Below are positions 1 to 64,000 of a stretch of 64,000 nt of DNA, one piece after another. The stretch spans positions 24,490 to 88,489 of the forward strand of contig SLDR01000010.1 in assembly GCA_007125155.1 (NCBI GenBank), read 5' to 3'. Source of the DNA: Candidatus Campbellbacteria bacterium. GTDB taxonomy: Bacteria > Patescibacteriota > Minisyncoccia > Phycocordibacterales > CSBR16-193. The translations under genes were made by a program, and so were the position numbers. The number at the start of each line of letters is the position of its first letter. The stretch's first letter is position 1. The notes under the pieces are model-generated. The model made no database searches, was not told the DNA's origin, and saw only the letters and a list, made by a program, of their open reading frames with translations.

Positions 1-386
1 AAAAAAAGCTTATTTTCGCCCCAGATCCCTCTAAGTTCTTCCGCCTTCTCCTTTACACCCTTGTACATGATCAGCCGTCTTTCCAGGTCTTCTATACCTT
101 GCTCTTCCTCTTCGGTTAGGTCAAGAGAAGGAAGAAGGGATCTTGATTTTATAAGTATCAAGGTGGAGGCGACGAATATGAAGTGGGCGCTTTCTCGCAG
201 AGGAAATCGACCTTGCTTTTGTATATACGCTATAAAATCATCAGCCACCTGAGACAGGGCGATGTCATTTATAAAGAGCTTTCTTTTTTCTATCAGATCG
301 AGAAGAACGTCAAATGGACCGCTAAAGATCTCGGTTTTTACGTTGTAGACCTTGGTCCCACTGACTGTTTCTCGATCTACGCCCAT
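1..386 (-). CDS. scpA: Segregation and condensation protein A, N-terminal part (runs off the window edge)
   Basis: Manual translation from ATG at 386: MGVDRETVSGTKVYNVKTEIFSGPFDVLLDLIEKRKLFINDIALSQVADDFIAYI...FIFVASTLILIKSRSLLP, matching the ScpA F-x-GP-x-D-x-LL-x-LI and L-x-x-KSR-x-LLP motifs. Not in the ORF track. Confidence 0.9.
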   Translation of the reverse strand, partial: MGVDRETVSGTKVYNVKTEIFSGPFDVLLDLIEKRKLFINDIALSQVADDFIAYIQKQGRFPLRESAHFIFVASTLILIKSRSLLPSLDLTEEEEQGIEDLERRLIMYKGVKEKAEELRGIWGENKLF

Positions 387-477
387 TTTTTAAATATAGC
401 GCGAAAGATACCTTTATTCAATGTTTTCTACTTTTTCTGTCATTTTTGTTCGCCGTTGACTCGGTAGAGATAGATCT

Positions 478-486
478 TGTGGATAA
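478..486 (-). promoter_or_regulatory. Perfect DnaA box (TGTGGATAA = TTATCCACA on the minus strand)
   Basis: Exact 9-mer consensus between the divergent scpA and candidate ncRNA promoters. Confidence 0.55.
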
Positions 487-491
487 TTGAA

Positions 492-519
492 TTTGCAAAT
501 TATCTATGCGTTGTATAAT
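492..519 (+). promoter_or_regulatory. Sigma70 promoter for the candidate ncRNA
   Basis: TTGCAA (493-498) and a perfect TATAAT (514-519). The spacer is short (15-16 nt). Predicted +1 is about 526-528. Confidence 0.6.
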
Positions 520-526
520 TCTAAGT

Positions 527-773
527 AGGGACCTTTGAGAAGCGAATCGCAAAAACGATTCAGTTGTTTAAAATGACCTAAAGCTGTTCGGAAAAGATGT
601 GATTACCTACGGGGAAAGCCGGACATACCGAGGATTCGATATATCTTCTAAAGCGCGCGGAAGATGAAGGTTACTACCTACGGGGAAAGCCGTCGGAAAC
701 AAAGATGTCATTTCCGAAAGTGGACACTCAAGGGTGTTCGGTTTATCTTAAATAACAAACTTTTCAAGGTCCT
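527..773 (+). ncRNA. Candidate structured non-coding RNA of unknown family
   Basis: Closing stem 529-542/760-772, second long-range stem 563-571/748-756 and several internal hairpins. An exact 18-nt repeat TACCTACGGGGAAAGCCG occurs at 604-621 and 675-692. No long ORF; flanked by a promoter and a terminator. Confidence 0.7.
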
Positions 774-774
774 G

Positions 775-846
775 AACAAAAGCCCCGCCGAGCGGGTCTT
801 TTGTTTTTAAAACAAAAGACCCGTCTATTTTTTAAAGACGGGTCTT
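775..846. terminator. Two back-to-back intrinsic terminators (ncRNA on +, ORF 857..1075 on -)
   Basis: AACAAAAGCCCCGC-CGA-GCGGGTCTTTTGTT (775-805) and AAGACCCGTCT...AGACGGGTCTT (816-846). Confidence 0.75.
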
Positions 847-856
847 AAAATGTGGA

Positions 857-1075
857 TCATAGTCCGATCTTGCTTTTGCTCAGCACCCTGAGAAGTGGGG
901 ACGAGACTTTCACATGTCTGGTTTTGACATGATCTAAAACCGTGATCGACTTGACCTTCAGACATATGTCAGGTCCGTGATCGATCTTTTCCAGATCAAC
1001 TACTCCCTCGATCGCGACGTCCTTAAAGTCTGTTTTTCCCCTGTTCGCCTCCTTGATGAAAACTTCAGCTTCCAT
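857..1075 (-). CDS. Small hypothetical protein (72 aa)
   Basis: GGGAGG RBS (1081-1086), upstream boxA-like motif, TTTACT-17-TTTAAT promoter and a downstream terminator. Confidence 0.7.
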   Translation of the reverse strand: MEAEVFIKEANRGKTDFKDVAIEGVVDLEKIDHGPDICLKVKSITVLDHVKTRHVKVSSPLLRVLSKSKIGL

Positions 1076-1100
1076 TATTACCTCCCATGAGTATTACTTT

Positions 1101-1112
1101 TTTATAAAGAAC
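1101..1112 (-). promoter_or_regulatory. boxA-like element GTTCTTTATAAA
   Basis: Between the promoter and RBS of ORF 857..1075; resembles rrn boxA (GCTCTTTAACAA / GTTCTTTGAAAA). Confidence 0.55.
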
Positions 1113-1278
1113 TTTATTGACGACTCGAAACATTAAAGCATGAAATAATAAATAAGTAAATAGCTTGAAAACATAGCGATCCGGGTCTTTTAGGGCCGAC
1201 TCCTTAAGGGCGATCGGATTGACAAATCGGCATCTATGATAAAGAATTCCAAAAGGTCTTGGAACAACAAACAACATT

Positions 1279-1290
1279 GATCTTTAAAAG
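1279..1290 (+). promoter_or_regulatory. boxA-like element GATCTTTAAAAG
   Basis: Downstream of TTGACA (1219-1224) and abutting the AGGAGG RBS of ORF 1303..1878. Confidence 0.5.
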
Positions 1291-1302
1291 GAGGTTTTTG
1301 AG

Positions 1303-1878
1303 GTGACAAAAAAAATGAGAGAACAGGATCTACTCGAAAGGCAGGTTGGACTTTTGAACATGTGCAAAGCAAACAGGGACCATGAAAGAAGGTCTTATGA
1401 AAAGGTATTAAGATCAGCCGATTCTCCCATTGAGTGCTTCTACGTGGCGTGTTCTTCATTCTGCGATCTTGATCTTAAGTGGCGAGCACTTGCGAAAGCG
1501 GAAAAAATGTTGGCCTATGAACTCGGTTCAAGAAAGGTCGCAGCTGAAGTAATGACGAGTTCATACATATCATTGATAGAGCAAGAGTTCAAGCGCATGC
1601 TTTTTTTTGAAAAGAGGATCCAAGAACTTGATGATATGCTTATTTCGGCAAAGTCTTTCGAAGAATGTTTGAGTGTATTCCTCAGATCCTTATTCGTTTT
1701 CGATAAATTCAAGAATCTCGAAATGGGGATGGCTTGTAGGGATCTGAGTATAAGAGCTCTTGGAAAAGCGAAAACTCATGTATTGAACAAAAAGCAAAGA
1801 CACCATCTCCGGGACTGTTTCAGATACTTTCGATATTTGACCGATGAGAATGCCGATGAAGCTGAAGTTTCTGAATAA
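1303..1878 (+). CDS. Hypothetical helical protein (191 aa)
   Basis: Long ORF with an AGGAGG RBS, a TTGACA promoter and a terminator at 1892-1925. Confidence 0.75.
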   Translation: MTKKMREQDLLERQVGLLNMCKANRDHERRSYEKVLRSADSPIECFYVACSSFCDLDLKWRALAKAEKMLAYELGSRKVAAEVMTSSYISLIEQEFKRMLFFEKRIQELDDMLISAKSFEECLSVFLRSLFVFDKFKNLEMGMACRDLSIRALGKAKTHVLNKKQRHHLRDCFRYFRYLTDENADEAEVSE

Positions 1879-1891
1879 TGATGTTCATTTC

Positions 1892-1925
1892 AACCACCCG
1901 AATGTAAAAATTCGGGTGGTTTTTA
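1892..1925 (+). terminator. Intrinsic terminator
   Basis: AACCACCCGAAT-GTAAAA-ATTCGGGTGGTT followed by a T-run. Confidence 0.8.
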
Positions 1926-1937
1926 TTTGCCGTCGTC

Positions 1938-2954
1938 TTAAGAGAATCCCAAAAGGGCGGATATGAATATGACATAGAATAATACGTAAAAAGCCCCTTC
2001 CCACGAATTTATGTTCTTTGAGATGCCGGATAGCACAAAAAGGAATGTCGCTATCGCCAAAAAAGGCAGTCCGACCGAATATGTCTGATCATCAAGTTCG
2101 ACTCTGAAGAAAAGAGCCGGCAGGCCAACAACAACCATCATATTGAATGCGTTCGATCCAAAAATGTTACCTAGGGCCACATCAAAGCGTTTCATTAGCG
2201 CCGCCTTGATCGATACCAGAAGTTCAGGTAAAGAAGTTCCTATGGCAACGGCGGTTATGGTGATGGCCCCTACCCCCATCCCGAGGATCACAGACAGTGA
2301 TATGACCGAATCTACCAAATACTTGGAGCTAATTCCAAGTATGGCAACACCGATGACGAACATCATCATGTCATTGATCTTCAAACTCGGTCTTTCTACC
2401 GGTCTATTCTTATGACATTCCTTCATCGACAGATGGCTTGTGTGGTCTCTCCTGTCGGCCCTGGAGGGCAGTTTTTCGACTTCTTTGTTATTATTCTTGT
2501 CCCCGTCCTTGAAGGCGTAAAGGATGTATATTACATATACCAGGAGCATTATTATCGCTTCAAAAAAGGTTATTATGCCGTCCCAGGCAACTGCAAGAAA
2601 TATCGCGGTGCCGATGGCCAAAAGAGGAAGCTCGGTATTAATAAGACTTTTGGTAGCCACTAAACGTCCCGCCACCACGGCCGAGAATCCAACAACCAAA
2701 AGGATATTGGCCAGATTCGATCCAACGGCGTTCGCCGGCGCGAATTCTGTCAGACCCTTATAAGCCGCAAAGAACGAAGCGATCAATTCAGGGAATGAGG
2801 TTCCCAGACTTACTATGAGAACACCTACAATGAAGGGTGATAGGCCGATGGCTAAACCGATCTTCTCAGACCCCTTAAGAAGCCAGTCCGCGCCCTTGAC
2901 CAGTCCCAAGATCGAGATGAGAAAAATGATAGTCCATATAATAAGGGATTCCAT
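1938..2954 (-). CDS. Calcium/sodium antiporter (YrbG/CaCA family)
   Basis: Two alpha repeats (GTSFPE...GSNLAN and GTSLPE...GSNAFN) and about 10 TM helices. Confidence 0.92.
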   Translation of the reverse strand: MESLIIWTIIFLISILGLVKGADWLLKGSEKIGLAIGLSPFIVGVLIVSLGTSFPELIASFFAAYKGLTEFAPANAVGSNLANILLVVGFSAVVAGRLVATKSLINTELPLLAIGTAIFLAVAWDGIITFFEAIIMLLVYVIYILYAFKDGDKNNNKEVEKLPSRADRRDHTSHLSMKECHKNRPVERPSLKINDMMMFVIGVAILGISSKYLVDSVISLSVILGMGVGAITITAVAIGTSLPELLVSIKAALMKRFDVALGNIFGSNAFNMMVVVGLPALFFRVELDDQTYSVGLPFLAIATFLFVLSGISKNINSWEGAFYVLFYVIFISALLGFS

Positions 2955-2966
2955 CTGTTCATTTTT

Positions 2967-4367
2967 TTACCCTTTCTTTTTCCTTTCGGTTTTTAGACCA
3001 AGTTCATTAAGTTGACCTTCCTCTATCTCCGACGGGATGTCCATCATAAGGTCCCTACCCTCTCCGGTCTTTGGAAAAGCTATCACTTCGCGGATACTTG
3101 ATTCTCCTTGAAGGACGGCAAGCAATCTATCCATTCCAACCGCTATCCCTCCGTGGGGAGGAACTCCGTAGCTGAAGGCGTCAAGCAAATGTGAGAATTC
3201 TTCTTGTTGCTTTTTGGAAAAACCGATCAGATCAAAAACGGTCTTTTGTACATCAGCTTCGTGAATACGAATGCTTCCACCGGCGATCTCAAATCCGTTA
3301 AGAGTAAGGTCAACTTGTTCGGAGATCACATCCTCCGGAGCGTCGGAAAGTTTTTTCAGGTCTTCTTTCCTTGGCGCTGTGAACATGTGGTGTTCAGGCA
3401 TCAAGTATCCAAGCTCACTTTTTTCTTTTTCAAAAAGCGGAAAGTCAACCACCCATGCGAAGCCGAGCTCGTTCGGATCATCGGGGTTTTTTCTTATATC
3501 AGGGCGATCGGAACCGTATTTCTCCATGATATCTTTGTGGTTCAAACGAGGCCAAGGGGTCTCGGTCATGTGTTTATTCGGGAAGAGTTCGGTTATCATC
3601 TTGGTGAACATCTCTTCCACGAGAGCCATTACATCCTCTCTGTCAATGAATGAGCATTCGATGTCAAGTTGAGTGAATTCCGGCTGTCGATCTCCTCTGG
3701 TGTCTTCATCCCTCATACAACGTGCGATCTGGAAGTACCTTTCAAATCCACCTATCATCAGAAGTTGTTTATACTGCTGAGGAGATTGAGGAAGTGCGTA
3801 GAATGACCCCCTGTAAATCCTTGAAGGTACGACATAGTCACGTGCCCCTTCAGGGGTCGAACGGGTCAAGATGGGTGTCTCTATTTCAATGAAGTCCTTT
3901 TTTATAAGAAAGTTCCTTGTAAAGTTGTTCACGGAAGATCTTGTTCTGATATTATCTTGAATGCGTTTCCTTCTGATATCCAGGTACCTGTATTTCATTC
4001 TTATCTCCTCATTTACCTCGTAGCCGTCCGTTGAAAGATCGAATGGCGGTGTGTCTGATTCGGAAATGATCTCCAATGAGGTCAGTTCCATTTCGATGTT
4101 ACCCAACGGTTCATCGGGATTGATCATTTTGTCCGGTCTGCTTTTGACTTCCCCTTCAGCGGACACTATCCACTCTGGGCGGACTTGATCGGCAAGGGAG
4201 TGAACGTTCTCAGGCTTAGGCAAGACCACAACCTGAACTTTTCCTGTCTCGTCCCTGATGTCCAAAAAGATAAGCTTTCCGTGGTCACGACGTATATCTA
4301 TCCTTCCCAGAAGTTTGACGGTGTCACCGATCTTTTCTTTTAGGTTCTTTATCTTGGTTCGTTTCAT
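2967..4367 (-). CDS. aspS: Aspartate--tRNA ligase, short form lacking the GAD insertion
   Basis: OB-fold RRDHGKLIFLDIRD; STPEGARDY, LPQSPQQYKQLLM, RQPEFTQLD, PPHGGIAVGMDR motifs. Confidence 0.97.
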   Translation of the reverse strand: MKRTKIKNLKEKIGDTVKLLGRIDIRRDHGKLIFLDIRDETGKVQVVVLPKPENVHSLADQVRPEWIVSAEGEVKSRPDKMINPDEPLGNIEMELTSLEIISESDTPPFDLSTDGYEVNEEIRMKYRYLDIRRKRIQDNIRTRSSVNNFTRNFLIKKDFIEIETPILTRSTPEGARDYVVPSRIYRGSFYALPQSPQQYKQLLMIGGFERYFQIARCMRDEDTRGDRQPEFTQLDIECSFIDREDVMALVEEMFTKMITELFPNKHMTETPWPRLNHKDIMEKYGSDRPDIRKNPDDPNELGFAWVVDFPLFEKEKSELGYLMPEHHMFTAPRKEDLKKLSDAPEDVISEQVDLTLNGFEIAGGSIRIHEADVQKTVFDLIGFSKKQQEEFSHLLDAFSYGVPPHGGIAVGMDRLLAVLQGESSIREVIAFPKTGEGRDLMMDIPSEIEEGQLNELGLKTERKKKG

Positions 4368-5791
4368 GTTCCTTTTTTAATGTTATTTAAATAGTCCAGG
4401 AGAAGGATGATCGGGGCCCCCAATGATCCCTTAGCCAGATTATCGTGTTCTCCGGCTTCCATTCTCGGAGCAATGTCGATATGAGCCCATGAATCAGTAT
4501 ATTCCGTGAACTCTTTCAGGAAAGCGGCCGCACTACAGGCTCCGCCGTTCGGAGATTTTCTACTTGCGTTCACAAGGTCGGTGAATTCCCCTTTCATATC
4601 TTTACCGTATTCGTAACTCATCGGCATATGCCAAACTCTCTCGCCGGTCCTTTCTCCGGATCTTAAGAGCGCGTTCTTGAGGTCTTCGTTATCGGAGAAT
4701 AACGCGGAATATTTATCTCCCAAAGATACGACAGAGGCCCCGGTCAAGGTGGCTGTATCAATTACTGTCTTTGGCTTGAATCTCTTTAAATAATTTAATG
4801 CATCGGCCAATACAAGCCGTCCTTCGGCATCGGTATTTATCACTTCTACAGTTTTTCCGGACATCATGGTAAGTATATCTCCCGGCTTGTAGCTTGAGCC
4901 GGAAACAACATTTTCCACTGCGGGTATTACGGCCACGATATTGAGCTTCATTTTAAGTCTGGCTGCCGCTATGACGGTATGTATGACCGCGCCTCCTCCG
5001 CTCATATCCATATGCATTCCCAAGGAAGCTCCACCCGGTTTTAAGTTTATTCCTCCGGTATCGAAGGTTATACCTTTACCCGCCAGAGCAATGGGTTGCT
5101 CGTCGCTCTTTGTTCCGTTGTATTTCATAACTATCAGGTAAGGTCCATCATCAGAGCCTCTGCCAACACCCAATATTCCCTCCATTTTCAGGGAGGATAT
5201 CTTTTTTTTATCCAGTATCGTTACTTTGACTCCCGTATCTTTGGCTGCTTTTTTCACTTCTTTTACCAAGAAACTCGGTGAAAGCTCGGTCCCCGGGGTG
5301 TTGCACAAAAAACGCGCTTTGTTAATTTCTTCTCCCGCGATCACGCCCTTTTCGATACCGGCCCTGAAGTCTTTTGAGATATCCCCGAAGATCGTTAAAA
5401 AACTTATTCGTTTTTCCCTAGAATTCTTGTCGCTCTTTCGGTGATCAAAAGAAAAATCAGCCATAAGCGCATTGACTGCGAACAGAAAACCCGCATGTTG
5501 ATCATTGATATCCATCACACTGACGGAATGTTTTATGTCGTCGTATGATATGCCAATGTCCGTGACATGCGATTCCTTCGCCATCCTGAGCGCGCGGCGT
5601 AGCGTGTAGACGTATCTTTGAAGATCAAGATCCTTATTGGCCGGTATCTCAATGTTTAATTCCACTCTACCGTCCTCATACTCCTTAAGCCCGGTTTTGT
5701 TCTTTTCACTGAATATCAGCCTGACTATTCGCCGGGGAGCATTAGAGATCTGTTTTTTAGTGAATCTAATTTTCATACTTTTACTTATCAC
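4364..5791 (-). CDS. pepA: Leucyl aminopeptidase (M17 family)
   Basis: GKGITFDTGG, DMSGG, NTDAEGRL, DTATLTGA and WAHIDIA motifs. Confidence 0.95.
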   Translation of the reverse strand: MISKSMKIRFTKKQISNAPRRIVRLIFSEKNKTGLKEYEDGRVELNIEIPANKDLDLQRYVYTLRRALRMAKESHVTDIGISYDDIKHSVSVMDINDQHAGFLFAVNALMADFSFDHRKSDKNSREKRISFLTIFGDISKDFRAGIEKGVIAGEEINKARFLCNTPGTELSPSFLVKEVKKAAKDTGVKVTILDKKKISSLKMEGILGVGRGSDDGPYLIVMKYNGTKSDEQPIALAGKGITFDTGGINLKPGGASLGMHMDMSGGGAVIHTVIAAARLKMKLNIVAVIPAVENVVSGSSYKPGDILTMMSGKTVEVINTDAEGRLVLADALNYLKRFKPKTVIDTATLTGASVVSLGDKYSALFSDNEDLKNALLRSGERTGERVWHMPMSYEYGKDMKGEFTDLVNASRKSPNGGACSAAAFLKEFTEYTDSWAHIDIAPRMEAGEHDNLAKGSLGAPIILLLDYLNNIKKGT

Positions 5792-6777
5792 TCGGAAAAA
5801 AGTATTCCCATCGAACTTCTTACTTCCTTAATGGTCGATCTCGCTCTCTGCCCCGCTTTCCGGGCACCCTCACTCAATATCCTCTCGACCTCCTCGGGCT
5901 TCTTTTCATACTTTTGTCGTCTTTCCCTGAATGGTTGGGTATAAGCGCTCAGTTTTTCGGAGAGGAGGTCCTTGCTTTCCTTGTATCCAATTCCGCCTTT
6001 AATGTATCTCTCTTTTAATGAAGTTGTCTCTTTATGCGAGGCCACCAGAGAGTATAGCTTAAAGACGGAACAACTATCAGGGTCTTTGGGTTCGTCGACA
6101 CCCTTTGAATCCGTTGGGATCTTCATTACCGCTTGATTTATATCTTCCGGCTCTGCGAACAGAGATATCGTGTTACCGTAGCTTTTACTCATTTTTCTGC
6201 CGTCGGTACCCGGAATGGTGCCGACGGGCCCGAGTATGATCCCTTCCGGGACAGGAAAGACCTCTTTATAGGTTGAATTGAATTTTTCAGCCACATCTCG
6301 GGCATATTCTATATGCTGGCGTTGGTCCTCGCCGACCGGAACGAATTGCGCTTTGTGTATCAGTATATCGGCGGCCATTAGTATTGGGTAATCAAAGGTT
6401 CCGGCGTTCACTTCCTCCTTTTTGGACTGAGCGTCCTTATAAGCATGTGCCCTCATAAGGTAGGAGACATTGATGATACAGTTGAAATACCAGCAGAGCT
6501 CAGTCACTTCCGGTATATCGGATTGTTTATAAAAACATATTTTATCAGGGTCGATACCGGCACCAAGGCAATCGAGTGCCAGAGAGCGAGTGTTATCAAG
6601 AAATAAAGAAGCATCCTTAACGCTCGTCATTGCATGTAGGTCGGCAATAAAAAAAGTGCAGTGGTACTTATCTTTAAGTTCTATAACCTGCCTTATTGAG
6701 CCTAAGAAATTACCAAGATGCAAGTTTCCGGTGGGTTTCATTCCTGATACGAGTATCGGTTTAGTGTTCTTTTTCAT
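5788..6777 (-). CDS. trpS: Tryptophan--tRNA ligase
   Basis: SGMKPTGNLHLGN, YPILMAADIL, VPVGEDQRQH and KMSKS motifs. Confidence 0.97.
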   Translation of the reverse strand: MKKNTKPILVSGMKPTGNLHLGNFLGSIRQVIELKDKYHCTFFIADLHAMTSVKDASLFLDNTRSLALDCLGAGIDPDKICFYKQSDIPEVTELCWYFNCIINVSYLMRAHAYKDAQSKKEEVNAGTFDYPILMAADILIHKAQFVPVGEDQRQHIEYARDVAEKFNSTYKEVFPVPEGIILGPVGTIPGTDGRKMSKSYGNTISLFAEPEDINQAVMKIPTDSKGVDEPKDPDSCSVFKLYSLVASHKETTSLKERYIKGGIGYKESKDLLSEKLSAYTQPFRERRQKYEKKPEEVERILSEGARKAGQRARSTIKEVRSSMGILFSE

Positions 6778-6899
6778 GACTTGAATTTTTTTATTTCATA
6801 CTATCATAAAAGAAAAAAAAACCGAATATCTCGGTTTTTTTTATGAATTGATCTTTGGGTTTTATTGTCTTAGGCGAACATTGATATCCGCCCATCTAC

Positions 6900-7979
6900 T
6901 CATATCCCTTCATTTTTCAACTCCTCGATCGTCTTTCTTGCTCGTCTTGAGATCTTCTTCGGCATTGTTATTTTTATCGTAACCAACAGATCACCTCGTC
7001 CCGATCTGGAACCGGGAACCCCTTTTCCGCGAACTCTCAGGACCTCGTTGAACCCAATTCCGGCCGGGATCTTAATGTCAATCCTTCCGTCAAGGGTTTC
7101 GATGGTGTATGTGGATCCAAGAAGCGCATCGGAGAGCTTTATGTTCAGATCCATTCTGAGATCGTCTTTATCTCTCTGGAAGATCGGATGCTTTTTGACG
7201 TGAACTTTGGCGTAAAGGTCTCCTGTTACACCTCCGGGCACCGCTTCTCCCATTCCCGAAAGTCTTATCATCTCTCCGTCTTCGACACCGGCGGGTACGT
7301 TGATGTTTATCTCTTCCTCTTTCCTGTAAACACCTGTTCCTTGGCACTGCTTACACTTGACTTTCGGAACCTTACCTTTCCCGAAACAGACCCCGCAAAC
7401 TTTTTCTGTAGTGATCGTACCTAACAGCGACCGTCTTGATTCTCTGATCTTACCGCGACCGTTGCAAGTTGGACAGGTTACCGTGTCGCTTTCCTTCTCC
7501 GCCCCACTTCCTCCGCAAAGGTCACATGTCGAATTCTTTTGGATAAGTATTGAACGATTTGTTCCAAATATGGATTCCTCGAATGAAAGTTCTATATCTA
7601 TCGCAATATCCCTACCGCGTGAGGTCTGATCCCTTTTTCTTCCGAAGAAATCCCCGAATATATCTCCAATGTCGAAATCATCGAATCCCTGGGCCTCTTT
7701 GAATCCGCCAAATCCGGAAAAATCAAAACCCTCAAAACCGGATGCGTATTGATCGGCATTATTTCCCCCTCCGGAGAAAACTCGGCCATATGTATCATAC
7801 TCGGAACGTTTTTGGTCATTGGACAGGATCTGATAAGCCTCATTTATCTCTTTGAATTTTTCCTCGTCTCCGGATTTTTTATCAGGGTGGTATTTATGAG
7901 CAAGCTTTCGAAAGGCTTTCTTTATATCATCCTTGTTGGCACTTTTGTTGATCCCTAAAATTTGATAGTAATCCTTCAT
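6900..7979 (-). CDS. dnaJ: Chaperone DnaJ
   Basis: J-domain HPD, G/F-rich region and four CxxCxGxG repeats. Confidence 0.98.
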   Translation of the reverse strand: MKDYYQILGINKSANKDDIKKAFRKLAHKYHPDKKSGDEEKFKEINEAYQILSNDQKRSEYDTYGRVFSGGGNNADQYASGFEGFDFSGFGGFKEAQGFDDFDIGDIFGDFFGRKRDQTSRGRDIAIDIELSFEESIFGTNRSILIQKNSTCDLCGGSGAEKESDTVTCPTCNGRGKIRESRRSLLGTITTEKVCGVCFGKGKVPKVKCKQCQGTGVYRKEEEININVPAGVEDGEMIRLSGMGEAVPGGVTGDLYAKVHVKKHPIFQRDKDDLRMDLNIKLSDALLGSTYTIETLDGRIDIKIPAGIGFNEVLRVRGKGVPGSRSGRGDLLVTIKITMPKKISRRARKTIEELKNEGI

Positions 7980-8051
7980 AAGTTCACAGTATATACTTCT
8001 TCAGCCCGCCATTCAACTTAAGCTTGATCGTGGCAGATCCGGATCAATTTA

Positions 8052-10001
8052 TTACTTTTTGTTCTCGCTGTCTTCATTGTCGTCCTCTTTCTTTTCTTCA
8101 TAAGTGGCGTCTCTTACCGTTTCATCTTTTTTGTTATCTTCATCCCCCGGCGCACCTTGCGTCTCAGGCTGATCCGTACTTTTATCACTTCCACTTTGTT
8201 CATATTGCCCCAGTTTTGAAGATTCTTCGGTCAAAGATCGGGTCGCGGATTGAATACCCGAAAGATCCTCGGATGTCTTTATTTTGTTCAGTTCGTCTAT
8301 TTTTTCCTTTACCTTTTTTTTGACATCCTCAGGTATGTTGTCCCCTTTATCAGTGATCATTTTTTCCGCCTGATAGATCGCCTGGTCCGCCGTGTTACGA
8401 GTTTCAGCCAACTGCTTCTTTATTTCATCCTCCTTTTTATGTTCTTCCGCTTCTTTTCTCATCTTTTCTATCTCATCATCGCTGAGTCCCGTGCTGGCCT
8501 CTATCCTTATGGATTGGGCTTTGTCCGTCTTCTTGTCCTTGGCCGTTACATTCAGGATACCGTCTTTGTTGATGTCGAAGATAACTTCTATCTGAGGGAT
8601 ACCGCGTGGAGCCGGTTCTATACCGTCGAGTATGAATCTTCCAAGACTTTTATTGTCGGCCGCCATCGGTCTTTCGCCTTGCAATACGTTAATTTCAACC
8701 GAAGTCTGTCCGTCAACGGCGGTTGAGAATGTCTGTGATTGGGATGCGGGTATTGCGGTGTTCCTCTCTATCAGTTTAGTGGCAACTCCCCCCATTGTTT
8801 CAATTCCCAAGGACAGGGGTATAACATCGAGAAGTAGTACATCTTTGACCTCTCCCGAAAGAACCCCCGCCTGAATGGCCGCTCCGAGTGCGACGACCTC
8901 GTCGGGATTGATACTCTTGTTTGCCTCTTTGCCGAAATATTCCTTTACTCTTTCTTGTATTTTAGGCATCCTTGTTTGTCCTCCGACCAGTATGATCTCA
9001 TCTATCTCGTTCACTGAGAAAGGAGATGCCGCGATGGCCCTTTCGGTTATCTCCATGGCTCGGTCGATATACTCCTGCGCCAAGTTCTCGAGTGTTGCTC
9101 TTGTAAGTGTTATCAGGAGATGTTTGGGCCCTTCTTCATCGGAAGTAATAAAAGGAATGTTTATCTCCGTTTCAGTGGTGGTGGAGAGTTCATGTTTGGC
9201 CTTTTCTGCGGCTTCGTCAAGCCTTTGGAGCGCCAGTGCATCACCACGCACGTCAATGCCTGATTCTTTCTTGTACTCGTCAGCTATCCAGTTGATTATT
9301 TTTTGATCGATATCTCTCCCGCCCATATGGCTGTCGCCGTCTGTTGATTTCACTTCCACCGTTGACTCATCGTCATCATCTCCCACCTCCAGGACAGAGA
9401 TGTCGAATGTTCCCCCGCCGAAATCAAAAACCACCAATTTTTCGTTCTTCTTTTTGTTGAATCCATATGCCAGCGCAGCGGCAGTCGGTTCGTTTATGAT
9501 GCGCTTTACATCAAGTCCGGCGATCTTACCTGCGGCTTTGGTGGCTTTACGTTGGTCGTCATTGAAGTAGGCGGGAACCGTTATCACCGCTTCGCTTATT
9601 GTTTCTTTGAGTTTACTCTCCGCGTCACTTTTGAGTTTTTGCAGTATCATGCTGGATAATTCTTCGGTCCTGTACCACTTATCACCCATTTTGATCTCCA
9701 CTCCTCCTTTTTCAGATTTTCTCATCTCGAAGGAAACGTTCTCTTTGTCTCTTTGTACCGCCTCATCTTCGAAGTTGTGCCCAACAAGTCTCTTCATTCC
9801 GTAAACCGTGTTTTGAGGATTTGTTACAGCCTGCCTTTTTGCCAGAAGCCCGACAAGCCGGTCTCCTTTTTTAGATATGGCCACTATGGAAGGTGTTGTT
9901 CTGTTGCCTTCCGAGTTCTCGATTATACGGGGCTCGTTACCTTCCATTATTGCCACCGCAGAGTTTGTAGTACCAAGATCTATTCCAATTATTTTTCCCA
10001 T
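8052..10001 (-). CDS. dnaK: Chaperone DnaK (Hsp70)
   Basis: [17 protein letters not shown] and DFGGGTFD motifs. Confidence 0.99.
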
Positions 10002-10042
10002 ATTATTATATTAATGTTTTAATTATATGAATAAAAATATGA

Positions 10043-10693
10043 CTAATTTTCTTTTGCCGACACTTCATCTTCGTTATCGTTCAGATACTCTCCAACCCTC
10101 ACCTTGGCACAGCGAAGGAGTTGGTCCCGTATCATGTATCCATCCTGAATTACCTCAACAATGATGTTGTCTTTACTTTTGTCTTCCACCTTAACGGTTC
10201 CGACCGCTTCGTGTAAGCAGGGATCGAAATTTTGATCTATCGGGGAGAATGAATATATACCTTTATCATTAAGGATCTTTATAAGCTGGTTTAGTACGTT
10301 CTCCATCCCCTCCTTCCATTCCTTCGGTAGTTCTTCCCAATTACCGCTATTGGCGGTTGCCATTTTAAAACTGTCCAAAACCGGCAATATACTCTCTGCA
10401 AACTTTCTTTCAGACCTTTCTCCGGCTTCCCGGGCCTCTTTTTCGTATCTTCTTCTTATGTTGACGAGGTCGCTTTTAGCTTTTTGCCACCCATCCAAAT
10501 ATTCCGCTTTTTCATTACGGCACTTTTTAAGTTCTATTTTAAGTTTATGCAATTTATCTTTAGATCCACCTTCTTCCTCTTCGATCGCATCGGGCTCCTC
10601 TTCGAAAGTGACGTCATTCTTTTCATACTCTTCGCCATTGATGGATACTTTTTTTTCAAGGTCTTTCTTTTTGTTTCTATTGTCCGCCTTCAT
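10043..10693 (-). CDS. grpE: Nucleotide exchange factor GrpE
   Basis: LPVLDSF, FDPCLHEAV and QDGY...LLRCAKVRV motifs; directly upstream of dnaK. Confidence 0.95.
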   Translation of the reverse strand: MKADNRNKKKDLEKKVSINGEEYEKNDVTFEEEPDAIEEEEGGSKDKLHKLKIELKKCRNEKAEYLDGWQKAKSDLVNIRRRYEKEAREAGERSERKFAESILPVLDSFKMATANSGNWEELPKEWKEGMENVLNQLIKILNDKGIYSFSPIDQNFDPCLHEAVGTVKVEDKSKDNIIVEVIQDGYMIRDQLLRCAKVRVGEYLNDNEDEVSAKEN

Positions 10694-10829
10694 TTCTTGA
10701 TATTTATGATAAACAGCATCACTATAATATGTTTAAACAAATCTGTTTCTGTAACGTGTCATAATTATGAGAATAACATTGATCAGACACCAATATTCAT
10801 TTAGCTCCGGCTCTTTATTGGAGTAACCC

Positions 10830-11243
10830 TTATCTTTTGGACCACTGAGGTGACTTGCGTGATTTTTTAAGTCCGAATTTCTTTCTCTCCTTCCTTCTCG
10901 GATCGCGTTTCAGAAAACCCGCCTTTTTAAGTTTGGGCCTAAGATTCGGATCTATTTCGGTTAACGCTCTTGCGATTCCGTGCAAAAGCGCCCCGGCTTG
11001 GCTAGAAGACCCACCGCCTTTAATGAGTGCGGACACGTGAAATTTCTTATCCACTCCGCTTTCTTCAAAAACCCTTTCCACCAAGATCCTCAGTTCCTCT
11101 CTGGGAAAGTAGTCTTCCAAACTCCTTTCGTTTATTGAAAAGGAATTCTCTTTGTTTTCAAATAAACGAACTCTAGCGACCGCCGATTTACGCCGACCTG
11201 CCGCCTCAATGTATTTTTGTTTTGTATTTTCTGTTGTAGCCAT
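10830..11243 (-). CDS. rpsI: 30S ribosomal protein S9
   Basis: GRRKSAVARV and RDPRRKERKKFG...PQWSKR. Confidence 0.98.
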   Translation of the reverse strand: MATTENTKQKYIEAAGRRKSAVARVRLFENKENSFSINERSLEDYFPREELRILVERVFEESGVDKKFHVSALIKGGGSSSQAGALLHGIARALTEIDPNLRPKLKKAGFLKRDPRRKERKKFGLKKSRKSPQWSKR

Positions 11244-11246
11244 GAT

Positions 11247-11621
11247 CTATTCAAATATTTTCAAACGATTCATTAGTTTGGGCCGTAACTTGTTATTGGG
11301 TAACATGCCGTATACGGCCCTCCTGAATGCCTCCCCCGCTCCGCGTCTCTCGATCAATTTTTTTAAAGTTTCTTCTTTTTTACCACCCGGATATCCGGAA
11401 TATTTTACATATACTTTGTTTACCGTTTTGTTTCTCGTTGTTATGCGAACCGAAGATGCATTCTCGATAACCACTTTTTTTCCCATGATGCGGTTTTTCA
11501 CGAAATCCGGGGAGTTCTTTCCCCTTAAAGTTTCGGCCGCCTCTGTCGCAACACGTCCGAACGATCTGCCGGCGGCATCTATGGTTACCTCATCATTTGT
11601 TTTTATGTCTTTTGTGTTCAT
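11247..11621 (-). CDS. rplM: 50S ribosomal protein L13 (short form)
   Basis: IDAAGRSFGRVAT, YSGYPGG and AVYGMLPNNKL motifs. Start moved to ATG 11621 (MNTKDIK). Confidence 0.95.
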   Translation of the reverse strand: MNTKDIKTNDEVTIDAAGRSFGRVATEAAETLRGKNSPDFVKNRIMGKKVVIENASSVRITTRNKTVNKVYVKYSGYPGGKKEETLKKLIERRGAGEAFRRAVYGMLPNNKLRPKLMNRLKIFE

Positions 11622-11661
11622 GTTCCGAGTTATTCTATTCGTGCACTGTTGAAATGTCAAT

Positions 11662-12012
11662 TTATTCGACAAATTCTATGCAAGCCATAGGGCTGGCGTC
11701 TCCCACTCTAACGGAAAGCTTGCTTATTCGAGTGTAACCCCCGCTTCTTTCCTTAAACCTGGGAGCCAGATCCTCGAAAACCTTTAATGAAGCGTCTTTT
11801 CCGACCAGAGCGCTCACCCTTCTTCTGTCGGAGAGAGTGCCTTTTTTTCCATAAGTGATCAGCCGTTCCGCGAAAGGCCTAAGCTCTTTAGCTTTCATTT
11901 CAGTTGTTTTTATACGCTCATTTACAATAAGTGCTCTTGCCAATGAATTCAAAAGAGCCTTTCTTTGCTTCGAGGGTCTGTTGAATGAGCGGATTTTATT
12001 GTGGTGTTTCAT
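11662..12012 (-). CDS. rplQ: 50S ribosomal protein L17
   Basis: [13 protein letters not shown] and RSGGYTRI motifs. Confidence 0.97.
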
Positions 12013-12033
12013 ATTTATATCGTTTTTTCAAAC

Positions 12034-13014
12034 CTATTTTTCTTTCGGTGACAGATCATGTTCCGCAAGAATATCCTTGATCTCTTGAACCGCTTTTTCT
12101 CCGAGACCTTCCAAAGCCAGAAGGTCTTCTTCCGATTTTCTTATGAGGCCACTGACCGTTCTTACGCCGGCATTTGAAAGTGCATTCATTGTCCTGGCCG
12201 AAAGACCGATCTCCTCGACGGGGGTTTTCAAGAACATCTCCGTGTCCTGTCCGTCTTTGGTCATCTCTTCTTCCCCGGTTTCGGACATATCATATAGTTC
12301 ACTCTCGCTGGCCTCTTCTTTGAAACCTACAACAGCCTTTAGTTGCTCTATCATAATTGAGATGGATCGTTCCAATGCCTCGTGGGGAGATATCGTTCCA
12401 TCGGTCTCTATGGAGATCTTTAGAAGGTTGAAATCGGTCCTGTCGCCAACACGCATATTCTCAACTTCATAAGAAACCCTTCTTATGGGAGTGAAGACAG
12501 CGTCAACCGCTATTGTCCCAATTGCCATCTTTTCCTTTTTCAGCTCATCCTTTGTAACGAAGCCAAGTCCTTGTTCGACTGTAAGTTCCATGTCCAAGGA
12601 AGCTTTCTTGTCAGTAAGTGTCGCGATATGTTGCTCCGGATTAACTATCTCGACTGCGCTGTTTGATGCGCCTAAGTCACCGGCCACAATAACGCCATCC
12701 CCCTTCTTTGAAAGGGTTATCTTCTGTGGTCCATCCGTATGAAGTCTCGCTCTGATCTTTCTGATGTTCAAAAGTATTGTTATAACATCCTCCTTCACGC
12801 CGTCTATGGTTGAGAATTCGTGATTCACACCTTCAATTTTTACGGTTGTCACCGCAACTCCCGGTAGCGATGAGAGGATTATCCTACGGATCGAATTTCC
12901 GAGAGTGTGGCCGTAACCGGGATAAAGACCTTCTATTTCATAGACCCCTTTGTTGTCTTCCTCAAGAATTATCTTTGGCCTGGAAGGAGTCACTATGGTC
13001 GGTTGTGTATTCAT
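12034..13014 (-). CDS. rpoA: RNA polymerase alpha subunit
   Basis: GYGHTLGNSIRRIILSSLPG, HEFSTIDGVKEDV and an alpha-CTD. Confidence 0.99.
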   Translation of the reverse strand: MNTQPTIVTPSRPKIILEEDNKGVYEIEGLYPGYGHTLGNSIRRIILSSLPGVAVTTVKIEGVNHEFSTIDGVKEDVITILLNIRKIRARLHTDGPQKITLSKKGDGVIVAGDLGASNSAVEIVNPEQHIATLTDKKASLDMELTVEQGLGFVTKDELKKEKMAIGTIAVDAVFTPIRRVSYEVENMRVGDRTDFNLLKISIETDGTISPHEALERSISIMIEQLKAVVGFKEEASESELYDMSETGEEEMTKDGQDTEMFLKTPVEEIGLSARTMNALSNAGVRTVSGLIRKSEEDLLALEGLGEKAVQEIKDILAEHDLSPKEK

Positions 13015-13044
13015 ATTTAAACTTTTTAATTTTTTAAATGATTA

Positions 13045-13659
13045 TTAACGGCTGTAAAATTCCAGAACCGCATTTATATCAAAAAAAAGATCAACCTCTT
13101 CTTTGATCGGATCTCCTTTTAAAGTGACGGATTTTTTGGCGGGATCGACCCGTAGCCACGAAACCACCGTTGACAGAGTCAGGGACTCATCCTCCATGTT
13201 TTTGAAAAGCCCTTTTTCCAGACTCCTTGGTTTAATTGTAACTGTGTCGCCGACCTTGAGCTTATATGAAGGTATGGTTACTTTTCGGTCATTTACCATT
13301 ATATGGCCGTGTGATATGAGCTGGCGGCAAAATAATCTGGTTGGTCCGAATCCCGATCTGTTCAGAACACTGTCGAGGCGCTTTTCCAAAGACTCAAAAA
13401 GTGCATCAGGTATTTCTTTGCCTTTCTGTTTCATTGCCTGACGAACAAGCCTTTCAAAGGATCTCTCGGATAAGGCATAAGAATATCTACCTTTCTGTTT
13501 TTCTATGAGACGAAGACCATAGTCAGTTATTTGTTTTCTTCGCTTACTTTGTCTTTTTGATTTCTTTGATTCCGAAAGTGCGAATTTCTGCGTCTGTGTC
13601 TTTTCAAACACGGGCGCTCCGAGTCGTTTTGCAATTTTATATTTTGGTCCTATCTTCAT
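13045..13659 (-). CDS. rpsD: 30S ribosomal protein S4
   Basis: YGLRLIEKQK, LEKRLDS, RQLISHGHI and EFYSR motifs. Confidence 0.97.
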   Translation of the reverse strand: MKIGPKYKIAKRLGAPVFEKTQTQKFALSESKKSKRQSKRRKQITDYGLRLIEKQKGRYSYALSERSFERLVRQAMKQKGKEIPDALFESLEKRLDSVLNRSGFGPTRLFCRQLISHGHIMVNDRKVTIPSYKLKVGDTVTIKPRSLEKGLFKNMEDESLTLSTVVSWLRVDPAKKSVTLKGDPIKEEVDLFFDINAVLEFYSR

Positions 13660-13714
13660 AATTTTAATGGTCTATTGATATTTGAATAGTTTGATATGGT
13701 TTATCGTTAACCCA

Positions 13715-14143
13715 CTAAACCCTTCTGGGTTTCTTGGGTCTCGGTCCATTGTGCGGTACCGGTGTAACGTCGACTATCTTTACTATCGAAAGACCTTTGG
13801 ATACGAATCCTCTTATGGATGATTCACGCCCCGAACCGACACCTTTTACCGAAACCTTTATATCTCTTGCACCCATTGCATAAACCTGCTCACCGATTAA
13901 TTCACCCACTTTGGCCGCAGCGAACGGAGTTCCTTTCTTTGCGCCCTTAAACCCCAAAGATCCCGCCGATGAACTGGTTATTATATTCCCTTTGATATCG
14001 GCGAAAGCCACCTTGGTATTATTGTATGTCGCATGAACGTACAGTGTCCCTGTGTCAAGCTTTCTTTTTATGGTCTTACCGCCTTTTCGATATTTACCCT
14101 CGCTTTCACTTCCGGACTTTTTTACAATTCGTTTTTTTCCCAT
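13715..14143 (-). CDS. rpsK: 30S ribosomal protein S11
   Basis: ATYNNT, KGTPFAA and DVTPVPHNGPRPKKPRRV. Confidence 0.98.
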   Translation of the reverse strand: MGKKRIVKKSGSESEGKYRKGGKTIKRKLDTGTLYVHATYNNTKVAFADIKGNIITSSSAGSLGFKGAKKGTPFAAAKVGELIGEQVYAMGARDIKVSVKGVGSGRESSIRGFVSKGLSIVKIVDVTPVPHNGPRPKKPRRV

Positions 14144-14222
14144 TTTTAATTATTCTTGCTTTGAAAATATGAATCCACGACTTTTAATATTTACCATAAA
14201 AGCTAACCTATGTAAATAGAGT

Positions 14223-14606
14223 TTATTTCTTTTCCGTCTTCCTGCGACCTGTACCCATTGTTTTTCTAATATTTCCCCTCCTGGTCCTGGAGTTTGTTTT
14301 TGTTCTTTGGCCTCGACAGGGAAGCTTTCTTGAGTGACGCATTCCGCGATATGATTTTATATCCTGTTGACGCTTTATGTCCGAAGATACCCGCCTCCTG
14401 AGGTCTCCTTCGATTATGTAATTTTCCTCTATATACTTCCTGATCTTCACTTCCTCATCATCGGTGAGTTCATTTGACCTTTTACCTCTGTCTATGCTAA
14501 GAGCATCTAGTATTTCACCGGCACGCGAAAAACCTATTCCGTAAACTTCGGTTAATGCTATTTCAAGACGTTTATTGTCAGGGATGGTTATACCTATTAT
14601 GCGCAT
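14223..14606 (-). CDS. rpsM: 30S ribosomal protein S13
   Basis: LTEVYGIG, YRGMRH and LPCRGQRTKTNSRT motifs. Confidence 0.98.
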   Translation of the reverse strand: MRIIGITIPDNKRLEIALTEVYGIGFSRAGEILDALSIDRGKRSNELTDDEEVKIRKYIEENYIIEGDLRRRVSSDIKRQQDIKSYRGMRHSRKLPCRGQRTKTNSRTRRGNIRKTMGTGRRKTEKK

Positions 14607-14722
14607 ATTGAAATTTATTTTCGCAACTTACTTTATACTCAATGTGTTAATAATGCAACCCCCCGAGGGGATAACTTTCGGCCGACCCTCAATGATTTCA
14701 AATCTTTCATTTACAAAAAACT

Positions 14723-14839
14723 TCAACCTTGACGTTGTTTGTGGCGAGGGTTTGATTTACATATGACAAAAACCCTTCCTTGTCGTCTTACGGTTTTGCA
14801 ATTTGGACATATTTTTTTTACTGAAGATCTGACTTTCAT
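14723..14839 (-). CDS. rpmJ: 50S ribosomal protein L36 (zinc-binding C+ form)
   Basis: Manual translation [38 protein letters not shown]; below the ORF-track size cutoff. Confidence 0.98.
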
Positions 14840-14848
14840 ATTTTTATA

Positions 14849-15067
14849 TTACATTCGTCGTATTATCCTACCTTTTTCGCTACTATAAGGATCGACTTCA
14901 ACTATAACTTTATCTCCGATCAGGACCTTTATTCTGAATTTCCTCATTTTTCCGGCAAGATATGCCTGCATTTCAGTACCATCGTCCAGTTCGACCTTGA
15001 ACCTGGTATCAGGATACGCTTCGGTCACAACACCTGTTACCTGTTTAATGTCTTTATCCTTTGTCAT
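14849..15067 (-). CDS. infA: Translation initiation factor IF-1
   Basis: GVVTEAYPDTRFKVEL, AGKMRKFRIKVLIGDKV and KGRIIRR. Confidence 0.97.
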   Translation of the reverse strand: MTKDKDIKQVTGVVTEAYPDTRFKVELDDGTEMQAYLAGKMRKFRIKVLIGDKVIVEVDPYSSEKGRIIRRM

Positions 15068-15152
15068 TTATGTAATGTTCTATATTTTTGATTTTGATCG
15101 GTCAAGATACTTGATGGTACCAAAATAGCTGAAAAAGTCAACATTTAGTTGA

Positions 15153-16535
15153 TCAATGTTCCGTTGTTATCTTGATTCTTTCAGGATTGCTTGGCAGGTA
15201 AGGCATCCAAAAAGGAGAGATGGATATCTTTGCTTCCACTATCGGATTTTCGCTTTGATTTATTATCAGATTGATCCTCTCCGTGTCTCTGACGGAAAGC
15301 CCGGCCAGATTTTTCGATAAAAGCTCCTTATCTATCCTTTGGTAAAAATCCACGTCTCCTGATACCGTGAATGTAATTTCATCTCTTTCATACAGGTTAT
15401 GCGTATCTTCGGGCTCAAAGGTTACACGTTCCCAGTTCTTTATCTCGACATGCTTTTCTTCATCGAAGGTTTCTTTGTAAAGATGACCGACGAGATCTTC
15501 TTCTTTCAATATTACTCCATGTAATACGGCATTCATCTCCAGAACAGCTTTTCCGTTTTCGTACCTTATTTTTTCACTTTCCTCCACCGTGTAGGCTCCT
15601 TTCAGCATTAAAAAACCACCCGGAACAGACCTTTCGACTTCGGATAGCAACTCCTCTTTTATTCCTTCCCGAATATCGAATCTTACCTGTTCGAGATCGT
15701 TTTCATCCACTATCGGGATCGTTCCTGACCCTCCGCCCGTCATTGGCGTCTCTGACCTGGCATAAATACCTTCAAATTGCGGCATACCCTCGAATCCCGG
15801 GATGGTGAATCTTGTCGGCCCTATATTGTAATTTGATCCGACTTCGTCTGCATATACATTTGTTCGCACAGTGCCCGGTTCTCCGCCACTCATTCCCGGA
15901 ACGGTCAGATTTCCCTGTATTCTGAATATCAGACCCTCGGGACTTTTGAACCTGGTATTTGTTATAAGAACCTGTTGAGATTCGCTGAATTCATTGTAAA
16001 CGGTGATCATTCCGGTAGCCTTTTCTTCAATACGCTCTTCTCCGGTCGCTTCCAGTGTTGCTTGTCGATGTTTTTTGGTATTTATACTAATGATATCGAA
16101 ACCGATATCTTGAGCCGAAGGTTCTTTGTACACGGTTAGTGTTTTATCAATATCGGCCTTTTTGCTTATCGGCGTAATGGTTACCTCGGCTGTGGCGAAT
16201 TGTGAAGATATTCCGAACCCCAAGACCATAATGGTTCCCAACCCCAACGCCATTCCTCCTATCCACCATGCGGTCTTTTTATTTTTCTTTTTTTCAAGTG
16301 GTGAGTATATTCTTGATGCATTATCTCTGTCTTCCGTATCTTCCGTATCATCATGTGATTCTTCAGGGATGTCGTTTTCCGTCTCCAGAGGAACCTTGAA
16401 ATCATGGATCTTACGCACATTGTTCTCTTTTTTATCTTCACCACTTACGCTATCCCCCGCGGGGCCATCTTCAAAACGAGGTGAAACCACATTCCTTATG
16501 GATCTTTTGTTATTTGGTGGTGTTATATCTTTCAT
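15153..16535 (-). CDS. Single-pass membrane protein with a baseplate-J-like extracytoplasmic domain
   Basis: Disordered N-terminus, one TM helix, then KATGMITVYN...NTRF...VYADEVGSNYNIG...MTGG, resembling baseplate J/gp47-like segments (recalled, not searched). Confidence 0.65.
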   Translation of the reverse strand: MKDITPPNNKRSIRNVVSPRFEDGPAGDSVSGEDKKENNVRKIHDFKVPLETENDIPEESHDDTEDTEDRDNASRIYSPLEKKKNKKTAWWIGGMALGLGTIMVLGFGISSQFATAEVTITPISKKADIDKTLTVYKEPSAQDIGFDIISINTKKHRQATLEATGEERIEEKATGMITVYNEFSESQQVLITNTRFKSPEGLIFRIQGNLTVPGMSGGEPGTVRTNVYADEVGSNYNIGPTRFTIPGFEGMPQFEGIYARSETPMTGGGSGTIPIVDENDLEQVRFDIREGIKEELLSEVERSVPGGFLMLKGAYTVEESEKIRYENGKAVLEMNAVLHGVILKEEDLVGHLYKETFDEEKHVEIKNWERVTFEPEDTHNLYERDEITFTVSGDVDFYQRIDKELLSKNLAGLSVRDTERINLIINQSENPIVEAKISISPFWMPYLPSNPERIKITTEH

Positions 16536-16655
16536 TGATTTTTTTTAAAATTCTTAAAAAATGGTTCATCACCATTTATTGATCCTAATTATAACTTATA
16601 ATCTTCAGTTTTTAAATTATCATATGAGGATATTCTGGTCGGATCCTCTTCTTTT

Positions 16656-17816
16656 TCACTCCGTTCCTTTGTCGGAATTGATCTTGCGGTTAACAAAGAG
16701 ACCGCAAATGATCATCTCCATATCGCTTTCATCAAAATCATACTTAACGATCTCGGAGAGATACTCATGCAATGGCCGGATCTCGGTTTCGGGATGCTTC
16801 TTTATCAGAACATTCTTGAACGCCATTTCGATCCTTTGGTTTGAGTTGAAATAGACGATATCGGGGATCCAGTTCATATTCTTTTCGTACTCCAGCTCCC
16901 AGAATTGCATAATTGAAGATATGGTGTTTTCCAATTTTTTCAAGAAACCCTTTTCGCATTCTTCCGAGAAGTACATTGAAACGTAAGAAAGAGCTACGCA
17001 TCGGGGAACTTCGAACTTCTTCTCAATTTCTTCCAAAATTTTCGAATACCCGTGGTGTATATGTAGGTGTTCTTTCACGACATCATTCTCGATAAGAGTG
17101 ATAAGTGTTTCCGAGGTATTCACGTTCACATATTTTTTCAGACCTTTCTCATTAGATCTTCTTATGAGATCCGTAACGGCGTCGTTTTTTGGAAAAAAAT
17201 AGACCGGAGTCGATCCGACCGTTTTTTTTATCTGAGATCGGAGTGACTCAAGAAGCTCTGCCGGCGCGACGGAATTGAAGAGAGAAATATCCAACTCCTT
17301 TGCTTCGATCCCGTACGGTTTTTTGGCCGGGTACCCATTCAAACAGACGGATGTCACTTCCTTTTTTATGAATTCTATGGAATCTTTTTTTTGAAGAATC
17401 AGATCGGGAGCGTCATCGATCTTCGCTATTTCCTTGCTTAAAATATCATCGATCAGCTCCTTAGTTATTCTAAAAGATGTATTTTCTTTGTGTGTGGTTT
17501 TGCTAAGGTAGCTGTATTGATAGGGAGAATCTATCATGAATACACATCTCTCAATGTAAAACTCAGTCAAACCATCACCTTTTGTCAGACCCCTGTGCGC
17601 TCTATCGGCAAGATCATTGATCACGGCAGTAACGGCCTGCTCAAGCTCCGTTATTGAGCTGAAAAGACCTTCGAGAGTGGTTCTGGTGTTGTTTATGTGA
17701 ATGAATATACCCTCTTCCCCGCTTTGGCCGGGGTCTATTAGCGCGCCCTGAACTCCGCTCTCGGACACATCAATGATCGCAACTGCAGGTAATTTTGAAC
17801 TCGCAAATAAATTCAT
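16656..17816 (-). CDS. Divergent FtsA/PilM-like actin-fold protein
   Basis: N-terminal AIIDVSESGVQGAL (phosphate-1-like), a LNGY motif and a second VNVNTSETLITL segment. Start moved to ATG 17816, just after the alaS stop. Confidence 0.55.
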   Translation of the reverse strand: MNLFASSKLPAVAIIDVSESGVQGALIDPGQSGEEGIFIHINNTRTTLEGLFSSITELEQAVTAVINDLADRAHRGLTKGDGLTEFYIERCVFMIDSPYQYSYLSKTTHKENTSFRITKELIDDILSKEIAKIDDAPDLILQKKDSIEFIKKEVTSVCLNGYPAKKPYGIEAKELDISLFNSVAPAELLESLRSQIKKTVGSTPVYFFPKNDAVTDLIRRSNEKGLKKYVNVNTSETLITLIENDVVKEHLHIHHGYSKILEEIEKKFEVPRCVALSYVSMYFSEECEKGFLKKLENTISSIMQFWELEYEKNMNWIPDIVYFNSNQRIEMAFKNVLIKKHPETEIRPLHEYLSEIVKYDFDESDMEMIICGLFVNRKINSDKGTE

Positions 17817-17817
17817 T

Positions 17818-19605
17818 TTATTCCAAAACGGCTTTGACTCTCCTAACCCCTTCAGAGACCGATTCTTCTTTAATGATCTTGAATTTTCCCAGGGCACCGG
17901 TATTTTCTACGTGAGGACCGCCACACAGCTCCTTGCTGAATACGCCTGTCTCACCGTCGCCTATGTAGTAAACCTTTACCTGATCGGAGTACCTGTCCCC
18001 GAAGACACCATCGATCCCTTTTTCTCGCGCTTCCTGGAGGGTCATCTCTTCGCATATGACGGGTAATTTTCGGTCTATGGCATCGTTGACGATATCCTCG
18101 ATCTTATTTTTTTCTTCCTCCGTGAGCTTGCTGTGGTGAGAGAAATCGAATCTGGCTCTTTCGGCTGTTATGTTACTGCCCTTCTGTTTGACGTGTTCTC
18201 CCAGGACCTTCTTCAGTGCGGCATTTAAGAGATGTGTCGAGGTGTGATATTTTGTCTCTTCTTCCCCGGATCCCGCCAGTCCTCCTTTGAACTTTCCCGC
18301 CGTCCCCTTTCGGGAAATTTTTTGATGTTCTTCATATGCCTTTCGAAACCCCTCGACATCCACCCTGATGCCTTTCTCGTTAGCCAGATCAACGGTCATG
18401 TCTATGGGAAAGCCATAAGTGGAGAAAAGCAGAAAGGCATCTTCACCGCTTATGTCGTATTCTGACATTTTTTCAAATCTCTTCAGGCCCTCTTTTAGAG
18501 CATCTTTAAATTTATGGATCTCTATCTCGATCTTATTCGTAAGGTCAGTCGATGACGATCCGATCTCAGGATAAGCGTCTTTGTACTTTTCGATCACTTC
18601 CCTTGCGATCTCTATTATCAGTTCGAGGGCTTCTTTTTCATCGGATGATGATGCGGCCATTCTGAAGGCTCGTCTCAACAGGCGCCTTACTATGTACCCT
18701 CTGTCAGTATTGGAAGGAGTGACCCCGTCCGATATGATGAAAACCGTCGCCCGGATATGATCGCATATTATATTTTTTGCCCTTCGGTCCATCTGTGGGC
18801 GGAGATCTTCTATCTTTTTCATCATCGGTTCGAACAGATCGGTCTCGAAAACCGATGATCTGTTTTGCAGTACCGCCGTGACCCTCTCCAGGCCGGCCCC
18901 CGTATCAACACTTTTGTTCTTTAAGGGCCCTTTAATTTTTCCTTTTTCTTTCTCGTATTGCATGAATACGTCATTCCATATCTCTATGACATCACCATTC
19001 TCGTCCGCTTTCTGGAACTCTTCCGGTGTCAAATCTCCGAGTCCCGCGGGAGTTACGTCGTAGAACATCTCGGAATCAGGTCCGCAAGGGCCGTTATCAC
19101 CCGGACTCCACCAATTTTCAGAGGCCGGTCTGAAATATATTCTTGATTCTTTGATCCCGATATTTTTCCATATTTCCGCGGCCTCTTCATCTCTGGGAGC
19201 ATTAATGTCACCTTCGAATACCGTAACATAGAGGCGCTCAGGGTCCATGCCGAAACCTTCGCTTTCGGAAGTAAGGAGTTCGTAACTCCATTTTAGAGCT
19301 TCTTCTTTAAAATAGTCTCCCAATGACCAATTGCCGAGCATCTCGAAGAAGGTCAAGTGAGTATTATCACCCACCTCTTCTATATCGTTCGTTCTGACGC
19401 ACTTTTGAACATTGGCCAATCGCTTACCCCGGGGGTGTTTCTCTCCAAGGAGATAAGGTACTAAAGGTTGCATACCTGCGGTTGTGAACAGAACCGAAGG
19501 ATCATTTTCGGGTATCAATGACGATGAGGGAATTATCGCATGACCTCTTTTTTCAAAAAAACTTAAGAATCTTTTGCGTATTTCGGATGAATGCATAAAT
19601 GTCAT
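17818..19605 (-). CDS. alaS: Alanine--tRNA ligase lacking the C-Ala domain
   Basis: LFTTAGMQP, HLTFFEMLGN, DTGAGLER; editing-domain HTSTH and ELCGGPH. Confidence 0.97.
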   Translation of the reverse strand: MTFMHSSEIRKRFLSFFEKRGHAIIPSSSLIPENDPSVLFTTAGMQPLVPYLLGEKHPRGKRLANVQKCVRTNDIEEVGDNTHLTFFEMLGNWSLGDYFKEEALKWSYELLTSESEGFGMDPERLYVTVFEGDINAPRDEEAAEIWKNIGIKESRIYFRPASENWWSPGDNGPCGPDSEMFYDVTPAGLGDLTPEEFQKADENGDVIEIWNDVFMQYEKEKGKIKGPLKNKSVDTGAGLERVTAVLQNRSSVFETDLFEPMMKKIEDLRPQMDRRAKNIICDHIRATVFIISDGVTPSNTDRGYIVRRLLRRAFRMAASSSDEKEALELIIEIAREVIEKYKDAYPEIGSSSTDLTNKIEIEIHKFKDALKEGLKRFEKMSEYDISGEDAFLLFSTYGFPIDMTVDLANEKGIRVDVEGFRKAYEEHQKISRKGTAGKFKGGLAGSGEEETKYHTSTHLLNAALKKVLGEHVKQKGSNITAERARFDFSHHSKLTEEEKNKIEDIVNDAIDRKLPVICEEMTLQEAREKGIDGVFGDRYSDQVKVYYIGDGETGVFSKELCGGPHVENTGALGKFKIIKEESVSEGVRRVKAVLE

Positions 19606-19675
19606 CTTATCAAAATTAAAGATAAAGAGGAATATTCAAAAAGACCGGTCAAGATCCCCTTTCTTCGTGCGCGGA

Positions 19676-20290
19676 TCAGTAAGATAATTTTTCTTTTATC
19701 ATACTCCTCAGAACTTCAAAATCTTTTTTAAGTTCATCTTTTCTGGAACTATTGTATATAGCGACAGCCGGATGGTAGAGCGGAACTATAAAAACTTCAC
19801 CATATGAAAATTTTGCTTTGAATTTTCTTCCTCTTACTTCGCTTATTGTCATTTTGAATGATTCATCCACATATCTGTAAAAAATGTATCTCATAGCATG
19901 TCTTCCCAGGGGTGCTAATATACGAGGTTTTATTATATCTATCTGTCGATCAAGAAAGGGAGCGTAGATGTTTATTTCATCAGCCGATGGATCGCGATTC
20001 ATGGGAGGCCGGTCTTTAACTATGTTCGTTATGTACACATCCTCTCTTTCGATATCCACGTGTTTTAAAAGTTCGTCGAGTATTTTGCCCGCCGATCCGC
20101 AGAACGGCCTTCCGGTCAGAGATTCATTTTTACCGGGAGCTTCTCCCACCATCATTATGTCCGCTTCATAACTTCCCTCGCCAACCACCGGATGGACCTC
20201 GTTTTTGATCCTCTCATTGTAAAGGGGTGATGCTGTCAAGTTTACCACTTCCTCTGTTATCGCTTTCATTTTTTCGACCTTTTCTTCCAT
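19676..20290 (-). CDS. Uracil-DNA glycosylase, family 4-like
   Basis: VGEAPG, GRPFCGSAG, YITNIVKDRPPMNRDP and YHPA motifs; the Fe-S cysteines are absent. Confidence 0.93.
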   Translation of the reverse strand: MEEKVEKMKAITEEVVNLTASPLYNERIKNEVHPVVGEGSYEADIMMVGEAPGKNESLTGRPFCGSAGKILDELLKHVDIEREDVYITNIVKDRPPMNRDPSADEINIYAPFLDRQIDIIKPRILAPLGRHAMRYIFYRYVDESFKMTISEVRGRKFKAKFSYGEVFIVPLYHPAVAIYNSSRKDELKKDFEVLRSMIKEKLSY

Positions 20291-20302
20291 CCTTTAAAAA
20301 AT

Positions 20303-20944
20303 TTAGGAGTTTTTGATATAAGGAACGTAAGAGACCATTCCCGTAAATCGATCCACCTCTTTAAATTCCGCATTTATTTTACTGAATACGATAAGGTCGT
20401 TTCCTATCGGTGCCACCATAATGCCGTTTTCCCTAAGGCTTTCTTTCATTTTGTTGGGAATATCGTCGTGCCTTTCGAAGGCCGCATTTACAAGTATCTT
20501 GTCGAATCCGTCGGAGTATATAACATCTTCTTCCGACGCGTGAAAAACAGCCACATTGGGCGCCTTTTCATGGTAAGATGATGCCCTGTTGCGGGTCAGT
20601 TCCACGAACTCATTAATTATGTCGATCCCGACTACCTCCCCTCCCGCTCCGACCAAATACCCCAAGAGTACCGTCGTCCAGCCTGATCCGCACCCAACAT
20701 CAAGGACCCTTTCACCCCCTTTAGGTTGGAGTAAGGAAAGAGTGAAGGCCACTATGGTCGGTTGTGATATTGTCTGTCCGTAGCCTATGGGGAGCGGATA
20801 ATCTTCGTAAGCTTCGACACGGTGATCATTTTCCACGAAGTCACCTCTGTCAACGGCCATGAACGCCTCTTTAAGATCCGGCGTTAGGACCCCGGTGTTC
20901 TTTTCAAGGTGTTCAATTAGATCTTCATTACTTTTTTCATTCAT
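20303..20944 (-). CDS. pcm: Protein-L-isoaspartate O-methyltransferase
   Basis: AYEDYPLPIGYGQTISQP and VLDVGCGSGW motifs. Confidence 0.93.
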   Translation of the reverse strand: MNEKSNEDLIEHLEKNTGVLTPDLKEAFMAVDRGDFVENDHRVEAYEDYPLPIGYGQTISQPTIVAFTLSLLQPKGGERVLDVGCGSGWTTVLLGYLVGAGGEVVGIDIINEFVELTRNRASSYHEKAPNVAVFHASEEDVIYSDGFDKILVNAAFERHDDIPNKMKESLRENGIMVAPIGNDLIVFSKINAEFKEVDRFTGMVSYVPYIKNS

Positions 20945-21021
20945 GGTCTCAATTAACCGGATAACAAATAACTTCGATCACCATTCAGATCCGATGTGAC
21001 CTATAGATAAAGTACCGTGTT

Positions 21022-21474
21022 TCAGTTGTAGATCGATCTGAACATCTTCCAAGCCGATGAAGCTCCACCTGAATCATTGTGGTGCTCTATTAGCATATCG
21101 GGATTGCTGTTAAGCGTTGTGTCGTCGCATAGATATTTTTCTCTGGCACCGTGGCGATTAAGTTGACTGAAAAAAGCATCCATGAGAGTAGCCAACGCAA
21201 CCACTTCAACCTTCATTATACATCTTACAGCCTTTTGGTCCTCTGAAGAATCCATCACATGACGGTAAAGGCGATCTGCGTATCTGTGAGCCAAATAAGA
21301 GCAATCGGAATTTTTTGCATTGTAGGTCTCGGCAAGCGAATCTATCTCTTTATCGTAAGTCTCGTTTCCGGACAGTATGAGATCGAGTGTTCTTATTATT
21401 GAAGCGATCTCCGAAGATAACCCGGGATGCTCTTCTTCCGGCGCATTTTTTCTTTTGGAGAGATATTCCAACAT
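21022..21474 (-). CDS. Hypothetical protein
   Basis: 150-aa ORF filling the gap, co-oriented with its neighbours. Confidence 0.6.
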   Translation of the reverse strand: MLEYLSKRKNAPEEEHPGLSSEIASIIRTLDLILSGNETYDKEIDSLAETYNAKNSDCSYLAHRYADRLYRHVMDSSEDQKAVRCIMKVEVVALATLMDAFFSQLNRHGAREKYLCDDTTLNSNPDMLIEHHNDSGGASSAWKMFRSIYN

Positions 21475-21543
21475 TTAATAATTATAACCTTATATATTCC
21501 TGTCAACAATACTTCAATGTGGAAATATCATGTCGGTGAGCCC

Positions 21544-22275
21544 TTACCTTGCGGTCCACCCTCCGTCGACATAAATGACCTCTCCCGTCACATATTTCGC
21601 TTCATCGGATGCCAAGTATATCGCTGTCGCCGCAATATCATTCGGCTCCCCCATGTGTCCCATCGGGGTATTGGATTTGACCATTTCATGGAACTCTTTG
21701 TTCTCTTTTACAACTTCGGTCATTTTGGTGTCAATGAATCCGGGCGCTATCGCGTTTACTCGGATCTTGAGATCAGACAGATCCAGTGCGCCGGAGTGAG
21801 TAAGCTGTACGACTCCGCCTTTACTTGCACAGTATGCAAGCGCATTTTTAAAACCGACTCTGCCTAGTATGGAACTTATGTTTATGATCGATCCTTGAAT
21901 ACCGTTCTCTTTCATATGTCTCGCGGAGGCTCTCATTCCGTAGAATGTTCCGGAAAGATTAATGCCGATCACTCTGTCCCAACCTTCGTTATCAGTATCC
22001 GTTATTCCACCGAGGGAACCGATACCCGCATTGTTGACCATTATGTCAAGGTGTCCGAACTTCGACACCGTTTCGGAAACCAACCTGTCAACTTGATCAC
22101 TTCTTGATACATCACACTTGATGAAGTGGGATCTTTCTGTAGATGTCGGACCACTCATTTCATTTATGTCTGAATATACGACGTTGGCACCTTCCGACAG
22201 GAAGGCGTCGGCAATGGCTCTACCTATACCGGAAGAAGAACCTGTTACTATGGCTGTTTTGTTGTTCAGTCTCAT
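21544..22275 (-). CDS. SDR family oxidoreductase (FabG-like)
   Basis: TGSSSGIG, NNAG, YCASK and VDGG motifs. Confidence 0.93.
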   Translation of the reverse strand: MRLNNKTAIVTGSSSGIGRAIADAFLSEGANVVYSDINEMSGPTSTERSHFIKCDVSRSDQVDRLVSETVSKFGHLDIMVNNAGIGSLGGITDTDNEGWDRVIGINLSGTFYGMRASARHMKENGIQGSIINISSILGRVGFKNALAYCASKGGVVQLTHSGALDLSDLKIRVNAIAPGFIDTKMTEVVKENKEFHEMVKSNTPMGHMGEPNDIAATAIYLASDEAKYVTGEVIYVDGGWTAR

Positions 22276-22307
22276 ATAAATTTATTTTATCAATAATTAT
22301 GTTACGA

Positions 22308-22655
22308 TCAAACGTCAAATTTTTCAGCGAGATGACCGATAAGGGGAAGTTCGGTCTCCTTATCATTAAGCGCGTTCACGATCCCGATTATTATGAAGGC
22401 CAAAAGCAAAAGTGAGCCGACCGAATATATTATGTACCCCAATATCGGCATAGTAAGAACCAGGAGAAGGAACAGCCATAGTACCAAAAGCAGGACTCCT
22501 TGTTTCAGATGAAATTTTACAAATTCATCATCCTTTGCGAGTAGAAAGGGTATTATTATCAATATCCCCAGATAAGCCAGGACTGCATAAAGCTTCCTGT
22601 CTTGCTTCTCGATCCCCGACCCCTCTTTTGTGTTCTCTTTTTGATCGTCATCCAT
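22308..22655 (-). CDS. DUF4870-like membrane protein
   Basis: LAYLGIL...FVKFHLKQG...ELPLIG pattern with three TM helices. Confidence 0.8.
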   Translation of the reverse strand: MDDDQKENTKEGSGIEKQDRKLYAVLAYLGILIIIPFLLAKDDEFVKFHLKQGVLLLVLWLFLLLVLTMPILGYIIYSVGSLLLLAFIIIGIVNALNDKETELPLIGHLAEKFDV

Positions 22656-22880
22656 ATTTCACCTTTAATTACGGTTTATTAAAATAATTCATATTATTAT
22701 ACTATATTTTTTACCACTCTCCTTAATTTGCCAATTTTTATTTGCGAGATGACGTATCCACTCTTACCGATTCGATACAGGTATTGAGGCCGCCTTTAAG
22801 TCTTGATAGGGCAAAGGATCTGTGGTATGGTTCCGTTCGGACATCGAACCTTTTAACCTTATCAAAGGAGGTGCCGGATC

Positions 22881-23210
22881 ATGCCTTCAAAGGAGTGTGT
22901 CGATAAGAATACGGAAGGCGTATCACGTATCTTATATTATCTCTCTGAAGGGTCAAAGGAAGTCGAGGAAATATGCGGAGGCTGTGAAGAGATTCATATT
23001 ATAACGGTCTCATTTTATGAGGAGGTATTCGCGGAGCTTGAAAGCGGAGAAGTCAAATACTTCGAGGAACTTATTCTCAGGAAAAGCGAGTATCCCGCAT
23101 GTCCCGACTGCCGGGGAAATCCTTTTTTTAACTTCACTAAACTGATAGGAGAGGTCAGAGAGGAGCTCGACAGAGAGAGGAAGGAGGAGTCTAAAAAGAT
23201 AAAGCAGTGA
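22881..23210 (+). CDS. Hypothetical protein with two CxxC pairs
   Basis: TTGATA-17-TATGGT promoter, AGGAGG RBS, CGGC and CPDC, terminator at 23216-23254. Confidence 0.75.
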   Translation: MPSKECVDKNTEGVSRILYYLSEGSKEVEEICGGCEEIHIITVSFYEEVFAELESGEVKYFEELILRKSEYPACPDCRGNPFFNFTKLIGEVREELDRERKEESKKIKQ

Positions 23211-23215
23211 TCCAT

Positions 23216-23254
23216 GATCCCCGCCGATGCGATCGGCGGGGATCTTTCTTATCG
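23216..23254. terminator. Hairpin terminator between convergent genes
   Basis: GATCCCCGCCGAT-GCG-ATCGGCGGGGATC followed by TTTCTT. Confidence 0.75.
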
Positions 23255-23273
23255 TCACCTTCGATGTATTCCG

Positions 23274-24275
23274 CTACCCCCTATATTTCAAGGGGACTTT
23301 ACCATCCTTGGACAAACTATTCACGACATCATCATAAGTATCCCTTAACGAAGAGTTGTACTTATCCGTGGCGTATCTGGGGATATCTATCGTCTTTCTT
23401 CTTTCCTCAAGTAGAGAATTTATGATATCCAGTATCTCTTTCTGCTTGATCACCACTTCGTCTGTATCTTTGAATTTGCATTCCCCTTCCTTTGCGCATG
23501 CAATGAAGGTCTCGAGCTGTAATTTTATCTGCTCCATGAAGAATATTTGGTAGTGATGTTCTGAGGCCTTAATGTTCGAGCCGGACTTTTCCTTCATTTG
23601 TTCGTACTTAATTTCGATCAGTTCGTCCAGTCCGCTATTTTGCACGCCTACTATAACCGAAGGTATCATCTCTATAGGTCCTTTGTACTCGTTATCAAAC
23701 GGGTCGGGTGATTGGAAGTACTTTATTTCCCCAAGTTTACCCCTAAGGACACCGCTTATGATATTCTTCATTTTTTTGTCGCAATTCTCACTCGGATAGT
23801 CGCCGCTTTTGGCATCAATGCAGAGCTTGGGCGTGTCGTTGCCCTCCCTACCGTCAAGTTTGAACTCCATTATGATATCGGTGCCTCTGAAGACGTCGTC
23901 AAACTCGGAAGCCTTGATGGTCATGGCTTCATCTCCGAACCAAGAGTTCTCCTCGAGGCTGTCCAAAAGAATAAGTTCCAAAAGCTCCGATCTTTTTGTT
24001 CTGGGAACCCAATCGGGATCTCTTTTTTTCTTTTCAATTTTCTCATGATCTTTTTCGATCGCTTCTTTACCGAATATTTCCTCAAAATCATTCATCTTTA
24101 TCATCTGTTCTTCGTATCTCTTGCGGAGCTCCATTAAAATATGATCCTCCATCTCTTCGACGCCGGGGTTGCCATCACTCGGTGTTACAGTTAATTGTTT
24201 TTCGATCTTTGATCTCATTTTGATTCTTTTATTTATTAAGAGGTGATCAATTTCAATGATAATATCATAAGGCAA
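23274..24275 (-). CDS. Hypothetical protein, possible PD-(D/E)xK-like fold
   Basis: 333-aa ORF with SEFDDVFRGTDII...CIDAK. The true start may be about 24218. Confidence 0.7.
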   Translation of the reverse strand: MPYDIIIEIDHLLINKRIKMRSKIEKQLTVTPSDGNPGVEEMEDHILMELRKRYEEQMIKMNDFEEIFGKEAIEKDHEKIEKKKRDPDWVPRTKRSELLELILLDSLEENSWFGDEAMTIKASEFDDVFRGTDIIMEFKLDGREGNDTPKLCIDAKSGDYPSENCDKKMKNIISGVLRGKLGEIKYFQSPDPFDNEYKGPIEMIPSVIVGVQNSGLDELIEIKYEQMKEKSGSNIKASEHHYQIFFMEQIKLQLETFIACAKEGECKFKDTDEVVIKQKEILDIINSLLEERRKTIDIPRYATDKYNSSLRDTYDDVVNSLSKDGKVPLKYRG

Positions 24276-24801
24276 CGAAGGTAGAGATCACCACTTCTCC
24301 TTCGCTTACAAGCGGGGTATCCAGTTCGGTATCGAACAAACGATCCCGATCTTCCTCTCTGTCGGCGACCACATATATCACCGCATGGTAAGGTTCTCCA
24401 CTGACCGTGCTCCTTAAAAGCTCCACCCGGCCGGTCGTCTCTTCTCGCCCGAAAAGACCGGCTCCAAGTATGTTACCGGGTTCTCCGTCGGAGTCTTCAT
24501 GTATGACAATCCACCGACTTTCGTTCAAAAACATTTCCGATATCAGTACCCGCTCACCCGCCTCTTGGTCGGGAATATGGATCCTATCCCCATTTTCCTC
24601 TATGGTCATTATCTCTTCATTATGTTCTTCATCCTCCAATCCCCCGTTATCATGTTCCGGATCCTCAGTTCCGACACTTTCTTCAACACTTTTTGAAAAA
24701 AACATGATCAACGCAACCGATATGAAAGCTATCATGAAGATGACGATCTTTGCCATTGGTGTAAGGCCCGAAAAAAAATTTGTTTGTCCTCCCTGCTTCA
24801 T
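24265..24801 (-). CDS. Membrane-anchored hypothetical protein
   Basis: N-terminal TM helix, then a beta-rich domain IPDQEAG...WIVIHE...GNILGA. Confidence 0.75.
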   Translation of the reverse strand: MKQGGQTNFFSGLTPMAKIVIFMIAFISVALIMFFSKSVEESVGTEDPEHDNGGLEDEEHNEEIMTIEENGDRIHIPDQEAGERVLISEMFLNESRWIVIHEDSDGEPGNILGAGLFGREETTGRVELLRSTVSGEPYHAVIYVVADREEDRDRLFDTELDTPLVSEGEVVISTFVAL

Positions 24802-24851
24802 ATGTTCTTAGTATTAAGTTATTGGTAATTAAAATTTAATAACGTCGTTAC

Positions 24852-25724
24852 CTATTCATGAGGCCGACGGTCCTTGTGTTCTCGGTTATTATTGAGATCG
24901 ATGATCGATTCGGCTTCGCTTAAAACGGTTTTATGTTTTTTTGGGTTAACTCCATAGAGTTCCAGCTTTTCCGAGTGTTCAACAATATCACGGCAGAGCA
25001 CCACGTTGTTTTCCATAAGTCTTTTCTTTTCCTTTTTTGAAAGACTTGTTATGGCCGTTACGGGATGTAGCTTGCTTTTTTCGATCAGGTCTTGAAGGTT
25101 CCCTTCTTTCGGGTGGTTCCAGCTGATCATATTTATGCCCGCGCATTCTCCGTAAGTCAGGGCGCTTTTGGTGAACTTGGTATTTGTTATAAGCCAGACC
25201 GCGTGAGGCTTCGTTTTGGCCGAAAGGTGCGGACTTTCCCACAGATCGTCAAAACGCGCCTTAACGAACAATGCCGTCTGCAGGTTGCTTTTGATCCCGT
25301 GTTCATTATGAAACTTGGTTTCCGCTACAAATATATGGGAATCATGACGGGCCAAAAAGTCGATCTCATGCTCTATGCACATCCCCTTCATCATGAGGCC
25401 GACCTCGGTCTCATAACCCAGTCTTGAGAAGACCCTGGCAACGAATTTCTCGAAAGGAAATCCCGTGGGACCCAATCCCATCACGGCTTCATTCAGGGAG
25501 TAACTGAGCGCGGCTTCTTTTTTGATCTTTTTAAGTTCGGAAAAGGCCTTTCGATAGATCTTTCTGGTCGTGATCCCTTTGTAAAGAATTTCCCTTATTT
25601 TTTCCAGCACTATTTCCGATTCCTCCCCCGACGCGCCCGCAAGATCCAAGGAATTTTTAAGTTTTGCGGGGTTGAAAACTTCCGTGTCTCCGTTTGCTTT
25701 TTTTACGATGGTATCGAAGCTCAT
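24852..25724 (-). CDS. ATP-cone domain fused to an Mrr-like restriction endonuclease domain
   Basis: ATP-cone IVKKANGDTEVFNPAKL; GPTGFPFEKFV, HEID, ETKFH and ITNTKFT motifs. Confidence 0.85.
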   Translation of the reverse strand: MSFDTIVKKANGDTEVFNPAKLKNSLDLAGASGEESEIVLEKIREILYKGITTRKIYRKAFSELKKIKKEAALSYSLNEAVMGLGPTGFPFEKFVARVFSRLGYETEVGLMMKGMCIEHEIDFLARHDSHIFVAETKFHNEHGIKSNLQTALFVKARFDDLWESPHLSAKTKPHAVWLITNTKFTKSALTYGECAGINMISWNHPKEGNLQDLIEKSKLHPVTAITSLSKKEKKRLMENNVVLCRDIVEHSEKLELYGVNPKKHKTVLSEAESIIDLNNNREHKDRRPHE

Positions 25725-26824
25725 TGGTACTTGATGATATCAATAATACCTCCACCTATGCAACGTTCCTTATCGTAAATAACAAGGGATTGTCCGACGG
25801 CGAGTCCGTGCAGAGGTTCCTTTAATGATACCACGGGCCCGTTCTTTTTGAGCGATACACGACAAGATACTTCGGTCTGCCTGTATCTGGTCATACACGA
25901 AAGATCCTGACCTTCAAGTTCTTCGATCGAATTATCCGGTATCCAGTTCTCATCCGAAATGATCACCTCTTTCGACTTGTGGTTTTGAGGATTTTGAGAA
26001 ACTTTCAATGTATTCGATCCCGCGTCTTTTTCTATTATGTAAAATGGATCACTGTCCGGGGTTTTTTTCTCTACGGTGAAACCGTGTCTTTGTCCGATGG
26101 TGTAAAAATGGGATCCATCATGAAAACCAATGATATTCCCCCTCTCATCAACAACATCTCCTTTGACCGGTGGAATGTACTGTGAGAGAAAGTGCTTTAG
26201 ATCCACTTCACCTATAAAACAGATCCCCTGACTGTCCTTTTTTGTGGCCGTTGGCAGACCTGCAGAAAGAGCCTCTTTACGGACATCCCTTTTTTGCATT
26301 TCACCGATGGGAAAAAGAGTTTTAGAGAAGACCTCGGAATCTACCGCCCAAAGAAAATATGACTGGTCCTTATTATCGTCTATTCCTTTGAAAAGCTGAT
26401 ATTCCTCCTTTCCTTCTTTATTTATATTCTTTATTCTGGCATAGTGGCCGGTCGCGATAAGATCCGCCCTCTCTTCCTCTATTGCCCATTTGTAAAAAAG
26501 ACCGAATTTTACAAATCTGTTGCACATAACATCCGGATTCGGTGTCCTGCCCGCTCTATATTCTTCGATCATATATTCAGTGACCTTTTTTTCGTAATGC
26601 TCCTTTGCATCGAATGTTTTAAAAGGGATGTCGAGTACGTCGCATACTTTCATGGCGTCGCGTCGGTCTTCTCCGGAAGTGCACCTTATGAAATCCGGTT
26701 GCCAGGTATCAATAAAAACACCTACAACATTGTATCCTTTTTTCTTCAGTATCATTGCGGTGACCGAGCTGTCGACCCCTCCGGAAAGTCCCACGTATAC
26801 GACCTCTTTATTTTTCGTTGTCAT
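25721..26824 (-). CDS. mnmA: tRNA 2-thiouridine(34) synthase
   Basis: SGGVDSS, TPNPDVMCN, ATGHY, KDQSYFL and DSQGICF motifs. Confidence 0.98.
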   Translation of the reverse strand: MTTKNKEVVYVGLSGGVDSSVTAMILKKKGYNVVGVFIDTWQPDFIRCTSGEDRRDAMKVCDVLDIPFKTFDAKEHYEKKVTEYMIEEYRAGRTPNPDVMCNRFVKFGLFYKWAIEEERADLIATGHYARIKNINKEGKEEYQLFKGIDDNKDQSYFLWAVDSEVFSKTLFPIGEMQKRDVRKEALSAGLPTATKKDSQGICFIGEVDLKHFLSQYIPPVKGDVVDERGNIIGFHDGSHFYTIGQRHGFTVEKKTPDSDPFYIIEKDAGSNTLKVSQNPQNHKSKEVIISDENWIPDNSIEELEGQDLSCMTRYRQTEVSCRVSLKKNGPVVSLKEPLHGLAVGQSLVIYDKERCIGGGIIDIIKYQ

Positions 26825-26923
26825 TATTAATAAATTATCATTTATGTTTTTTATTTACAAAAAACCCTTTTTAAAAAAAGATCCTTGTAATTCAATAATG
26901 GGACGAAAATTTGACCGGGTCTG

Positions 26924-27892
26924 TTACTGTCTCAAGTAATTCGCACGATTGTATTGATGACCGTCAAAATCCTCGGCATAGTACATATTCCCGGCAAGAT
27001 CGGAAAGAAAATACCAGTAAGGGTTCTCCAAAGGATCCATGGCCGCTTTTATGGCGTTGGCACCCGGATTGTTTATGGGCGTAGGAGGAAGACCCGTGAA
27101 CAGGTATGTGTTGTAAGGGTTGTCTATCTGAAGGTCTTCGAGGGTGAGTTGATAAGTATTTTTGTTATTTACATATATGAAGGTTGCGTCGACCTGAAGG
27201 GGCATCCCGGCATCATATCTCCTCCAGAGGATATCGGCGACCTTCCTCTTGCTCTCGACTGTGTTTGCCTCGGCTTCAAGAATGGATGCCATTATTATAA
27301 TGTCTTCGATCGATCGGTCCGTTTCCTTATCTTCTTTGATGCCGTTCAGTCTTGTTTCGAAGTTTCGCTCCATCCGATCAACTATCATTTCGGTTGTGAT
27401 GGAAGGGAAGAAAAAGTAAGTATCCGGAGCGAGGTATCCTTCTTTTGCGAGTGAGAAGAAAACTTCTCTGTCGAAGTTCTCAAATCTTTCATCAAGATAG
27501 CCGGCGATCCTCTCCAGACCCCATCCTTCAATAATGGTGACTCTCATAGGTCTCTTTCCATGGTCCCCCTCCACTATTCTTCTGGCGACATGATGAACGT
27601 GTGCCGGTTCGTGGAAATAATAGTCCCCGGCCGGTATGATATGTTCTCCCTTATAAAGAATGACGAATATTCTAAACCAGAATGATGATCGAATGACGTT
27701 CTCTTCTCGCATTTGCTCAGCTATGGTCGCCAGACTGCTACCTTCCTCTATCTCAACAGTTATTGAACCATTTATATCACCCGGTGGCGCTATGAACATC
27801 ACAAAGGTCACTATTGATATACATATCAACAGTATCGTTGATTTAAGGATGACCCAGCCAATGGACCTTTTTCTTTTATTGATGTTGATCAT
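26924..27892 (-). CDS. mltG: Endolytic transglycosylase MltG
   Basis: N-terminal TM helix; EGYLAPDTY, ASILEAE, LQVDAT and YNTY...GLPPTPINNPG. Confidence 0.95.
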   Translation of the reverse strand: MININKRKRSIGWVILKSTILLICISIVTFVMFIAPPGDINGSITVEIEEGSSLATIAEQMREENVIRSSFWFRIFVILYKGEHIIPAGDYYFHEPAHVHHVARRIVEGDHGKRPMRVTIIEGWGLERIAGYLDERFENFDREVFFSLAKEGYLAPDTYFFFPSITTEMIVDRMERNFETRLNGIKEDKETDRSIEDIIIMASILEAEANTVESKRKVADILWRRYDAGMPLQVDATFIYVNNKNTYQLTLEDLQIDNPYNTYLFTGLPPTPINNPGANAIKAAMDPLENPYWYFLSDLAGNMYYAEDFDGHQYNRANYLRQ

Positions 27893-27935
27893 TTTTTTTT
27901 AAATATTACTTTGCGGTCTACGCGAATCCTTTCGA

Positions 27936-29300
27936 TCAGACAGGGAGATCTGAGGGAGCGTCACCTTTCCTTGAAGTCACTCTCTGCAGTGTCGGGGTTG
28001 CCGATGATTCACCCGGGATGTGGAATATTGTCGCTAATTCCTCGGTACTCATTACTCCGTGTGGAGATTTGTAGGGAGGATAGAAATAGGATCTCCATCT
28101 GTAAGCGTTATACATCTGCTTCGAGACCCTCTTTTTCCTGAACCCTTTGTAATCCTGCCATGGGTAGTCGAAAACGGTATGTCCTCTTGTGGGTGCGAAT
28201 CCATTCATGTGTTCATAGTTGTATTGTTTGAATACGCTGACCAAACCGCTTATTGTGATAGGGTCAAAAGAGTCTTTCTCGGATATATACAAGGATCTTA
28301 TACCTACATCAAATGCTCTTTTGCTAAGGTTTCTTTCTATGGCTTTTATCGTCTCCGCCTGCCAAGTGGTCAGATTTATGGATGGAGCCCCCTCGGGAAC
28401 TTCGTCTATTCTGAGCGAAAGCTTGGGGGGCGCATTGTCCTTAATGATCTTTTGTATTATTTTTTGTCCTTCGTCCTTCCAATCAACCTTTCCGAAAAAA
28501 GAACCGGGTTTTTTCTTTTCCTTTTTATGTGCTCTTACAAGTATCTGTATCCACACAGCCTCTCCTCTGTTCAATGATGCCAAAAACTCAAGAACGGAGT
28601 TCATCGGATCGACGATGTATTCTTCTTTTATCTCTCTGTCCAATCCGTAGTCGATATATGTTCTAATCGGATAAGGGTCAGGCTTGGTGAGCTTGTATTC
28701 GCATGCCCAAAAATTGTATTTTTCCAGATCGAAAGGAATGTAATCGGTATAGTCTTCGACCTCGTAGACCTCGGCATCGGGGTATTGGGAATATATTGCC
28801 GCCTCTATGTGCCTCCTCCAGTTCTTCCGCATCCATATAAAGAAGTGGATCCTCCCTTCAAGAGATACCATTTCCAGTGAGAACCACGGACGTGTCTTCC
28901 CCTTTATCCAACGATCGATGAAAGTTCCTTCTCCCCCTGTCTGATGAAATGCTTCCAACAGAAGTTCCATGGCTATAAGGGGCTTTTTGGTGTCTTTTGG
29001 AACCTTTACCTCCATCAGTATCGTCTCTTGATCCATGAAAAAAGAGATCCGCTTATATGCCATGTAGGTATTTATGGCCGCCATGGTAAAGATCACGGGC
29101 AAAAAGATCAGAAGGACACCCAGCAACACTCTGAGAAAGATCTCTATGTTCCCGCCAGTTAGCCCGATGAGCAACAGAAGGCCGATGATCGAAAAAAAAG
29201 GCATCAAACCGACCATTACGTATATGGCGATTAGAACCTTTCTGTCCTGATCTTTCTTCTGTTCCTCTTCCGACGGAGGTGAGATCGATGTTTCCGGCAT
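27936..29300 (-). CDS. Conserved CPR-type membrane protein of unknown function
   Basis: Two N-terminal TM helices; FSLEMVS, IYSQYPDAEV, YPIRTY and EELATIFHIP motifs. Confidence 0.75.
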   Translation of the reverse strand: MPETSISPPSEEEQKKDQDRKVLIAIYVMVGLMPFFSIIGLLLLIGLTGGNIEIFLRVLLGVLLIFLPVIFTMAAINTYMAYKRISFFMDQETILMEVKVPKDTKKPLIAMELLLEAFHQTGGEGTFIDRWIKGKTRPWFSLEMVSLEGRIHFFIWMRKNWRRHIEAAIYSQYPDAEVYEVEDYTDYIPFDLEKYNFWACEYKLTKPDPYPIRTYIDYGLDREIKEEYIVDPMNSVLEFLASLNRGEAVWIQILVRAHKKEKKKPGSFFGKVDWKDEGQKIIQKIIKDNAPPKLSLRIDEVPEGAPSINLTTWQAETIKAIERNLSKRAFDVGIRSLYISEKDSFDPITISGLVSVFKQYNYEHMNGFAPTRGHTVFDYPWQDYKGFRKKRVSKQMYNAYRWRSYFYPPYKSPHGVMSTEELATIFHIPGESSATPTLQRVTSRKGDAPSDLPV

Positions 29301-29308
29301 ACTTGCCC

Positions 29309-30349
29309 TTATTCTACCACATGATAGAGGCCGTCTTCATCCTTTACAAAATGATTCGGATTTTGAAGGTTTACAAGTATGGTGTTCTCTCTGACGAATC
29401 TCTCCTTAAGAACCTCCTTTATTATCTCGTCTGCGGGAAGAGGGCCCTTTTGCTTTAGTATCCTTTTTATAACATCCCTGACAACTCCGCCCGTATATCC
29501 CCATTCCTTTAGAGCGTAGAGTCCTCGGCCTACCAGTACGAATCGGGGATCCTTTATGAGTTCGTTATGGGTAGTGGCAACATGGGCCTTCTTATTGAAA
29601 ATCTCTTCTATAGTTTTGGCGACCTCTCGGAAATGGATCGGTCTCCCTTGTTTTCTTAATACCAAAAATGCGTAATCCCGCATTCCTTTGGTGTTTATAT
29701 TTTTAGAATCTGCCTTCCCCCATTCTCCCAGAGGATTTTTTGATATTTTTTTAGATATTGAAAGCCATCTCCTGGCGATCTCTTCCTTTTTATAATCATC
29801 CGATACGTCCTCGAGGTATCTGAGAAATCTTTTTATCATGTCCGGTTCGGAGACCAATTCTTCATTGGACAGACTTTGGTAGAGCTTATGGAGGGATTCG
29901 TGTATCTTGCTCGAGAGGTCGGGATCAACGTGCCAACGATGTTTAAAAAGGTCGTCTTCTTTTTCTTTGTTGAAGTAATCGTCCAGATAAAGAAGAAACT
30001 GAAAGTGATTCCTGGTCTCCTTATCATCTGAAAGATAAGAGAGGAGATCCTCTTCGGATACGACAGCCCCCAGACCTTTGATTATGTCGTGTAGCTCATC
30101 AAAAACATGCGAGTATTTTTTGTATTCTTTGGATGATTTGATGGTTGATATGGAGTGTTTTTCGATCTGTCGAACACGCTCTCGAGTTATTCCATACTTC
30201 TTGCCTATAGCCTCAAGTGTTCTTTTTTCAGTATTTTTACCGAGACCATGACGTTCCGTTATTATTTCTTTGCCTCGGTCGGAAAGGGATTGCAATAAAG
30301 CTTTATTGACTTGTTTAGGTTTAAAGGTAACTATTGCGGTTTTTGGCAT
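29309..30349 (-). CDS. Putative transcription factor with a sigma70 region 4-like HTH and C-terminal winged HTH (HARE/RpoE-delta-like)
   Basis: TLEAIGKKYGITRERVRQIE; PIHFREVA...THNELIKDPRFVLVGRGLYALKEWG. Start moved to ATG 30349. Confidence 0.8.
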   Translation of the reverse strand: MPKTAIVTFKPKQVNKALLQSLSDRGKEIITERHGLGKNTEKRTLEAIGKKYGITRERVRQIEKHSISTIKSSKEYKKYSHVFDELHDIIKGLGAVVSEEDLLSYLSDDKETRNHFQFLLYLDDYFNKEKEDDLFKHRWHVDPDLSSKIHESLHKLYQSLSNEELVSEPDMIKRFLRYLEDVSDDYKKEEIARRWLSISKKISKNPLGEWGKADSKNINTKGMRDYAFLVLRKQGRPIHFREVAKTIEEIFNKKAHVATTHNELIKDPRFVLVGRGLYALKEWGYTGGVVRDVIKRILKQKGPLPADEIIKEVLKERFVRENTILVNLQNPNHFVKDEDGLYHVVE

Positions 30350-30449
30350 TTTGATTTTTATATGAATAAACTTGACCTCTTTTATTATTTTTTTATTCAA
30401 ACGTGCTAGGATTTATACCATATATAAAAATATTTTTCAAACATTTTCT

Positions 30450-33353
30450 TCACAATACGATGTTGATTATTCGGTTGGGAACATAAATGATTTTATTAAT
30501 TCTCTTATTTCCGCACCATTTTGAAAATACGGATGTCCTTTCCAGCTCCTTTATCGCTTCCTCCTTCGATGAATCCCTTGCTATCTCCATCTCGCCTCTT
30601 TTTTTGCCATTGATCTGTATCGCCACCTTTGTGCTCTCGTCCAAGGTCTTTTCGGGGTCATATGCGGGCCACTTGGATCTATGGATCGACGTCCTTTGAC
30701 CGAGGCCTTCCCAAAGCTCATCGGCAATATGCGGAGCGAAAGGAGCAAGCAAGGTAAGAATATCCCTCAGGTCTTTTTTTGATATTTTTTCTTTCGAATC
30801 CATGTGTTTTACAAGTATCATCAAAGAGGACACGGCCGTGTTGAACGAGAAGGACGATATGTCGTCCCCCACCTTCTTGATGGTCTTGTGTATGATGGAT
30901 TCCGTATCCCTATCCCTTATTTGGGAGGGGGATACCTTACCGGGAAGACGCCAGACCCGCTCCAGGAATCTGCGTGTCCCCATCAACCCGTTGATGCTCC
31001 ATGACACCTCTCCTTCAAAGGGCCCCATGAACATTTCATATAGACGCATAGAGTCGGCCCCGACATCGTTCACGACCTTATCCGGACTTATGACGTTGCC
31101 CCACCTCTTGCTCATTTTTCTTCCATCCGGACCGAGGATCAATCCCTGGTTCCTCAGTGCCTTAAAGGGCTCCTTCGTGGTTACGACCCCTTCTTTGTAC
31201 AGGAATTTATGCCAGAATCGAGAGTATATGAGGTGGCGTGTGGCGTGTTCTATCCCACCGACGTATAGATCCACCGGCATCCAATATTTTTCCTTATTGG
31301 GATGAACGGGGTATTTTTTGTTCTTGGGATCGATGTAACGAAGATAGTACCAGCATGATCCCGCCCATTGAGGCATGGTATTGGTTTCTCGTTTTGCGTT
31401 CTCATTACATTTGGGACATTTAGTTTTCACCCACGAGGTTATGTTGGCAAGGGGCGATTCCCCCGTTCCCGTGGGTTCATATGACCTTACTTCCGGAAGC
31501 CTGATCGGCAGTTCGTCTTCCGGGACCGGTACCACTCCGCATTTTTTGCAATGTATAAGAGGAATCGGTTCACCCCAGTATCTCTGTCTTGAAAAAACCC
31601 AGTCTTTAAGTTTGTACTTGGTCCTTATTTTTCCCCCGACTTTGTTATTGATGGACCTCTTGGCCACTTCGTTATCCATGCCCGAGAACTCGCCTGAATT
31701 ATCCAAGACCCCGGAGCCGGTGTATGCCATGTTGTCCCCTTTTTTCAGCCATTCAGTCCATATGTCCAGCTCGGCACATGTCATCAAATCAACCGTTTCA
31801 TCGAGTTTACCCCACATAATTTCATGTTTTTCATTTTCCTCCGGTGCGATCTTTTTACGCTTGTGGCTCTTTAGTTCAAGGTGGACCGCAGTAGTTAATG
31901 CTTTTCTGTTCTCATTCTTATGAGCCGCATAGTAGTGTGCCTCCACATAAAAAGGGGTGATTTTTTTGAATCCAAGATCAAAGTATCCTGTCTCCTCTTC
32001 CACTTCTCGCTTTGCCGCTTCGATAATGTCTTCATTTTCTCCCACTCCTCCGACAACAAATGTTATCCATTTGTGTTTCTTCCATCTCAAGAAAAGTGTC
32101 TTTCCCGAATCGGGGTCAGTGACTATGACATGGACCGTCTTTCTTTCGATCGTTCTTTTCTTCTCTTTGGGCGGATTACGTTCATCGATCCTTTTCGGAA
32201 AGACCACATATCGTATCGGGAGGTCCTTTTCTTTTGCGAAAGCATGATCTCGATCATCATGAGCGGGTACCGCCATGATGGCTCCCGTGCCGTAGTGCAT
32301 CATCACGTAATCGGCAACCCAAACCGGTATACTCTCGCCGTTGGCGGGATTCTTGGCCAATATGCCTTTGACCTCCACCCCTGTTTTCTTTTTTTCCTCG
32401 GTCGTTCTTTGCAGTTCGGTCTTCTTTGTCGCTTTTTTGATGTAGTTCCTGACTGCGGTCTTATTATCTATCGATGACCACATTTCTCCTATTATGGGAT
32501 GCTCGGGGGCGACCACCAGGTATGTTGCACCGAAGAGAGTATCGGGTCTTGTGGTAAATACCGATATGGAATACTCGGTATTATTTTCCGGAGCCGTTTT
32601 AGATCTTTCTCCGACCGGAGTCAGAAGAAAATCGATCTCGGATCCCTTACTTTTTCCTATCCAGTTCCTTTGTGAATCCTTTACGGATTCGGGCCAGTCG
32701 GAAAGACCATCGAGGTCATTCAATAACTCTTCGGCGTAGTCGGTTATCCTCAATACCCATTGGCGAAAAGGTCTCTGTTCGACCTCTGAACCACACCTTT
32801 CACAAAGACCTCCCTCAAGGTCCTCGTTTGCCAGACCCGTCTTGCAAGAAGGACACCAGTTTATGGGTTCATGTGATTCATATGCCAGACCGGCTTTGAA
32901 TATCCGTAAAAATATCCACTGCGTCCATTTATAATACTCGGGATCGGTCGTATTTATCTCTCTATCCCAGTCATAGGAGAGCCCCAGCTTCGATAGCTGT
33001 TTTCTGTAACGCCCAACATTCTTTTTAACCGCGGTTTTGGGATGTATCTTATTTTTAATGGCGAAGTTCTCGGCTGGCAGACCAAATGCGTCCCAACCCA
33101 TGGGGTGGAGTACATTGAACCCCTTCATCCTAAGATATCTGGAGTAGATGTCGGTTGCAATATAACCGCGAGGGTGGCCGACATGTATCCCTTCTCCCGA
33201 TGGATAAGGAAACATATCCAGAATATATTTTTTCTCTTTTCCTCCGGTGTGTTTTACGCGATAGAGTTTGTCTTTTTCCCAGCGTTTCTGCCATTTCCTT
33301 TCGATTCTGTTGTGGTCGTACTTTTTCATGGATCTCTGCTTTCGCTCTGTCAT
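30450..33353 (-). CDS. leuS: Leucine--tRNA ligase with an inserted NUDIX hydrolase domain
   Basis: MFPYPSG-HVGH, FTTRPDT, GTGAIMAVPAHD, SRQRYWG and KMSKR motifs; NUDIX box GGVGENEDIIEAAKREVEEETG. Confidence 0.97.
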   Translation of the reverse strand: MTERKQRSMKKYDHNRIERKWQKRWEKDKLYRVKHTGGKEKKYILDMFPYPSGEGIHVGHPRGYIATDIYSRYLRMKGFNVLHPMGWDAFGLPAENFAIKNKIHPKTAVKKNVGRYRKQLSKLGLSYDWDREINTTDPEYYKWTQWIFLRIFKAGLAYESHEPINWCPSCKTGLANEDLEGGLCERCGSEVEQRPFRQWVLRITDYAEELLNDLDGLSDWPESVKDSQRNWIGKSKGSEIDFLLTPVGERSKTAPENNTEYSISVFTTRPDTLFGATYLVVAPEHPIIGEMWSSIDNKTAVRNYIKKATKKTELQRTTEEKKKTGVEVKGILAKNPANGESIPVWVADYVMMHYGTGAIMAVPAHDDRDHAFAKEKDLPIRYVVFPKRIDERNPPKEKKRTIERKTVHVIVTDPDSGKTLFLRWKKHKWITFVVGGVGENEDIIEAAKREVEEETGYFDLGFKKITPFYVEAHYYAAHKNENRKALTTAVHLELKSHKRKKIAPEENEKHEIMWGKLDETVDLMTCAELDIWTEWLKKGDNMAYTGSGVLDNSGEFSGMDNEVAKRSINNKVGGKIRTKYKLKDWVFSRQRYWGEPIPLIHCKKCGVVPVPEDELPIRLPEVRSYEPTGTGESPLANITSWVKTKCPKCNENAKRETNTMPQWAGSCWYYLRYIDPKNKKYPVHPNKEKYWMPVDLYVGGIEHATRHLIYSRFWHKFLYKEGVVTTKEPFKALRNQGLILGPDGRKMSKRWGNVISPDKVVNDVGADSMRLYEMFMGPFEGEVSWSINGLMGTRRFLERVWRLPGKVSPSQIRDRDTESIIHKTIKKVGDDISSFSFNTAVSSLMILVKHMDSKEKISKKDLRDILTLLAPFAPHIADELWEGLGQRTSIHRSKWPAYDPEKTLDESTKVAIQINGKKRGEMEIARDSSKEEAIKELERTSVFSKWCGNKRINKIIYVPNRIINIVL

Positions 33354-33637
33354 TTATGTTAAACACTATACATCAATAAAGGACCTATTGGCAAACCCGG
33401 TCATTTTCACGATCATCCCGAATGTGCCACACCGGCAACGTTGCGTGTTCATTGTCGGTCAAGTTCGTTGTAGGACCTTGCTTTCGGACATTTAAGATGC
33501 GTACCGCCGTCTCCATTTTTTAGGGTCCCTTCCAGTCTGATGCACGGATCAGATGCCGGTGGACCGTTCTGAACCGCCAGGATCCCAAGGGGTTGACTAG
33601 AAGATATTATTATTATATATTTGCCTCATGAATATGT

Positions 33638-33649
33638 GTACTTTGAGAG
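33638..33649 (+). promoter_or_regulatory. boxA-like element GTACTTTGAGAG
   Basis: Follows the TTGACT-17-TATATT promoter (33593-33621). Confidence 0.45.
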
Positions 33650-33743
33650 TTACTTCCCGTCCATAGAAGGGAGTCGACGGTCACTTAAGTGGCGCTGGAA
33701 AATTTTTAAATGAAAGAAGAAGAAAGAGAAGGAGGTTAACAAT

Positions 33744-34349
33744 ATGGAAAGCAATGACCTGAGAGTTGTCAGAGCGGATAGTATGGATCTTTTCAAAAAA
33801 TCGGTGGCTTTACAAAAGTCGGTCTATTGTAATGAAAGGAGGTATGAGGACCCAAATGATCACATGGATCCTTATGCTTTTGATGATTATGATAGAGAGA
33901 GGCAAACCAGAAGAATTTTAATTATGGGTAAGGATGATATCCCTTTGGCTACGGCCAGGGTGATCATTCCCGGAAGTTTGAAGCTACCCGCATTTTCCTT
34001 GCAACCACAGATAGAGGAAAGTCTTTCGGATAAGATGCCGGTGGTTGAGTGTTCCGCCTTTTGTGCGTCGAGATCCGCATGCAAAGAAGCCGGGGTGTCC
34101 CAGAAAACGAGGAGAAAGATACTGCTGATGTTGATCGATTCCCTTTGTGGTTTGGCTGAGGAGATTGGTCTGGATCATTCGGTGATGACATTGGAGAAGG
34201 TGCTCTATGTTTATCTCCAAAGGTGCGGATTCAAACTGAAGGCCGAAGGTCAACCTGTTTATTATTTCGGCTGGCGTATCACCTGTTGGGGATCTAGAGA
34301 AGACATGGTATTTGGTGTAAAGAATGCTTCTTTGAGTAAGACTAATTGA
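33744..34349 (+). CDS. GNAT acyltransferase of the LuxI-like / FeeM / PEP-CTERM-associated type
   Basis: VYCNE...DDYD...ATARVI...LP...VVECSAFC...LQRCGF...GQPVYYFGWR; AGGAGG RBS; terminator at 34367-34398. Confidence 0.75.
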   Translation: MESNDLRVVRADSMDLFKKSVALQKSVYCNERRYEDPNDHMDPYAFDDYDRERQTRRILIMGKDDIPLATARVIIPGSLKLPAFSLQPQIEESLSDKMPVVECSAFCASRSACKEAGVSQKTRRKILLMLIDSLCGLAEEIGLDHSVMTLEKVLYVYLQRCGFKLKAEGQPVYYFGWRITCWGSREDMVFGVKNASLSKTN

Positions 34350-34401
34350 ACGGGTAAGTAACAATTAAAAGGCGTCCTTTTTACAAAGGGCGCTTTTATT
34401 T

Positions 34402-35100
34402 TTATAATGGTTTGACCCAATTCTCTCTTCCGGAGTAATAGCCACACTTTTCACAGTCGGAATTATATCCCAAAAAAGGCTCGTTCAGGAGTTCAACGAT
34501 ATCGGAGAGGGTTTTTTCCATGTCGATAGAACCTATGTCAACTCTGTCTACAAGACCTTCAAACTCTATTTTTATTTCCGGGTTACTTTTATCCTTTGGA
34601 AAGTAATGTAAAAGATACGCTCTGTCAGACACTTTATGTCCGGCTTTTCTAAACATGAATCCATAGCCGGCAAGTTGGTCGCGATAGTACTTTTGTTTGT
34701 CCTCTTTTGGCGGATTACCGGATGACTTGTAATCGGCCGGGATCAGTCGACCGTCATCTTCCATTAGGACATCATCGATCTTTCCTTGAAAGACGTAACC
34801 CCACTTCTCATTGATCACTCTCAATGGCGCCATGTTTTCCCTCCAATTATTCAAAAGATCAAGATCTTCAAATACTTTTATCTTCTCTTTTATGAGCCGG
34901 GAGGCCTCCGGCGGAAATGTACCTTTTAAACGATAACTGTCATATCTGCTCTTCAATATTTCGTCCATGGCCGAGTTGAGAAGAAGCGGAAGCATCGGCG
35001 CTCTCCTGTAGTGATTATCGACCCAGAAGCAGGCCGGACATTCTCTGAATCCATACAATCCACTCGGGCTCAACCTCCAAAGTCCTTCTTTGGTTCTCAT
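34402..35100 (-). CDS. PD-(D/E)xK nuclease family protein (RecB/Cas4-like)
   Basis: LSPS, CPACFW, GKIDD...DYKS, YRDQLAGY and C-terminal CEKC. Confidence 0.88.
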   Translation of the reverse strand: MRTKEGLWRLSPSGLYGFRECPACFWVDNHYRRAPMLPLLLNSAMDEILKSRYDSYRLKGTFPPEASRLIKEKIKVFEDLDLLNNWRENMAPLRVINEKWGYVFQGKIDDVLMEDDGRLIPADYKSSGNPPKEDKQKYYRDQLAGYGFMFRKAGHKVSDRAYLLHYFPKDKSNPEIKIEFEGLVDRVDIGSIDMEKTLSDIVELLNEPFLGYNSDCEKCGYYSGRENWVKPL

Positions 35101-35438
35101 ATTGATATCAGGTTAACATTTTTTAACTGACATCCGAAGGGCCGCTGTTTTAACGGGTCTTATCTTCATGTCTATTCATTGTTTTTGTCTCCGCCATGGT
35201 CTCCAAACCAAAGGTCGTTATGACAGCTTGTTTCCGAATAGCCTCACCATCATTTTTCATTTAGTTTATCTCATTTCTTTTCAGTCAATCAATTTCCGAT
35301 ATCTCTATAACATCAGGGCCGACCCTATGAACCGAACTGTTTCTTTCATGTATCCGGTTTACGGGTACGGTTTGACCACGTTAAATTCTCGTAGAAGATG
35401 CCCCTAAAGACAAAAAATGATCGTGTAGCGGGCGATCT

Positions 35439-35960
35439 CTAGATGTTCCGTGGATCATATGCCCAATGAAGAATGGTTTGTCGTTGTTTGGGCCGACAGG
35501 AAAGATCGCCCGGGGTGCAGTTCTTTGCCAGCTGAGCGATATGTCTTCTGATCTGTTTCCATCTTCTGATCTGCCTCTCATCCTCGTCTTTCAGACGTCG
35601 TCCGCGGTAATATCTACAGTACCACTGGAACCAACCCCGAGGATCATACTTTTCGTTTATCCAACCTTTTTTCCTCCAGTAGGAAAGCGATTTGCCGGCA
35701 TTTACCTTGAAATAGTTAAGTTTAGGGTCATGTCTGTCGGAACAGAGCTTGGCCTCCGTGAACCAGTCTCTCGGAAACTCAGCTTTACAATCGGTCATAT
35801 ACTTACCACCGAAAACCCCCATTTTTAGCATTTCTTTGGGCGTCAGATCCGGGTCGAATTCCGGATCGAAATTTTTACCTTCCGGCTCCGTAAGATCATA
35901 GGAATGATCCGTCTGCATGAGGTCGTTTACCACTATCCTTAAAGGTCTTTTTTTATGCAT
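35439..35960 (-). CDS. Conserved hypothetical protein
   Basis: PDLTPKEMLKMGVFGGKY, DPRGWFQWYCRYYRGRR and RQTILHWAYD motifs of a widespread uncharacterised family. Confidence 0.85.
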   Translation of the reverse strand: MHKKRPLRIVVNDLMQTDHSYDLTEPEGKNFDPEFDPDLTPKEMLKMGVFGGKYMTDCKAEFPRDWFTEAKLCSDRHDPKLNYFKVNAGKSLSYWRKKGWINEKYDPRGWFQWYCRYYRGRRLKDEDERQIRRWKQIRRHIAQLAKNCTPGDLSCRPKQRQTILHWAYDPRNI

Positions 35961-36399
35961 AGTGGAGTATGTAGTGGATCAAAAGTCCTAGTGATCCCCA
36001 CCAGCCGATAAAGGAGATAATAAAGCTCAGCGAGATAGATCTTTGCATTTTTTCGTCTAAAAGTTCACGCGCTCTCCCATCCTTCTCTCGTTCTATGAGT
36101 ATGGGGCTTATATGTAGCGATAGATAAAGACCGTTGGCCAGCAGTATCGGGATCATTGTCGCGTGTATCGCGGTTATCCAGTTTACGGGATTTTGAGTGT
36201 AGAAGATGATCCCTCCCAAAACCGCCAGGAACATACCGGTCCATATAAGAGGCTTGGTGACTTTGTGTGTTCTAATGGTGGCTTCCGTCCAATAACTCGA
36301 TCTTCGTCCCAGAAGGCCGTGAAGATCTATTACCGTTACGGCTCCGAGTCCGATGATAAAACCCGATATAAAAATAAATAGTCCAATAAATTCAAACAT
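35953..36399 (-). CDS. Hypothetical membrane protein (4 TM)
   Basis: Hydrophobic helices; operonic with xseB. Confidence 0.8.
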   Translation of the reverse strand: MFEFIGLFIFISGFIIGLGAVTVIDLHGLLGRRSSYWTEATIRTHKVTKPLIWTGMFLAVLGGIIFYTQNPVNWITAIHATMIPILLANGLYLSLHISPILIEREKDGRARELLDEKMQRSISLSFIISFIGWWGSLGLLIHYILHYA

Positions 36400-36406
36400 T
36401 TTAATT

Positions 36407-36631
36407 TTATTGATCTTTTAGATCTTTCTCAATGTCCGCCTTTATTTCCTCAAACTCATTCTCGATCTCTTTTAGCCGAGCCGAACTTCTCTTGGTCAAG
36501 GTGGCCGCTTCTTTTACCTTTTTAAGACCTTCTTCCACATCTATTTCATTTTGATTTTCGAACCATTCGGCTATTTCCGAAAGCTTGTTAAGGTCTTTGC
36601 TCAGACCGGACCTTTGATCTTTTTTTGGCAT
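36407..36631 (-). CDS. xseB: Exodeoxyribonuclease VII small subunit
   Basis: LSEIAEWFE...DVEEGLKK coiled coil; directly after xseA. Confidence 0.9.
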   Translation of the reverse strand: MPKKDQRSGLSKDLNKLSEIAEWFENQNEIDVEEGLKKVKEAATLTKRSSARLKEIENEFEEIKADIEKDLKDQ

Positions 36632-36635
36632 ATCT

Positions 36636-37946
36636 TTATTTTATTTCTTTTATCTCTGATATTATATCACCATCTGAGAGCATTACATCCATCCTCTCCC
36701 CTCTCTTCAATCCCGACTTGCTCTTTATGATCCGGCCTCTAACTCGAGCTATGGCATACCCCAGTTTAAGTTGCCTTTCCGGGTTATTGGCGGAAACTAT
36801 TCTGTTCAGATCTTTATTTTTATTCAAGCACATGCGCAATGCCCTTGAATAACAGTCGGTGATCATCTTAGAATTTTCCGAAACTTTTAATAGACCTTCT
36901 TTTACGGCATTGACCATCTTCGCTCCGGTTTGGTCTTTTTTGATAATGATCTCTTCCCTCAGCTCAAAAAGTCGCCTTTCTATCAGATTGAGTGCTTGAA
37001 TTATCCTTGCCTTGTTTCTGTTGTTTTTTTCTATCATTGCAGTCAGGACACCCTTGCTTCTTGTAAAGGTTCGATTGATGAGGTCGGATCTTTCTCTGAT
37101 CCCGTTCTCGTACCCTTCCAATACTTTTCTCGCCGATCCCTCCAGCGTGTGCCGGGCCTCATTCCAAGGTTCGTTCAAAATGGAAGCAACCAACGATGGC
37201 GTTGATCTGGCCATATCGGCCGCCATGGATGCCAACGGAACATCCATATGGTGACCCACACCGGCTATTACCGGCTTTGGAAATGAAACTATTTCCCGAA
37301 CCAGCGCCTCATTATCGAATCCCGCAAGTGACTGCATGGATCCACCGCCTCTCATTATGACCAAAATATCGACATCTTCGATCTTGAATCGTCTGACCGC
37401 AAGAGTTAACGACGGTCCTGAACCCGGGCCTTCAACCGGACAGTGAAGTACCTTTATTTTGAATCCGGATCTTCTCAGATTATTGGTGAAGTCATGAATG
37501 ACCTCACCTCTTGTAGAAGTAATTATTCCTATTCGTTGAGGAAAGTCCGGGATGGCTCTTTTTCTTGATCCTTCGAACAAGCCCTCTTCAGAGAGTTTCT
37601 TCTTAAGCTTCTCGTAGGCGATCTTGAGTTGACCTTCACCGACAAGTTCGACCGTCTTAGCATGGAAAGATAATCTTCCGAAGGGGCCGTAGAATTCCGG
37701 ATAGCCTTTGACCAGAACCTCCATTCCGACCTCAAGTTCCAGTCCGCTCAACACATAGTCGCTTCCCCAAATCGTACACGGCAGTATATCACCGGTCTCC
37801 TTATCCTTAAGGACCGGATAGACATGTCCCTTTACGGACATTTTAAGCTCGCTTATCTCCCCTACAACATTAAGACCGGGCGTATTAATGCGCGAGTTTA
37901 GAAAGGATATGAATTCGGTTACGGTGTAGTATTCATTCTCCATCAT
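36636..37946 (-). CDS. xseA: Exodeoxyribonuclease VII large subunit
   Basis: VGEISE, GHVYPVLKD, RGGGS, GVGH, TPS and LGYAI motifs. Confidence 0.95.
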   Translation of the reverse strand: MMENEYYTVTEFISFLNSRINTPGLNVVGEISELKMSVKGHVYPVLKDKETGDILPCTIWGSDYVLSGLELEVGMEVLVKGYPEFYGPFGRLSFHAKTVELVGEGQLKIAYEKLKKKLSEEGLFEGSRKRAIPDFPQRIGIITSTRGEVIHDFTNNLRRSGFKIKVLHCPVEGPGSGPSLTLAVRRFKIEDVDILVIMRGGGSMQSLAGFDNEALVREIVSFPKPVIAGVGHHMDVPLASMAADMARSTPSLVASILNEPWNEARHTLEGSARKVLEGYENGIRERSDLINRTFTRSKGVLTAMIEKNNRNKARIIQALNLIERRLFELREEIIIKKDQTGAKMVNAVKEGLLKVSENSKMITDCYSRALRMCLNKNKDLNRIVSANNPERQLKLGYAIARVRGRIIKSKSGLKRGERMDVMLSDGDIISEIKEIK

Positions 37947-37965
37947 TTTTGATGACCATCTATAT

Positions 37966-38400
37966 TCATACTTCCTTTATCTCGAATTCATCCTCGCTAC
38001 CTTCTTTGAGGTATGCAAAATAAGTCTTCACCTCCACTTCGGAAAAGTTATCCATGACAATATCTCCGGCTTCCTTGAGATCTCGTATGTGCTGTTCCAA
38101 TTCGGACTCTTTGTCGGTAAAGTTCATTCCGGAGTAAGCACCGCAGTCTTGGTGATTAACAAGATATATGACCGAGCATTTATGTAGCTTTGCTGACACA
38201 TCCGAATCTCTAAGAAGGCAGTTTCGATAACCTTGTTCTTTCGGTCTTACAAGATCTTGTATCCCCCCTCCCCGAGTTATAAGGTCGCAGTCGATGTTCT
38301 GCTTTTTTATAAAATCGGCAATGTAGTTTCTGCCGTCCATTCTCTGATGGAGTCGAAAATCTTCACAAGTTATCACCGCTCCTTCGCATTTGTGTGACAT
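37966..38400 (-). CDS. Putative beta-type carbonic anhydrase
   Basis: CEDFR and HQDCGAY zinc-ligand motifs. Confidence 0.8.
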   Translation of the reverse strand: MSHKCEGAVITCEDFRLHQRMDGRNYIADFIKKQNIDCDLITRGGGIQDLVRPKEQGYRNCLLRDSDVSAKLHKCSVIYLVNHQDCGAYSGMNFTDKESELEQHIRDLKEAGDIVMDNFSEVEVKTYFAYLKEGSEDEFEIKEV

Positions 38401-38693
38401 GGTATTATGTTTTACTAATTATAATTTTTATGGATAAAAATCCTATTTAACCTCTATATTGATCTCATTCGGAAGGCTTTTACCAAGTTCGACTGACTTA
38501 CCCTCTTCATCATTTTCCGAATGCCGGTTCTCCGTTACAGGCACCGTCAAACTCCTTCGAACACCTTATCTTTGGAGGTTGCAGCAGTACCCTTTCACTC
38601 TTGACCGATCAGTGAGTTCTTGTTCGCCGAACGGGATCGACATCTCACTGATCACACGCCGACACTTCCGGGAAGGTCAATTTGGTTCAATTT

Positions 38694-39410
38694 TTATTCC
38701 AAAAACTTTAAGGTTTCAACTTCAACTCCTTCATCCTTTATCTTTCCTTTGATCTCAACCTTTGCTCCCACCTCAAATCTGTCCGAGTCGCAGATACCGG
38801 TTTCTCCTCCGGCGACGCAGGTGCTTTTATTCGTGAAAACAAGTGGTTCATTCAAAGCCGGCTCACCCGGTCTTTCATAGAGCAAGTGCCACACCCCATC
38901 GGGATACCCCGGATTATCCCGGGTTATGTTTCCGATCTCTCGGAATTCGCCTCCGATCCTTTTTTCAACCGAGTCGACCTTCCATTTTCCATCCTCCTTT
39001 ACCATATTGATGCTTTTGTACGCAGATCCTCCGGAATAATCCAGCTTCACTTTCAGAACTGCGGAATCATCACCTTCGAGCAGGACCTCTTCTATATCAA
39101 AACCTCGATCGGGAACATCTTGGACCCCGAAAAAAAGTGCGATATCTCTTTCTGGTGAGTCGTCACCGATCTCATTTAGGGCTTTGTTGGATAGTTTACT
39201 CATAACCCTTTCTTTGGCCTCAAGATCTTCCGACGGCGGAGCCATTGCGATAAAGTCGTTAACAAAAGAGGTGCCGGCCTCCCTGACAGCCAACTCTTCA
39301 GGCGATGCTTCCACCACATGATCCATATCTTCTCTTTCACCCAGGAATATGAAGATCAAAAGAAGGAACACGAAAAGTACCGCTGTGAACCATACGAAAT
39401 TTTTATTCAT
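38694..39410 (-). CDS. Membrane-anchored hypothetical protein
   Basis: N-terminal TM helix, an NTF2-like segment (EDGKWKVD) and a C-terminal OB-like segment. Confidence 0.75.
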   Translation of the reverse strand: MNKNFVWFTAVLFVFLLLIFIFLGEREDMDHVVEASPEELAVREAGTSFVNDFIAMAPPSEDLEAKERVMSKLSNKALNEIGDDSPERDIALFFGVQDVPDRGFDIEEVLLEGDDSAVLKVKLDYSGGSAYKSINMVKEDGKWKVDSVEKRIGGEFREIGNITRDNPGYPDGVWHLLYERPGEPALNEPLVFTNKSTCVAGGETGICDSDRFEVGAKVEIKGKIKDEGVEVETLKFLE

Positions 39411-39602
39411 TTTTTAGTTATTATTAACTTTTAAATTATTTATTTTGACCTGTTGGTCTTTATGTAATCATGTAACGGTTCATTTATCAATAGAAGGTGA
39501 AAGACCTTACTTCAATAATGCCGGTAGGCAATTTGACCATTTCCGTTATAAGTGGTATATATTCAAAAGTGATCTGAATGTGTATTAAAAATACGTTTAT
39601 CC

Positions 39603-39614
39603 GTTCTTTAACAA
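39603..39614 (+). promoter_or_regulatory. boxA-like element GTTCTTTAACAA
   Basis: One mismatch from E. coli rrn boxA GCTCTTTAACAA; lies between TTGACC-17-TATATA (39533-39561) and an AGGAGG RBS. Confidence 0.65.
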
Positions 39615-39635
39615 ACAAAGACCAAGGAGGTTATC

Positions 39636-40025
39636 GTGACAGCCATTATAAAAACCTATATTCAATTTTTCTTTACAGGTCATTGTTTATTAAAATATTC
39701 CATACAGGAGGTTGAAGAAAGAGAGCTGCCTTATGACATCTTGATCCCTATAAACGCTTACGGTTACAGGTTCTTTGACGTCATCGTCATACCTTATTCT
39801 TATAATGGCCTAAACCTGACGTGTAAAAGTGAAAGATTCGATTTCTCGGCAAATTACTATTTCAGTGACAGGATCTACACGATAGACGAATTCAGGAAAT
39901 TTTTCCCAAAGGAGGAGCAAATGATAAAAATAGCCTCATTGGTCGGTTGTGGAAGGATCGCACGATGCAGTCCCGGAAATTTCGTACCCATTGGGATCGA
40001 TGATGAGATAGTTGAACCGATTTGA
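39636..40025 (+). CDS. Hypothetical protein (129 aa)
   Basis: Own promoter, AGGAGG RBS and terminator (40056-40080). Confidence 0.8.
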   Translation: MTAIIKTYIQFFFTGHCLLKYSIQEVEERELPYDILIPINAYGYRFFDVIVIPYSYNGLNLTCKSERFDFSANYYFSDRIYTIDEFRKFFPKEEQMIKIASLVGCGRIARCSPGNFVPIGIDDEIVEPI

Positions 40026-40055
40026 ATTGTTGCGCCCTTACTCGAAGTTAGCTTG

Positions 40056-40080
40056 AAGCCCCTCTTCAATGAGGGGCTTT
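40056..40080 (+). terminator. Intrinsic terminator
   Basis: AAGCCCCTC-TTCAAT-GAGGGGCTTT. Confidence 0.75.
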
Positions 40081-40139
40081 AGTATTATTTTTTGTACGCA
40101 TGTGCTTTATTTTTTTTAAAAATGTGTTATGATTTTTCA

Positions 40140-40193
40140 ATGGCGAAGAAAATGAACATTTTTTGGAGCCGAAAAAAGCTTAGAAAAGCATGA
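40140..40193 (+). CDS. Candidate leaderless 17-aa peptide MAKKMNIFWSRKKLRKA
   Basis: The ATG sits at the predicted +1 of an extended -10 TGtTATGAT (40125-40133); a terminator hairpin follows at 40196-40222. Confidence 0.35.
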   Translation: MAKKMNIFWSRKKLRKA

Positions 40194-40234
40194 GTGCCCA
40201 CTTTTTTAAAGGTGGGTTTTTTATATAGGAAGAA

Positions 40235-40246
40235 GTTCTTTGAATC
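40235..40246 (+). promoter_or_regulatory. boxA-like element GTTCTTTGAATC
   Basis: Just upstream of the GGAGGAGG RBS of ORF 40267. Confidence 0.55.
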
Positions 40247-40266
40247 TTTAAATTGGAGGAGGCTTT

Positions 40267-40464
40267 ATGCTAGGCACATTGTTTACCAGATGTCCTCATT
40301 GTGAGGACAGGAGTAAGGTTGACTACATCGGACACTTGAATTCGGGGATTTTTAAAGTTTTCTCTTGCCATGAATGTGGCAAAAGCTTCACTCGAGGACC
40401 GGGTATGGAGGTGAACCCTCAGATCTTTAAACCCGCTCCAAGGTTTGCAGGCACACAGAGGTGA
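40267..40464 (+). CDS. Small zinc-ribbon protein (65 aa)
   Basis: CPHC...FSCHECGKSF; strong RBS; terminator at 40473-40498. Confidence 0.8.
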   Translation: MLGTLFTRCPHCEDRSKVDYIGHLNSGIFKVFSCHECGKSFTRGPGMEVNPQIFKPAPRFAGTQR

Positions 40465-40472
40465 TCTCTACC

Positions 40473-40498
40473 GGCACCCCTCCAATGAGGGGTGCTTT
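40473..40498 (+). terminator. Intrinsic terminator
   Basis: GGCACCCCTC-CAAT-GAGGGGTGCTTT. Confidence 0.75.
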
Positions 40499-40583
40499 AT
40501 TTGCCGTTGTGTTCAAATGTATCCACAACTCGAATGATGTTGCCTTAATTCAACAATACTGTTATTATTTTTTTCAAATATAA

Positions 40584-40595
40584 GTTCTTTGAGTT
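40584..40595 (+). promoter_or_regulatory. boxA-like element GTTCTTTGAGTT
   Basis: Follows the TTGCCT-17-TATTAT promoter (40540-40568) and precedes a GGGAGG RBS. Confidence 0.55.
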
Positions 40596-40632
40596 TTGAT
40601 CCCAACGATCAACAAAACAAAGGGAGGTAGTT

Positions 40633-40773
40633 ATGTTCTCGGGAGGATTACAAGTAACTTCAAATTGCCCGCATTGTAAAAGGTCCGGAGGGGTTATGGT
40701 CATTCTAATGATGCTCTCCAAAACCTTGTTTTTCTGCAAACTCTGTTCTCGTAACTTCAGGTCTGACTCTTAA
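40633..40773 (+). CDS. Small zinc-ribbon protein (46 aa)
   Basis: Manual translation MFSGGLQVTSNCPHCKRSGGVMVILMMLSKTLFFCKLCSRNFRSDS; promoter, RBS and terminator all present; not in the ORF track. Confidence 0.75.
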   Translation: MFSGGLQVTSNCPHCKRSGGVMVILMMLSKTLFFCKLCSRNFRSDS

Positions 40774-40794
40774 CGTGAAACTTAACCTTATTAC

Positions 40795-40828
40795 AAAACA
40801 CCCTTCTTGGTCCAAGAAGGGTGTTTTT
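40795..40828. terminator. Bidirectional terminator
   Basis: AAAACACCCTTCTTG-GTC-CAAGAAGGGTGTTTT. Confidence 0.85.
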
Positions 40829-41934
40829 TATATTTTGAACTCCATGACGTCTCCGTCCTTTACCACATACTGTTTACCTTCCGTTCTAATGTATCCCCTC
40901 TCGCGCGCGGAACTCTTTGATCCACACTCAATAAGTTTGTGCCATTCAATAACATCAGCCTTGATGAACTTATCATGAAAATCCGAATGGATGACCCTCC
41001 CCGCCTCGGGTGCCGTGGAACCTGATCTGACATCCCAAGCCCGGGTCTCTTTTTCTCCGGTTGTGAAAAAAGTAACCAGGTTTAAAAGTTCGTAACCCGA
41101 TCTGATCACGTCTTCGATTCCGGCATTTTCTTCTCCACCCATTTCCCTCCTGAAACCGGACCGTTCATCATCGTGGACTCCGGCTATCTCCAGCTCCACG
41201 CCGATATCAACCTCGATGATGGGGGCGTTCGGAGTATTGTACTCAATGGCCGAGATCAGAGAAGGAAAACGTTCATCTTTTATCTCGGTTATGTTGTGAG
41301 ATCCTGTTTTTTTATTGAATACATAAAGCACCGGTTTGGCTGTGAGGAGGTTGAGGTGTTTGAACATATCTCTTTCTTTTTCACTCATGTCATCAGAGGA
41401 TGCGAACTTGCCCTTTTCAAGCACGTTCTTTAATGCGTCAAGAACCTCCATCTCTTCACGGGCACTTTTACTATTCGCTTTGAGTTCCTTTTCAATTTTT
41501 ATCTTTCTTCTTTCAACGGTCTGGAGATCGGACATTATGAGTTCAAGATTTATGGTCTCTATGTCCTGGCGTGGATCTATCACACCGGAGACATGTATTA
41601 CGTCGTCATCTTCGAAGGTTCGCACCAAATGGAGGATGACGTCGACCTCTCGAACATTGCTTAAAAAAGAGTTGCCCAGACCTTCACCTTCGGATGCACC
41701 TTTTATGAGTCCGGCGATATCGACGAAACGAGCCACAGCGGGCACTTTCTTATCTGAGCGACTGAACTCATTGAGTCTGTCAAGTCTTATGTCGGGAACC
41801 GCCACCACGCCTATCGACGGTTCTATTGTGCAAAAAGGATAATTTTCCGCAGGTACGGACTGCTCGGTCAGAGCATTAAAGAGACTGGATTTCCCAACAT
41901 TGGGCAAACCCACGATTCCTATTGAAAGCGACAT
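40828..41934 (-). CDS. ychF: Redox-regulated ATPase YchF
   Basis: GLPNVGKS, NYPFCTIEP, DIAGL, GEGLGN and a TGS domain. Start moved to MSLSIG. Confidence 0.97.
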   Translation of the reverse strand: MSLSIGIVGLPNVGKSSLFNALTEQSVPAENYPFCTIEPSIGVVAVPDIRLDRLNEFSRSDKKVPAVARFVDIAGLIKGASEGEGLGNSFLSNVREVDVILHLVRTFEDDDVIHVSGVIDPRQDIETINLELIMSDLQTVERRKIKIEKELKANSKSAREEMEVLDALKNVLEKGKFASSDDMSEKERDMFKHLNLLTAKPVLYVFNKKTGSHNITEIKDERFPSLISAIEYNTPNAPIIEVDIGVELEIAGVHDDERSGFRREMGGEENAGIEDVIRSGYELLNLVTFFTTGEKETRAWDVRSGSTAPEAGRVIHSDFHDKFIKADVIEWHKLIECGSKSSARERGYIRTEGKQYVVKDGDVMEFKI

Positions 41935-42078
41935 AGAAGTACATATTACCAATAAGATGCAATTATGCAATTATTTCTTTGGTATTGTTTATCAGTTCAT
42001 TCTTTGGTGACCTGCTTCAATAAGGTCGAGTATAAAAAAGACTGATGCAAAAAAGCGGGTCTTGGCGGGATCATGCTT

Positions 42079-43410
42079 CTACTTTCTAACCTTTCCGAAA
42101 CTGAAGGGGTGTTTCTTTGTTATCGAATGCTGTTTTGCCAATGTGAGTTTTCTCTCCCACACGATCCAGGCCAGGACCGCAGAGAAAAGCATCACCGAAG
42201 AGCTTATGAAGAATACGTTCTGGACCCCGATGACATCCGCTATCGGCCCCAAGATAAATAGACCCGTAATACCGCCCAAGCCTTGACTAAATATGAATAC
42301 GGAGTTAAGTTCTCCTATTTTTTCCGTTTTCATTTTGTCCCCCACTGCTCCGGATATGGTGGGGACCAACATTGCTATCGCCAAACCCAAAAGCAGAGAA
42401 AGAGGAAACAGAACCGCTATATCGTTACTGAGACCGAAACCGAAAAGGCTGACCGAGGCGAGAACGGATCCGGTCGCTATCAGTCTTCTGCTTGACCACG
42501 TGTCGGCCAGAACGGAGAACGGAGCCTCCATTAACATCGGGAGGTTGAACAGTGCGAACATTATTCCGATCGCCATATATGTTGCCCCGACCGAATCAGC
42601 GAAAAGAGGTATCATCACCATCTGAGAGTAAACAAGGAATCCCAGCAAAAAAATGAAAGGCCATATCTTGAGGAGCCCTCGTGTGTTATAGAAGTCGCTT
42701 ATTCCCTTGAAGTAAAGACTTCTCCAACTTATGGAATTGAAGGCCTCAAGAGCCTTCAGCTCCTTTTTTAAGGGATCCTCGGGCAAGTATTTGCTGGTCA
42801 AAAAAGCCCCGACGACAAGGAATGGCGGAAAAAGTATGAACAGTAAACGAATATCCATGACATATTCAAGAAGCAGTCCACCCGTTACCGCCCCGATTAT
42901 AAGCGACATGGCCTTCCCGATGTCGTAAAATCCCCATGCCTCACTTCTTTTTCCGGGGCAAGCGTGGTTTCTGTTGAACGTATCGGCTGAAGACCAGAGC
43001 ATTGCCGACACAACGGAATGGTAAAGCTGATAGAGGACCGCGTGCCACATGGCGCGAATGATCGCCAACACCGGCCATATCGGCAGATAAAGCAAAATAG
43101 TGAACCTTAAAAGTTTGCGTTGAGAGTATCTGTCCAGAAATTTCCCGATGGGCAGGATCCAGAATAAGGAAAAAAAGGTTACCAACGCCGAGATGAATGT
43201 AGCCGCCCCGTAGGAACCGAGAACATCAAAAAAGAACAGGGGCAGAAACGGTATTACCAAGCCCCAGCTCAAATAGTAGATAAAGACGACCAAAGTGATC
43301 TGCTTCACCGGTTTGGGAAGATTCTTTATCTCATTTGGTGTTGTGCATAACTTCTCGAAAAATGACATTATCGGCAAATATGAACCATGATATACATGAT
43401 ATAATTTCAT
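42079..43410 (-). CDS. MFS transporter
   Basis: 12 TM helices; motif A GKFLDRYSQR and LADTWSSRR. Confidence 0.9.
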   Translation of the reverse strand: MKLYHVYHGSYLPIMSFFEKLCTTPNEIKNLPKPVKQITLVVFIYYLSWGLVIPFLPLFFFDVLGSYGAATFISALVTFFSLFWILPIGKFLDRYSQRKLLRFTILLYLPIWPVLAIIRAMWHAVLYQLYHSVVSAMLWSSADTFNRNHACPGKRSEAWGFYDIGKAMSLIIGAVTGGLLLEYVMDIRLLFILFPPFLVVGAFLTSKYLPEDPLKKELKALEAFNSISWRSLYFKGISDFYNTRGLLKIWPFIFLLGFLVYSQMVMIPLFADSVGATYMAIGIMFALFNLPMLMEAPFSVLADTWSSRRLIATGSVLASVSLFGFGLSNDIAVLFPLSLLLGLAIAMLVPTISGAVGDKMKTEKIGELNSVFIFSQGLGGITGLFILGPIADVIGVQNVFFISSSVMLFSAVLAWIVWERKLTLAKQHSITKKHPFSFGKVRK

Positions 43411-43860
43411 TTGATGATAAGCAAAGCAAAAGCGAGCCTGATCATATATCTTTCTTTAATAATTCTCGTTACCCTCGGTTTTACTTTTCACTTGACCAGC
43501 GAACGGCGGTTCCTGGATCTTGAAAATAACAGATGCCAGTATGAGGTTTATGAAGGGTTGTGCAAGATAACCTCGGTAAATACGGAGAATGTACCTGAAA
43601 GTGGCCCAAGAGATGATGATGTGTTACTGAGGTTTGAATTCAAACCTGCAATTATTGAAGATCTTCCGGTCTATTCGGATAAGATAGCGGAAGATAAAAG
43701 AACGGTCCACATTTCGAGATCTTTTGTGGATAGACTGGATATCAGAGCCGGTGATCTGTTTAGATGCGAAATGAGACATATTGTGGCCGGGGACTGCCCC
43801 AAGGTCGCATTTGATATTTCTTGGGCCTCGAAAATATTCGATAGCATGGATCATCGTTAG
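43411..43860 (+). CDS. Hypothetical exported or membrane-anchored protein
   Basis: N-terminal hydrophobic helix and four Cys residues. Confidence 0.65.
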   Translation: MMISKAKASLIIYLSLIILVTLGFTFHLTSERRFLDLENNRCQYEVYEGLCKITSVNTENVPESGPRDDDVLLRFEFKPAIIEDLPVYSDKIAEDKRTVHISRSFVDRLDIRAGDLFRCEMRHIVAGDCPKVAFDISWASKIFDSMDHR

Positions 43861-43982
43861 GTCACTCAATTATCAATTCCCATAAATTCGTTTTCCGGTC
43901 AGCGACCTTCCTGTCGATTTTTTGGGATTTTCAACACATAAAAGAAAAGACCCTTCGATGAAAAAGGGTCCCTGTTAAATGA

Positions 43983-45341
43983 TCAGCTTATATTTTTATT
44001 CTTTTTTGTCGGATAACCGCAATCTTTTATCTCGGGACACTTCCCGTAGGTCATACACTGAGGCTCCGTATAGTCCGCAAGATCCGGGTGTGCGATCTTG
44101 ATCTTCGTTGCCATATCCCGGGCTATCCTTCGTATCTCCCACTGAGCTTCGGGACACGCCCTTTTTCCTATACTGTGGATCGCATTCCAACCGTTTATGT
44201 GTATCCAGTCGTAGATCTTCAAGGAATGAGGTACGACTCCGACCGCATCGCCCTTGGGTACTCCATCTTTTGTCAGCTCATCGTAAAGCTTAATTAGAAT
44301 GGAGTGAAGCCTTGTGTATTCGGTCAAGAATTCCGATCTCACGATCGACGGAGGCACGACCATTCTTTCTTCGGGGTCGTCCACGGCGTCTTCCAGGGCA
44401 TTGTAAATGCTCTCTACGCTCTGGTTCCAAGTTCTCTGTCTTGTTGCTTGATGGAAACAGGTCAAGGACATCTCTGTCAAAAATTCGAAATGGATGTGCT
44501 TAAGGTTTGCCAGCTCGGCTTCGTCTCTTTGGACCACCGCCCTTTCGATCCCCCATCCGATATCCTCCTCGGCCGGTATCATGGATCCCAGCATAATGAC
44601 GGGAGTTTTATGTCTTTTAAAACTCTCTTTGAGTTTTCTCAACATCAGAACCATCGTTAAGTTGTACGATGAGAAAAGTTGCGAAGAGGGATACCAGCTT
44701 AAAGGCTCGTAGTTAAACCCGAGATCTTCGAATAAATATGGTGTTCTGTTTGAAGCCAGAGCTTTCATTTTCTTCACCACCTCCAAGGTTTCGGACGACA
44801 CTTCAGTGTTTTTCGACATCGAGATCAAGTCACATATCTCTCGGGCATTCCCGGTCGTGGTAATGTTGGTCTTGGTGTAAAGTGGAAGAAGAAAACGCGC
44901 ATCTTCAGCTGTTATACCGGCCTCACGGGTTTTGTTATAGAAATCGAAAGTGTGTCGGAACACCCTTTCGGTCTCCGTTCCCAGTCTTGATCTTTTTATG
45001 GAATCGGGAATGTGAAAACCTCTATCGGCGCTTGCTCTTCTTAGGGACTGCTGTAGATGTTCCAGGTATTCCGGTAAACATAAGAACAAAGTCGTTGCTC
45101 GTGACAGATCTTCTATGCTGAAAGTGAAATGGACCTGGTCGCCGACCGAACCGTGCCCTCTTCCGAAACTGTTCTCTATCACGACCCTTTCCTTTTTCAA
45201 TCGTTCTTCCTTTGGCATCGCGAGAAGCTGCTTCATTATTACTTCCGTAGAGTCCTTTTTAAAGCAACTTAAAGCGGCGGCCGCCACCAGTGTTTGAGGA
45301 TCTTCCGGGCATCCTATCAGTTTAACTTTGAAATCATACAT
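43983..45341 (-). CDS. thyX: FAD-dependent thymidylate synthase, tandem two-domain form
   Basis: GHGSV, SRAT, QQSLR, EDARFLLP...TTGNARE; second repeat HQATRQRT...KRACPEAQWEIR...CPE. Confidence 0.85.
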   Translation of the reverse strand: MYDFKVKLIGCPEDPQTLVAAAALSCFKKDSTEVIMKQLLAMPKEERLKKERVVIENSFGRGHGSVGDQVHFTFSIEDLSRATTLFLCLPEYLEHLQQSLRRASADRGFHIPDSIKRSRLGTETERVFRHTFDFYNKTREAGITAEDARFLLPLYTKTNITTTGNAREICDLISMSKNTEVSSETLEVVKKMKALASNRTPYLFEDLGFNYEPLSWYPSSQLFSSYNLTMVLMLRKLKESFKRHKTPVIMLGSMIPAEEDIGWGIERAVVQRDEAELANLKHIHFEFLTEMSLTCFHQATRQRTWNQSVESIYNALEDAVDDPEERMVVPPSIVRSEFLTEYTRLHSILIKLYDELTKDGVPKGDAVGVVPHSLKIYDWIHINGWNAIHSIGKRACPEAQWEIRRIARDMATKIKIAHPDLADYTEPQCMTYGKCPEIKDCGYPTKKNKNIS

Positions 45342-45407
45342 TCCGCACCTCCTTGTAAAGCGGGTTATTGTAAATGGACACTCGTTTTATCTTCGGCTGT
45401 TATAACA

Positions 45408-46187
45408 TTAAAGATCGTTTGTGGCAAGACAGACCCGGATCTTCGGATCTTTCTTGATCTCCTGTTCGACTATTTGACCTATGGCAAATGCATAGGCATG
45501 ATGTTTGCCAAATCTGTTAATATCTCGTACCTCGTCGCTTTTCTCAGATCTGAGTCTTATTTTCTGACCCACCTCGGTCTTCTCATTATCGACTATCCTT
45601 ATATCTGATTTCTCATCAAAACCGAAGTATACGGTTTTCTTATCAGTTCCGTCACCAAGTTCCTTGATCCTGTAATTATCACGGTTAAGTATCAAGATAC
45701 CTTCCTTCTCGGTTTTTTCTATCAAAGTTCCGTACTCTTTGACCAAATTATTCATATCAGAGAAACCTTCCCTGTATCTCTGGGTTATGTCAGTGATCAC
45801 CGATATGCGGGGGGTTATTATCGACAAGAGATATTGCATGTCACCTTCATCTGAAGTACCCAGGGTAAGTATCAAAAACTCAGGGAAATCCTTCTCAAAT
45901 ACTTTCAACGGTGCTTTGAATATTGTCGGTAGCCACTTTTTGTATTCATTGTATCCGCTTGGTAGATCGAGGATGGCCAAAGGCATGCCGATCTCCGTGT
46001 TGAAATTCTTAGGATTCGCCCTTACACCGACACCCATTTCTTTAAGACGTGACCTTATCTCTCTTTTTGTGAAATTTTTATTGGTGCTACCTGCTATGGC
46101 GATTATTACAGGCTTATTTATGAAGATCGCCATTTTGGTCATTAACCTTAAATAATGTTTCAGTAAGAATTTTAGAATTGTCTTCAT
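45408..46187 (-). CDS. Mur ligase-like protein (central domain only, MurF-like)
   Basis: IIAIAGSTNK, NFNTEIGMPLAIL, GDMQYLL and ILNRD motifs; no C-terminal domain. Confidence 0.75.
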   Translation of the reverse strand: MKTILKFLLKHYLRLMTKMAIFINKPVIIAIAGSTNKNFTKREIRSRLKEMGVGVRANPKNFNTEIGMPLAILDLPSGYNEYKKWLPTIFKAPLKVFEKDFPEFLILTLGTSDEGDMQYLLSIITPRISVITDITQRYREGFSDMNNLVKEYGTLIEKTEKEGILILNRDNYRIKELGDGTDKKTVYFGFDEKSDIRIVDNEKTEVGQKIRLRSEKSDEVRDINRFGKHHAYAFAIGQIVEQEIKKDPKIRVCLATNDL

Positions 46188-47398
46188 TTTCCTTTTATAA
46201 AAAGTTTCTCAATTCGGTCAAAGGCCTCAATGATATCGTCTTCTTTTCTTCCAAAACTCATTCTGATGTGACCTTCTCCGTTGGGCCCGAAAGCCACACC
46301 GGGAACGGTTGCGACCTGAGTTTTTCCAAGGAGCCAGAAAGCGAACTTATTGGAGTCTACGAGCCCTTCTTCGGTCAGGAGCGTTTCACCGTCCTCCATT
46401 GCCAAGTCGTTAATAGTGGACGAAATTCCGGGGAAAATGTAATAGGCGCTATCCGGTTTTACGAAATCAAAAAGATCTTTTAGCCTCTCCATCCTTCCGC
46501 AGATCAGATCTCTCCTCTTTCCGTATTCGTTTCTAAATTCCCGCACCTTTTCATTCTCAATTTCCAAAGCCCCCATGGCTCCGTATTGAGATATCACCGG
46601 TGCACACGTCACAAGGCTGTCATGAACTTTGGTAATTTCCTTCACGATCTCCTCATCGCTGTGCAGGTAAGCCACTCTCCAACCCGTCATGGCGAAAGCT
46701 TTGGAGAAAGAAAATATTCTGATGATCCTTTTTCTGAGTTTAGGCACTTCGGCCAATGAGAAGAATTCTTGCCGGTCATAAATGAAGTCTTTATAAACTT
46801 CATCGGATATCAAGAACAGGTCGTTCTTCTCGGCCAGATCGGCTAGATCCAGGAGTTGATCCTTTGTGTATATGGTGCCGGTAGGATTGTTGGGATTACA
46901 ATAGAATATTGCTTTCGTTTTTTCAGTAATGGCATTTTTGAATTCTTCTATATCAAAGCTCCAACCTCCCCCTTCATCCAGAGGCACAAAGACAGGTTTA
47001 CATCCGGCCAAATGTATAACTTCCCGGTAACTGGTGTAAGTTGGCTCCGGTATGATAACCTCGTCACCCGGGCTTGTTATGGCCATCACGGTAGCCGTAA
47101 TTCCTTCTATTGATCCCGCCGTTATCAGTATCTCCTTTTCCCAGTCATAGTACATATTTTCCCGCTCCAATGATTCTTCGATCAGCTCTCTTAATTCGGG
47201 CAATCCCGGTGATAGAGAGTATTTGGCGACCACACCCCTTTTCAATGCCCTTTCCACTCTTCTTTTAATGAATTCCGGGGTGTCGAAATCGGGTATTCCT
47301 TGAGCTAGTGAAATAGCATCGGGGTAACCCGATGCCTCGATCTCTATTTTTTTTATCGCTGACAGCTGAATGTTTTTCGTCCTTTCAAACATATCCAT
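46184..47398 (-). CDS. PLP-dependent aminotransferase, class I/II
   Basis: NPNNPTG, SDEVY and SFSKAFAMTGWRV motifs. Confidence 0.95.
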   Translation of the reverse strand: MDMFERTKNIQLSAIKKIEIEASGYPDAISLAQGIPDFDTPEFIKRRVERALKRGVVAKYSLSPGLPELRELIEESLERENMYYDWEKEILITAGSIEGITATVMAITSPGDEVIIPEPTYTSYREVIHLAGCKPVFVPLDEGGGWSFDIEEFKNAITEKTKAIFYCNPNNPTGTIYTKDQLLDLADLAEKNDLFLISDEVYKDFIYDRQEFFSLAEVPKLRKRIIRIFSFSKAFAMTGWRVAYLHSDEEIVKEITKVHDSLVTCAPVISQYGAMGALEIENEKVREFRNEYGKRRDLICGRMERLKDLFDFVKPDSAYYIFPGISSTINDLAMEDGETLLTEEGLVDSNKFAFWLLGKTQVATVPGVAFGPNGEGHIRMSFGRKEDDIIEAFDRIEKLFIKGK

Positions 47399-47649
47399 AT
47401 CTCTTCTTCTCTAAAGATCATTTTGATATTGCCCCCATTCTATCACATTATTATTCGGTTTGGTTTCATTTCTTAATTCTTGCCGACTGGTGTAATATAT
47501 TTCAATATGGGCGGTTGATCGGATCCTCATAGAGATCAAGGTGTTTCCGACAGACTCCGGCAACCCCCAATACCGCTTTACCGTATACCGCTCACTATTT
47601 TCCGCCTCGTTCATTAAGAGCGGTCAATAAACTTTTTAAAGTTGTGTAA

Positions 47650-48828
47650 GTGATATCTATGGAAATGGAAGCTTTCAGCCTCTTGGTTCTCTCTCTGATT
47701 GCCGGGGCGTATATTTTATTTATCCGCCTTTTGGGAGTTATTCCATCAACCTCCTTTTTCAACGTTGAGATCTTCAAAACCAAGCCCGATATCAGAGAGG
47801 GTTTCTTTGATCTTGCGAAGGGATTGGCGATAATTGCTGTTGTGGTGATACACGCTGTTCTTTTATTGAATTACTTTTCCGATGATCTTTCAGTTGACTA
47901 TTTGGCATGGAGTGAACATATCAACCGATTGGTCAGGTTTGCGATACCCGTCTTCTTCATCTGCTCCGGTGCCTTGCTATTCTTGGAGGACACGGGCAAA
48001 ACCTCTCTTAAGCGCTTCTATTTTCCCAAGGTAAAACGTCTTGTTATTCCCTATGTGATCTTTTCAGTATTCGCAACGTTTGCCTTTTCGCAAGAACCGG
48101 GAGGTTTTGCCGACCGGACCATACAGGCCCTCTCCGATCTTTTTACAGGGGGAGCCCTGGCGCCTTATTGGTTCATACCCGTTCTTTTTCAGCTCTATCT
48201 TTTGTACCCCATACTTTGGTATATTCTGGTAGTTAAGAAGATGGATTCCGCCAAATTTCTCGCCGGTTCATTCGTTATCTCTCTTTTAAGTTATTTCCTT
48301 TTCACATCATATTGGTTCAACCTCCACGGTTACATGGGAGATCTGGTATTTTTCGGCCCTTATCTGTTTTTTTTCGCTTTCGGAATGGTGTTTAAACCTC
48401 TATTTTTCTCGGGAGCTGAACGGGTCCGTGACTGGATGTCTGAGACCGGATTTCTCTATTTCGCATCCGTTATCTTGTTCGTATATTTTTTGATCGGCGC
48501 CATCGACCCCCTTACCCATTACTACAATGTCAGGTTGATATACGGACCCACCATGATCTTGATCATTCTCTACATATATCCGCTACTTAAAAACGGGAAG
48601 ATAGGCACCCTCATAGAGAGAGTCGGAGCGCAAAGTCTGTATATCTACCTTCTGCATTTTATACTTCTTTTGGCAATGTCCCCTTTTGTCGAGGCGATAC
48701 TGATCGAAGGAGTCGACCCGTTTATCACACTGATCCTTGTTATCGTCATTAACCTGTCAATGACCTGCGGTGCAATATATCTTGCGAGAAAGATGATAGA
48801 GGCGGCCGGGATCAAAACCGCCAAATAA
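47650..48828 (+). CDS. Acyltransferase family 3 (membrane O-acyltransferase)
   Basis: DLAKGLAIIAVVVIH, FAIPVFFICSG, YWFIP and SLYIYLLH motifs. Confidence 0.92.
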   Translation: MISMEMEAFSLLVLSLIAGAYILFIRLLGVIPSTSFFNVEIFKTKPDIREGFFDLAKGLAIIAVVVIHAVLLLNYFSDDLSVDYLAWSEHINRLVRFAIPVFFICSGALLFLEDTGKTSLKRFYFPKVKRLVIPYVIFSVFATFAFSQEPGGFADRTIQALSDLFTGGALAPYWFIPVLFQLYLLYPILWYILVVKKMDSAKFLAGSFVISLLSYFLFTSYWFNLHGYMGDLVFFGPYLFFFAFGMVFKPLFFSGAERVRDWMSETGFLYFASVILFVYFLIGAIDPLTHYYNVRLIYGPTMILIILYIYPLLKNGKIGTLIERVGAQSLYIYLLHFILLLAMSPFVEAILIEGVDPFITLILVIVINLSMTCGAIYLARKMIEAAGIKTAK

Positions 48829-48945
48829 AAATCAGGCGCCTTAGCGTAACGCTATTTTGCCTTGCAAAAAAAGGATATTTTAAGACCGATCATCGGTATC
48901 TTTTTATAATATTGTGCAGTCCGTGAATTCGTGTCGCTGTGCATT

Positions 48946-48954
48946 TGTGGATAA
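48946..48954 (-). promoter_or_regulatory. Perfect DnaA box upstream of nrdD
   Basis: TGTGGATAA. Confidence 0.55.
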
Positions 48955-48999
48955 TAAAAAAACTTTTAACGTGTGTTAGTATTGGTTCATAAGATATTT

Positions 49000-49115
49000 G
49001 CGGTCCGTACAGTGAAGAGGGGTGAAAATCCCCCGCTAACGCGTAACGGTCAGAGCCCGACCCTGTATGGAATGTTCCGGAAGGAGCCGCGCAAGGTTCG
49101 CGTCAAACCGAGGGG
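49000..49115 (+). ncRNA. Cobalamin-riboswitch-like leader (compact variant)
   Basis: Stems GCGGT/GCCGC and TCCGTACAG/CTGTATGGA; T-loop GGG-TGAAAAT-CCC; GCGTAACGGT and AGCCCGA resemble B12-box elements; located upstream of nrdD. Confidence 0.6.
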
Positions 49116-49168
49116 ATCATTTTGCTTGGCGCTTGTAGCCAAAATTTTTATTAATAAACATATAACTT

Positions 49169-51256
49169 ATGTACTCGAAAATAAAAAAAAGGAACGGAGG
49201 CACAGTGAGCTTCGATGATGAAAAGATAGTCCGGGCGATAGCAAAAGCCGGCGAAGCAACCGGTGAATTCGATCTGAAAGAGGCGCGTAAGTTAACAAAA
49301 AAGGTTCTTGAGGCTTCAAAAAACAGCATCAAGAATAAGATCCCCAAAGTTGAAGAGATCCAAGACGTTGTTGAAGATGTTCTTCTTAATTCAAAGTACA
49401 AAAAGACGGCCAAGGCATACATCCTATACAGAGACCAACATAGACTGCTGAGGGATATGACCAACTCCGTCAACAACGGTTTGGTCGACAATTATCTTGT
49501 AAGATCAGATTGGAAGGTCAAGGAGAACAGTAATATGGCCTACTCTCTCCAGGGTCTGAATAACTATATATCAAGTGAGGTAAGCAAGAATTATTGGTTA
49601 AGCAGGATATATCCTGAGAATGTAAGAGATGCACACAATGAAGGAGATTTTCATATCCATGATCTCAGTATTCTTTCCGTCTATTGTGTGGGATGGGACC
49701 TTTTAGCGCTTTTAATGAACGGTTTCACCGGAGTCGAAGGCAAAGTGTCCAGTAAACCGCCGAAACACTTCAGAGCCGCTTTGGGACAGGTGACCAATTT
49801 CTTCTATACACTTCAAGGCGAGGCGGCCGGAGCCCAGGCTTTCAGCAACTTCGACACATTGCTCGCCCCTTTCATAAGATACGATGAGTTAAACTACAAA
49901 GAGGTGAAACAGGCCCTTCAAGAGTTCATTTTCAATGTTAACATTCCGACACGAGTCGGATTTCAAACCCCGTTCACCAACGTGACGTTGGATCTTTCGG
50001 TTCCCGATTATTATGCCGAACAATCGGTCATTATCGGCGGTAAACCCAAAAGGGAAAAATACAAGGATTTTCAGGAAGAAATGAATATCTTCAATAAGGC
50101 CCTATTGGAGGTAATGTCCGAAGGAGACGCCAGCGGAAGGGTCTTCACATTCCCGATCCCGACATACAACATCACAAGCGACTTCGACTGGAATAGTGAT
50201 ATTAGTCGGCTACTTTGGAAAGTGACCGCCAAATACGGGCTTCCATATTTCTCGAATTTTATAAATTCAGATATGAAACCGGAGGATGCGCGATCCATGT
50301 GCTGCCGTTTGCGGATAGACAATAGAGAACTTGAAACGAGAGGTGGAGGTCTGTTCGGAGCCAATCCGCTTACAGGTTCGATCGGGGTCGTAACAATTAA
50401 TCTTCCACGACTGGGATATATCTCGAAGAACAAAGAAGAATTCTTTGATAATCTGAAGAACTTGATGTACTTGGCAAAGGACAGCTTGGAGATAAAAAGA
50501 AAGATCTTGGAAAGGTTCACAGAGAATGATCTTTATCCCTATACCAAATTCTATCTTAAAGGGATCAAAGACCAGTACGGCAGTTATTGGAAGAACCACT
50601 TCTCCACTATCGGTATAGCGGGAATGAATGAGGCCGTCCAAAACCTTTACGGGAAGAACATCGCCACTCCGGAAGGTCAGGAGTTCTCAAAAGAGGTTCT
50701 TGAACTAATGAGAGAGGAAATGGTGAAATTCCGAGATGAGACCGGAAACAACTACAATTTGGAAGCAACACCGGCGGAAGGTACCCTTTTCAGACTTGCG
50801 ATCCTCGACCAGAAAAAACATCGAGATCCCATCTTTGCCAACGGAAGAGGAAAGAATGTGAAAAGCCCTTTCTATACAAATTCCACCCATCTACCGGTCA
50901 ATTATACGGATGACGTATTCGAAATGCTTGATCTTCAGGATGATCTTCAAACGAAGTACACCGGAGGAACGGTGGCTCATTTGTTCTTCGGCGAAAAGAT
51001 AGAAGATGGGAATTCAGTCAAAAATTTGGTCAAAAAGATCTGCGAAAATTACAGAATGCCATACTTCACGATAAGCCCTACATTCAGCGTATGTCCCGAC
51101 CATGGATACATTCCCGGAGAGGTTCCCGTCTGTGACAAATGTAAAGGCAAATGCGAGGTCTATTCGAGGATCGTGGGTTACTTGCGACCTGTAAATCAAT
51201 GGAATGACGGAAAGAGATCCGAGTTCGTAATTCGAAAGACATATAAAAATCAATAA
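49169..51256 (+). CDS. nrdD: Anaerobic (class III) ribonucleoside-triphosphate reductase
   Basis: ATP cone, SMCCRL, EATPAEG, CxxH...CxxC and the glycyl-radical motif RIVGYLRPV. Confidence 0.97.
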   Translation: MYSKIKKRNGGTVSFDDEKIVRAIAKAGEATGEFDLKEARKLTKKVLEASKNSIKNKIPKVEEIQDVVEDVLLNSKYKKTAKAYILYRDQHRLLRDMTNSVNNGLVDNYLVRSDWKVKENSNMAYSLQGLNNYISSEVSKNYWLSRIYPENVRDAHNEGDFHIHDLSILSVYCVGWDLLALLMNGFTGVEGKVSSKPPKHFRAALGQVTNFFYTLQGEAAGAQAFSNFDTLLAPFIRYDELNYKEVKQALQEFIFNVNIPTRVGFQTPFTNVTLDLSVPDYYAEQSVIIGGKPKREKYKDFQEEMNIFNKALLEVMSEGDASGRVFTFPIPTYNITSDFDWNSDISRLLWKVTAKYGLPYFSNFINSDMKPEDARSMCCRLRIDNRELETRGGGLFGANPLTGSIGVVTINLPRLGYISKNKEEFFDNLKNLMYLAKDSLEIKRKILERFTENDLYPYTKFYLKGIKDQYGSYWKNHFSTIGIAGMNEAVQNLYGKNIATPEGQEFSKEVLELMREEMVKFRDETGNNYNLEATPAEGTLFRLAILDQKKHRDPIFANGRGKNVKSPFYTNSTHLPVNYTDDVFEMLDLQDDLQTKYTGGTVAHLFFGEKIEDGNSVKNLVKKICENYRMPYFTISPTFSVCPDHGYIPGEVPVCDKCKGKCEVYSRIVGYLRPVNQWNDGKRSEFVIRKTYKNQ

Positions 51257-51259
51257 ATA

Positions 51260-51952
51260 TTGATGATAATAGGCGGATTCCAAAGGTTCTCGTTAATTGA
51301 TTACCCCGGGAAAACTTGTGCCGTGATATTTACCCGAGGATGTGGATTTCGTTGCAAATATTGCCACAATCCGGAACTTGTAATACCGGAAAAATATTCA
51401 GCAAAGATCGGACTCGAATCGATAATGACTTTTCTGGAAGGCCGTCGCAATAAGCTTGATGCGGTGACCATCTCCGGGGGAGAGCCGACCGACCAAATAG
51501 ATATCGAACCGGTGATCGGTGATCTTAAAAGAATGGAGTTTTTGATCAAACTCGACACCAACGGTACGCGTCCCGAAGTGCTGAAGAGTTTGATAGAGAT
51601 GGAAATGATCGATTACGTCGCAATGGATGTAAAGGGGCCTTTCGAAAAGTACGAGGACATAACCGGATGTTACGTGGATACGGAAAAGATAAAGGAAAGT
51701 ATCGATATCGTGCTGAATTCGGGTGTAGATCACGAATTCAGAACAACCGTGGCATCCGAGATCCTTAGTGAAGAAGACCTCCTGAAGATAGCCATGATGA
51801 TCACCGGAGCAAAACGTTATTATCTTCAGACATTCACATCTTCAAAGATGATATGTACAGAACCCTCCGCACTCTCACCTCTCCCGATTAAAGATATGCA
51901 AAGTTGCGCCCGTAAAATCAGGGGGTATGTTAAGGATTGCCGGGTTAGATGA
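51260..51952 (+). CDS. nrdG: Anaerobic RNR activating protein (radical SAM)
   Basis: CGFRCKYCHN, SGGEPT and KLDTNG motifs. Confidence 0.95.
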   Translation: MMIIGGFQRFSLIDYPGKTCAVIFTRGCGFRCKYCHNPELVIPEKYSAKIGLESIMTFLEGRRNKLDAVTISGGEPTDQIDIEPVIGDLKRMEFLIKLDTNGTRPEVLKSLIEMEMIDYVAMDVKGPFEKYEDITGCYVDTEKIKESIDIVLNSGVDHEFRTTVASEILSEEDLLKIAMMITGAKRYYLQTFTSSKMICTEPSALSPLPIKDMQSCARKIRGYVKDCRVR

Positions 51953-51987
51953 ATTACGGTCGGAGATATCGATCGAAAGAATACGAC

Positions 51988-52365
51988 CTATCTGTCAGAC
52001 CACAGACCATGTACGTTGCAATACTCTCTCGCAGTAACACTCTCACCTTTGATACTGAACTCGGCTTCCGGTGCATCGCCCGGTTTTAGGAACTTTCGGC
52101 AGTATTTTCCGTCCACTATGACCTCTATCCACTCTATGTAATGCTCCTCTGTCATGGGATGGGGGTCGGAGCCGACCTTTACCTTGACCCCATTCTCCGT
52201 CGTCTCTATGACCGGAACATGTTTTTCCAGTCCTTCATCTTTGGTCTTCTCTTCCTTCAATTCCATTGGTTGACCGCAACATACGAGTTCTCCGAAACCT
52301 GTATGCAGAAGCTCGACAATGTTGCCGCACACGTTACATTTATATATCTGTTTAAGTTTTGTCAT
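51988..52365 (-). CDS. dfx: Desulfoferrodoxin (superoxide reductase)
   Basis: CNVCGN...[17 protein letters not shown] and CNVHGLW motifs. Confidence 0.96.
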
Positions 52366-52475
52366 ATTTAATTTTTAATAAATTAATAAAGATCTTTCAC
52401 CTGTGATGGAATCCCGATGTTCCCATTCTTCCGTTAGATTTGTTTACCTTGAGCTGACGCCTCCCGCCGATCTCG

Positions 52476-52676
52476 TCACCCGCAAGCTCTCCGGTCTTGA
52501 TTGAACTTTTCGATCGAACGTTCATAAGTCGCCTCGGCTTGAGGTGAAAAGTAGCAGGCGGGCAACTCGCCCCTTCCCTTGTGATACTCCAGACATTTGC
52601 AACATATCCCCTTTCTTGGGCAACCTGAGTATGTGCAGTTGCATTTTTCTATGTTCTCCTCTCTTTTGCACTCCAT
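52476..52676 (-). CDS. Small Cys-rich protein (DUF6485-like)
   Basis: MECKREENIEKCNCTYSGCPRKGICCKCLEYH...LPACYF; start moved to ATG 52676. Confidence 0.8.
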   Translation of the reverse strand: MECKREENIEKCNCTYSGCPRKGICCKCLEYHKGRGELPACYFSPQAEATYERSIEKFNQDRRACG

Positions 52677-52785
52677 TGTGATAATTTTAACACACTTTAA
52701 CGGACCAAATCCAAGTATTGACCCGGAAGACGATATGTGCAATAAATTAAATACAAGACTGAACCTTAAAAAAAGGAGTAGTACA

Positions 52786-53100
52786 ATGGAACAGAGATCC
52801 ATCCTTTTCTGGATAGAACCCGTTGAGGCGACCGAAGAGATCGACCCCGAACACTGTGACGAATGTGGTGAGATATGTGTAGGTACCGGCCATCTGAAAA
52901 TATGTGCACTGGTTGAGGGAGATGATCCCGATAACTGCATCTATTATCAAATATGTAGAACATGCAAAAGCTCATTTCTGAGTGAAGGTGGGGCTCAAAG
53001 TCATCATCCATCGGAGGAGAGATTCGTTGAAGCGGAGATATTTGCCGATTCCGGAATATTAGGTATTTTCGCAGAGAATCGATCCAAATACTTCAACTGA
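52786..53100 (+). CDS. Hypothetical protein with two CxxC pairs
   Basis: AAGGAG RBS before ATG 52786; CDEC...CRTC; TTGACC promoter; terminator near 53122-53148. Confidence 0.7.
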   Translation: MEQRSILFWIEPVEATEEIDPEHCDECGEICVGTGHLKICALVEGDDPDNCIYYQICRTCKSSFLSEGGAQSHHPSEERFVEAEIFADSGILGIFAENRSKYFN

Positions 53101-53214
53101 AACTGATCTTTTTTACTATTGAAGAGCCGGCCGAGTCGGCTCTTTTTTATAGGCATAATGGTGTTGACCGAGTAAGGTTGAAAATGAAACAATATAATAT
53201 TACTAACATTCCAT

Positions 53215-53535
53215 ATGGGAAACAAAAGAACATTTGCGGGAGGAAAGTTCACCCGACGCCACACATCCGCCATACCGGCGTCGGTCGGTCTTTTGAAGAT
53301 GCTCCATGATAGGTCGGAAGTTAAAAAGATATCCCTGGGTATCATAAAGGCCGGCAAACCGTCCGGCGGAAAGATGCATGTAAAACTCAAACTACGCTGT
53401 GGAGGTTTTTTAATGACCGTAAGGGGAAACAACAGCATTCAGGAGATGGGAGTTTACACAGATGATGCAAAAAAGACATTGGAAGCGATAAGTAATGAAA
53501 CATTGAAACAAGGAATGGATGTTCATATAGACTAA
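53215..53535 (+). CDS. DUF2103-like protein
   Basis: HTSAI, KKISLGII and VRGNNSIQE motifs; hairpin at 53551-53573. Confidence 0.75.
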   Translation: MGNKRTFAGGKFTRRHTSAIPASVGLLKMLHDRSEVKKISLGIIKAGKPSGGKMHVKLKLRCGGFLMTVRGNNSIQEMGVYTDDAKKTLEAISNETLKQGMDVHID

Positions 53536-53605
53536 TTCTTATGAAAAATATCCCGGCAGTTCCACTGCCGGGGTTATTATTTAAAAAAATAAGGAGATCT
53601 CGGAC

Positions 53606-54382
53606 TTAAAGACAGACTTCCGTCCCGACCTTATTGCCCTCAATGAAATCGATTATCACTCGATCGTTCATCCCGGCTATGGCGACTTTTTTTACTCCTC
53701 CTTCAAGACACATGATGGCCTCTCTTCTTTTGACCTTCATTCCGCCGGTTCCTTCTCTTGAGCATCCGGTCACGTCGGGTTTTAGGAGGCCGTTTATCTT
53801 TTTCAAGATCTTGGCATTTGAATTTTTTAGCGGATCACTGTCATATATGCCCCCAACCTCGGTTATAAAGAGAACACCGTCTGCGTCTATAAGTATGGCT
53901 ATCATTCTTGCAAGCTGATCGTTCTCGCTTATTCCTTTCTCCATCATTTTTATCTCCTCGTCGGATACTCTGTCGTTCTCGTTGATGACCGGCACAAAAG
54001 GCGTTCCGAAGCAATCAATAATTCCCTTTCGGATATTTTCTCTTTCATTACCATCGGTCCAATTTGCGAAAGTCACCAATGTTTCGCACACTTCCATACC
54101 GAATTTATTAAGGGAATCTCCCCAACTGTTCATAAGGTGTCTGCTACCGATTCCGGCAATGTCTTTTTTATTGAACTTCCGTGAGAATGAATGATCGAGA
54201 CCAAGTCGAGTGATCGTTTCCCTACCCGCTTGAATGGCACCCGAGGATACTATGGCTATGCCTACCCCGGCACTGCTGGCTTCGGCGACCTGTTTGGCGA
54301 CAGATTGGAATATATCAGGGTCCAGTTTGCCACTCTTTGACATTAATGTTCGTGTACCGAATTTTACGACAAATTTTTTCAT
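53606..54382 (-). CDS. proB: Glutamate 5-kinase without a PUA domain
   Basis: VVKFGT, VSSGAI, PVINEND, NDQLA and GTGGMKVK motifs; AGGAGG RBS before ATG 54382. Confidence 0.85.
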   Translation of the reverse strand: MKKFVVKFGTRTLMSKSGKLDPDIFQSVAKQVAEASSAGVGIAIVSSGAIQAGRETITRLGLDHSFSRKFNKKDIAGIGSRHLMNSWGDSLNKFGMEVCETLVTFANWTDGNERENIRKGIIDCFGTPFVPVINENDRVSDEEIKMMEKGISENDQLARMIAILIDADGVLFITEVGGIYDSDPLKNSNAKILKKINGLLKPDVTGCSREGTGGMKVKRREAIMCLEGGVKKVAIAGMNDRVIIDFIEGNKVGTEVCL

Positions 54383-54427
54383 ATATTCTCCTCCTTCTTC
54401 ATCATACACTCCTGAAGCTTCAAGGGT

Positions 54428-55180
54428 TTATATATATTCTTTCAAAAATATAGATTCGTTCCCCTTAAAAGGTATCGACTTGGATCCTCTCTTACACAAA
54501 GGGCAGGTCTTCGAGCTCCATTTTTTTATTTCCAACTCTATCAAAGCTGTCAATTTCATGCCGTTATGCTCCTCGAACGGCAGTTTGGAGGGACAATGCA
54601 CCAGAGCTCCTACAAAAGGCAACCATTTTGCTCTGAAGGGGTTATCTCGTTTTACCGTGCGTCTCGCAAGGTTTAAATTTCGGCCGTTACCGACGACGCC
54701 TTCTATCTGCAATACAGTTTCTCCGGACCCTATGACCCACCTGTCCCATTTCATACCGGTATCGCTTTCACGGTCCTTTTCCGTAAAGCCGACCCTGGCG
54801 TTTATGAGCCGCGCCAGATCACCGGCAAACATTATTTCCTTTTCGGAAGAACAGATAACCCAGTCCACTTTTGTGTGCAGATAAATAAAGAGATCCTCCA
54901 GGCAAAACAGAAGCTGGCAGGCCAAGAACTCAGATATCAAAGGCCTGTTAAGGACTTTAAGACAATCTACGTAACCGTCACTGCAACACACTTCCCCGCC
55001 AAGATCGACGTGAGGTTTATTCGGATCGCCGTCATGGGACCAGATCGCATGGTTTTCCTTGAAAAGATCCATGAAACTCGACATTTCGATCTTTGAGTCT
55101 TTGGTAAAGAAACTCCTGCAATTGACACTGTACCTCCTGACATAGCTCTCAACGATCTCCGTAAAACTTGATGTGCTCAT
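54428..55180 (-). CDS. Divergent type I phosphoribosyltransferase (OPRTase-like)
   Basis: H...G...SDGYVDC, GFTEK, a degenerate PRPP loop VLQIEGVVGNG and C-terminal W...CPLC; AAGGAG RBS before ATG 55180. Confidence 0.7.
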   Translation of the reverse strand: MSTSSFTEIVESYVRRYSVNCRSFFTKDSKIEMSSFMDLFKENHAIWSHDGDPNKPHVDLGGEVCCSDGYVDCLKVLNRPLISEFLACQLLFCLEDLFIYLHTKVDWVICSSEKEIMFAGDLARLINARVGFTEKDRESDTGMKWDRWVIGSGETVLQIEGVVGNGRNLNLARRTVKRDNPFRAKWLPFVGALVHCPSKLPFEEHNGMKLTALIELEIKKWSSKTCPLCKRGSKSIPFKGNESIFLKEYI

Positions 55181-55200
55181 TTTAGATACTCCTTGTTTTT

Positions 55201-55212
55201 TGTTCAAAGAAC
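55201..55212 (-). promoter_or_regulatory. boxA-like element GTTCTTTGAACA
   Basis: Between a TTGACC-17-TACACT promoter and the RBS of the PRTase-proB unit. Confidence 0.6.
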
Positions 55213-55331
55213 TTTCAGTGGGACCTTATATGTATTCTAGCCGGAAGTGTATACCAAAAAAAAATTCGGGTCAAAACCCGCTCTTTTGTCCGGAGAATGA
55301 TCGGCTTAAGTTTGTGCTCTCTTTATCTGGA

Positions 55332-56099
55332 TCATTCAAGCCCTTTGGCCTCTAAGTCTTCGAATATATCGATTCTAACTGACGGAGATAAAGCCAAGGC
55401 TTTAATAGAACCTTCCGCCTCTTCGATGGTGTGAGGTACTTCTTCATTTTCGATGTTTCTTAAAACCTCTTTCATTTGTTCGACCTTAAGTGTTCCCAGC
55501 TTCAAGGTCCTGTCGGATATGAACCAATATTGCAGCTCAGGCTCAAGTCGGTCCACTCTGCCATTTACCCTCTCAAGAGACTCACAAAGAAGTTTCATCG
55601 AGACTTGATTGGTGAAATTTATCCGCTCCGACATCGACATCTCGTCAATGAGCTCCTCGGAGAATATGACTTGCATTGAATCAAGCTTTCTTTTCCTCCT
55701 TATTATGCCAAATGTAGGGCCTAGTATCGCGATCCCGACTATACCGATAACCGCATCCTTCGGTTCCTCTTGTCTTCCAGACCAAGTCCTTAAGACCTTA
55801 CGGGTCTCATCCTCGGGATAATGAAAGGCGAGTTCTCTTAACAGCCAGACCGCTCTCTCCCGCGCCATCTCCCTGCTTGCGGGCAACAGAGGATGATGAT
55901 ACGGATCTTCCGTGCTTGTCTTTACAGAGCATTCGGCTACCGCAGTTCCGGGTAGGTAAATGTCGATATAATATCTGAAAAAAGAGGAAAATTTATCATC
56001 GATCTTGCTATAAGCCATAAGCGCTTCGCCATTCATTTTCAAATGGCCGGAACCGGCGACAGCGGGCGCTTTTTTTTTGTTATGCAAGTGTTTTTTCAT
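55332..56099 (-). CDS. Hypothetical protein
   Basis: 255-aa ORF with no recognised motif. Confidence 0.7.
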   Translation of the reverse strand: MKKHLHNKKKAPAVAGSGHLKMNGEALMAYSKIDDKFSSFFRYYIDIYLPGTAVAECSVKTSTEDPYHHPLLPASREMARERAVWLLRELAFHYPEDETRKVLRTWSGRQEEPKDAVIGIVGIAILGPTFGIIRRKRKLDSMQVIFSEELIDEMSMSERINFTNQVSMKLLCESLERVNGRVDRLEPELQYWFISDRTLKLGTLKVEQMKEVLRNIENEEVPHTIEEAEGSIKALALSPSVRIDIFEDLEAKGLE

Positions 56100-56263
56100 G
56101 ATAAAAGGTCCATATTCAAACGCAGTATATCACTTTTGGACTTCGATGCAAAAATTTCAGATTTACCAAGTTTCAAGCGCAATAATAATACTTGAAGAAT
56201 CCACTGACCATAAAAAAAGAGACGGTCAAACGCCCGCCTCTTTACTCAGGTGGAAGCGATCCT

Positions 56264-56533
56264 TTAGCCTGATATCACAAGCTTTCTTGAAAGCATTTTA
56301 TCAGGCGTGATCAATCTCAAATACTCACCCTCAAGGGTTATTCGTGTCATTCTGAAAAGAATATCGGAAGACTTCGCTAATGTGACCGTTTTTCCGCATC
56401 CGGAGCATCTCATCGAGAACACTTTATTTTCGGATCTTATCGTTATCTCACCCTCGCACTCTTGATGGAAGGCCTTCAGGTCTTCGAATCTGGGTTTAGA
56501 TATACCTTCTCCATTCAATATTATTGTGAACAT
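56264..56533 (-). CDS. Small zinc-ribbon-like protein
   Basis: HQEC...CSGC; AGGAGG RBS; boxA-like GATCTTTAAAAC at 56552-56563. Confidence 0.75.
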   Translation of the reverse strand: MFTIILNGEGISKPRFEDLKAFHQECEGEITIRSENKVFSMRCSGCGKTVTLAKSSDILFRMTRITLEGEYLRLITPDKMLSRKLVISG

Positions 56534-56595
56534 ATTCCACCTCCTTTTTTTGTTTTAAAGATCCGTCTCTGACCTGCCTTAAATATTGCAACAGA

Positions 56596-57486
56596 TCAAT
56601 AAGATGTCAAAAAAGATTCTGAGGACAGATCACGCGAAACACCGAATATCATTATCATCAAGCATAGATCGTAAAGTTCTACCATCGCTTTCATAAAATC
56701 GTCATCGCCCGGAAGGCAGTCCGCCTCCAAAAAGAAATAATAGTCCCAGTCCCTCTCTTCATTAATACCGAGCGTCCTTGAATGCAGTTTTGTAAGATTT
56801 ATATCAAGGTCGGCGAAGACTGAAAGAATATCCCTAAGTATGCCGGGTCTGTCTTTAATGCTTATTATCATAAGAGTTTTACCCGGTCCGGGTATGTCCT
56901 TGAGGATGCCGTCTTCCGTATGGGCAAGTACATAAAACTCGGTGGCATTACCTTTTCTGTCTTCGATGTTCTCCGCCAGGATCTTAAGACCGTACTTTTC
57001 GGCCGTTTCCTTTTGGCCTATGTATGCGATCGATGTATCCTTTGCGAACTTCGAAATGCCGAAGGTGGAACTGTTCTGGGCCTCTCTCTCGGCGCTCGGA
57101 TAGTTCAGGTTGAGCCATTTTCTGCACTGAGTCAGGACCTGAGGATGCGACCTTATCTTTTTGATCGTGCCGGGATCATCAGTATAAGAAAGAAGGTTAT
57201 GATTGATCTTAAGTTTGCATGAACCGATGACCGTAATGGGGTACTCCAAGATGGAATCCAATGTTTCCAGTACAAGTCCGCCGACGTAGTTCTCAATTGG
57301 AACCACTCCGAATTTCGCACTCCCGGAGCAAACTTCATCGAAGACATGCTCAATGGTCGGGGTGAATATGAATTCCGAAGAGTCAGTGAACATCTTCTCC
57401 GCAACCGTATGAGAGAATGTTCCTTTCGGGCCCAATACCGCCACGATATTCCGATCTTTGAGTTTGTTGCCCATTTTAGAGATCAT
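56596..57486 (-). CDS. pheA: Prephenate dehydratase with an ACT domain
   Basis: LGPKGTFS, GVVPIEN, SHPQVLTQC, DRPGIL and INLTKLHSR motifs. Confidence 0.92.
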   Translation of the reverse strand: MISKMGNKLKDRNIVAVLGPKGTFSHTVAEKMFTDSSEFIFTPTIEHVFDEVCSGSAKFGVVPIENYVGGLVLETLDSILEYPITVIGSCKLKINHNLLSYTDDPGTIKKIRSHPQVLTQCRKWLNLNYPSAEREAQNSSTFGISKFAKDTSIAYIGQKETAEKYGLKILAENIEDRKGNATEFYVLAHTEDGILKDIPGPGKTLMIISIKDRPGILRDILSVFADLDINLTKLHSRTLGINEERDWDYYFFLEADCLPGDDDFMKAMVELYDLCLMIMIFGVSRDLSSESFLTSY

Positions 57487-58382
57487 TTCACGAAATCGAG
57501 CCAGTGTTTGTAAGCCGGCAGCCTTCCGGAAACGGTTGCTTTATAAGCGTCCCTCACTTTCTCGGTCTTGGGGCCCTCTCCGCCCTCTCCAAAAATATGA
57601 CCGTCTATTTTACTTATGGAATTCACCTCGGTCGCCGTCCCTACGAAGAACGCCTCATCATAACCTTCAATATCTTCAGGTTTTATGTCCGTCTCCTCCA
57701 CCTTAAAGCCCATATTATTGATAATGAAGATAATGCTATCACGGGTTATGCCCGGAAATATCTTACCCTCCCTTGGAGTATGGAAGACATCATCCTTTAT
57801 AAAAAAAATATTCTCCCCCGGTCCTTCGGCGATACATCCTTCATGATCAAGAAACAGAGCCTCGTCATAACCCGACGCCCGAGCTTCCAGAGAAGCCATT
57901 ATCGAGTTGGAGTAGTGACCCGAGACCTTGGCGCTGAGAACAGCGGAATCGGGGTGTATCCTCTTAAAAGAGGATACTCTTACCGACACAGATTCTTTCT
58001 TGAAGTATTTATCCCATTCCCAAGCTATTATTGCAAAATGTAGTGACGCATCCGTAGGTAAGAGTCCCATTTTGTCTCCATAAAAAATGATGGGTCTGAT
58101 GTAGCATTCCTTGAGTTCATTATGTTTTACGACTTCAATAACTGCAGAAATTATATCCTCTCTTGAATAAGGTATATCCATCCCCACCACAGATGATGAG
58201 TTGAAAAGCCTGCCGATGTGATCTTTTAGCCTGAATATCGCCGGACCGTCTTCTGTCTTGTAACAGCGGATCCCTTCGAAGACGGCGGATCCGTAGTGAA
58301 GGCTGTGGCTCAAGATGGAAACCCCGGACTTCTCGTAAGGAACAATATCACCGTTCAACCAAATAAATTTTATGTCATTCAT
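57483..58382 (-). CDS. ilvE: Branched-chain amino acid aminotransferase
   Basis: HSLHYGSAVFEGIR, AKVSGHY, EGPGEN, GITR and GTATE motifs. Confidence 0.95.
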   Translation of the reverse strand: MNDIKFIWLNGDIVPYEKSGVSILSHSLHYGSAVFEGIRCYKTEDGPAIFRLKDHIGRLFNSSSVVGMDIPYSREDIISAVIEVVKHNELKECYIRPIIFYGDKMGLLPTDASLHFAIIAWEWDKYFKKESVSVRVSSFKRIHPDSAVLSAKVSGHYSNSIMASLEARASGYDEALFLDHEGCIAEGPGENIFFIKDDVFHTPREGKIFPGITRDSIIFIINNMGFKVEETDIKPEDIEGYDEAFFVGTATEVNSISKIDGHIFGEGGEGPKTEKVRDAYKATVSGRLPAYKHWLDFVK

Positions 58383-58520
58383 ATCTTATTTCGTTATGAA
58401 CTAACTGATTCATTCTATTAGGACACGGCCGTTAAGTCCATAGGGGTTTACAATGAACAAATATTGTACTATTGTTAAATACGTGACTGTCCTCTAAAAT
58501 TTAATAAGGAGGTTCTTGAA

Positions 58521-58772
58521 ATGAAAATATTGGAAGAAGCCCTCAAAATGGGAAATTACCAAATATTCGAAACCGAGGCCAAGGGGTCATGTCAGATGAA
58601 TTGCGGTAATTTGGGATCATGGGATGTATTTTTCAGTGTCAGGGTGTTTCCCGGCTGTAGTTATGGTCTGTTATCCTTTTGCCGGGGATGTCTTGTCCAT
58701 TTGATAGACAAGGCCCGTGAAGCACAAAGATTCGATTTTTATAAACCGGGTCCCAAAACCACCTTCCATTGA
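58521..58772 (+). CDS. Small Cys-rich hypothetical protein
   Basis: TTTACA-17-TATTGT promoter, AGGAGG RBS, CQMNC...CRGC, terminator at 58789-58820. Confidence 0.75.
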   Translation: MKILEEALKMGNYQIFETEAKGSCQMNCGNLGSWDVFFSVRVFPGCSYGLLSFCRGCLVHLIDKAREAQRFDFYKPGPKTTFH

Positions 58773-58861
58773 TCCGGAGTTCCTTTTTAAAACCGACGTT
58801 TCTGTAAACGTCGGTTTTTTGATCTTATGCCAACGAGAGCACCCGTATAGGCACCGGCCCC

Positions 58862-59092
58862 CTACTCCTGCATCAATCTTTGTATCTCGCCTTGATATTT
58901 ACGCATGACCTCCATAGTGGCCGCCATCTCACTTTTGCCTTCTTTGGTCTTTTGCTTTACCTCTTTTCCGATCTTTTCAAAAAGCTCGGGATTCTTCTCA
59001 ACAAGTTTGATTATCATCTCCTGCTGTTCCTCAGGTACGCCCTTCATCTTGGCCTTCATGTATTTTTTCAAAAAGAAATTCTTTATTCCCAT
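58862..59092 (-). CDS. Small helical hypothetical protein (CPR-type)
   Basis: MKAKMKGVPEEQQEMIIKLVEKNPELFEKI; start set at MGIKNFF. Confidence 0.75.
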   Translation of the reverse strand: MGIKNFFLKKYMKAKMKGVPEEQQEMIIKLVEKNPELFEKIGKEVKQKTKEGKSEMAATMEVMRKYQGEIQRLMQE

Positions 59093-59209
59093 GTTTTTTT
59101 GTTTGATCAATAATTAAAAAACAATTATAGCACAAGACAAAAATAGAAACAGCCTTAATATAATGATACTTCATCGATATGTTAAAATGGATCAACATGA
59201 GACCTGAAT

Positions 59210-59884
59210 ATGGCAAAATATGAAATTGAAATAAAAACTTTACTTGGCAAAGAAGACGCCAAACAAGATCTGATACGCAAAATGAAAAAAACGGATCCGG
59301 AATTCAGAAGGCTGTCAAAGAACAACCAGCTAAATCATTACTTTGCTGGAAGCAACATAAACGAATTGTACGAGAAGGTGGAGGCTTTTTTGCCGAACGA
59401 CAGAAAATCAATAATGAAAGAAATAATTGAAGCCGGAAATGAATTTTCGGTCAGAACCCGGAAGAAAGACTCCGATGTTTATCTGGTCATAAAGGCTTCG
59501 GTTGATGAAGGCACAAGCGAAAATACCGTCTCAAGACTTGAGTTCGAAGAGAAGATCGATCTTACGCTTGACGAGATCGATAGTTTGATACTGGAGGTCG
59601 GATATACCTATCAAGCAAAATGGTCTCGAGAGCGTTCCGAATATACGTATAAAAAAATGAACGTATGTATAGACAAGAACGCAGGTTACGGATATGTGGC
59701 AGAGTTTGAAAAGGTTATCGATGATGAAAAGAAGATCCCTCAAGCAAAATCAGAAATTAAACGATTTATGGAAGAACTTGGACTCGAAGAACTTCCCCAA
59801 GACAGACTGGGAAGGATGTTTGATCACTACAACAAAAATTGGGAAAAATACTACGGGACGAACAAAACCTTCACGATCAAATAA
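59210..59884 (+). CDS. CYTH domain protein
   Basis: N-terminal EIEIK; QLNHYF, RLEFE, KWSRER and AEFE motifs. Confidence 0.85.
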   Translation: MAKYEIEIKTLLGKEDAKQDLIRKMKKTDPEFRRLSKNNQLNHYFAGSNINELYEKVEAFLPNDRKSIMKEIIEAGNEFSVRTRKKDSDVYLVIKASVDEGTSENTVSRLEFEEKIDLTLDEIDSLILEVGYTYQAKWSRERSEYTYKKMNVCIDKNAGYGYVAEFEKVIDDEKKIPQAKSEIKRFMEELGLEELPQDRLGRMFDHYNKNWEKYYGTNKTFTIK

Positions 59885-59887
59885 GTG

Positions 59888-60757
59888 CTAAACCGGAAAC
59901 TGTTTTGACAATACCAGAGCTCCGTATATCCCTCCGATCGCTCCAAGTTCGGCCTTTTTGATCTCAGGGATATGAGGAAGGAAATTGGCGAACTTCTCGA
60001 CATGATGACGTATTCTGTCAATTGGAATGGCCGGATCCCCCACCACCATTGATCCGCCGATGACCACCGTGTCCGGGGACCAGAACAGGATCGAGTTAAA
60101 TACACCTATCGCACTTTCAAATGCAAGTCTCTCCCATATCTCCGCGTCAACCACATCCCTGGGATCCATCCCCGTGGTTTTGTTGAGGGCCGTGCCGGAT
60201 ACATGATCTTCGAAGGTGGATGCGGGGGTTACGTCCAACTTGTATGCCAAGGCTTTCTCTTTGTTGATCAATGAGTGATTTATTATATGGTGACCGGGCT
60301 CGAATCCGACCGTCGCTCTATCTATCAGTCCATCAACTATCCTGGCACCGCCCACACCGGTACTGATGGTAATATAGGAGCATATTTCACTTCCTACTCC
60401 GGCGCCGTAATGAACCTCTCCCAGGCCCACCACATCTGAATCATTCCCGACCACCAACGGCGCCGAGAGTTTATCCTCGAAGATCCGACGGATCGGCTTA
60501 TCCACCCATCCGGACATATTGGGGGAATATACCAACCCTTCCATCTTCTTATCCCAGACACCGGTTATTCCTCCCCACATTCCTTCGATCTTCTCACCAT
60601 CGGCGATGGCCAGAGCTGTTTCGCAAAAAAGCTCCGCACCTTCCTCCACACTGACCGGAGTATCATGTATGATCGGTTCGGAGAATTTTTCTCCGTCCTC
60701 GGTTGAACTGATCCTGATCTTACTTCCACCTATGTCAAATAATATCTTCATATTCAC
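59888..60757 (-). CDS. ROK family sugar kinase
   Basis: DIGGSK, NDSD...GE, TISTGVGG and EPGH motifs. Confidence 0.92.
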   Translation of the reverse strand: MNMKILFDIGGSKIRISSTEDGEKFSEPIIHDTPVSVEEGAELFCETALAIADGEKIEGMWGGITGVWDKKMEGLVYSPNMSGWVDKPIRRIFEDKLSAPLVVGNDSDVVGLGEVHYGAGVGSEICSYITISTGVGGARIVDGLIDRATVGFEPGHHIINHSLINKEKALAYKLDVTPASTFEDHVSGTALNKTTGMDPRDVVDAEIWERLAFESAIGVFNSILFWSPDTVVIGGSMVVGDPAIPIDRIRHHVEKFANFLPHIPEIKKAELGAIGGIYGALVLSKQFPV

Positions 60758-61725
60758 TTCATTAGCTTTTTAAATTTCTCAATAAAAGGAACCGTGTCAG
60801 GGTCCGTCTTATAACGAGAGACCGAAAGTTCCAATGATGCCCAATCGGCGACCAACAGTCCTTTAAAGATCTTTTCCGCCCTACTGCTCCCTTCCAACTT
60901 GAACCTGAAGGTTTTTATACCTCTTTCCTTGTATATCTGCTCCGTAATGTCCATTCTTTTTTGAATTCTGGGATGATCCTCTTCATCCGAGAGGATATAA
61001 ACGGCGATCTCGGAACTCAAGCGTCTGGTGCCCTCTACGGCCCCGAACCCTTCCATCTCATTGTGGTTCAACTCCGGAAAGACATTATAAAATGATGGTA
61101 TCTTGGTCGTCTCATTGAATTTGATCTTCCAGTTATAAGCAAGGGTCAGATTGTCTGAGGAAGCGTATATCAAAGGTATCAGACCGCTTAGATTTTCAGC
61201 GACCTCCAAGCCTTTTGCGCGTTCCCTTTTGGGATCCAGCTTATCCGCAAGTCCTCGAAGTTCACTTAAGGATCTATCACTTCCTAAAAGTGCGGCCAAA
61301 GCCATAACGGAATGACCCACCGCATTTCTTGGTTGTATACCTTCATCAGGTACCACGATCATGGGCAGAGCCGATCGATCGGCGAGGGCTTTCATTTTCC
61401 CTCCCGTTGTTATCACGGCCACATTAGCCCCTTCATCCATTGCTTCTTCCAGAGCATCAAGGGTTTCCTCAGTATTTCCCGAGTAAGAAACAAACACAAA
61501 GAGGATCTTCTTTTTTTGAGCCGGCGAGATATCGGGCAAACCGTAACCGTTATGGATAGTTATCGGCAAAGAAGGATCAACTGCCTTAAGGATACCTCCG
61601 CACAGATGGGATCCACCCATGCCTACAACCACGACCGATTCGTACTCGGTGAACAGTTTCTTCTTATCGATCATTTCCGGTTTAAAACGGAACTGATCAG
61701 GTAAACCCAGTATCGCTTCTTCCAT
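60754..61725 (-). CDS. Bifunctional phosphoglucose/phosphomannose isomerase (SIS fold)
   Basis: GMGGS, SYSGNTEET, QPR and PELNHNE motifs. Confidence 0.92.
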   Translation of the reverse strand: MEEAILGLPDQFRFKPEMIDKKKLFTEYESVVVVGMGGSHLCGGILKAVDPSLPITIHNGYGLPDISPAQKKKILFVFVSYSGNTEETLDALEEAMDEGANVAVITTGGKMKALADRSALPMIVVPDEGIQPRNAVGHSVMALAALLGSDRSLSELRGLADKLDPKRERAKGLEVAENLSGLIPLIYASSDNLTLAYNWKIKFNETTKIPSFYNVFPELNHNEMEGFGAVEGTRRLSSEIAVYILSDEEDHPRIQKRMDITEQIYKERGIKTFRFKLEGSSRAEKIFKGLLVADWASLELSVSRYKTDPDTVPFIEKFKKLMK

Positions 61726-61815
61726 TTATCAAAATTTTAAAAATAATAATCTTATTCTAACTTAAAAATACGACCTATGCAGTTATGATCGGCGCTGATG
61801 TGCTCCCGTCCCCAT

Positions 61816-62586
61816 TTAATTCTCGAAGGGCATGGGAGCGAAATGTATCACATGTTCGAGCACGGTCTTGACGGAAACACGCTGGTCGGCGTTCATTTTC
61901 TTTATTGCCGGAAGGGTGCGGATGAACCTTATTAGAGCCTCGTGCTCGGGCGGCCCTTCTCGCATCTTGTCATAAATAACCTCCTCCAGCAGATCGAGAA
62001 ACATCTGAGCTCCGGCCTTATCACGCTCATCGATATATTTTTTTAGCATTTTGCTTCTTACCGCTATGGTCGAAGAAAGGAACTCATCTACCGAGACCGA
62101 ACAGCCGGTCTCCGTCTCAAGGAACGAGATCGCGAGCCTGGAATAAAGGGTGGTCAGAAGGATATCTTCGGACGGAATTATCAATATGAAACGAATATGG
62201 CGTGGCGTACTTTCAAAAAGTTTGAGCAGTGCGTTCTGAGATTCGGTGGTCATGGTGTGGGTCTCAAGAACGCACACCTTTTCCGAGTCCTTTGCCGGAT
62301 TTACACTGCTCCAATTACGTAAAAAATTCGCGTCCTCGATCGCAAAGGAACCCTTAACATAGTGAAGAAGGTCGGGATTCTCTTTTAAAGTAACATCCCA
62401 GCAGGTGCTTACGGCTTTCAATATCCTCTTTCCGCCCTCCGAAGGGTTTCGAGTAATGAAGCAGAATGCATGATGATGGGATCTTTTAAGAATTCCCTCA
62501 ACGGAGTCCGTCTTAGACGAACCCGAATGCTCCTCCACTCTCTCCGCATTAGTATTTTGTGGTAATGCTTTTCTTGTAGACATCAA
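61816..62586 (-). CDS. holB: DNA polymerase III delta-prime-like subunit (degenerate)
   Basis: HHAF, NPD, SQNALLKLFE and LLTTLYSR motifs. The true start may be GTG 62538. Confidence 0.7.
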   Translation of the reverse strand: MMSTRKALPQNTNAERVEEHSGSSKTDSVEGILKRSHHHAFCFITRNPSEGGKRILKAVSTCWDVTLKENPDLLHYVKGSFAIEDANFLRNWSSVNPAKDSEKVCVLETHTMTTESQNALLKLFESTPRHIRFILIIPSEDILLTTLYSRLAISFLETETGCSVSVDEFLSSTIAVRSKMLKKYIDERDKAGAQMFLDLLEEVIYDKMREGPPEHEALIRFIRTLPAIKKMNADQRVSVKTVLEHVIHFAPMPFEN

Positions 62587-63562
62587 GATGTTCTAATGCG
62601 ATCCCGGTTCCCCGCGCCACGCAGTACATTGGGTCTTTCGCAAGGCGTGCGTTCACCCCGATTCGCCGGTTGACCAGTTCGGTGAGATTCCTAAGCTGAG
62701 AGGTCCCTCCCGTCATAACTATGCCTTGATCTACTATATCGGAAGAGAGCTCGGGAGGTGTCTCTTGAAGAACCTCCTTTATCGCCCGGATCATTTCACG
62801 CAGATCCTTCGTTATGGCTTTAAGTATCTCGTTACTTTCCACCTCTATGGATCTGGGAAGCCCCGATACGAAGTCCCTTCCCTTTATGGTCATCGTTAGG
62901 TCCTCTTCCAACGGAATGGCGGAAACCACTTTTATTTTCACATCCTCTGCCGTCTTATCACCTATTCCGAGATTGAAATTCTTTTTGACGTAGTCGGCTA
63001 TGGACTGGTCAAGCTTATTGCCTCCGTACTTTACCGAAGTCGACGAAACGATACCTCCAAGTGAGATCACAGCCACATCCGTCGTACCCCCGCCGATATC
63101 GACGATCATGTGCCCGGTGGGTTCATGGATCGGGATTCCCGCCCCGATGGCCGCCAGAATGGGCTCCTTGACCACATAGGCGTTACGTGCCCCCGCTCTG
63201 ATGGCCGCCTCAATGACCGCACGCCTTTCCGTCGAGGTCACTCCTGCCGGCACAGATACCAGAACGTCGGGCTTCATTATGTTGAACCTTCCGAGAGCTT
63301 TATCCAGATAGTATCGAAGCATGGCCTCAGTGACGCGGTAATCGGCAATAACTCCGTCCTTCATCGGGCGATATGCAACTATGGCCTCAGGTGTTTTCCC
63401 CACCATCTTTTTAGCTTCCGCACCTATCGCCAGTATCTTATTATCTTCCTCAGAGACGGCTACGACCGACGGTTCATTCAGAACTATCCCTTTTTTGGGA
63501 ACGAATACCAGGATATTCGCGGTGCCGAGATCTATTCCTATTTTTTTGTAAAACAATCCCAT
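62549..63562 (-). CDS. mreB: Rod shape-determining protein MreB
   Basis: GIDLGTAN, EPSVVA, RPMKDGVIAD and DIGGGTT motifs; start moved to ATG 63562. Confidence 0.97.
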   Translation of the reverse strand: MGLFYKKIGIDLGTANILVFVPKKGIVLNEPSVVAVSEEDNKILAIGAEAKKMVGKTPEAIVAYRPMKDGVIADYRVTEAMLRYYLDKALGRFNIMKPDVLVSVPAGVTSTERRAVIEAAIRAGARNAYVVKEPILAAIGAGIPIHEPTGHMIVDIGGGTTDVAVISLGGIVSSTSVKYGGNKLDQSIADYVKKNFNLGIGDKTAEDVKIKVVSAIPLEEDLTMTIKGRDFVSGLPRSIEVESNEILKAITKDLREMIRAIKEVLQETPPELSSDIVDQGIVMTGGTSQLRNLTELVNRRIGVNARLAKDPMYCVARGTGIALEHLDVYKKSITTKY

Positions 63563-63668
63563 ATGCTTATACGAGAATACATTATATATCAAATAAAAAC
63601 AAAGCGCCAAATCAAATGGTTCACATAAAACTTTCACGATATAGCGTATATGATATACTTGTTCCAAT

Positions 63669-64000
63669 ATGGAAAAAACAAACACGATACATCTCAACAA
63701 AATAGGTCATTTAGTACAAAGATTCAGGGAAAAACACGGTCTGACCCAAAAGGAACTTGCCGAGAGAATGGGCACCACTCAAAGCGCGGTGGCTCGAATA
63801 GAGGCCGGTGACCAGAACGTCAGTGCAACCACCCTTTCTAAAATGAACCATGCCCTTGGAATAAACCTTTTCCACATGGATTCCGGTACTTTGACCGTGC
63901 GAATAGAAGGAGGCCGGAAGCTCAAGGGATCGATAGAAACAAGAACATCTAAAAACGGAGCAGTTGGCCTTTTATGCGCCTCGATGCTTAACAAAGGAAG
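63669..64000 (+). CDS. murA: XRE-HTH fused UDP-N-acetylglucosamine 1-carboxyvinyltransferase (partial; runs off the window)
   Basis: Manual translation: ...GLTQKELAERMGTTQSAVARIEAG (HTH)...RIEGGRKLKGSIETRTSKNGAVGLLCASML (MurA N-terminus). Confidence 0.88.
   Translation, partial: MEKTNTIHLNKIGHLVQRFREKHGLTQKELAERMGTTQSAVARIEAGDQNVSATTLSKMNHALGINLFHMDSGTLTVRIEGGRKLKGSIETRTSKNGAVGLLCASMLNKG

Follow-up and report, generated by a model that had tools for sequence, protein, structure and literature searches.

At positions 527–773 of the plus strand of the window, by which we mean the entire 64-kb stretch of Candidatus Campbellbacteria DNA that was analyzed, lies a genuine and apparently undescribed non-coding RNA (ncRNA) gene of approximately 250 nt (about 247 nt by these coordinates), as judged from its folding signal, its homologues, covariation and RNA contigs. 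The gene is flanked by scpA (3–386, minus strand, Pfam ScpA) and by a short convergent ORF. Upstream of it we found a sigma-70-type promoter (492–519, plus strand) with a −35-like TTTGCA (492–497) and a −10 box TATAAT (514–519), which together match the consensus at 10 of 12 positions; the −10 box and its flanks are invariant in the alignment of all six sequences from the genus. An intrinsic terminator, composed of a hairpin and a U-run, follows on the same strand at 775–805, and a hairpin with a U-run is present 3′ of each of the eight units of the RNA that were identified in this study. These data support the view that the RNA is stand-alone, being transcribed from its own sigma-70 promoter and ending at an intrinsic terminator. 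Regulation in cis is unlikely, because the terminator comes directly after the RNA and the neighboring genes change between homologues. The original prediction is supported in that the RNA is structured, stands alone, acts in trans and contains a duplicated module. The region 775–846 contains two adjoining hairpins with overlapping inverted repeats, which are apparently the terminators of the two convergent transcripts. The convergent ORF (857–1075, minus strand) has 72 codons and no Pfam match, and a similar ORF was seen by eye at the matching place in the relative genome G003. Elsewhere in the window, two tiny ORFs (40267–40464, 65 aa, and 40633–40773, 46 aa) lie in a long intergenic gap; each has two CxxC motifs and the look of a zinc-ribbon microprotein, and each is followed by a terminator-like hairpin.

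The plus strand of region 527–774 folds with a minimum free energy of −75.7 kcal/mol (z-score −3.81), which was equaled by none of 200 shuffled sequences, and the z-score of the minus strand is −3.07. Where changes among the homologues preserve G-U pairs, they agree with the plus strand, as originally predicted. The longest exact repeat within the RNA measures 18 nt, with identical copies at 604–621 and 675–692, whereas the longest repeat among 500 shuffled sequences was 12 nt; the 18 nt said to be identical in both modules are therefore present, and beyond what shuffling gives. Transcription is indicated by RNA run X1, an alkali sediment metagenome data set, which holds 0.44 of the sampled words from positions 400–900, about what a 230-base transcript would give. 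The X1 contigs matching positions 1–20000 have mean depths of 171 and 144 in two bins that share the RNA, and depths of at most 11.4 in 27 of 28 other bins, the one exception (138) being a bin with loose-ended contigs that look foreign. Assuming a start at position 527, and with two listed contigs removed, we back-calculated a depth of about 800 over 527–777, with the proviso that these contigs show neither the strand nor the true level and that DNA may be present in the library. By this indirect measure, one metatranscriptome contains the RNA, apparently at high depth, and the RNA is probably abundant. Another contig, with a depth of 31, spans positions 863–1117 over the convergent ORF.

The predicted structure starts with P1, a small hairpin with an A-rich loop, and P3, followed by a core. 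P1 (529–542 paired with 760–772) closes the RNA, with 93% of the alignment cells paired and two pairs showing double changes; in both units of the relative genome G007, P1 also closes, with a different sequence. The small hairpin P2 (544–561) is variable in sequence; it folds here and its variable counterparts were recognized by eye. P3 (563–571 with 748–756) is limited to the genus, where 95% of cells are paired and two pairs show double changes. The core consists of a first module hairpin (599–619), P6 (622–626 with 705–709), a purine-rich internal loop, P7 (635–639 with 693–697), and a three-way junction that is closed by P7 and holds P8 (643–665) and a second module hairpin with a four-base loop (670–690). 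In P6, three of five pairs show double changes and the G007 stems differ in sequence, the P6 stems of four of the eight units having been read by script. Double changes were found in three of the four P7 pairs over all eight units, and in two pairs of the P8 stem, which is 97.5% paired and whose loop contains GCGCGC (653–658), making it a candidate kissing loop. A variable hairpin near the 3′ end (722–739) is predicted from folding and is poorly conserved in sequence; all of these elements are on the plus strand. The −10 box, the pairing of the ends, the inner stem P3, the small hairpins and the terminator, as listed in the original prediction, are all present. For the full-length structure of 50 pairs, 94% of cells are paired in the six genus sequences and 10 pairs show double changes; none of 500 shuffles scored as high, and slid controls were 35–61% paired. 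For the core over eight units, 90% of cells are paired and 5 of 19 pairs show double changes, a count that was reached in 26 of 500 shuffles. The shuffle control ignores relatedness among what are only eight related units, and the structure was partly derived by RNAalifold from these same sequences, so that the covariation supports the fold without proving it. With this reading of the numbers, the alignment supports a predicted closed, multi-junction fold that includes a three-way junction as well as two bulged-G hairpins. Among the unpaired alignment columns, 28 of 119 are invariant, and these cluster in three places, namely the modules, the junction and the loop.

When 41 genomes were searched at the DNA level, full-length matches with 70–79% identity appeared in each of the five that belong to the same genus, and G007 gave a partial match. 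Using a covariance model built from the eight units, we located these units in seven of ten genomes of the family; the three genomes without a match are 97%, 96% and 69% complete. In G007, two complete units stand in tandem, with rmuC on one side and an L,D-transpeptidase gene on the other, and each unit has a closing stem and a terminator of its own. Within the genus the RNA neighbors a divergently oriented scpA, and in G007 the units come after rmuC; the ScpA protein of G007 is 55% identical, as compared to 69–72% within the genus. The RNA has been retained in two distant genera, one of which contains a duplication. A 14-base DNA palindrome is found in the 3′ hairpin region of each G007 unit (locus L007, about 1420–1650 and 1820–2030, minus strand). 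In a tree of ScpA plus ScpB (26 rows, with 4 of 30 loci dropped) the distribution of the RNA needs two changes, and loss and transfer are not separable, because the tree groups G007 with a non-carrier below the starred support. A palindrome-independent pattern applied to all species genomes returned 16 loci, of which four are real (recorded as Patescibacteria group, Ca. Campbellbacteria, Ca. Paceibacterota and Ca. Saccharibacteria) and none is a new unit. Over 401 genomes of the order, a pattern search matched in 11, four of them real and the other seven read as chance. The model R1 gave five matches in 151 genomes of the order, two of them real and the other three in a gyrase-like gene, a seryl-tRNA synthetase-like gene (both read from ORFs) and 23S rRNA; in 151 genomes of the class it matched this genome only. 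These large searches scored only 22 candidates per genome. Three of 12 metagenome loci are real, and all three equal or nearly equal known units. Five viral scans returned 0, 0, 2, 4 and 58 loci, none of them credible, and the best viral look-alike (L144) lies among direct repeats in an apparent replication gene. BLAST searches of phages and plasmids gave one 36-base chance match and no match, respectively, and the scpA loci of 24 further genomes contained no match. The range of the RNA is therefore narrow: it has been found in a few ultra-small bacteria of one family so far, with no members outside it among the genomes, metagenomes, viral contigs, phages and plasmids searched, although all these searches have limited sensitivity to diverged copies.

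No Rfam 15 family matched the 64-kb window at the gathering cut-off, and at E-values up to 10 we observed only terminator-type matches touching the 3′ end of the RNA. Searches of the homologous loci were likewise negative, the best internal match being RT-18 (RF03021), which scored 23.6 bits against a cut-off of 41.3, in one unit only and with its stems broken in the alignment. The module and RT-18 have a UAGUA/GAAA internal loop in common, but none of the seven carrier genomes encodes a reverse transcriptase (RVT_1), a domain that is present in two of the three non-carriers. As the original prediction had judged by eye, the RNA is not tmRNA, RNase P RNA, SRP RNA or 6S RNA: none of these models matches at the locus, and tmRNA and RNase P RNA are found elsewhere in the genome (contigs C21 and C26, respectively). 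The RNase P RNA (C26:18337–18911) is about 575 nt long and has four long hairpins, whose basal stems are the same. The genome, which is 98.95% complete, has neither an SRP54-domain protein nor a match for SRP RNA. A Ro60/Y RNA was dismissed, there being no TROVE match in the genome, and so was a split-off piece of 23S rRNA, since the genome's own 23S keeps both of the hairpins that resemble the module. The literature searched contained no description of the RNA, including the available portions of PMC12990946, PMC5737381 and bioRxiv 10.64898/2026.07.01.735769, although supplements of motif surveys could list it. Terms for the RNA were likewise without a match in the accessible text of bioRxiv 10.64898/2026.10.21.760802.

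In the homologues, the repeated module has a conserved register: a three-pair stem leads into an internal motif, ANUA facing GAA, beyond which come a stem of two pairs and the loop. ANUA and the opposite GAA are present in 16 of 16 module hairpins and AGUA in 13 of these, so only the second base of ANUA varies. We take this module to be the bulged-G motif, also called loop E or sarcin-ricin motif. AGUA is found in hairpin 1 of six of the eight units, with AUUA in the unit of the window, and in hairpin 2 of seven units, with ACUA in the unit of the window. The G of AGUA has thus been replaced by different bases in the two hairpins of the window unit (602–605 and 673–676), while it is kept in 13 of the 14 others. 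The original prediction had drawn the repeat as a CGG-GGAAAG-CCG hairpin. This hairpin does exist in the present genome, but all three of its pairs can form in only 3 of 10 modules, which were picked by pattern from six genomes (12 exist and two were missed), and the homologues point to the bulged-G register instead. In the genome's own 23S rRNA, two hairpins show the same bulged-G pattern, and the weak matches of the covariance model in the relative genome G068 fall exactly on two hairpins in domain I of 23S rRNA, presumably helices 11 and 23. Apart from the four-base loop, the consensus module is the same as the second of these 23S hairpins. The resemblance covers the internal motif, the two-pair stem and the short loop; the loop sequence differs, and the surrounding rRNA context is absent here. 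A third motif resembling the bulged-G pattern was seen by eye in the G007 units, in the internal loop between P6 and P7. Of the two equivalent sites originally proposed, the duplication of the module stands, but the equivalence does so only in part, as the second module lies in the three-way junction beside the hairpin with the palindromic loop.

The hexamer GCGCGC, a palindrome that the original prediction had overlooked, is invariant in all eight units, in which it sits towards the 3′ end of a loop whose length varies from 8 to 18 bases; in the seven units parsed by script, 2–10 nt precede it in the loop and 0–2 nt follow. A scan that allowed G-U pairs revealed no conserved internal partner for the hexamer in seven units; in the remaining unit it picked up a single site, at the upstream edge. 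In the predicted ensembles, all six positions are unpaired with a probability above 0.9 in four units, and the hexamer is partly paired in the other four. This invariant, exposed and self-complementary hexamer on the 3′ side of its loop has the layout that would be expected of a symmetric kissing loop. The SL1/DIS loop of HIV-1 is similarly arranged, its hexamer being preceded by purines on the 5′ side. According to the available part of PMC8472981, HIV-1 subtype B dimerizes via a hairpin loop with this very palindrome, GCGCGC. The likeness concerns a six-base motif and does not imply homology, and several units described here have longer A-rich loops. In the accessible text of PMC12286853, chains of OLE, GOLLD and ROOL are joined by symmetric palindromic kissing loops, which for OLE and GOLLD are backed by palindrome swaps. 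The eight units contain no palindrome-to-palindrome swap, and hence no covariation for self-pairing, which we infer from the layout of the loop. The invariance of the hexamer would fit recognition by a protein or a fixed outside partner equally well. On balance, we slightly favor the view that two molecules of the RNA pair with each other through their P8 loops.

Our preferred reading of the whole RNA is more tentative, and we place it slightly below an even chance: it may be a compact RNA that forms a homodimer through a kissing loop and serves as a protein-binding scaffold, on which four rRNA-like hairpins are displayed. According to this reading, the junction would present the hairpin loop with GCGCGC on its 3′ side, and loop-loop pairing between two molecules would yield a dimer, which could be a mixed one in a genome with two paralogues. 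Four hairpins that follow the 23S rRNA domain I pattern would be present in such a dimer and serve it as packing modules. These hairpins would probably be repeated sites for a protein that normally reads rRNA hairpins of this kind, and the dimer would act as a multivalent scaffold or decoy rather than as a cis regulator or antisense RNA. The loss of the G of AGUA in both hairpins of this genome speaks against the scaffold, and bL34, considered as the protein partner, is present in 8 of 10 genomes of the family in a pattern that does not track the RNA.

The RNA could also act as a monomeric rRNA mimic. Its hairpins would then titrate one of three kinds of target, namely a ribosomal protein, an enzyme of assembly or modification, or a toxin that cuts rRNA, and the GCGCGC loop would be a protein site. 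This idea draws on the G068 matches to the two 23S hairpins and on the near identity of the consensus module to the second of them. However, the bulged-G module is generic, as its occurrence in RT-18 illustrates, the flanking rRNA context is not kept, and bL34 again fails to track the RNA. A mimic would moreover replace nothing, because the genome's own 23S has both hairpins, and we regard this explanation as unlikely. The clustering of invariant unpaired columns at the modules, junction and loop would suit a ligand-binding or catalytic RNA, whose pocket or active site would be built from conserved bases of the junction, leaving the modules with no role beyond packing the fold. Against this, the RNA is followed by a terminator with no downstream gene to switch, and no riboswitch or ribozyme of Rfam matches, which leaves this explanation quite improbable in our judgment. 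We give still less credence to a base-pairing RNA that uses the GCGCGC loop or the repeated 18-mer to recognize another RNA in trans. In favor of this idea, the loop is exposed and does not vary, and the genome contains 41 occurrences of its hexamer, one of them within a tRNA-Ala gene, but six bases confer little specificity; 16S rRNA was not found on contig C38, the one contig checked for it as a target of GCGCGC. The 18-mer, for which base pairing had been proposed originally, is itself structured and has no other site in the genome within three mismatches on either strand. A highly diverged SRP or 6S RNA would be in loose agreement with the size and end pairing of the RNA, and neither of these housekeeping RNAs passes the Rfam cut-offs anywhere in the genome. 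Nevertheless, this identity is very hard to sustain: a protein with an SRP54 domain is lacking, the fold is branched and the G007 units have no long rod, rod-like 6S candidates exist elsewhere, after ndk, and two of the three family genomes without a match are 96–97% complete. Finally, the protein sponge with GGA trinucleotides that the original prediction put forward, taken here as a Csr/Rsm-type sponge of the CsrB/RsmZ kind, or a short leader-peptide gene (ORF 664–810) is scarcely credible, since the nine GGA trinucleotides are no enrichment (7.0 ± 1.7 in shuffles, 18.6% of which reach nine), only one ANGGA is present, at the 5′ end, and CsrA is absent over the cut-off, while the ATG at 664 does open 48 codons but is missing in G007, and the ORF varies in length and frame among the homologues, in which overlapping ORFs are not conserved.

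The self-dimerizing scaffold that we prefer would place the RNA beside several known bacterial RNAs. OLE and ARRPOF, which form RNA-only dimers, and ROOL and GOLLD, which form nanocages, are also stand-alone multi-junction ncRNAs, and they self-associate by kissing loops, some of them palindromic, according to the available portions of PMC12286853 and PMC12990946; for the present RNA, such association is predicted. ARRPOF, with its 255 nt, is also close in size. In contrast to these four RNAs, the one described here has no Rfam match, a different fold and no conserved internal pseudoknot partner for its loop, and it has a narrow range within the CPR, with no plasmid or phage copy found in our searches. 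Like ornate ncRNAs, it is a stand-alone RNA with a covarying multi-junction fold. We regard it as a new RNA family outside every named one, which probably works like the self-associating ornate RNAs. A bolder version, which we consider rather doubtful, is that dimers formed via a retrovirus-like GCGCGC kissing loop, with four hairpins mimicking rRNA, would serve as a ribosome-related decoy or scaffold in minimal genomes that lack SRP.

The narrow range of the RNA, with one family so far, limits the generality of these findings. At about 250 nt, and with a predicted six-base dimer switch, the RNA would be an easy target for cryo-EM and mutagenesis. Very few ncRNA genes are retained in genomes of about 0.7 Mb, and an elaborate conserved RNA must therefore do something that is selected. 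The RNA bears on the question of what self-assembling bacterial RNAs are for. If the bolder reading is true, a retrovirus-like dimer with rRNA-mimic hairpins would add to the CPR bacteria a class of functional RNA assembly that is new.

What the first reader, a model, noticed from the sequence alone, without database searches (positions are those of the whole stretch)
530..58500. boxA-like motif in the leaders of most orphan gene units: candidate Nus antitermination regulon for accessory genes
Seen in sequence: a motif close to rrn boxA sits between promoter and RBS of independently transcribed orphan units. Clear copies: 1101-1112(-) GTTCTTTATAAA, 1279 GATCTTTAAAAG, 33638 GTACTTTGAGAG, 39603 GTTCTTTAACAA, 40235 GTTCTTTGAATC, 40584 GTTCTTTGAGTT, 55201-55212(-) GTTCTTTGAACA, 56552-56563(-) GATCTTTAAAAC, and 530 GACCTTTGAGAA at the 5' end of the ncRNA. 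Weaker copies: 22846, 52761, 58489 and possibly before thyX. It is always in sense orientation and often followed by an A/C-rich tract and AGGAGG. I did not see it before dnaK, the r-protein genes or the synthetases. Established: boxA (GCTCTTTAACAA in E. coli) binds NusB/NusE in rrn leaders and also acts in suhB and some CRISPR leaders. Inference: this lineage reuses boxA as a general leader element for a class of accessory genes, for antitermination or translational control.
Basis: partly seen in the sequence, partly recalled or inferred. Interest (0 to 1): 0.85.

Follow-up and report, generated by a model that had tools for sequence, protein, structure and literature searches.

The report
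boxA-tagged genes with unreadable ribosome sites
This tiny parasitic bacterium keeps dozens of stand-alone accessory genes with a ribosomal-RNA-type 'boxA' tag and a textbook ribosome-binding site that its own ribosome cannot pair with, which raises the possibility that these messages are written for the host cell's ribosomes.

Summary
The motif is real and matches this genome's own 16S, 23S and tmRNA leader boxA. A matrix trained on relatives' rrn leaders hits 17 of 87 Shine-Dalgarno (SD)-led genes versus 12 of 381 others (antisense 2, shuffles 2.6). It follows the SD, not orphan status. The organism is a Parcubacteria (CPR) with NusB fused to Nudix, no Rho found, and a 16S end without anti-SD; core genes are SD-less. 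Yet the promoter-boxA-AGGAGG-ORF-terminator units keep their SD in 17 of 21 diverged, mostly syntenic orthologs, so they are not relics, and Rho antitermination is not supported. The class holds lipoproteins although Lgt and LspA were not found. Best reading (about 0.4, inferred): boxA/NusB marks RNAs not translated in this cell, and these mRNAs are meant for host ribosomes. Main rival: an in-cell NusB regulon; the only thymidylate synthase found is SD-led. No transfer is shown. The pattern recurs across the class and phylum. The scan noted boxA-plus-SD and SD-without-anti-SD before on other genomes (e1-7070692, e1-5058433).

The parts
478..486 (+). TGTGGATAA (DnaA-box-like; label recalled) upstream of the ncRNA promoter, present in 5 of 5 genus loci shown
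514..519 (+). -10 hexamer TATAAT of the ncRNA
526..803 (+). Unassigned structured ncRNA. 5' boxA at 530-541 pairs with a 3' anti-boxA at 761-772; two copies of a UACG-loop motif at 605 and 676; terminator 777-803. No Rfam family. Found in 5 of 5 genus genomes.
   Evidence: (z -4.7)
814..1112 (-). Unit: boxA 1101-1112, SD 1081-1085, orphan ORF 857-1075 (72 aa), terminator ~814-856; SD and boxA kept in a syntenic ortholog of 40% identity
1279..1924 (+). Unit: boxA 1279-1290 touching SD AGGAGG 1289-1294, orphan ORF 1303-1878, terminator ~1880-1924
22846..23250 (+). Unit: weak boxA-like site (-2.4 bits; the ortholog has a better one), SD 22866-22871, Cys-rich ORF 22881-23210, terminator
33638..34397 (+). 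Unit: boxA 33638-33649 (106 nt leader), SD 33730-33735, ORF 33744-34349 like an acyl-homoserine-lactone / N-acyl amino acid synthase, terminator
39603..40093 (+). Unit: boxA GTTCTTTAACAA 39603-39614, SD 39625-39630, orphan ORF 39636-40025, terminator; boxA and SD kept in a syntenic ortholog of 41% identity
40235..40501 (+). Unit: boxA 40235-40246, SD 40255-40259, 65-aa Zn-ribbon-like ORF 40267-40464, terminator
40584..40829 (+). Unit: boxA 40584-40595, SD 40623-40627, 46-aa CxxC ORF 40633-40773, terminator
43945..45379 (-). Unit: boxA 45368-45379, SD 45348-45353, two-domain thyX 43983-45341 (only thymidylate synthase found), terminator
52761..53148 (+). Unit: boxA 52761-52772, SD 52774-52778, Cys-rich ORF 52786-53100, terminator; an RNA-library contig covers 52773-53120
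53544..55274 (-). Two-gene unit: promoter 55274-55246, boxA 55201-55212, SD 55189-55193, ORF 54428-55180 (no Pfam; phosphoribosyltransferase-like by eye), SD 54390-54395, amino-acid kinase (ProB-like) 53606-54382, terminator
56212..56610 (-). Unit: promoter TTGACA-17-AATATT 56610-56582, boxA 56552-56563, SD 56540-56545, ORF 56264-56533, terminator; an RNA-library contig covers 56252-56560
58447..58820 (+). Unit: promoter 58447-58475, weak boxA-like site 58489-58500, SD 58507-58512, Cys-rich ORF 58521-58772, terminator

Best explanation
The genome uses two expression grammars. Core genes are SD-less, often leaderless or with A-rich leaders, which suits a ribosome without anti-SD (shown). A class of roughly 60-80 stand-alone accessory units has a sigma-70 promoter, then boxA, an A-rich spacer, AGGAGG 5-9 nt before the start, a short ORF and an intrinsic terminator (shown). 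In this cell boxA otherwise marks RNAs that are not translated: 16S, 23S, tmRNA and the ncRNA at 530 (shown by sequence). Inferred: the cell's own NusB(-Nudix)/S10 binds boxA on these mRNAs as it does on rRNA, keeps its own ribosomes off them (as boxA does in E. coli suhB) and protects or processes the 5' end. Inferred, not shown: the mRNAs then pass to the host cell, possibly through the relaxase-free T4SS-like machinery, and host ribosomes, which have an anti-SD, translate them into host-modifying proteins (lipoproteins, Zn-ribbon proteins, partial enzymes, metabolic boosters). Some members, such as thyX, may also be read in the parasite through the A-rich leader.
For: Own 16S 3' end and 24 of 24 ends examined in the order lack CCTCC. 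The SD is real independently of my gene caller: AAGGAGG opens a new ORF at spacing 5-9 in 35 of 317 occurrences, against at most 6 for each of 7 control heptamers. The SD is kept in 17 of 21 ortholog pairs (31-76% identity; leaders otherwise unalignable) against 2 of 183 for SD-less genes; 14 of 16 such pairs are syntenic. GC and GC3 equal the core. A strict boxA+AGGAGG pattern occurs in 26 of 63 anti-SD-less class genomes and 17 of 62 anti-SD-intact ones, so it does not depend on the own anti-SD. All 4 lipobox calls among 693 genes are SD-led, one a 17-kDa outer-membrane lipoprotein, while Lgt and LspA were not found. The closest non-CPR homolog of that lipoprotein (Desulfonatronospira record, 65%) has no boxA within 70 nt of its start, whereas the two CPR copies have one. 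An AHL-synthase-like member has no ACP/FAS motif matches in the genome (regular expressions only). A carbonic-anhydrase-like gene occurs as an SD+boxA copy and a 58%-identical SD-less copy. The SD class uses AUA for 36% of Ile codons, against 49% in SD-less genes and 57% in r-protein genes, in a genome with tRNA-Ile(UAU) and no TilS found. No Rho, no CsrA. A boxA-like site touches the nusB start in 4 of 7 loci read by eye. Two proteins have weak T4SS coupling-protein hits. 7 of the 8 RNA-library contigs listed lie in SD units.
Against: No transfer of RNA or DNA is shown. The SD+boxA thyX is the only thymidylate synthase found, while genes read by eye as its pathway partners (tmk, glyA, dcd) are SD-less, which points to use in the own cell. 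The AUA shift repeats only within the genus (G001, G005); it is absent in G241 and not significant in G113 once GC is controlled, and 36% is near a neutral expectation. In G241 the SD class is small and boxA is not clearly enriched (2 of 17 vs 2-6 of 176). One SD-less ORF passed a looser lipobox screen. Only 26 of 86 SD genes have a boxA at >=8 bits even with the relaxed matrix. The Nudix box of the own NusB lacks two catalytic glutamates. The middle of the 16S is not assembled. RNA contigs come from one study, may contain DNA, and cannot show level or location.
Confidence: 0.38

Rival explanations
1. In-cell Nus regulon. The own NusB(-Nudix)/S10 binds boxA to repress, time or stabilise accessory mRNAs that the own ribosome translates. 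AGGAGG is kept because a protein (bS1 or an unknown factor) or a purine-rich open leader helps initiation.
For: boxA matches the own rrn signal. boxA-like site at the nusB start. thyX looks needed in the cell. A-rich tracts precede the SD. E. coli suhB precedent (10.1101/091223, passages).
Against: Does not explain exact AAGGAGG(TG) at canonical spacing conserved without an anti-SD, nor lipoproteins without Lgt/LspA. No CsrA.
Confidence: 0.32
2. DNA, not RNA, enters the host. Host RNA polymerase reads the consensus promoters and host NusB/E uses boxA against host Rho, as lambda nut sites do.
For: TTGAC lies upstream of 26 of 87 SD genes vs 41 of 381 others. The mRNA boxA differs from the own rrn boxA at position 8. 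Own genome has no Rho. The pattern also occurs in at least 121 viral stretches (not analysed further).
Against: Units are scattered singly among core genes. Most Patescibacteria T4SS clusters lack a relaxase (PMC12102498, passages). Relaxed boxA also sits before the own nusB.
Confidence: 0.1
3. Relics of horizontal transfer: donor or phage leaders that have not yet decayed.
For: Members have non-CPR homologs.
Against: SD and often boxA are conserved in syntenic orthologs at 31-60% identity while the rest of the leader is not. Composition is ameliorated. The donor-like homolog lacks boxA. The pattern is absent from 5 of 5 non-CPR genomes, 13 Mb. Only 3 of 54 proteins hit PHROGs.
Confidence: 0.12
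4. One reading: Nus antitermination against Rho in this cell.
For: boxA, NusB, NusA, NusG and S10 are present.
Against: No Rho over cut-off in a 99% complete genome; Rho in only 9 of 41 phylum genomes; units are short with own terminators.
Confidence: 0.03

Closest known systems
rRNA-leader boxA with NusB/NusE(S10)/NusA/NusG (PMC10250234, abstract and outline seen)
   Same: Same motif, near the 5' end after a sigma-70 promoter; present in the own 16S and 23S leaders; the 16S boxA region can pair with the trailer (-14.8 kcal/mol).
   Different: Here it also precedes dozens of mRNAs, is relaxed at position 8, NusB carries a Nudix domain, and no Rho or SuhB was found.
boxA-mediated mRNA repression: E. 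coli suhB, C. koseri toxin-antitoxin, Nus autoregulation (Baniulyte et al., 10.1101/091223, passages seen)
   Same: boxA a few nt upstream of an SD; Nus-gene autoregulation (site at nusB).
   Different: There 0-7 sites per gamma-proteobacterial genome, acting with Rho and an anti-SD ribosome; here tens of sites in 745 kb, no Rho, no anti-SD.
Anti-SD loss in a Parcubacteria subgroup (Tsurumaki et al. 2022, PMC9297842, passages seen)
   Same: Own lineage lacks CCTCC at the 16S 3' end.
   Different: The passages seen do not describe a retained, conserved SD-led gene class or a link to boxA.
Bacteroidia SD-blind ribosomes with SD-led rpsU (PMC9976891, search listing only)
   Same: SD-poor genome with a special SD-led subset.
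   Different: Bacteroidia keep and occlude the anti-SD; here it is absent, so unmasking cannot explain the SD.
Relaxase-free Patescibacteria T4SS (PMC12102498, passages seen); phage early / auxiliary metabolic genes (recalled)
   Same: A possible conduit of unknown cargo; small stand-alone genes with strong promoter, SD and terminator.
   Different: No mRNA cargo is reported in the passages seen; the units are chromosomal and vertically inherited.

Membership tests
boxA (NusB/NusE site) | Matches the organism's own rrn-leader boxA | tested here: met
   own 16S GTCCTTTGAAAA 16.4 bits, 23S GAACTTTGACAA 15.8; enrichment in SD leaders
boxA (NusB/NusE site) | Sense orientation, transcribed, near the 5' end | tested here: met
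   antisense 2 of 87 vs sense 17 of 87; best promoter match 7-45 nt upstream. Transcription start sites were not mapped.
boxA (NusB/NusE site) | NusB and S10 encoded | tested here: met
   NusB by HMM; S10 by sequence and position after tuf
boxA (NusB/NusE site) | Physical binding by NusB-S10 | not testable with these tools
   needs EMSA or CLIP
Nus antitermination of Rho-dependent termination | Rho present | tested here: not met
   0 matches over cut-off
Nus antitermination of Rho-dependent termination | SuhB present | tested here: inconclusive
   regular expression only, no match
suhB-type boxA translational repression | boxA close upstream of the SD | tested here: met
   most sites 22-45 nt before the start
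suhB-type boxA translational repression | Own ribosome uses that SD; Rho completes repression | tested here: not met
   no anti-SD, no Rho
CsrA/RsmA regulon (GGA reader) | csrA present | tested here: not met
Host-translated mRNA cargo (hypothetical) | RNA or protein found inside host cells | not testable with these tools
   RNA contigs show cover only

The most novel reading that the evidence does not exclude
Patescibacteria keep a chromosomal repertoire of effector genes written in the host's translation grammar (SD) and tagged with boxA, and deliver them as nucleic acid, most likely NusB-chaperoned mRNA, for expression inside the host cell. That would be a cellular parasite using a phage-like strategy, and it would give the relaxase-free CPR T4SS and the NusB-Nudix fusion a job. 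The figure covers both the RNA and the DNA route.
Probability: 0.45. Interest if true: 0.97.

Novelty: new variant of a known kind. Interest (0 to 1): 0.8.

Why it matters
How CPR epibionts manipulate their hosts, what their many orphan genes do and what their T4SS carries are open questions. A simple sequence grammar (boxA + SD + terminator in an anti-SD-less genome) picks out a candidate set of tens of genes per genome and makes a sharp test: whose ribosome translates them? Even the conservative reading gives a Nus regulon far larger than those in the passages I read, working without Rho, with an SD conserved in the absence of an anti-SD.

Tried and rejected
Rfam: no family in the window at gathering score; only chance hits for the ncRNA. 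The 23S HMM search found nothing, but the 23S 5' part was found by eye on C38. The mRNA boxA does not pair with its own 3' region more than with others (median -7.5 vs -7.6 kcal/mol), unlike the 16S and the ncRNA. boxA is not general before tRNAs (5 of 40 tRNA/tmRNA genes at >=8 bits) and not before the RNase P candidate. Phage origin: 3 of 54 PHROGs hits. The viral scan found >=121 stretches and was not followed up. The thyX query found no relatives in 60 class genomes at 1e-20, so its leader could not be compared there. The plasmid search gave only distant lipoprotein relatives. The Atlas gave no named family for C7:15210. Several SD-less genes had no RNA-contig cover; this proves nothing. 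The 0 of 87 'leaderless' count for SD genes is true by construction. About 6-10 of the 87 SD calls look like false internal starts of my own caller (by eye); they were left in all counts. Literature searches returned no title or abstract start describing boxA-SD units, a NusB-Nudix fusion or host translation of CPR mRNA; the library lacks most subscription papers and I read no supplements, which may bear on anti-SD counts and T4SS content.
Full report
Setting. The window is part of a 745-kb, 38-contig genome rated 99% complete. Size, gene content and the named closest homolog of one gene (a Ca. Campbellbacteria record) place it in Parcubacteria / Patescibacteria; this placement is my inference. 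No gene caller was available, so I wrote one (693 genes). It rewards SD-like starts, so I tested the SD separately.

Observation. I recovered 16S leaders from relatives and trained a 12-nt matrix on 24 of them, leaving out the own leader, one atypical leader and a 3-nt stub. The own 16S leader site GTCCTTTGAAAA scores 16.4 bits. Equivalent sites precede the 23S (C38:15002), the tmRNA (C21:9762) and the ncRNA at window 530. Among 468 genes with at least 60 nt of upstream space, 17 of 87 SD-led genes and 12 of 381 SD-less genes score >=8 bits (p 7e-7); antisense 2 of 87; shuffles 2.6 +/- 1.4. With position 8 ignored it is 26 of 86 vs 21 of 381. Defining core genes by hits in 800 kb fetched from two distant genomes (400 kb of each, so partial), boxA is at background in core genes (6 of 178) and in SD-less non-core genes (6 of 209) and enriched only in SD-led non-core genes (17 of 81). 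The sites at 22846 and 58489 are not significant alone.

Anatomy. The unit is promoter, 7-45 nt, boxA, A-rich spacer, AGGAGG, 5-9 nt, start, short ORF (median 161 aa), terminator. Terminator-like hairpins follow 36 of 45 SD+boxA genes vs 58 of 381 SD-less genes. Only 10 of 54 tested proteins pass a Pfam cut-off; these 54 were most, not all, of the SD-led set. Cys content is 2.0% vs 0.66%. Core genes have no SD, and 122 of 381 have a -10-like hexamer 5-9 nt before the start, that is, look leaderless.

The paradox. The own 16S continues after helix 45 without CCTCC, and so do 24 of 24 ends examined in the order, own included. This agrees with the anti-SD loss reported for a Parcubacteria subgroup (PMC9297842, passages). 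Still the SD is real: AAGGAGG opens a new ORF at spacing 5-9 in 35 of 317 occurrences, against at most 6 for seven control words. In 521 kb fetched from two genus relatives (parts of each), orthologs keep the SD in 17 of 21 pairs vs 2 of 183 for SD-less genes; a relaxed boxA is seen in 9 of the 21 orthologs vs 17 of 183. The four misses look like false starts of my caller. 14 of 16 SD pairs share neighbours. So the signal is inherited vertically and kept by selection.

Breadth. A strict boxA+AGGAGG pattern hits 95 of 251 class genomes (192 matches; reversed control 16) and, with a start codon added, 24 of 151 phylum genomes (53 listed matches; control 1), but 0 of 5 non-CPR genomes. Of 148 class genomes whose 16S end I could class by eye (6 matches were not listed), it occurs in 26 of 63 without anti-SD, 11 of 23 with a partial one and 17 of 62 with an intact one. 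The full analysis repeats in G005, G001 (relaxed matrix) and the single-contig G113 (7 of 44 vs 5 of 174, p 0.003), but is weak in G241. Kin are not independent.

Machinery. NusB is fused to a Nudix domain (Pfam, 3 of 3 tested); 38 of 39 genomes with a match have a frame of about 300 aa. The own Nudix box is degenerate, some relatives' are intact. NusA, NusG and S10 were recognised by motif and position. No Rho (9 of 41 in the phylum), CsrA (46), Lgt (31; 8 of 61 in the class), LspA (32), TilS (74) or ThyA (73) was found; the genome is not closed. A boxA-like site touches the nusB start in 4 of 7 loci by eye, like the Nus autoregulation described for gamma-proteobacteria (10.1101/091223, passages). 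Two proteins have weak T4SS coupling-protein hits; Patescibacteria T4SSs mostly lack a relaxase and have no known cargo in the passages read (PMC12102498).

Cargo clues. All 4 lipobox calls in 693 genes are SD-led (one of the four may be an ordinary signal peptide; a looser six-frame screen added one SD-less ORF). One is a 17-kDa outer-membrane lipoprotein whose nearest non-CPR homolog (Desulfonatronospira, 65%) has an SD but no boxA near its start, while the CPR copies have both (in the named CPR record the boxA lies about 128 nt upstream). The gene at 33744 looks like an AHL / N-acyl amino acid synthase in a genome with no ACP or FAS motif matches (regular expressions). A carbonic-anhydrase-like gene exists as one SD+boxA copy and one SD-less copy. 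The SD class avoids AUA (36% vs 49%; r-proteins 57%) though other A/T-ending pairs differ little; this holds in the genus but not in G241 or clearly in G113. Against a host-only role, the SD+boxA thyX is the only thymidylate synthase found.

Expression. One metatranscriptome (X1, contigs only) holds this organism. Of 23 contigs laid on 39200-59199, 8 were listed and 7 of these lie in SD units, for example 52773-53120, 54579-55218 and 56252-56560. This shows cover only: it cannot give level, ends or the cell in which the RNA lies, and DNA may be present.

Verdict. Shown: boxA-like tag, its link to a conserved SD-led class, absence of anti-SD, and no Rho found. Inferred: NusB binding and translational silencing in the parasite. 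Speculative but best fitting: translation by host ribosomes (0.38 for the RNA route, 0.10 for the DNA route). The in-cell regulon (0.32) remains close. Earlier scan notes on other genomes describe the boxA-SD link (e1-7070692) and SD genes without anti-SD (e1-5058433); I saw them after forming my reading and do not count them as evidence. My nine literature searches showed no paper on this arrangement, within the limits of the library.

Noticed in passing
G000:C4:4960-5889 (L007) and L001-L006: NusB-Nudix fusion, directly upstream of rnc in the own genome; Nudix box intact in some relatives and degenerate in others. One literature search found no description.
   Followed up: partly
window 478-803: Genus-conserved structured ncRNA with a boxA/anti-boxA closing stalk like a pre-rRNA, two UACG-loop repeats that recall 16S helix 14 (recalled), and a DnaA-box-like site upstream.
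   Followed up: partly
G000:C26:55300-57120 and C38:15002-15992: 16S and 23S are unlinked, each with its own boxA; the 16S carries an intron with a LAGLIDADG-like ORF and ends in a terminator.
   Followed up: no
G000:C21:6886-6959: tRNA-Ile with UAU anticodon, no TilS found, and strong AUA preference in r-protein genes.
   Followed up: partly
genome-wide: About a third of SD-less genes with upstream space have a -10 hexamer 5-9 nt before ATG (leaderless-like).
   Followed up: partly
L309-L318 (G113): In G113 the SD class includes metabolic genes read by eye as pyrB, PRPP synthetase and nicotinamidase, like phage auxiliary metabolic genes.
   Followed up: no
G417:C1:24847-38700: One phylum genome has 17 strict boxA+SD matches, 8 of them within 14 kb: a good test island.
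   Followed up: no
G000:C30:18844-19296: S10 has a long Lys-rich N-terminal extension.
   Followed up: no
window 30450-33353: Leucyl-tRNA synthetase with a Nudix insertion (Pfam).
   Followed up: no
G081: Four Lgt-like matches in one class genome, while most of the class has none; their leaders were not checked for SD.
   Followed up: no
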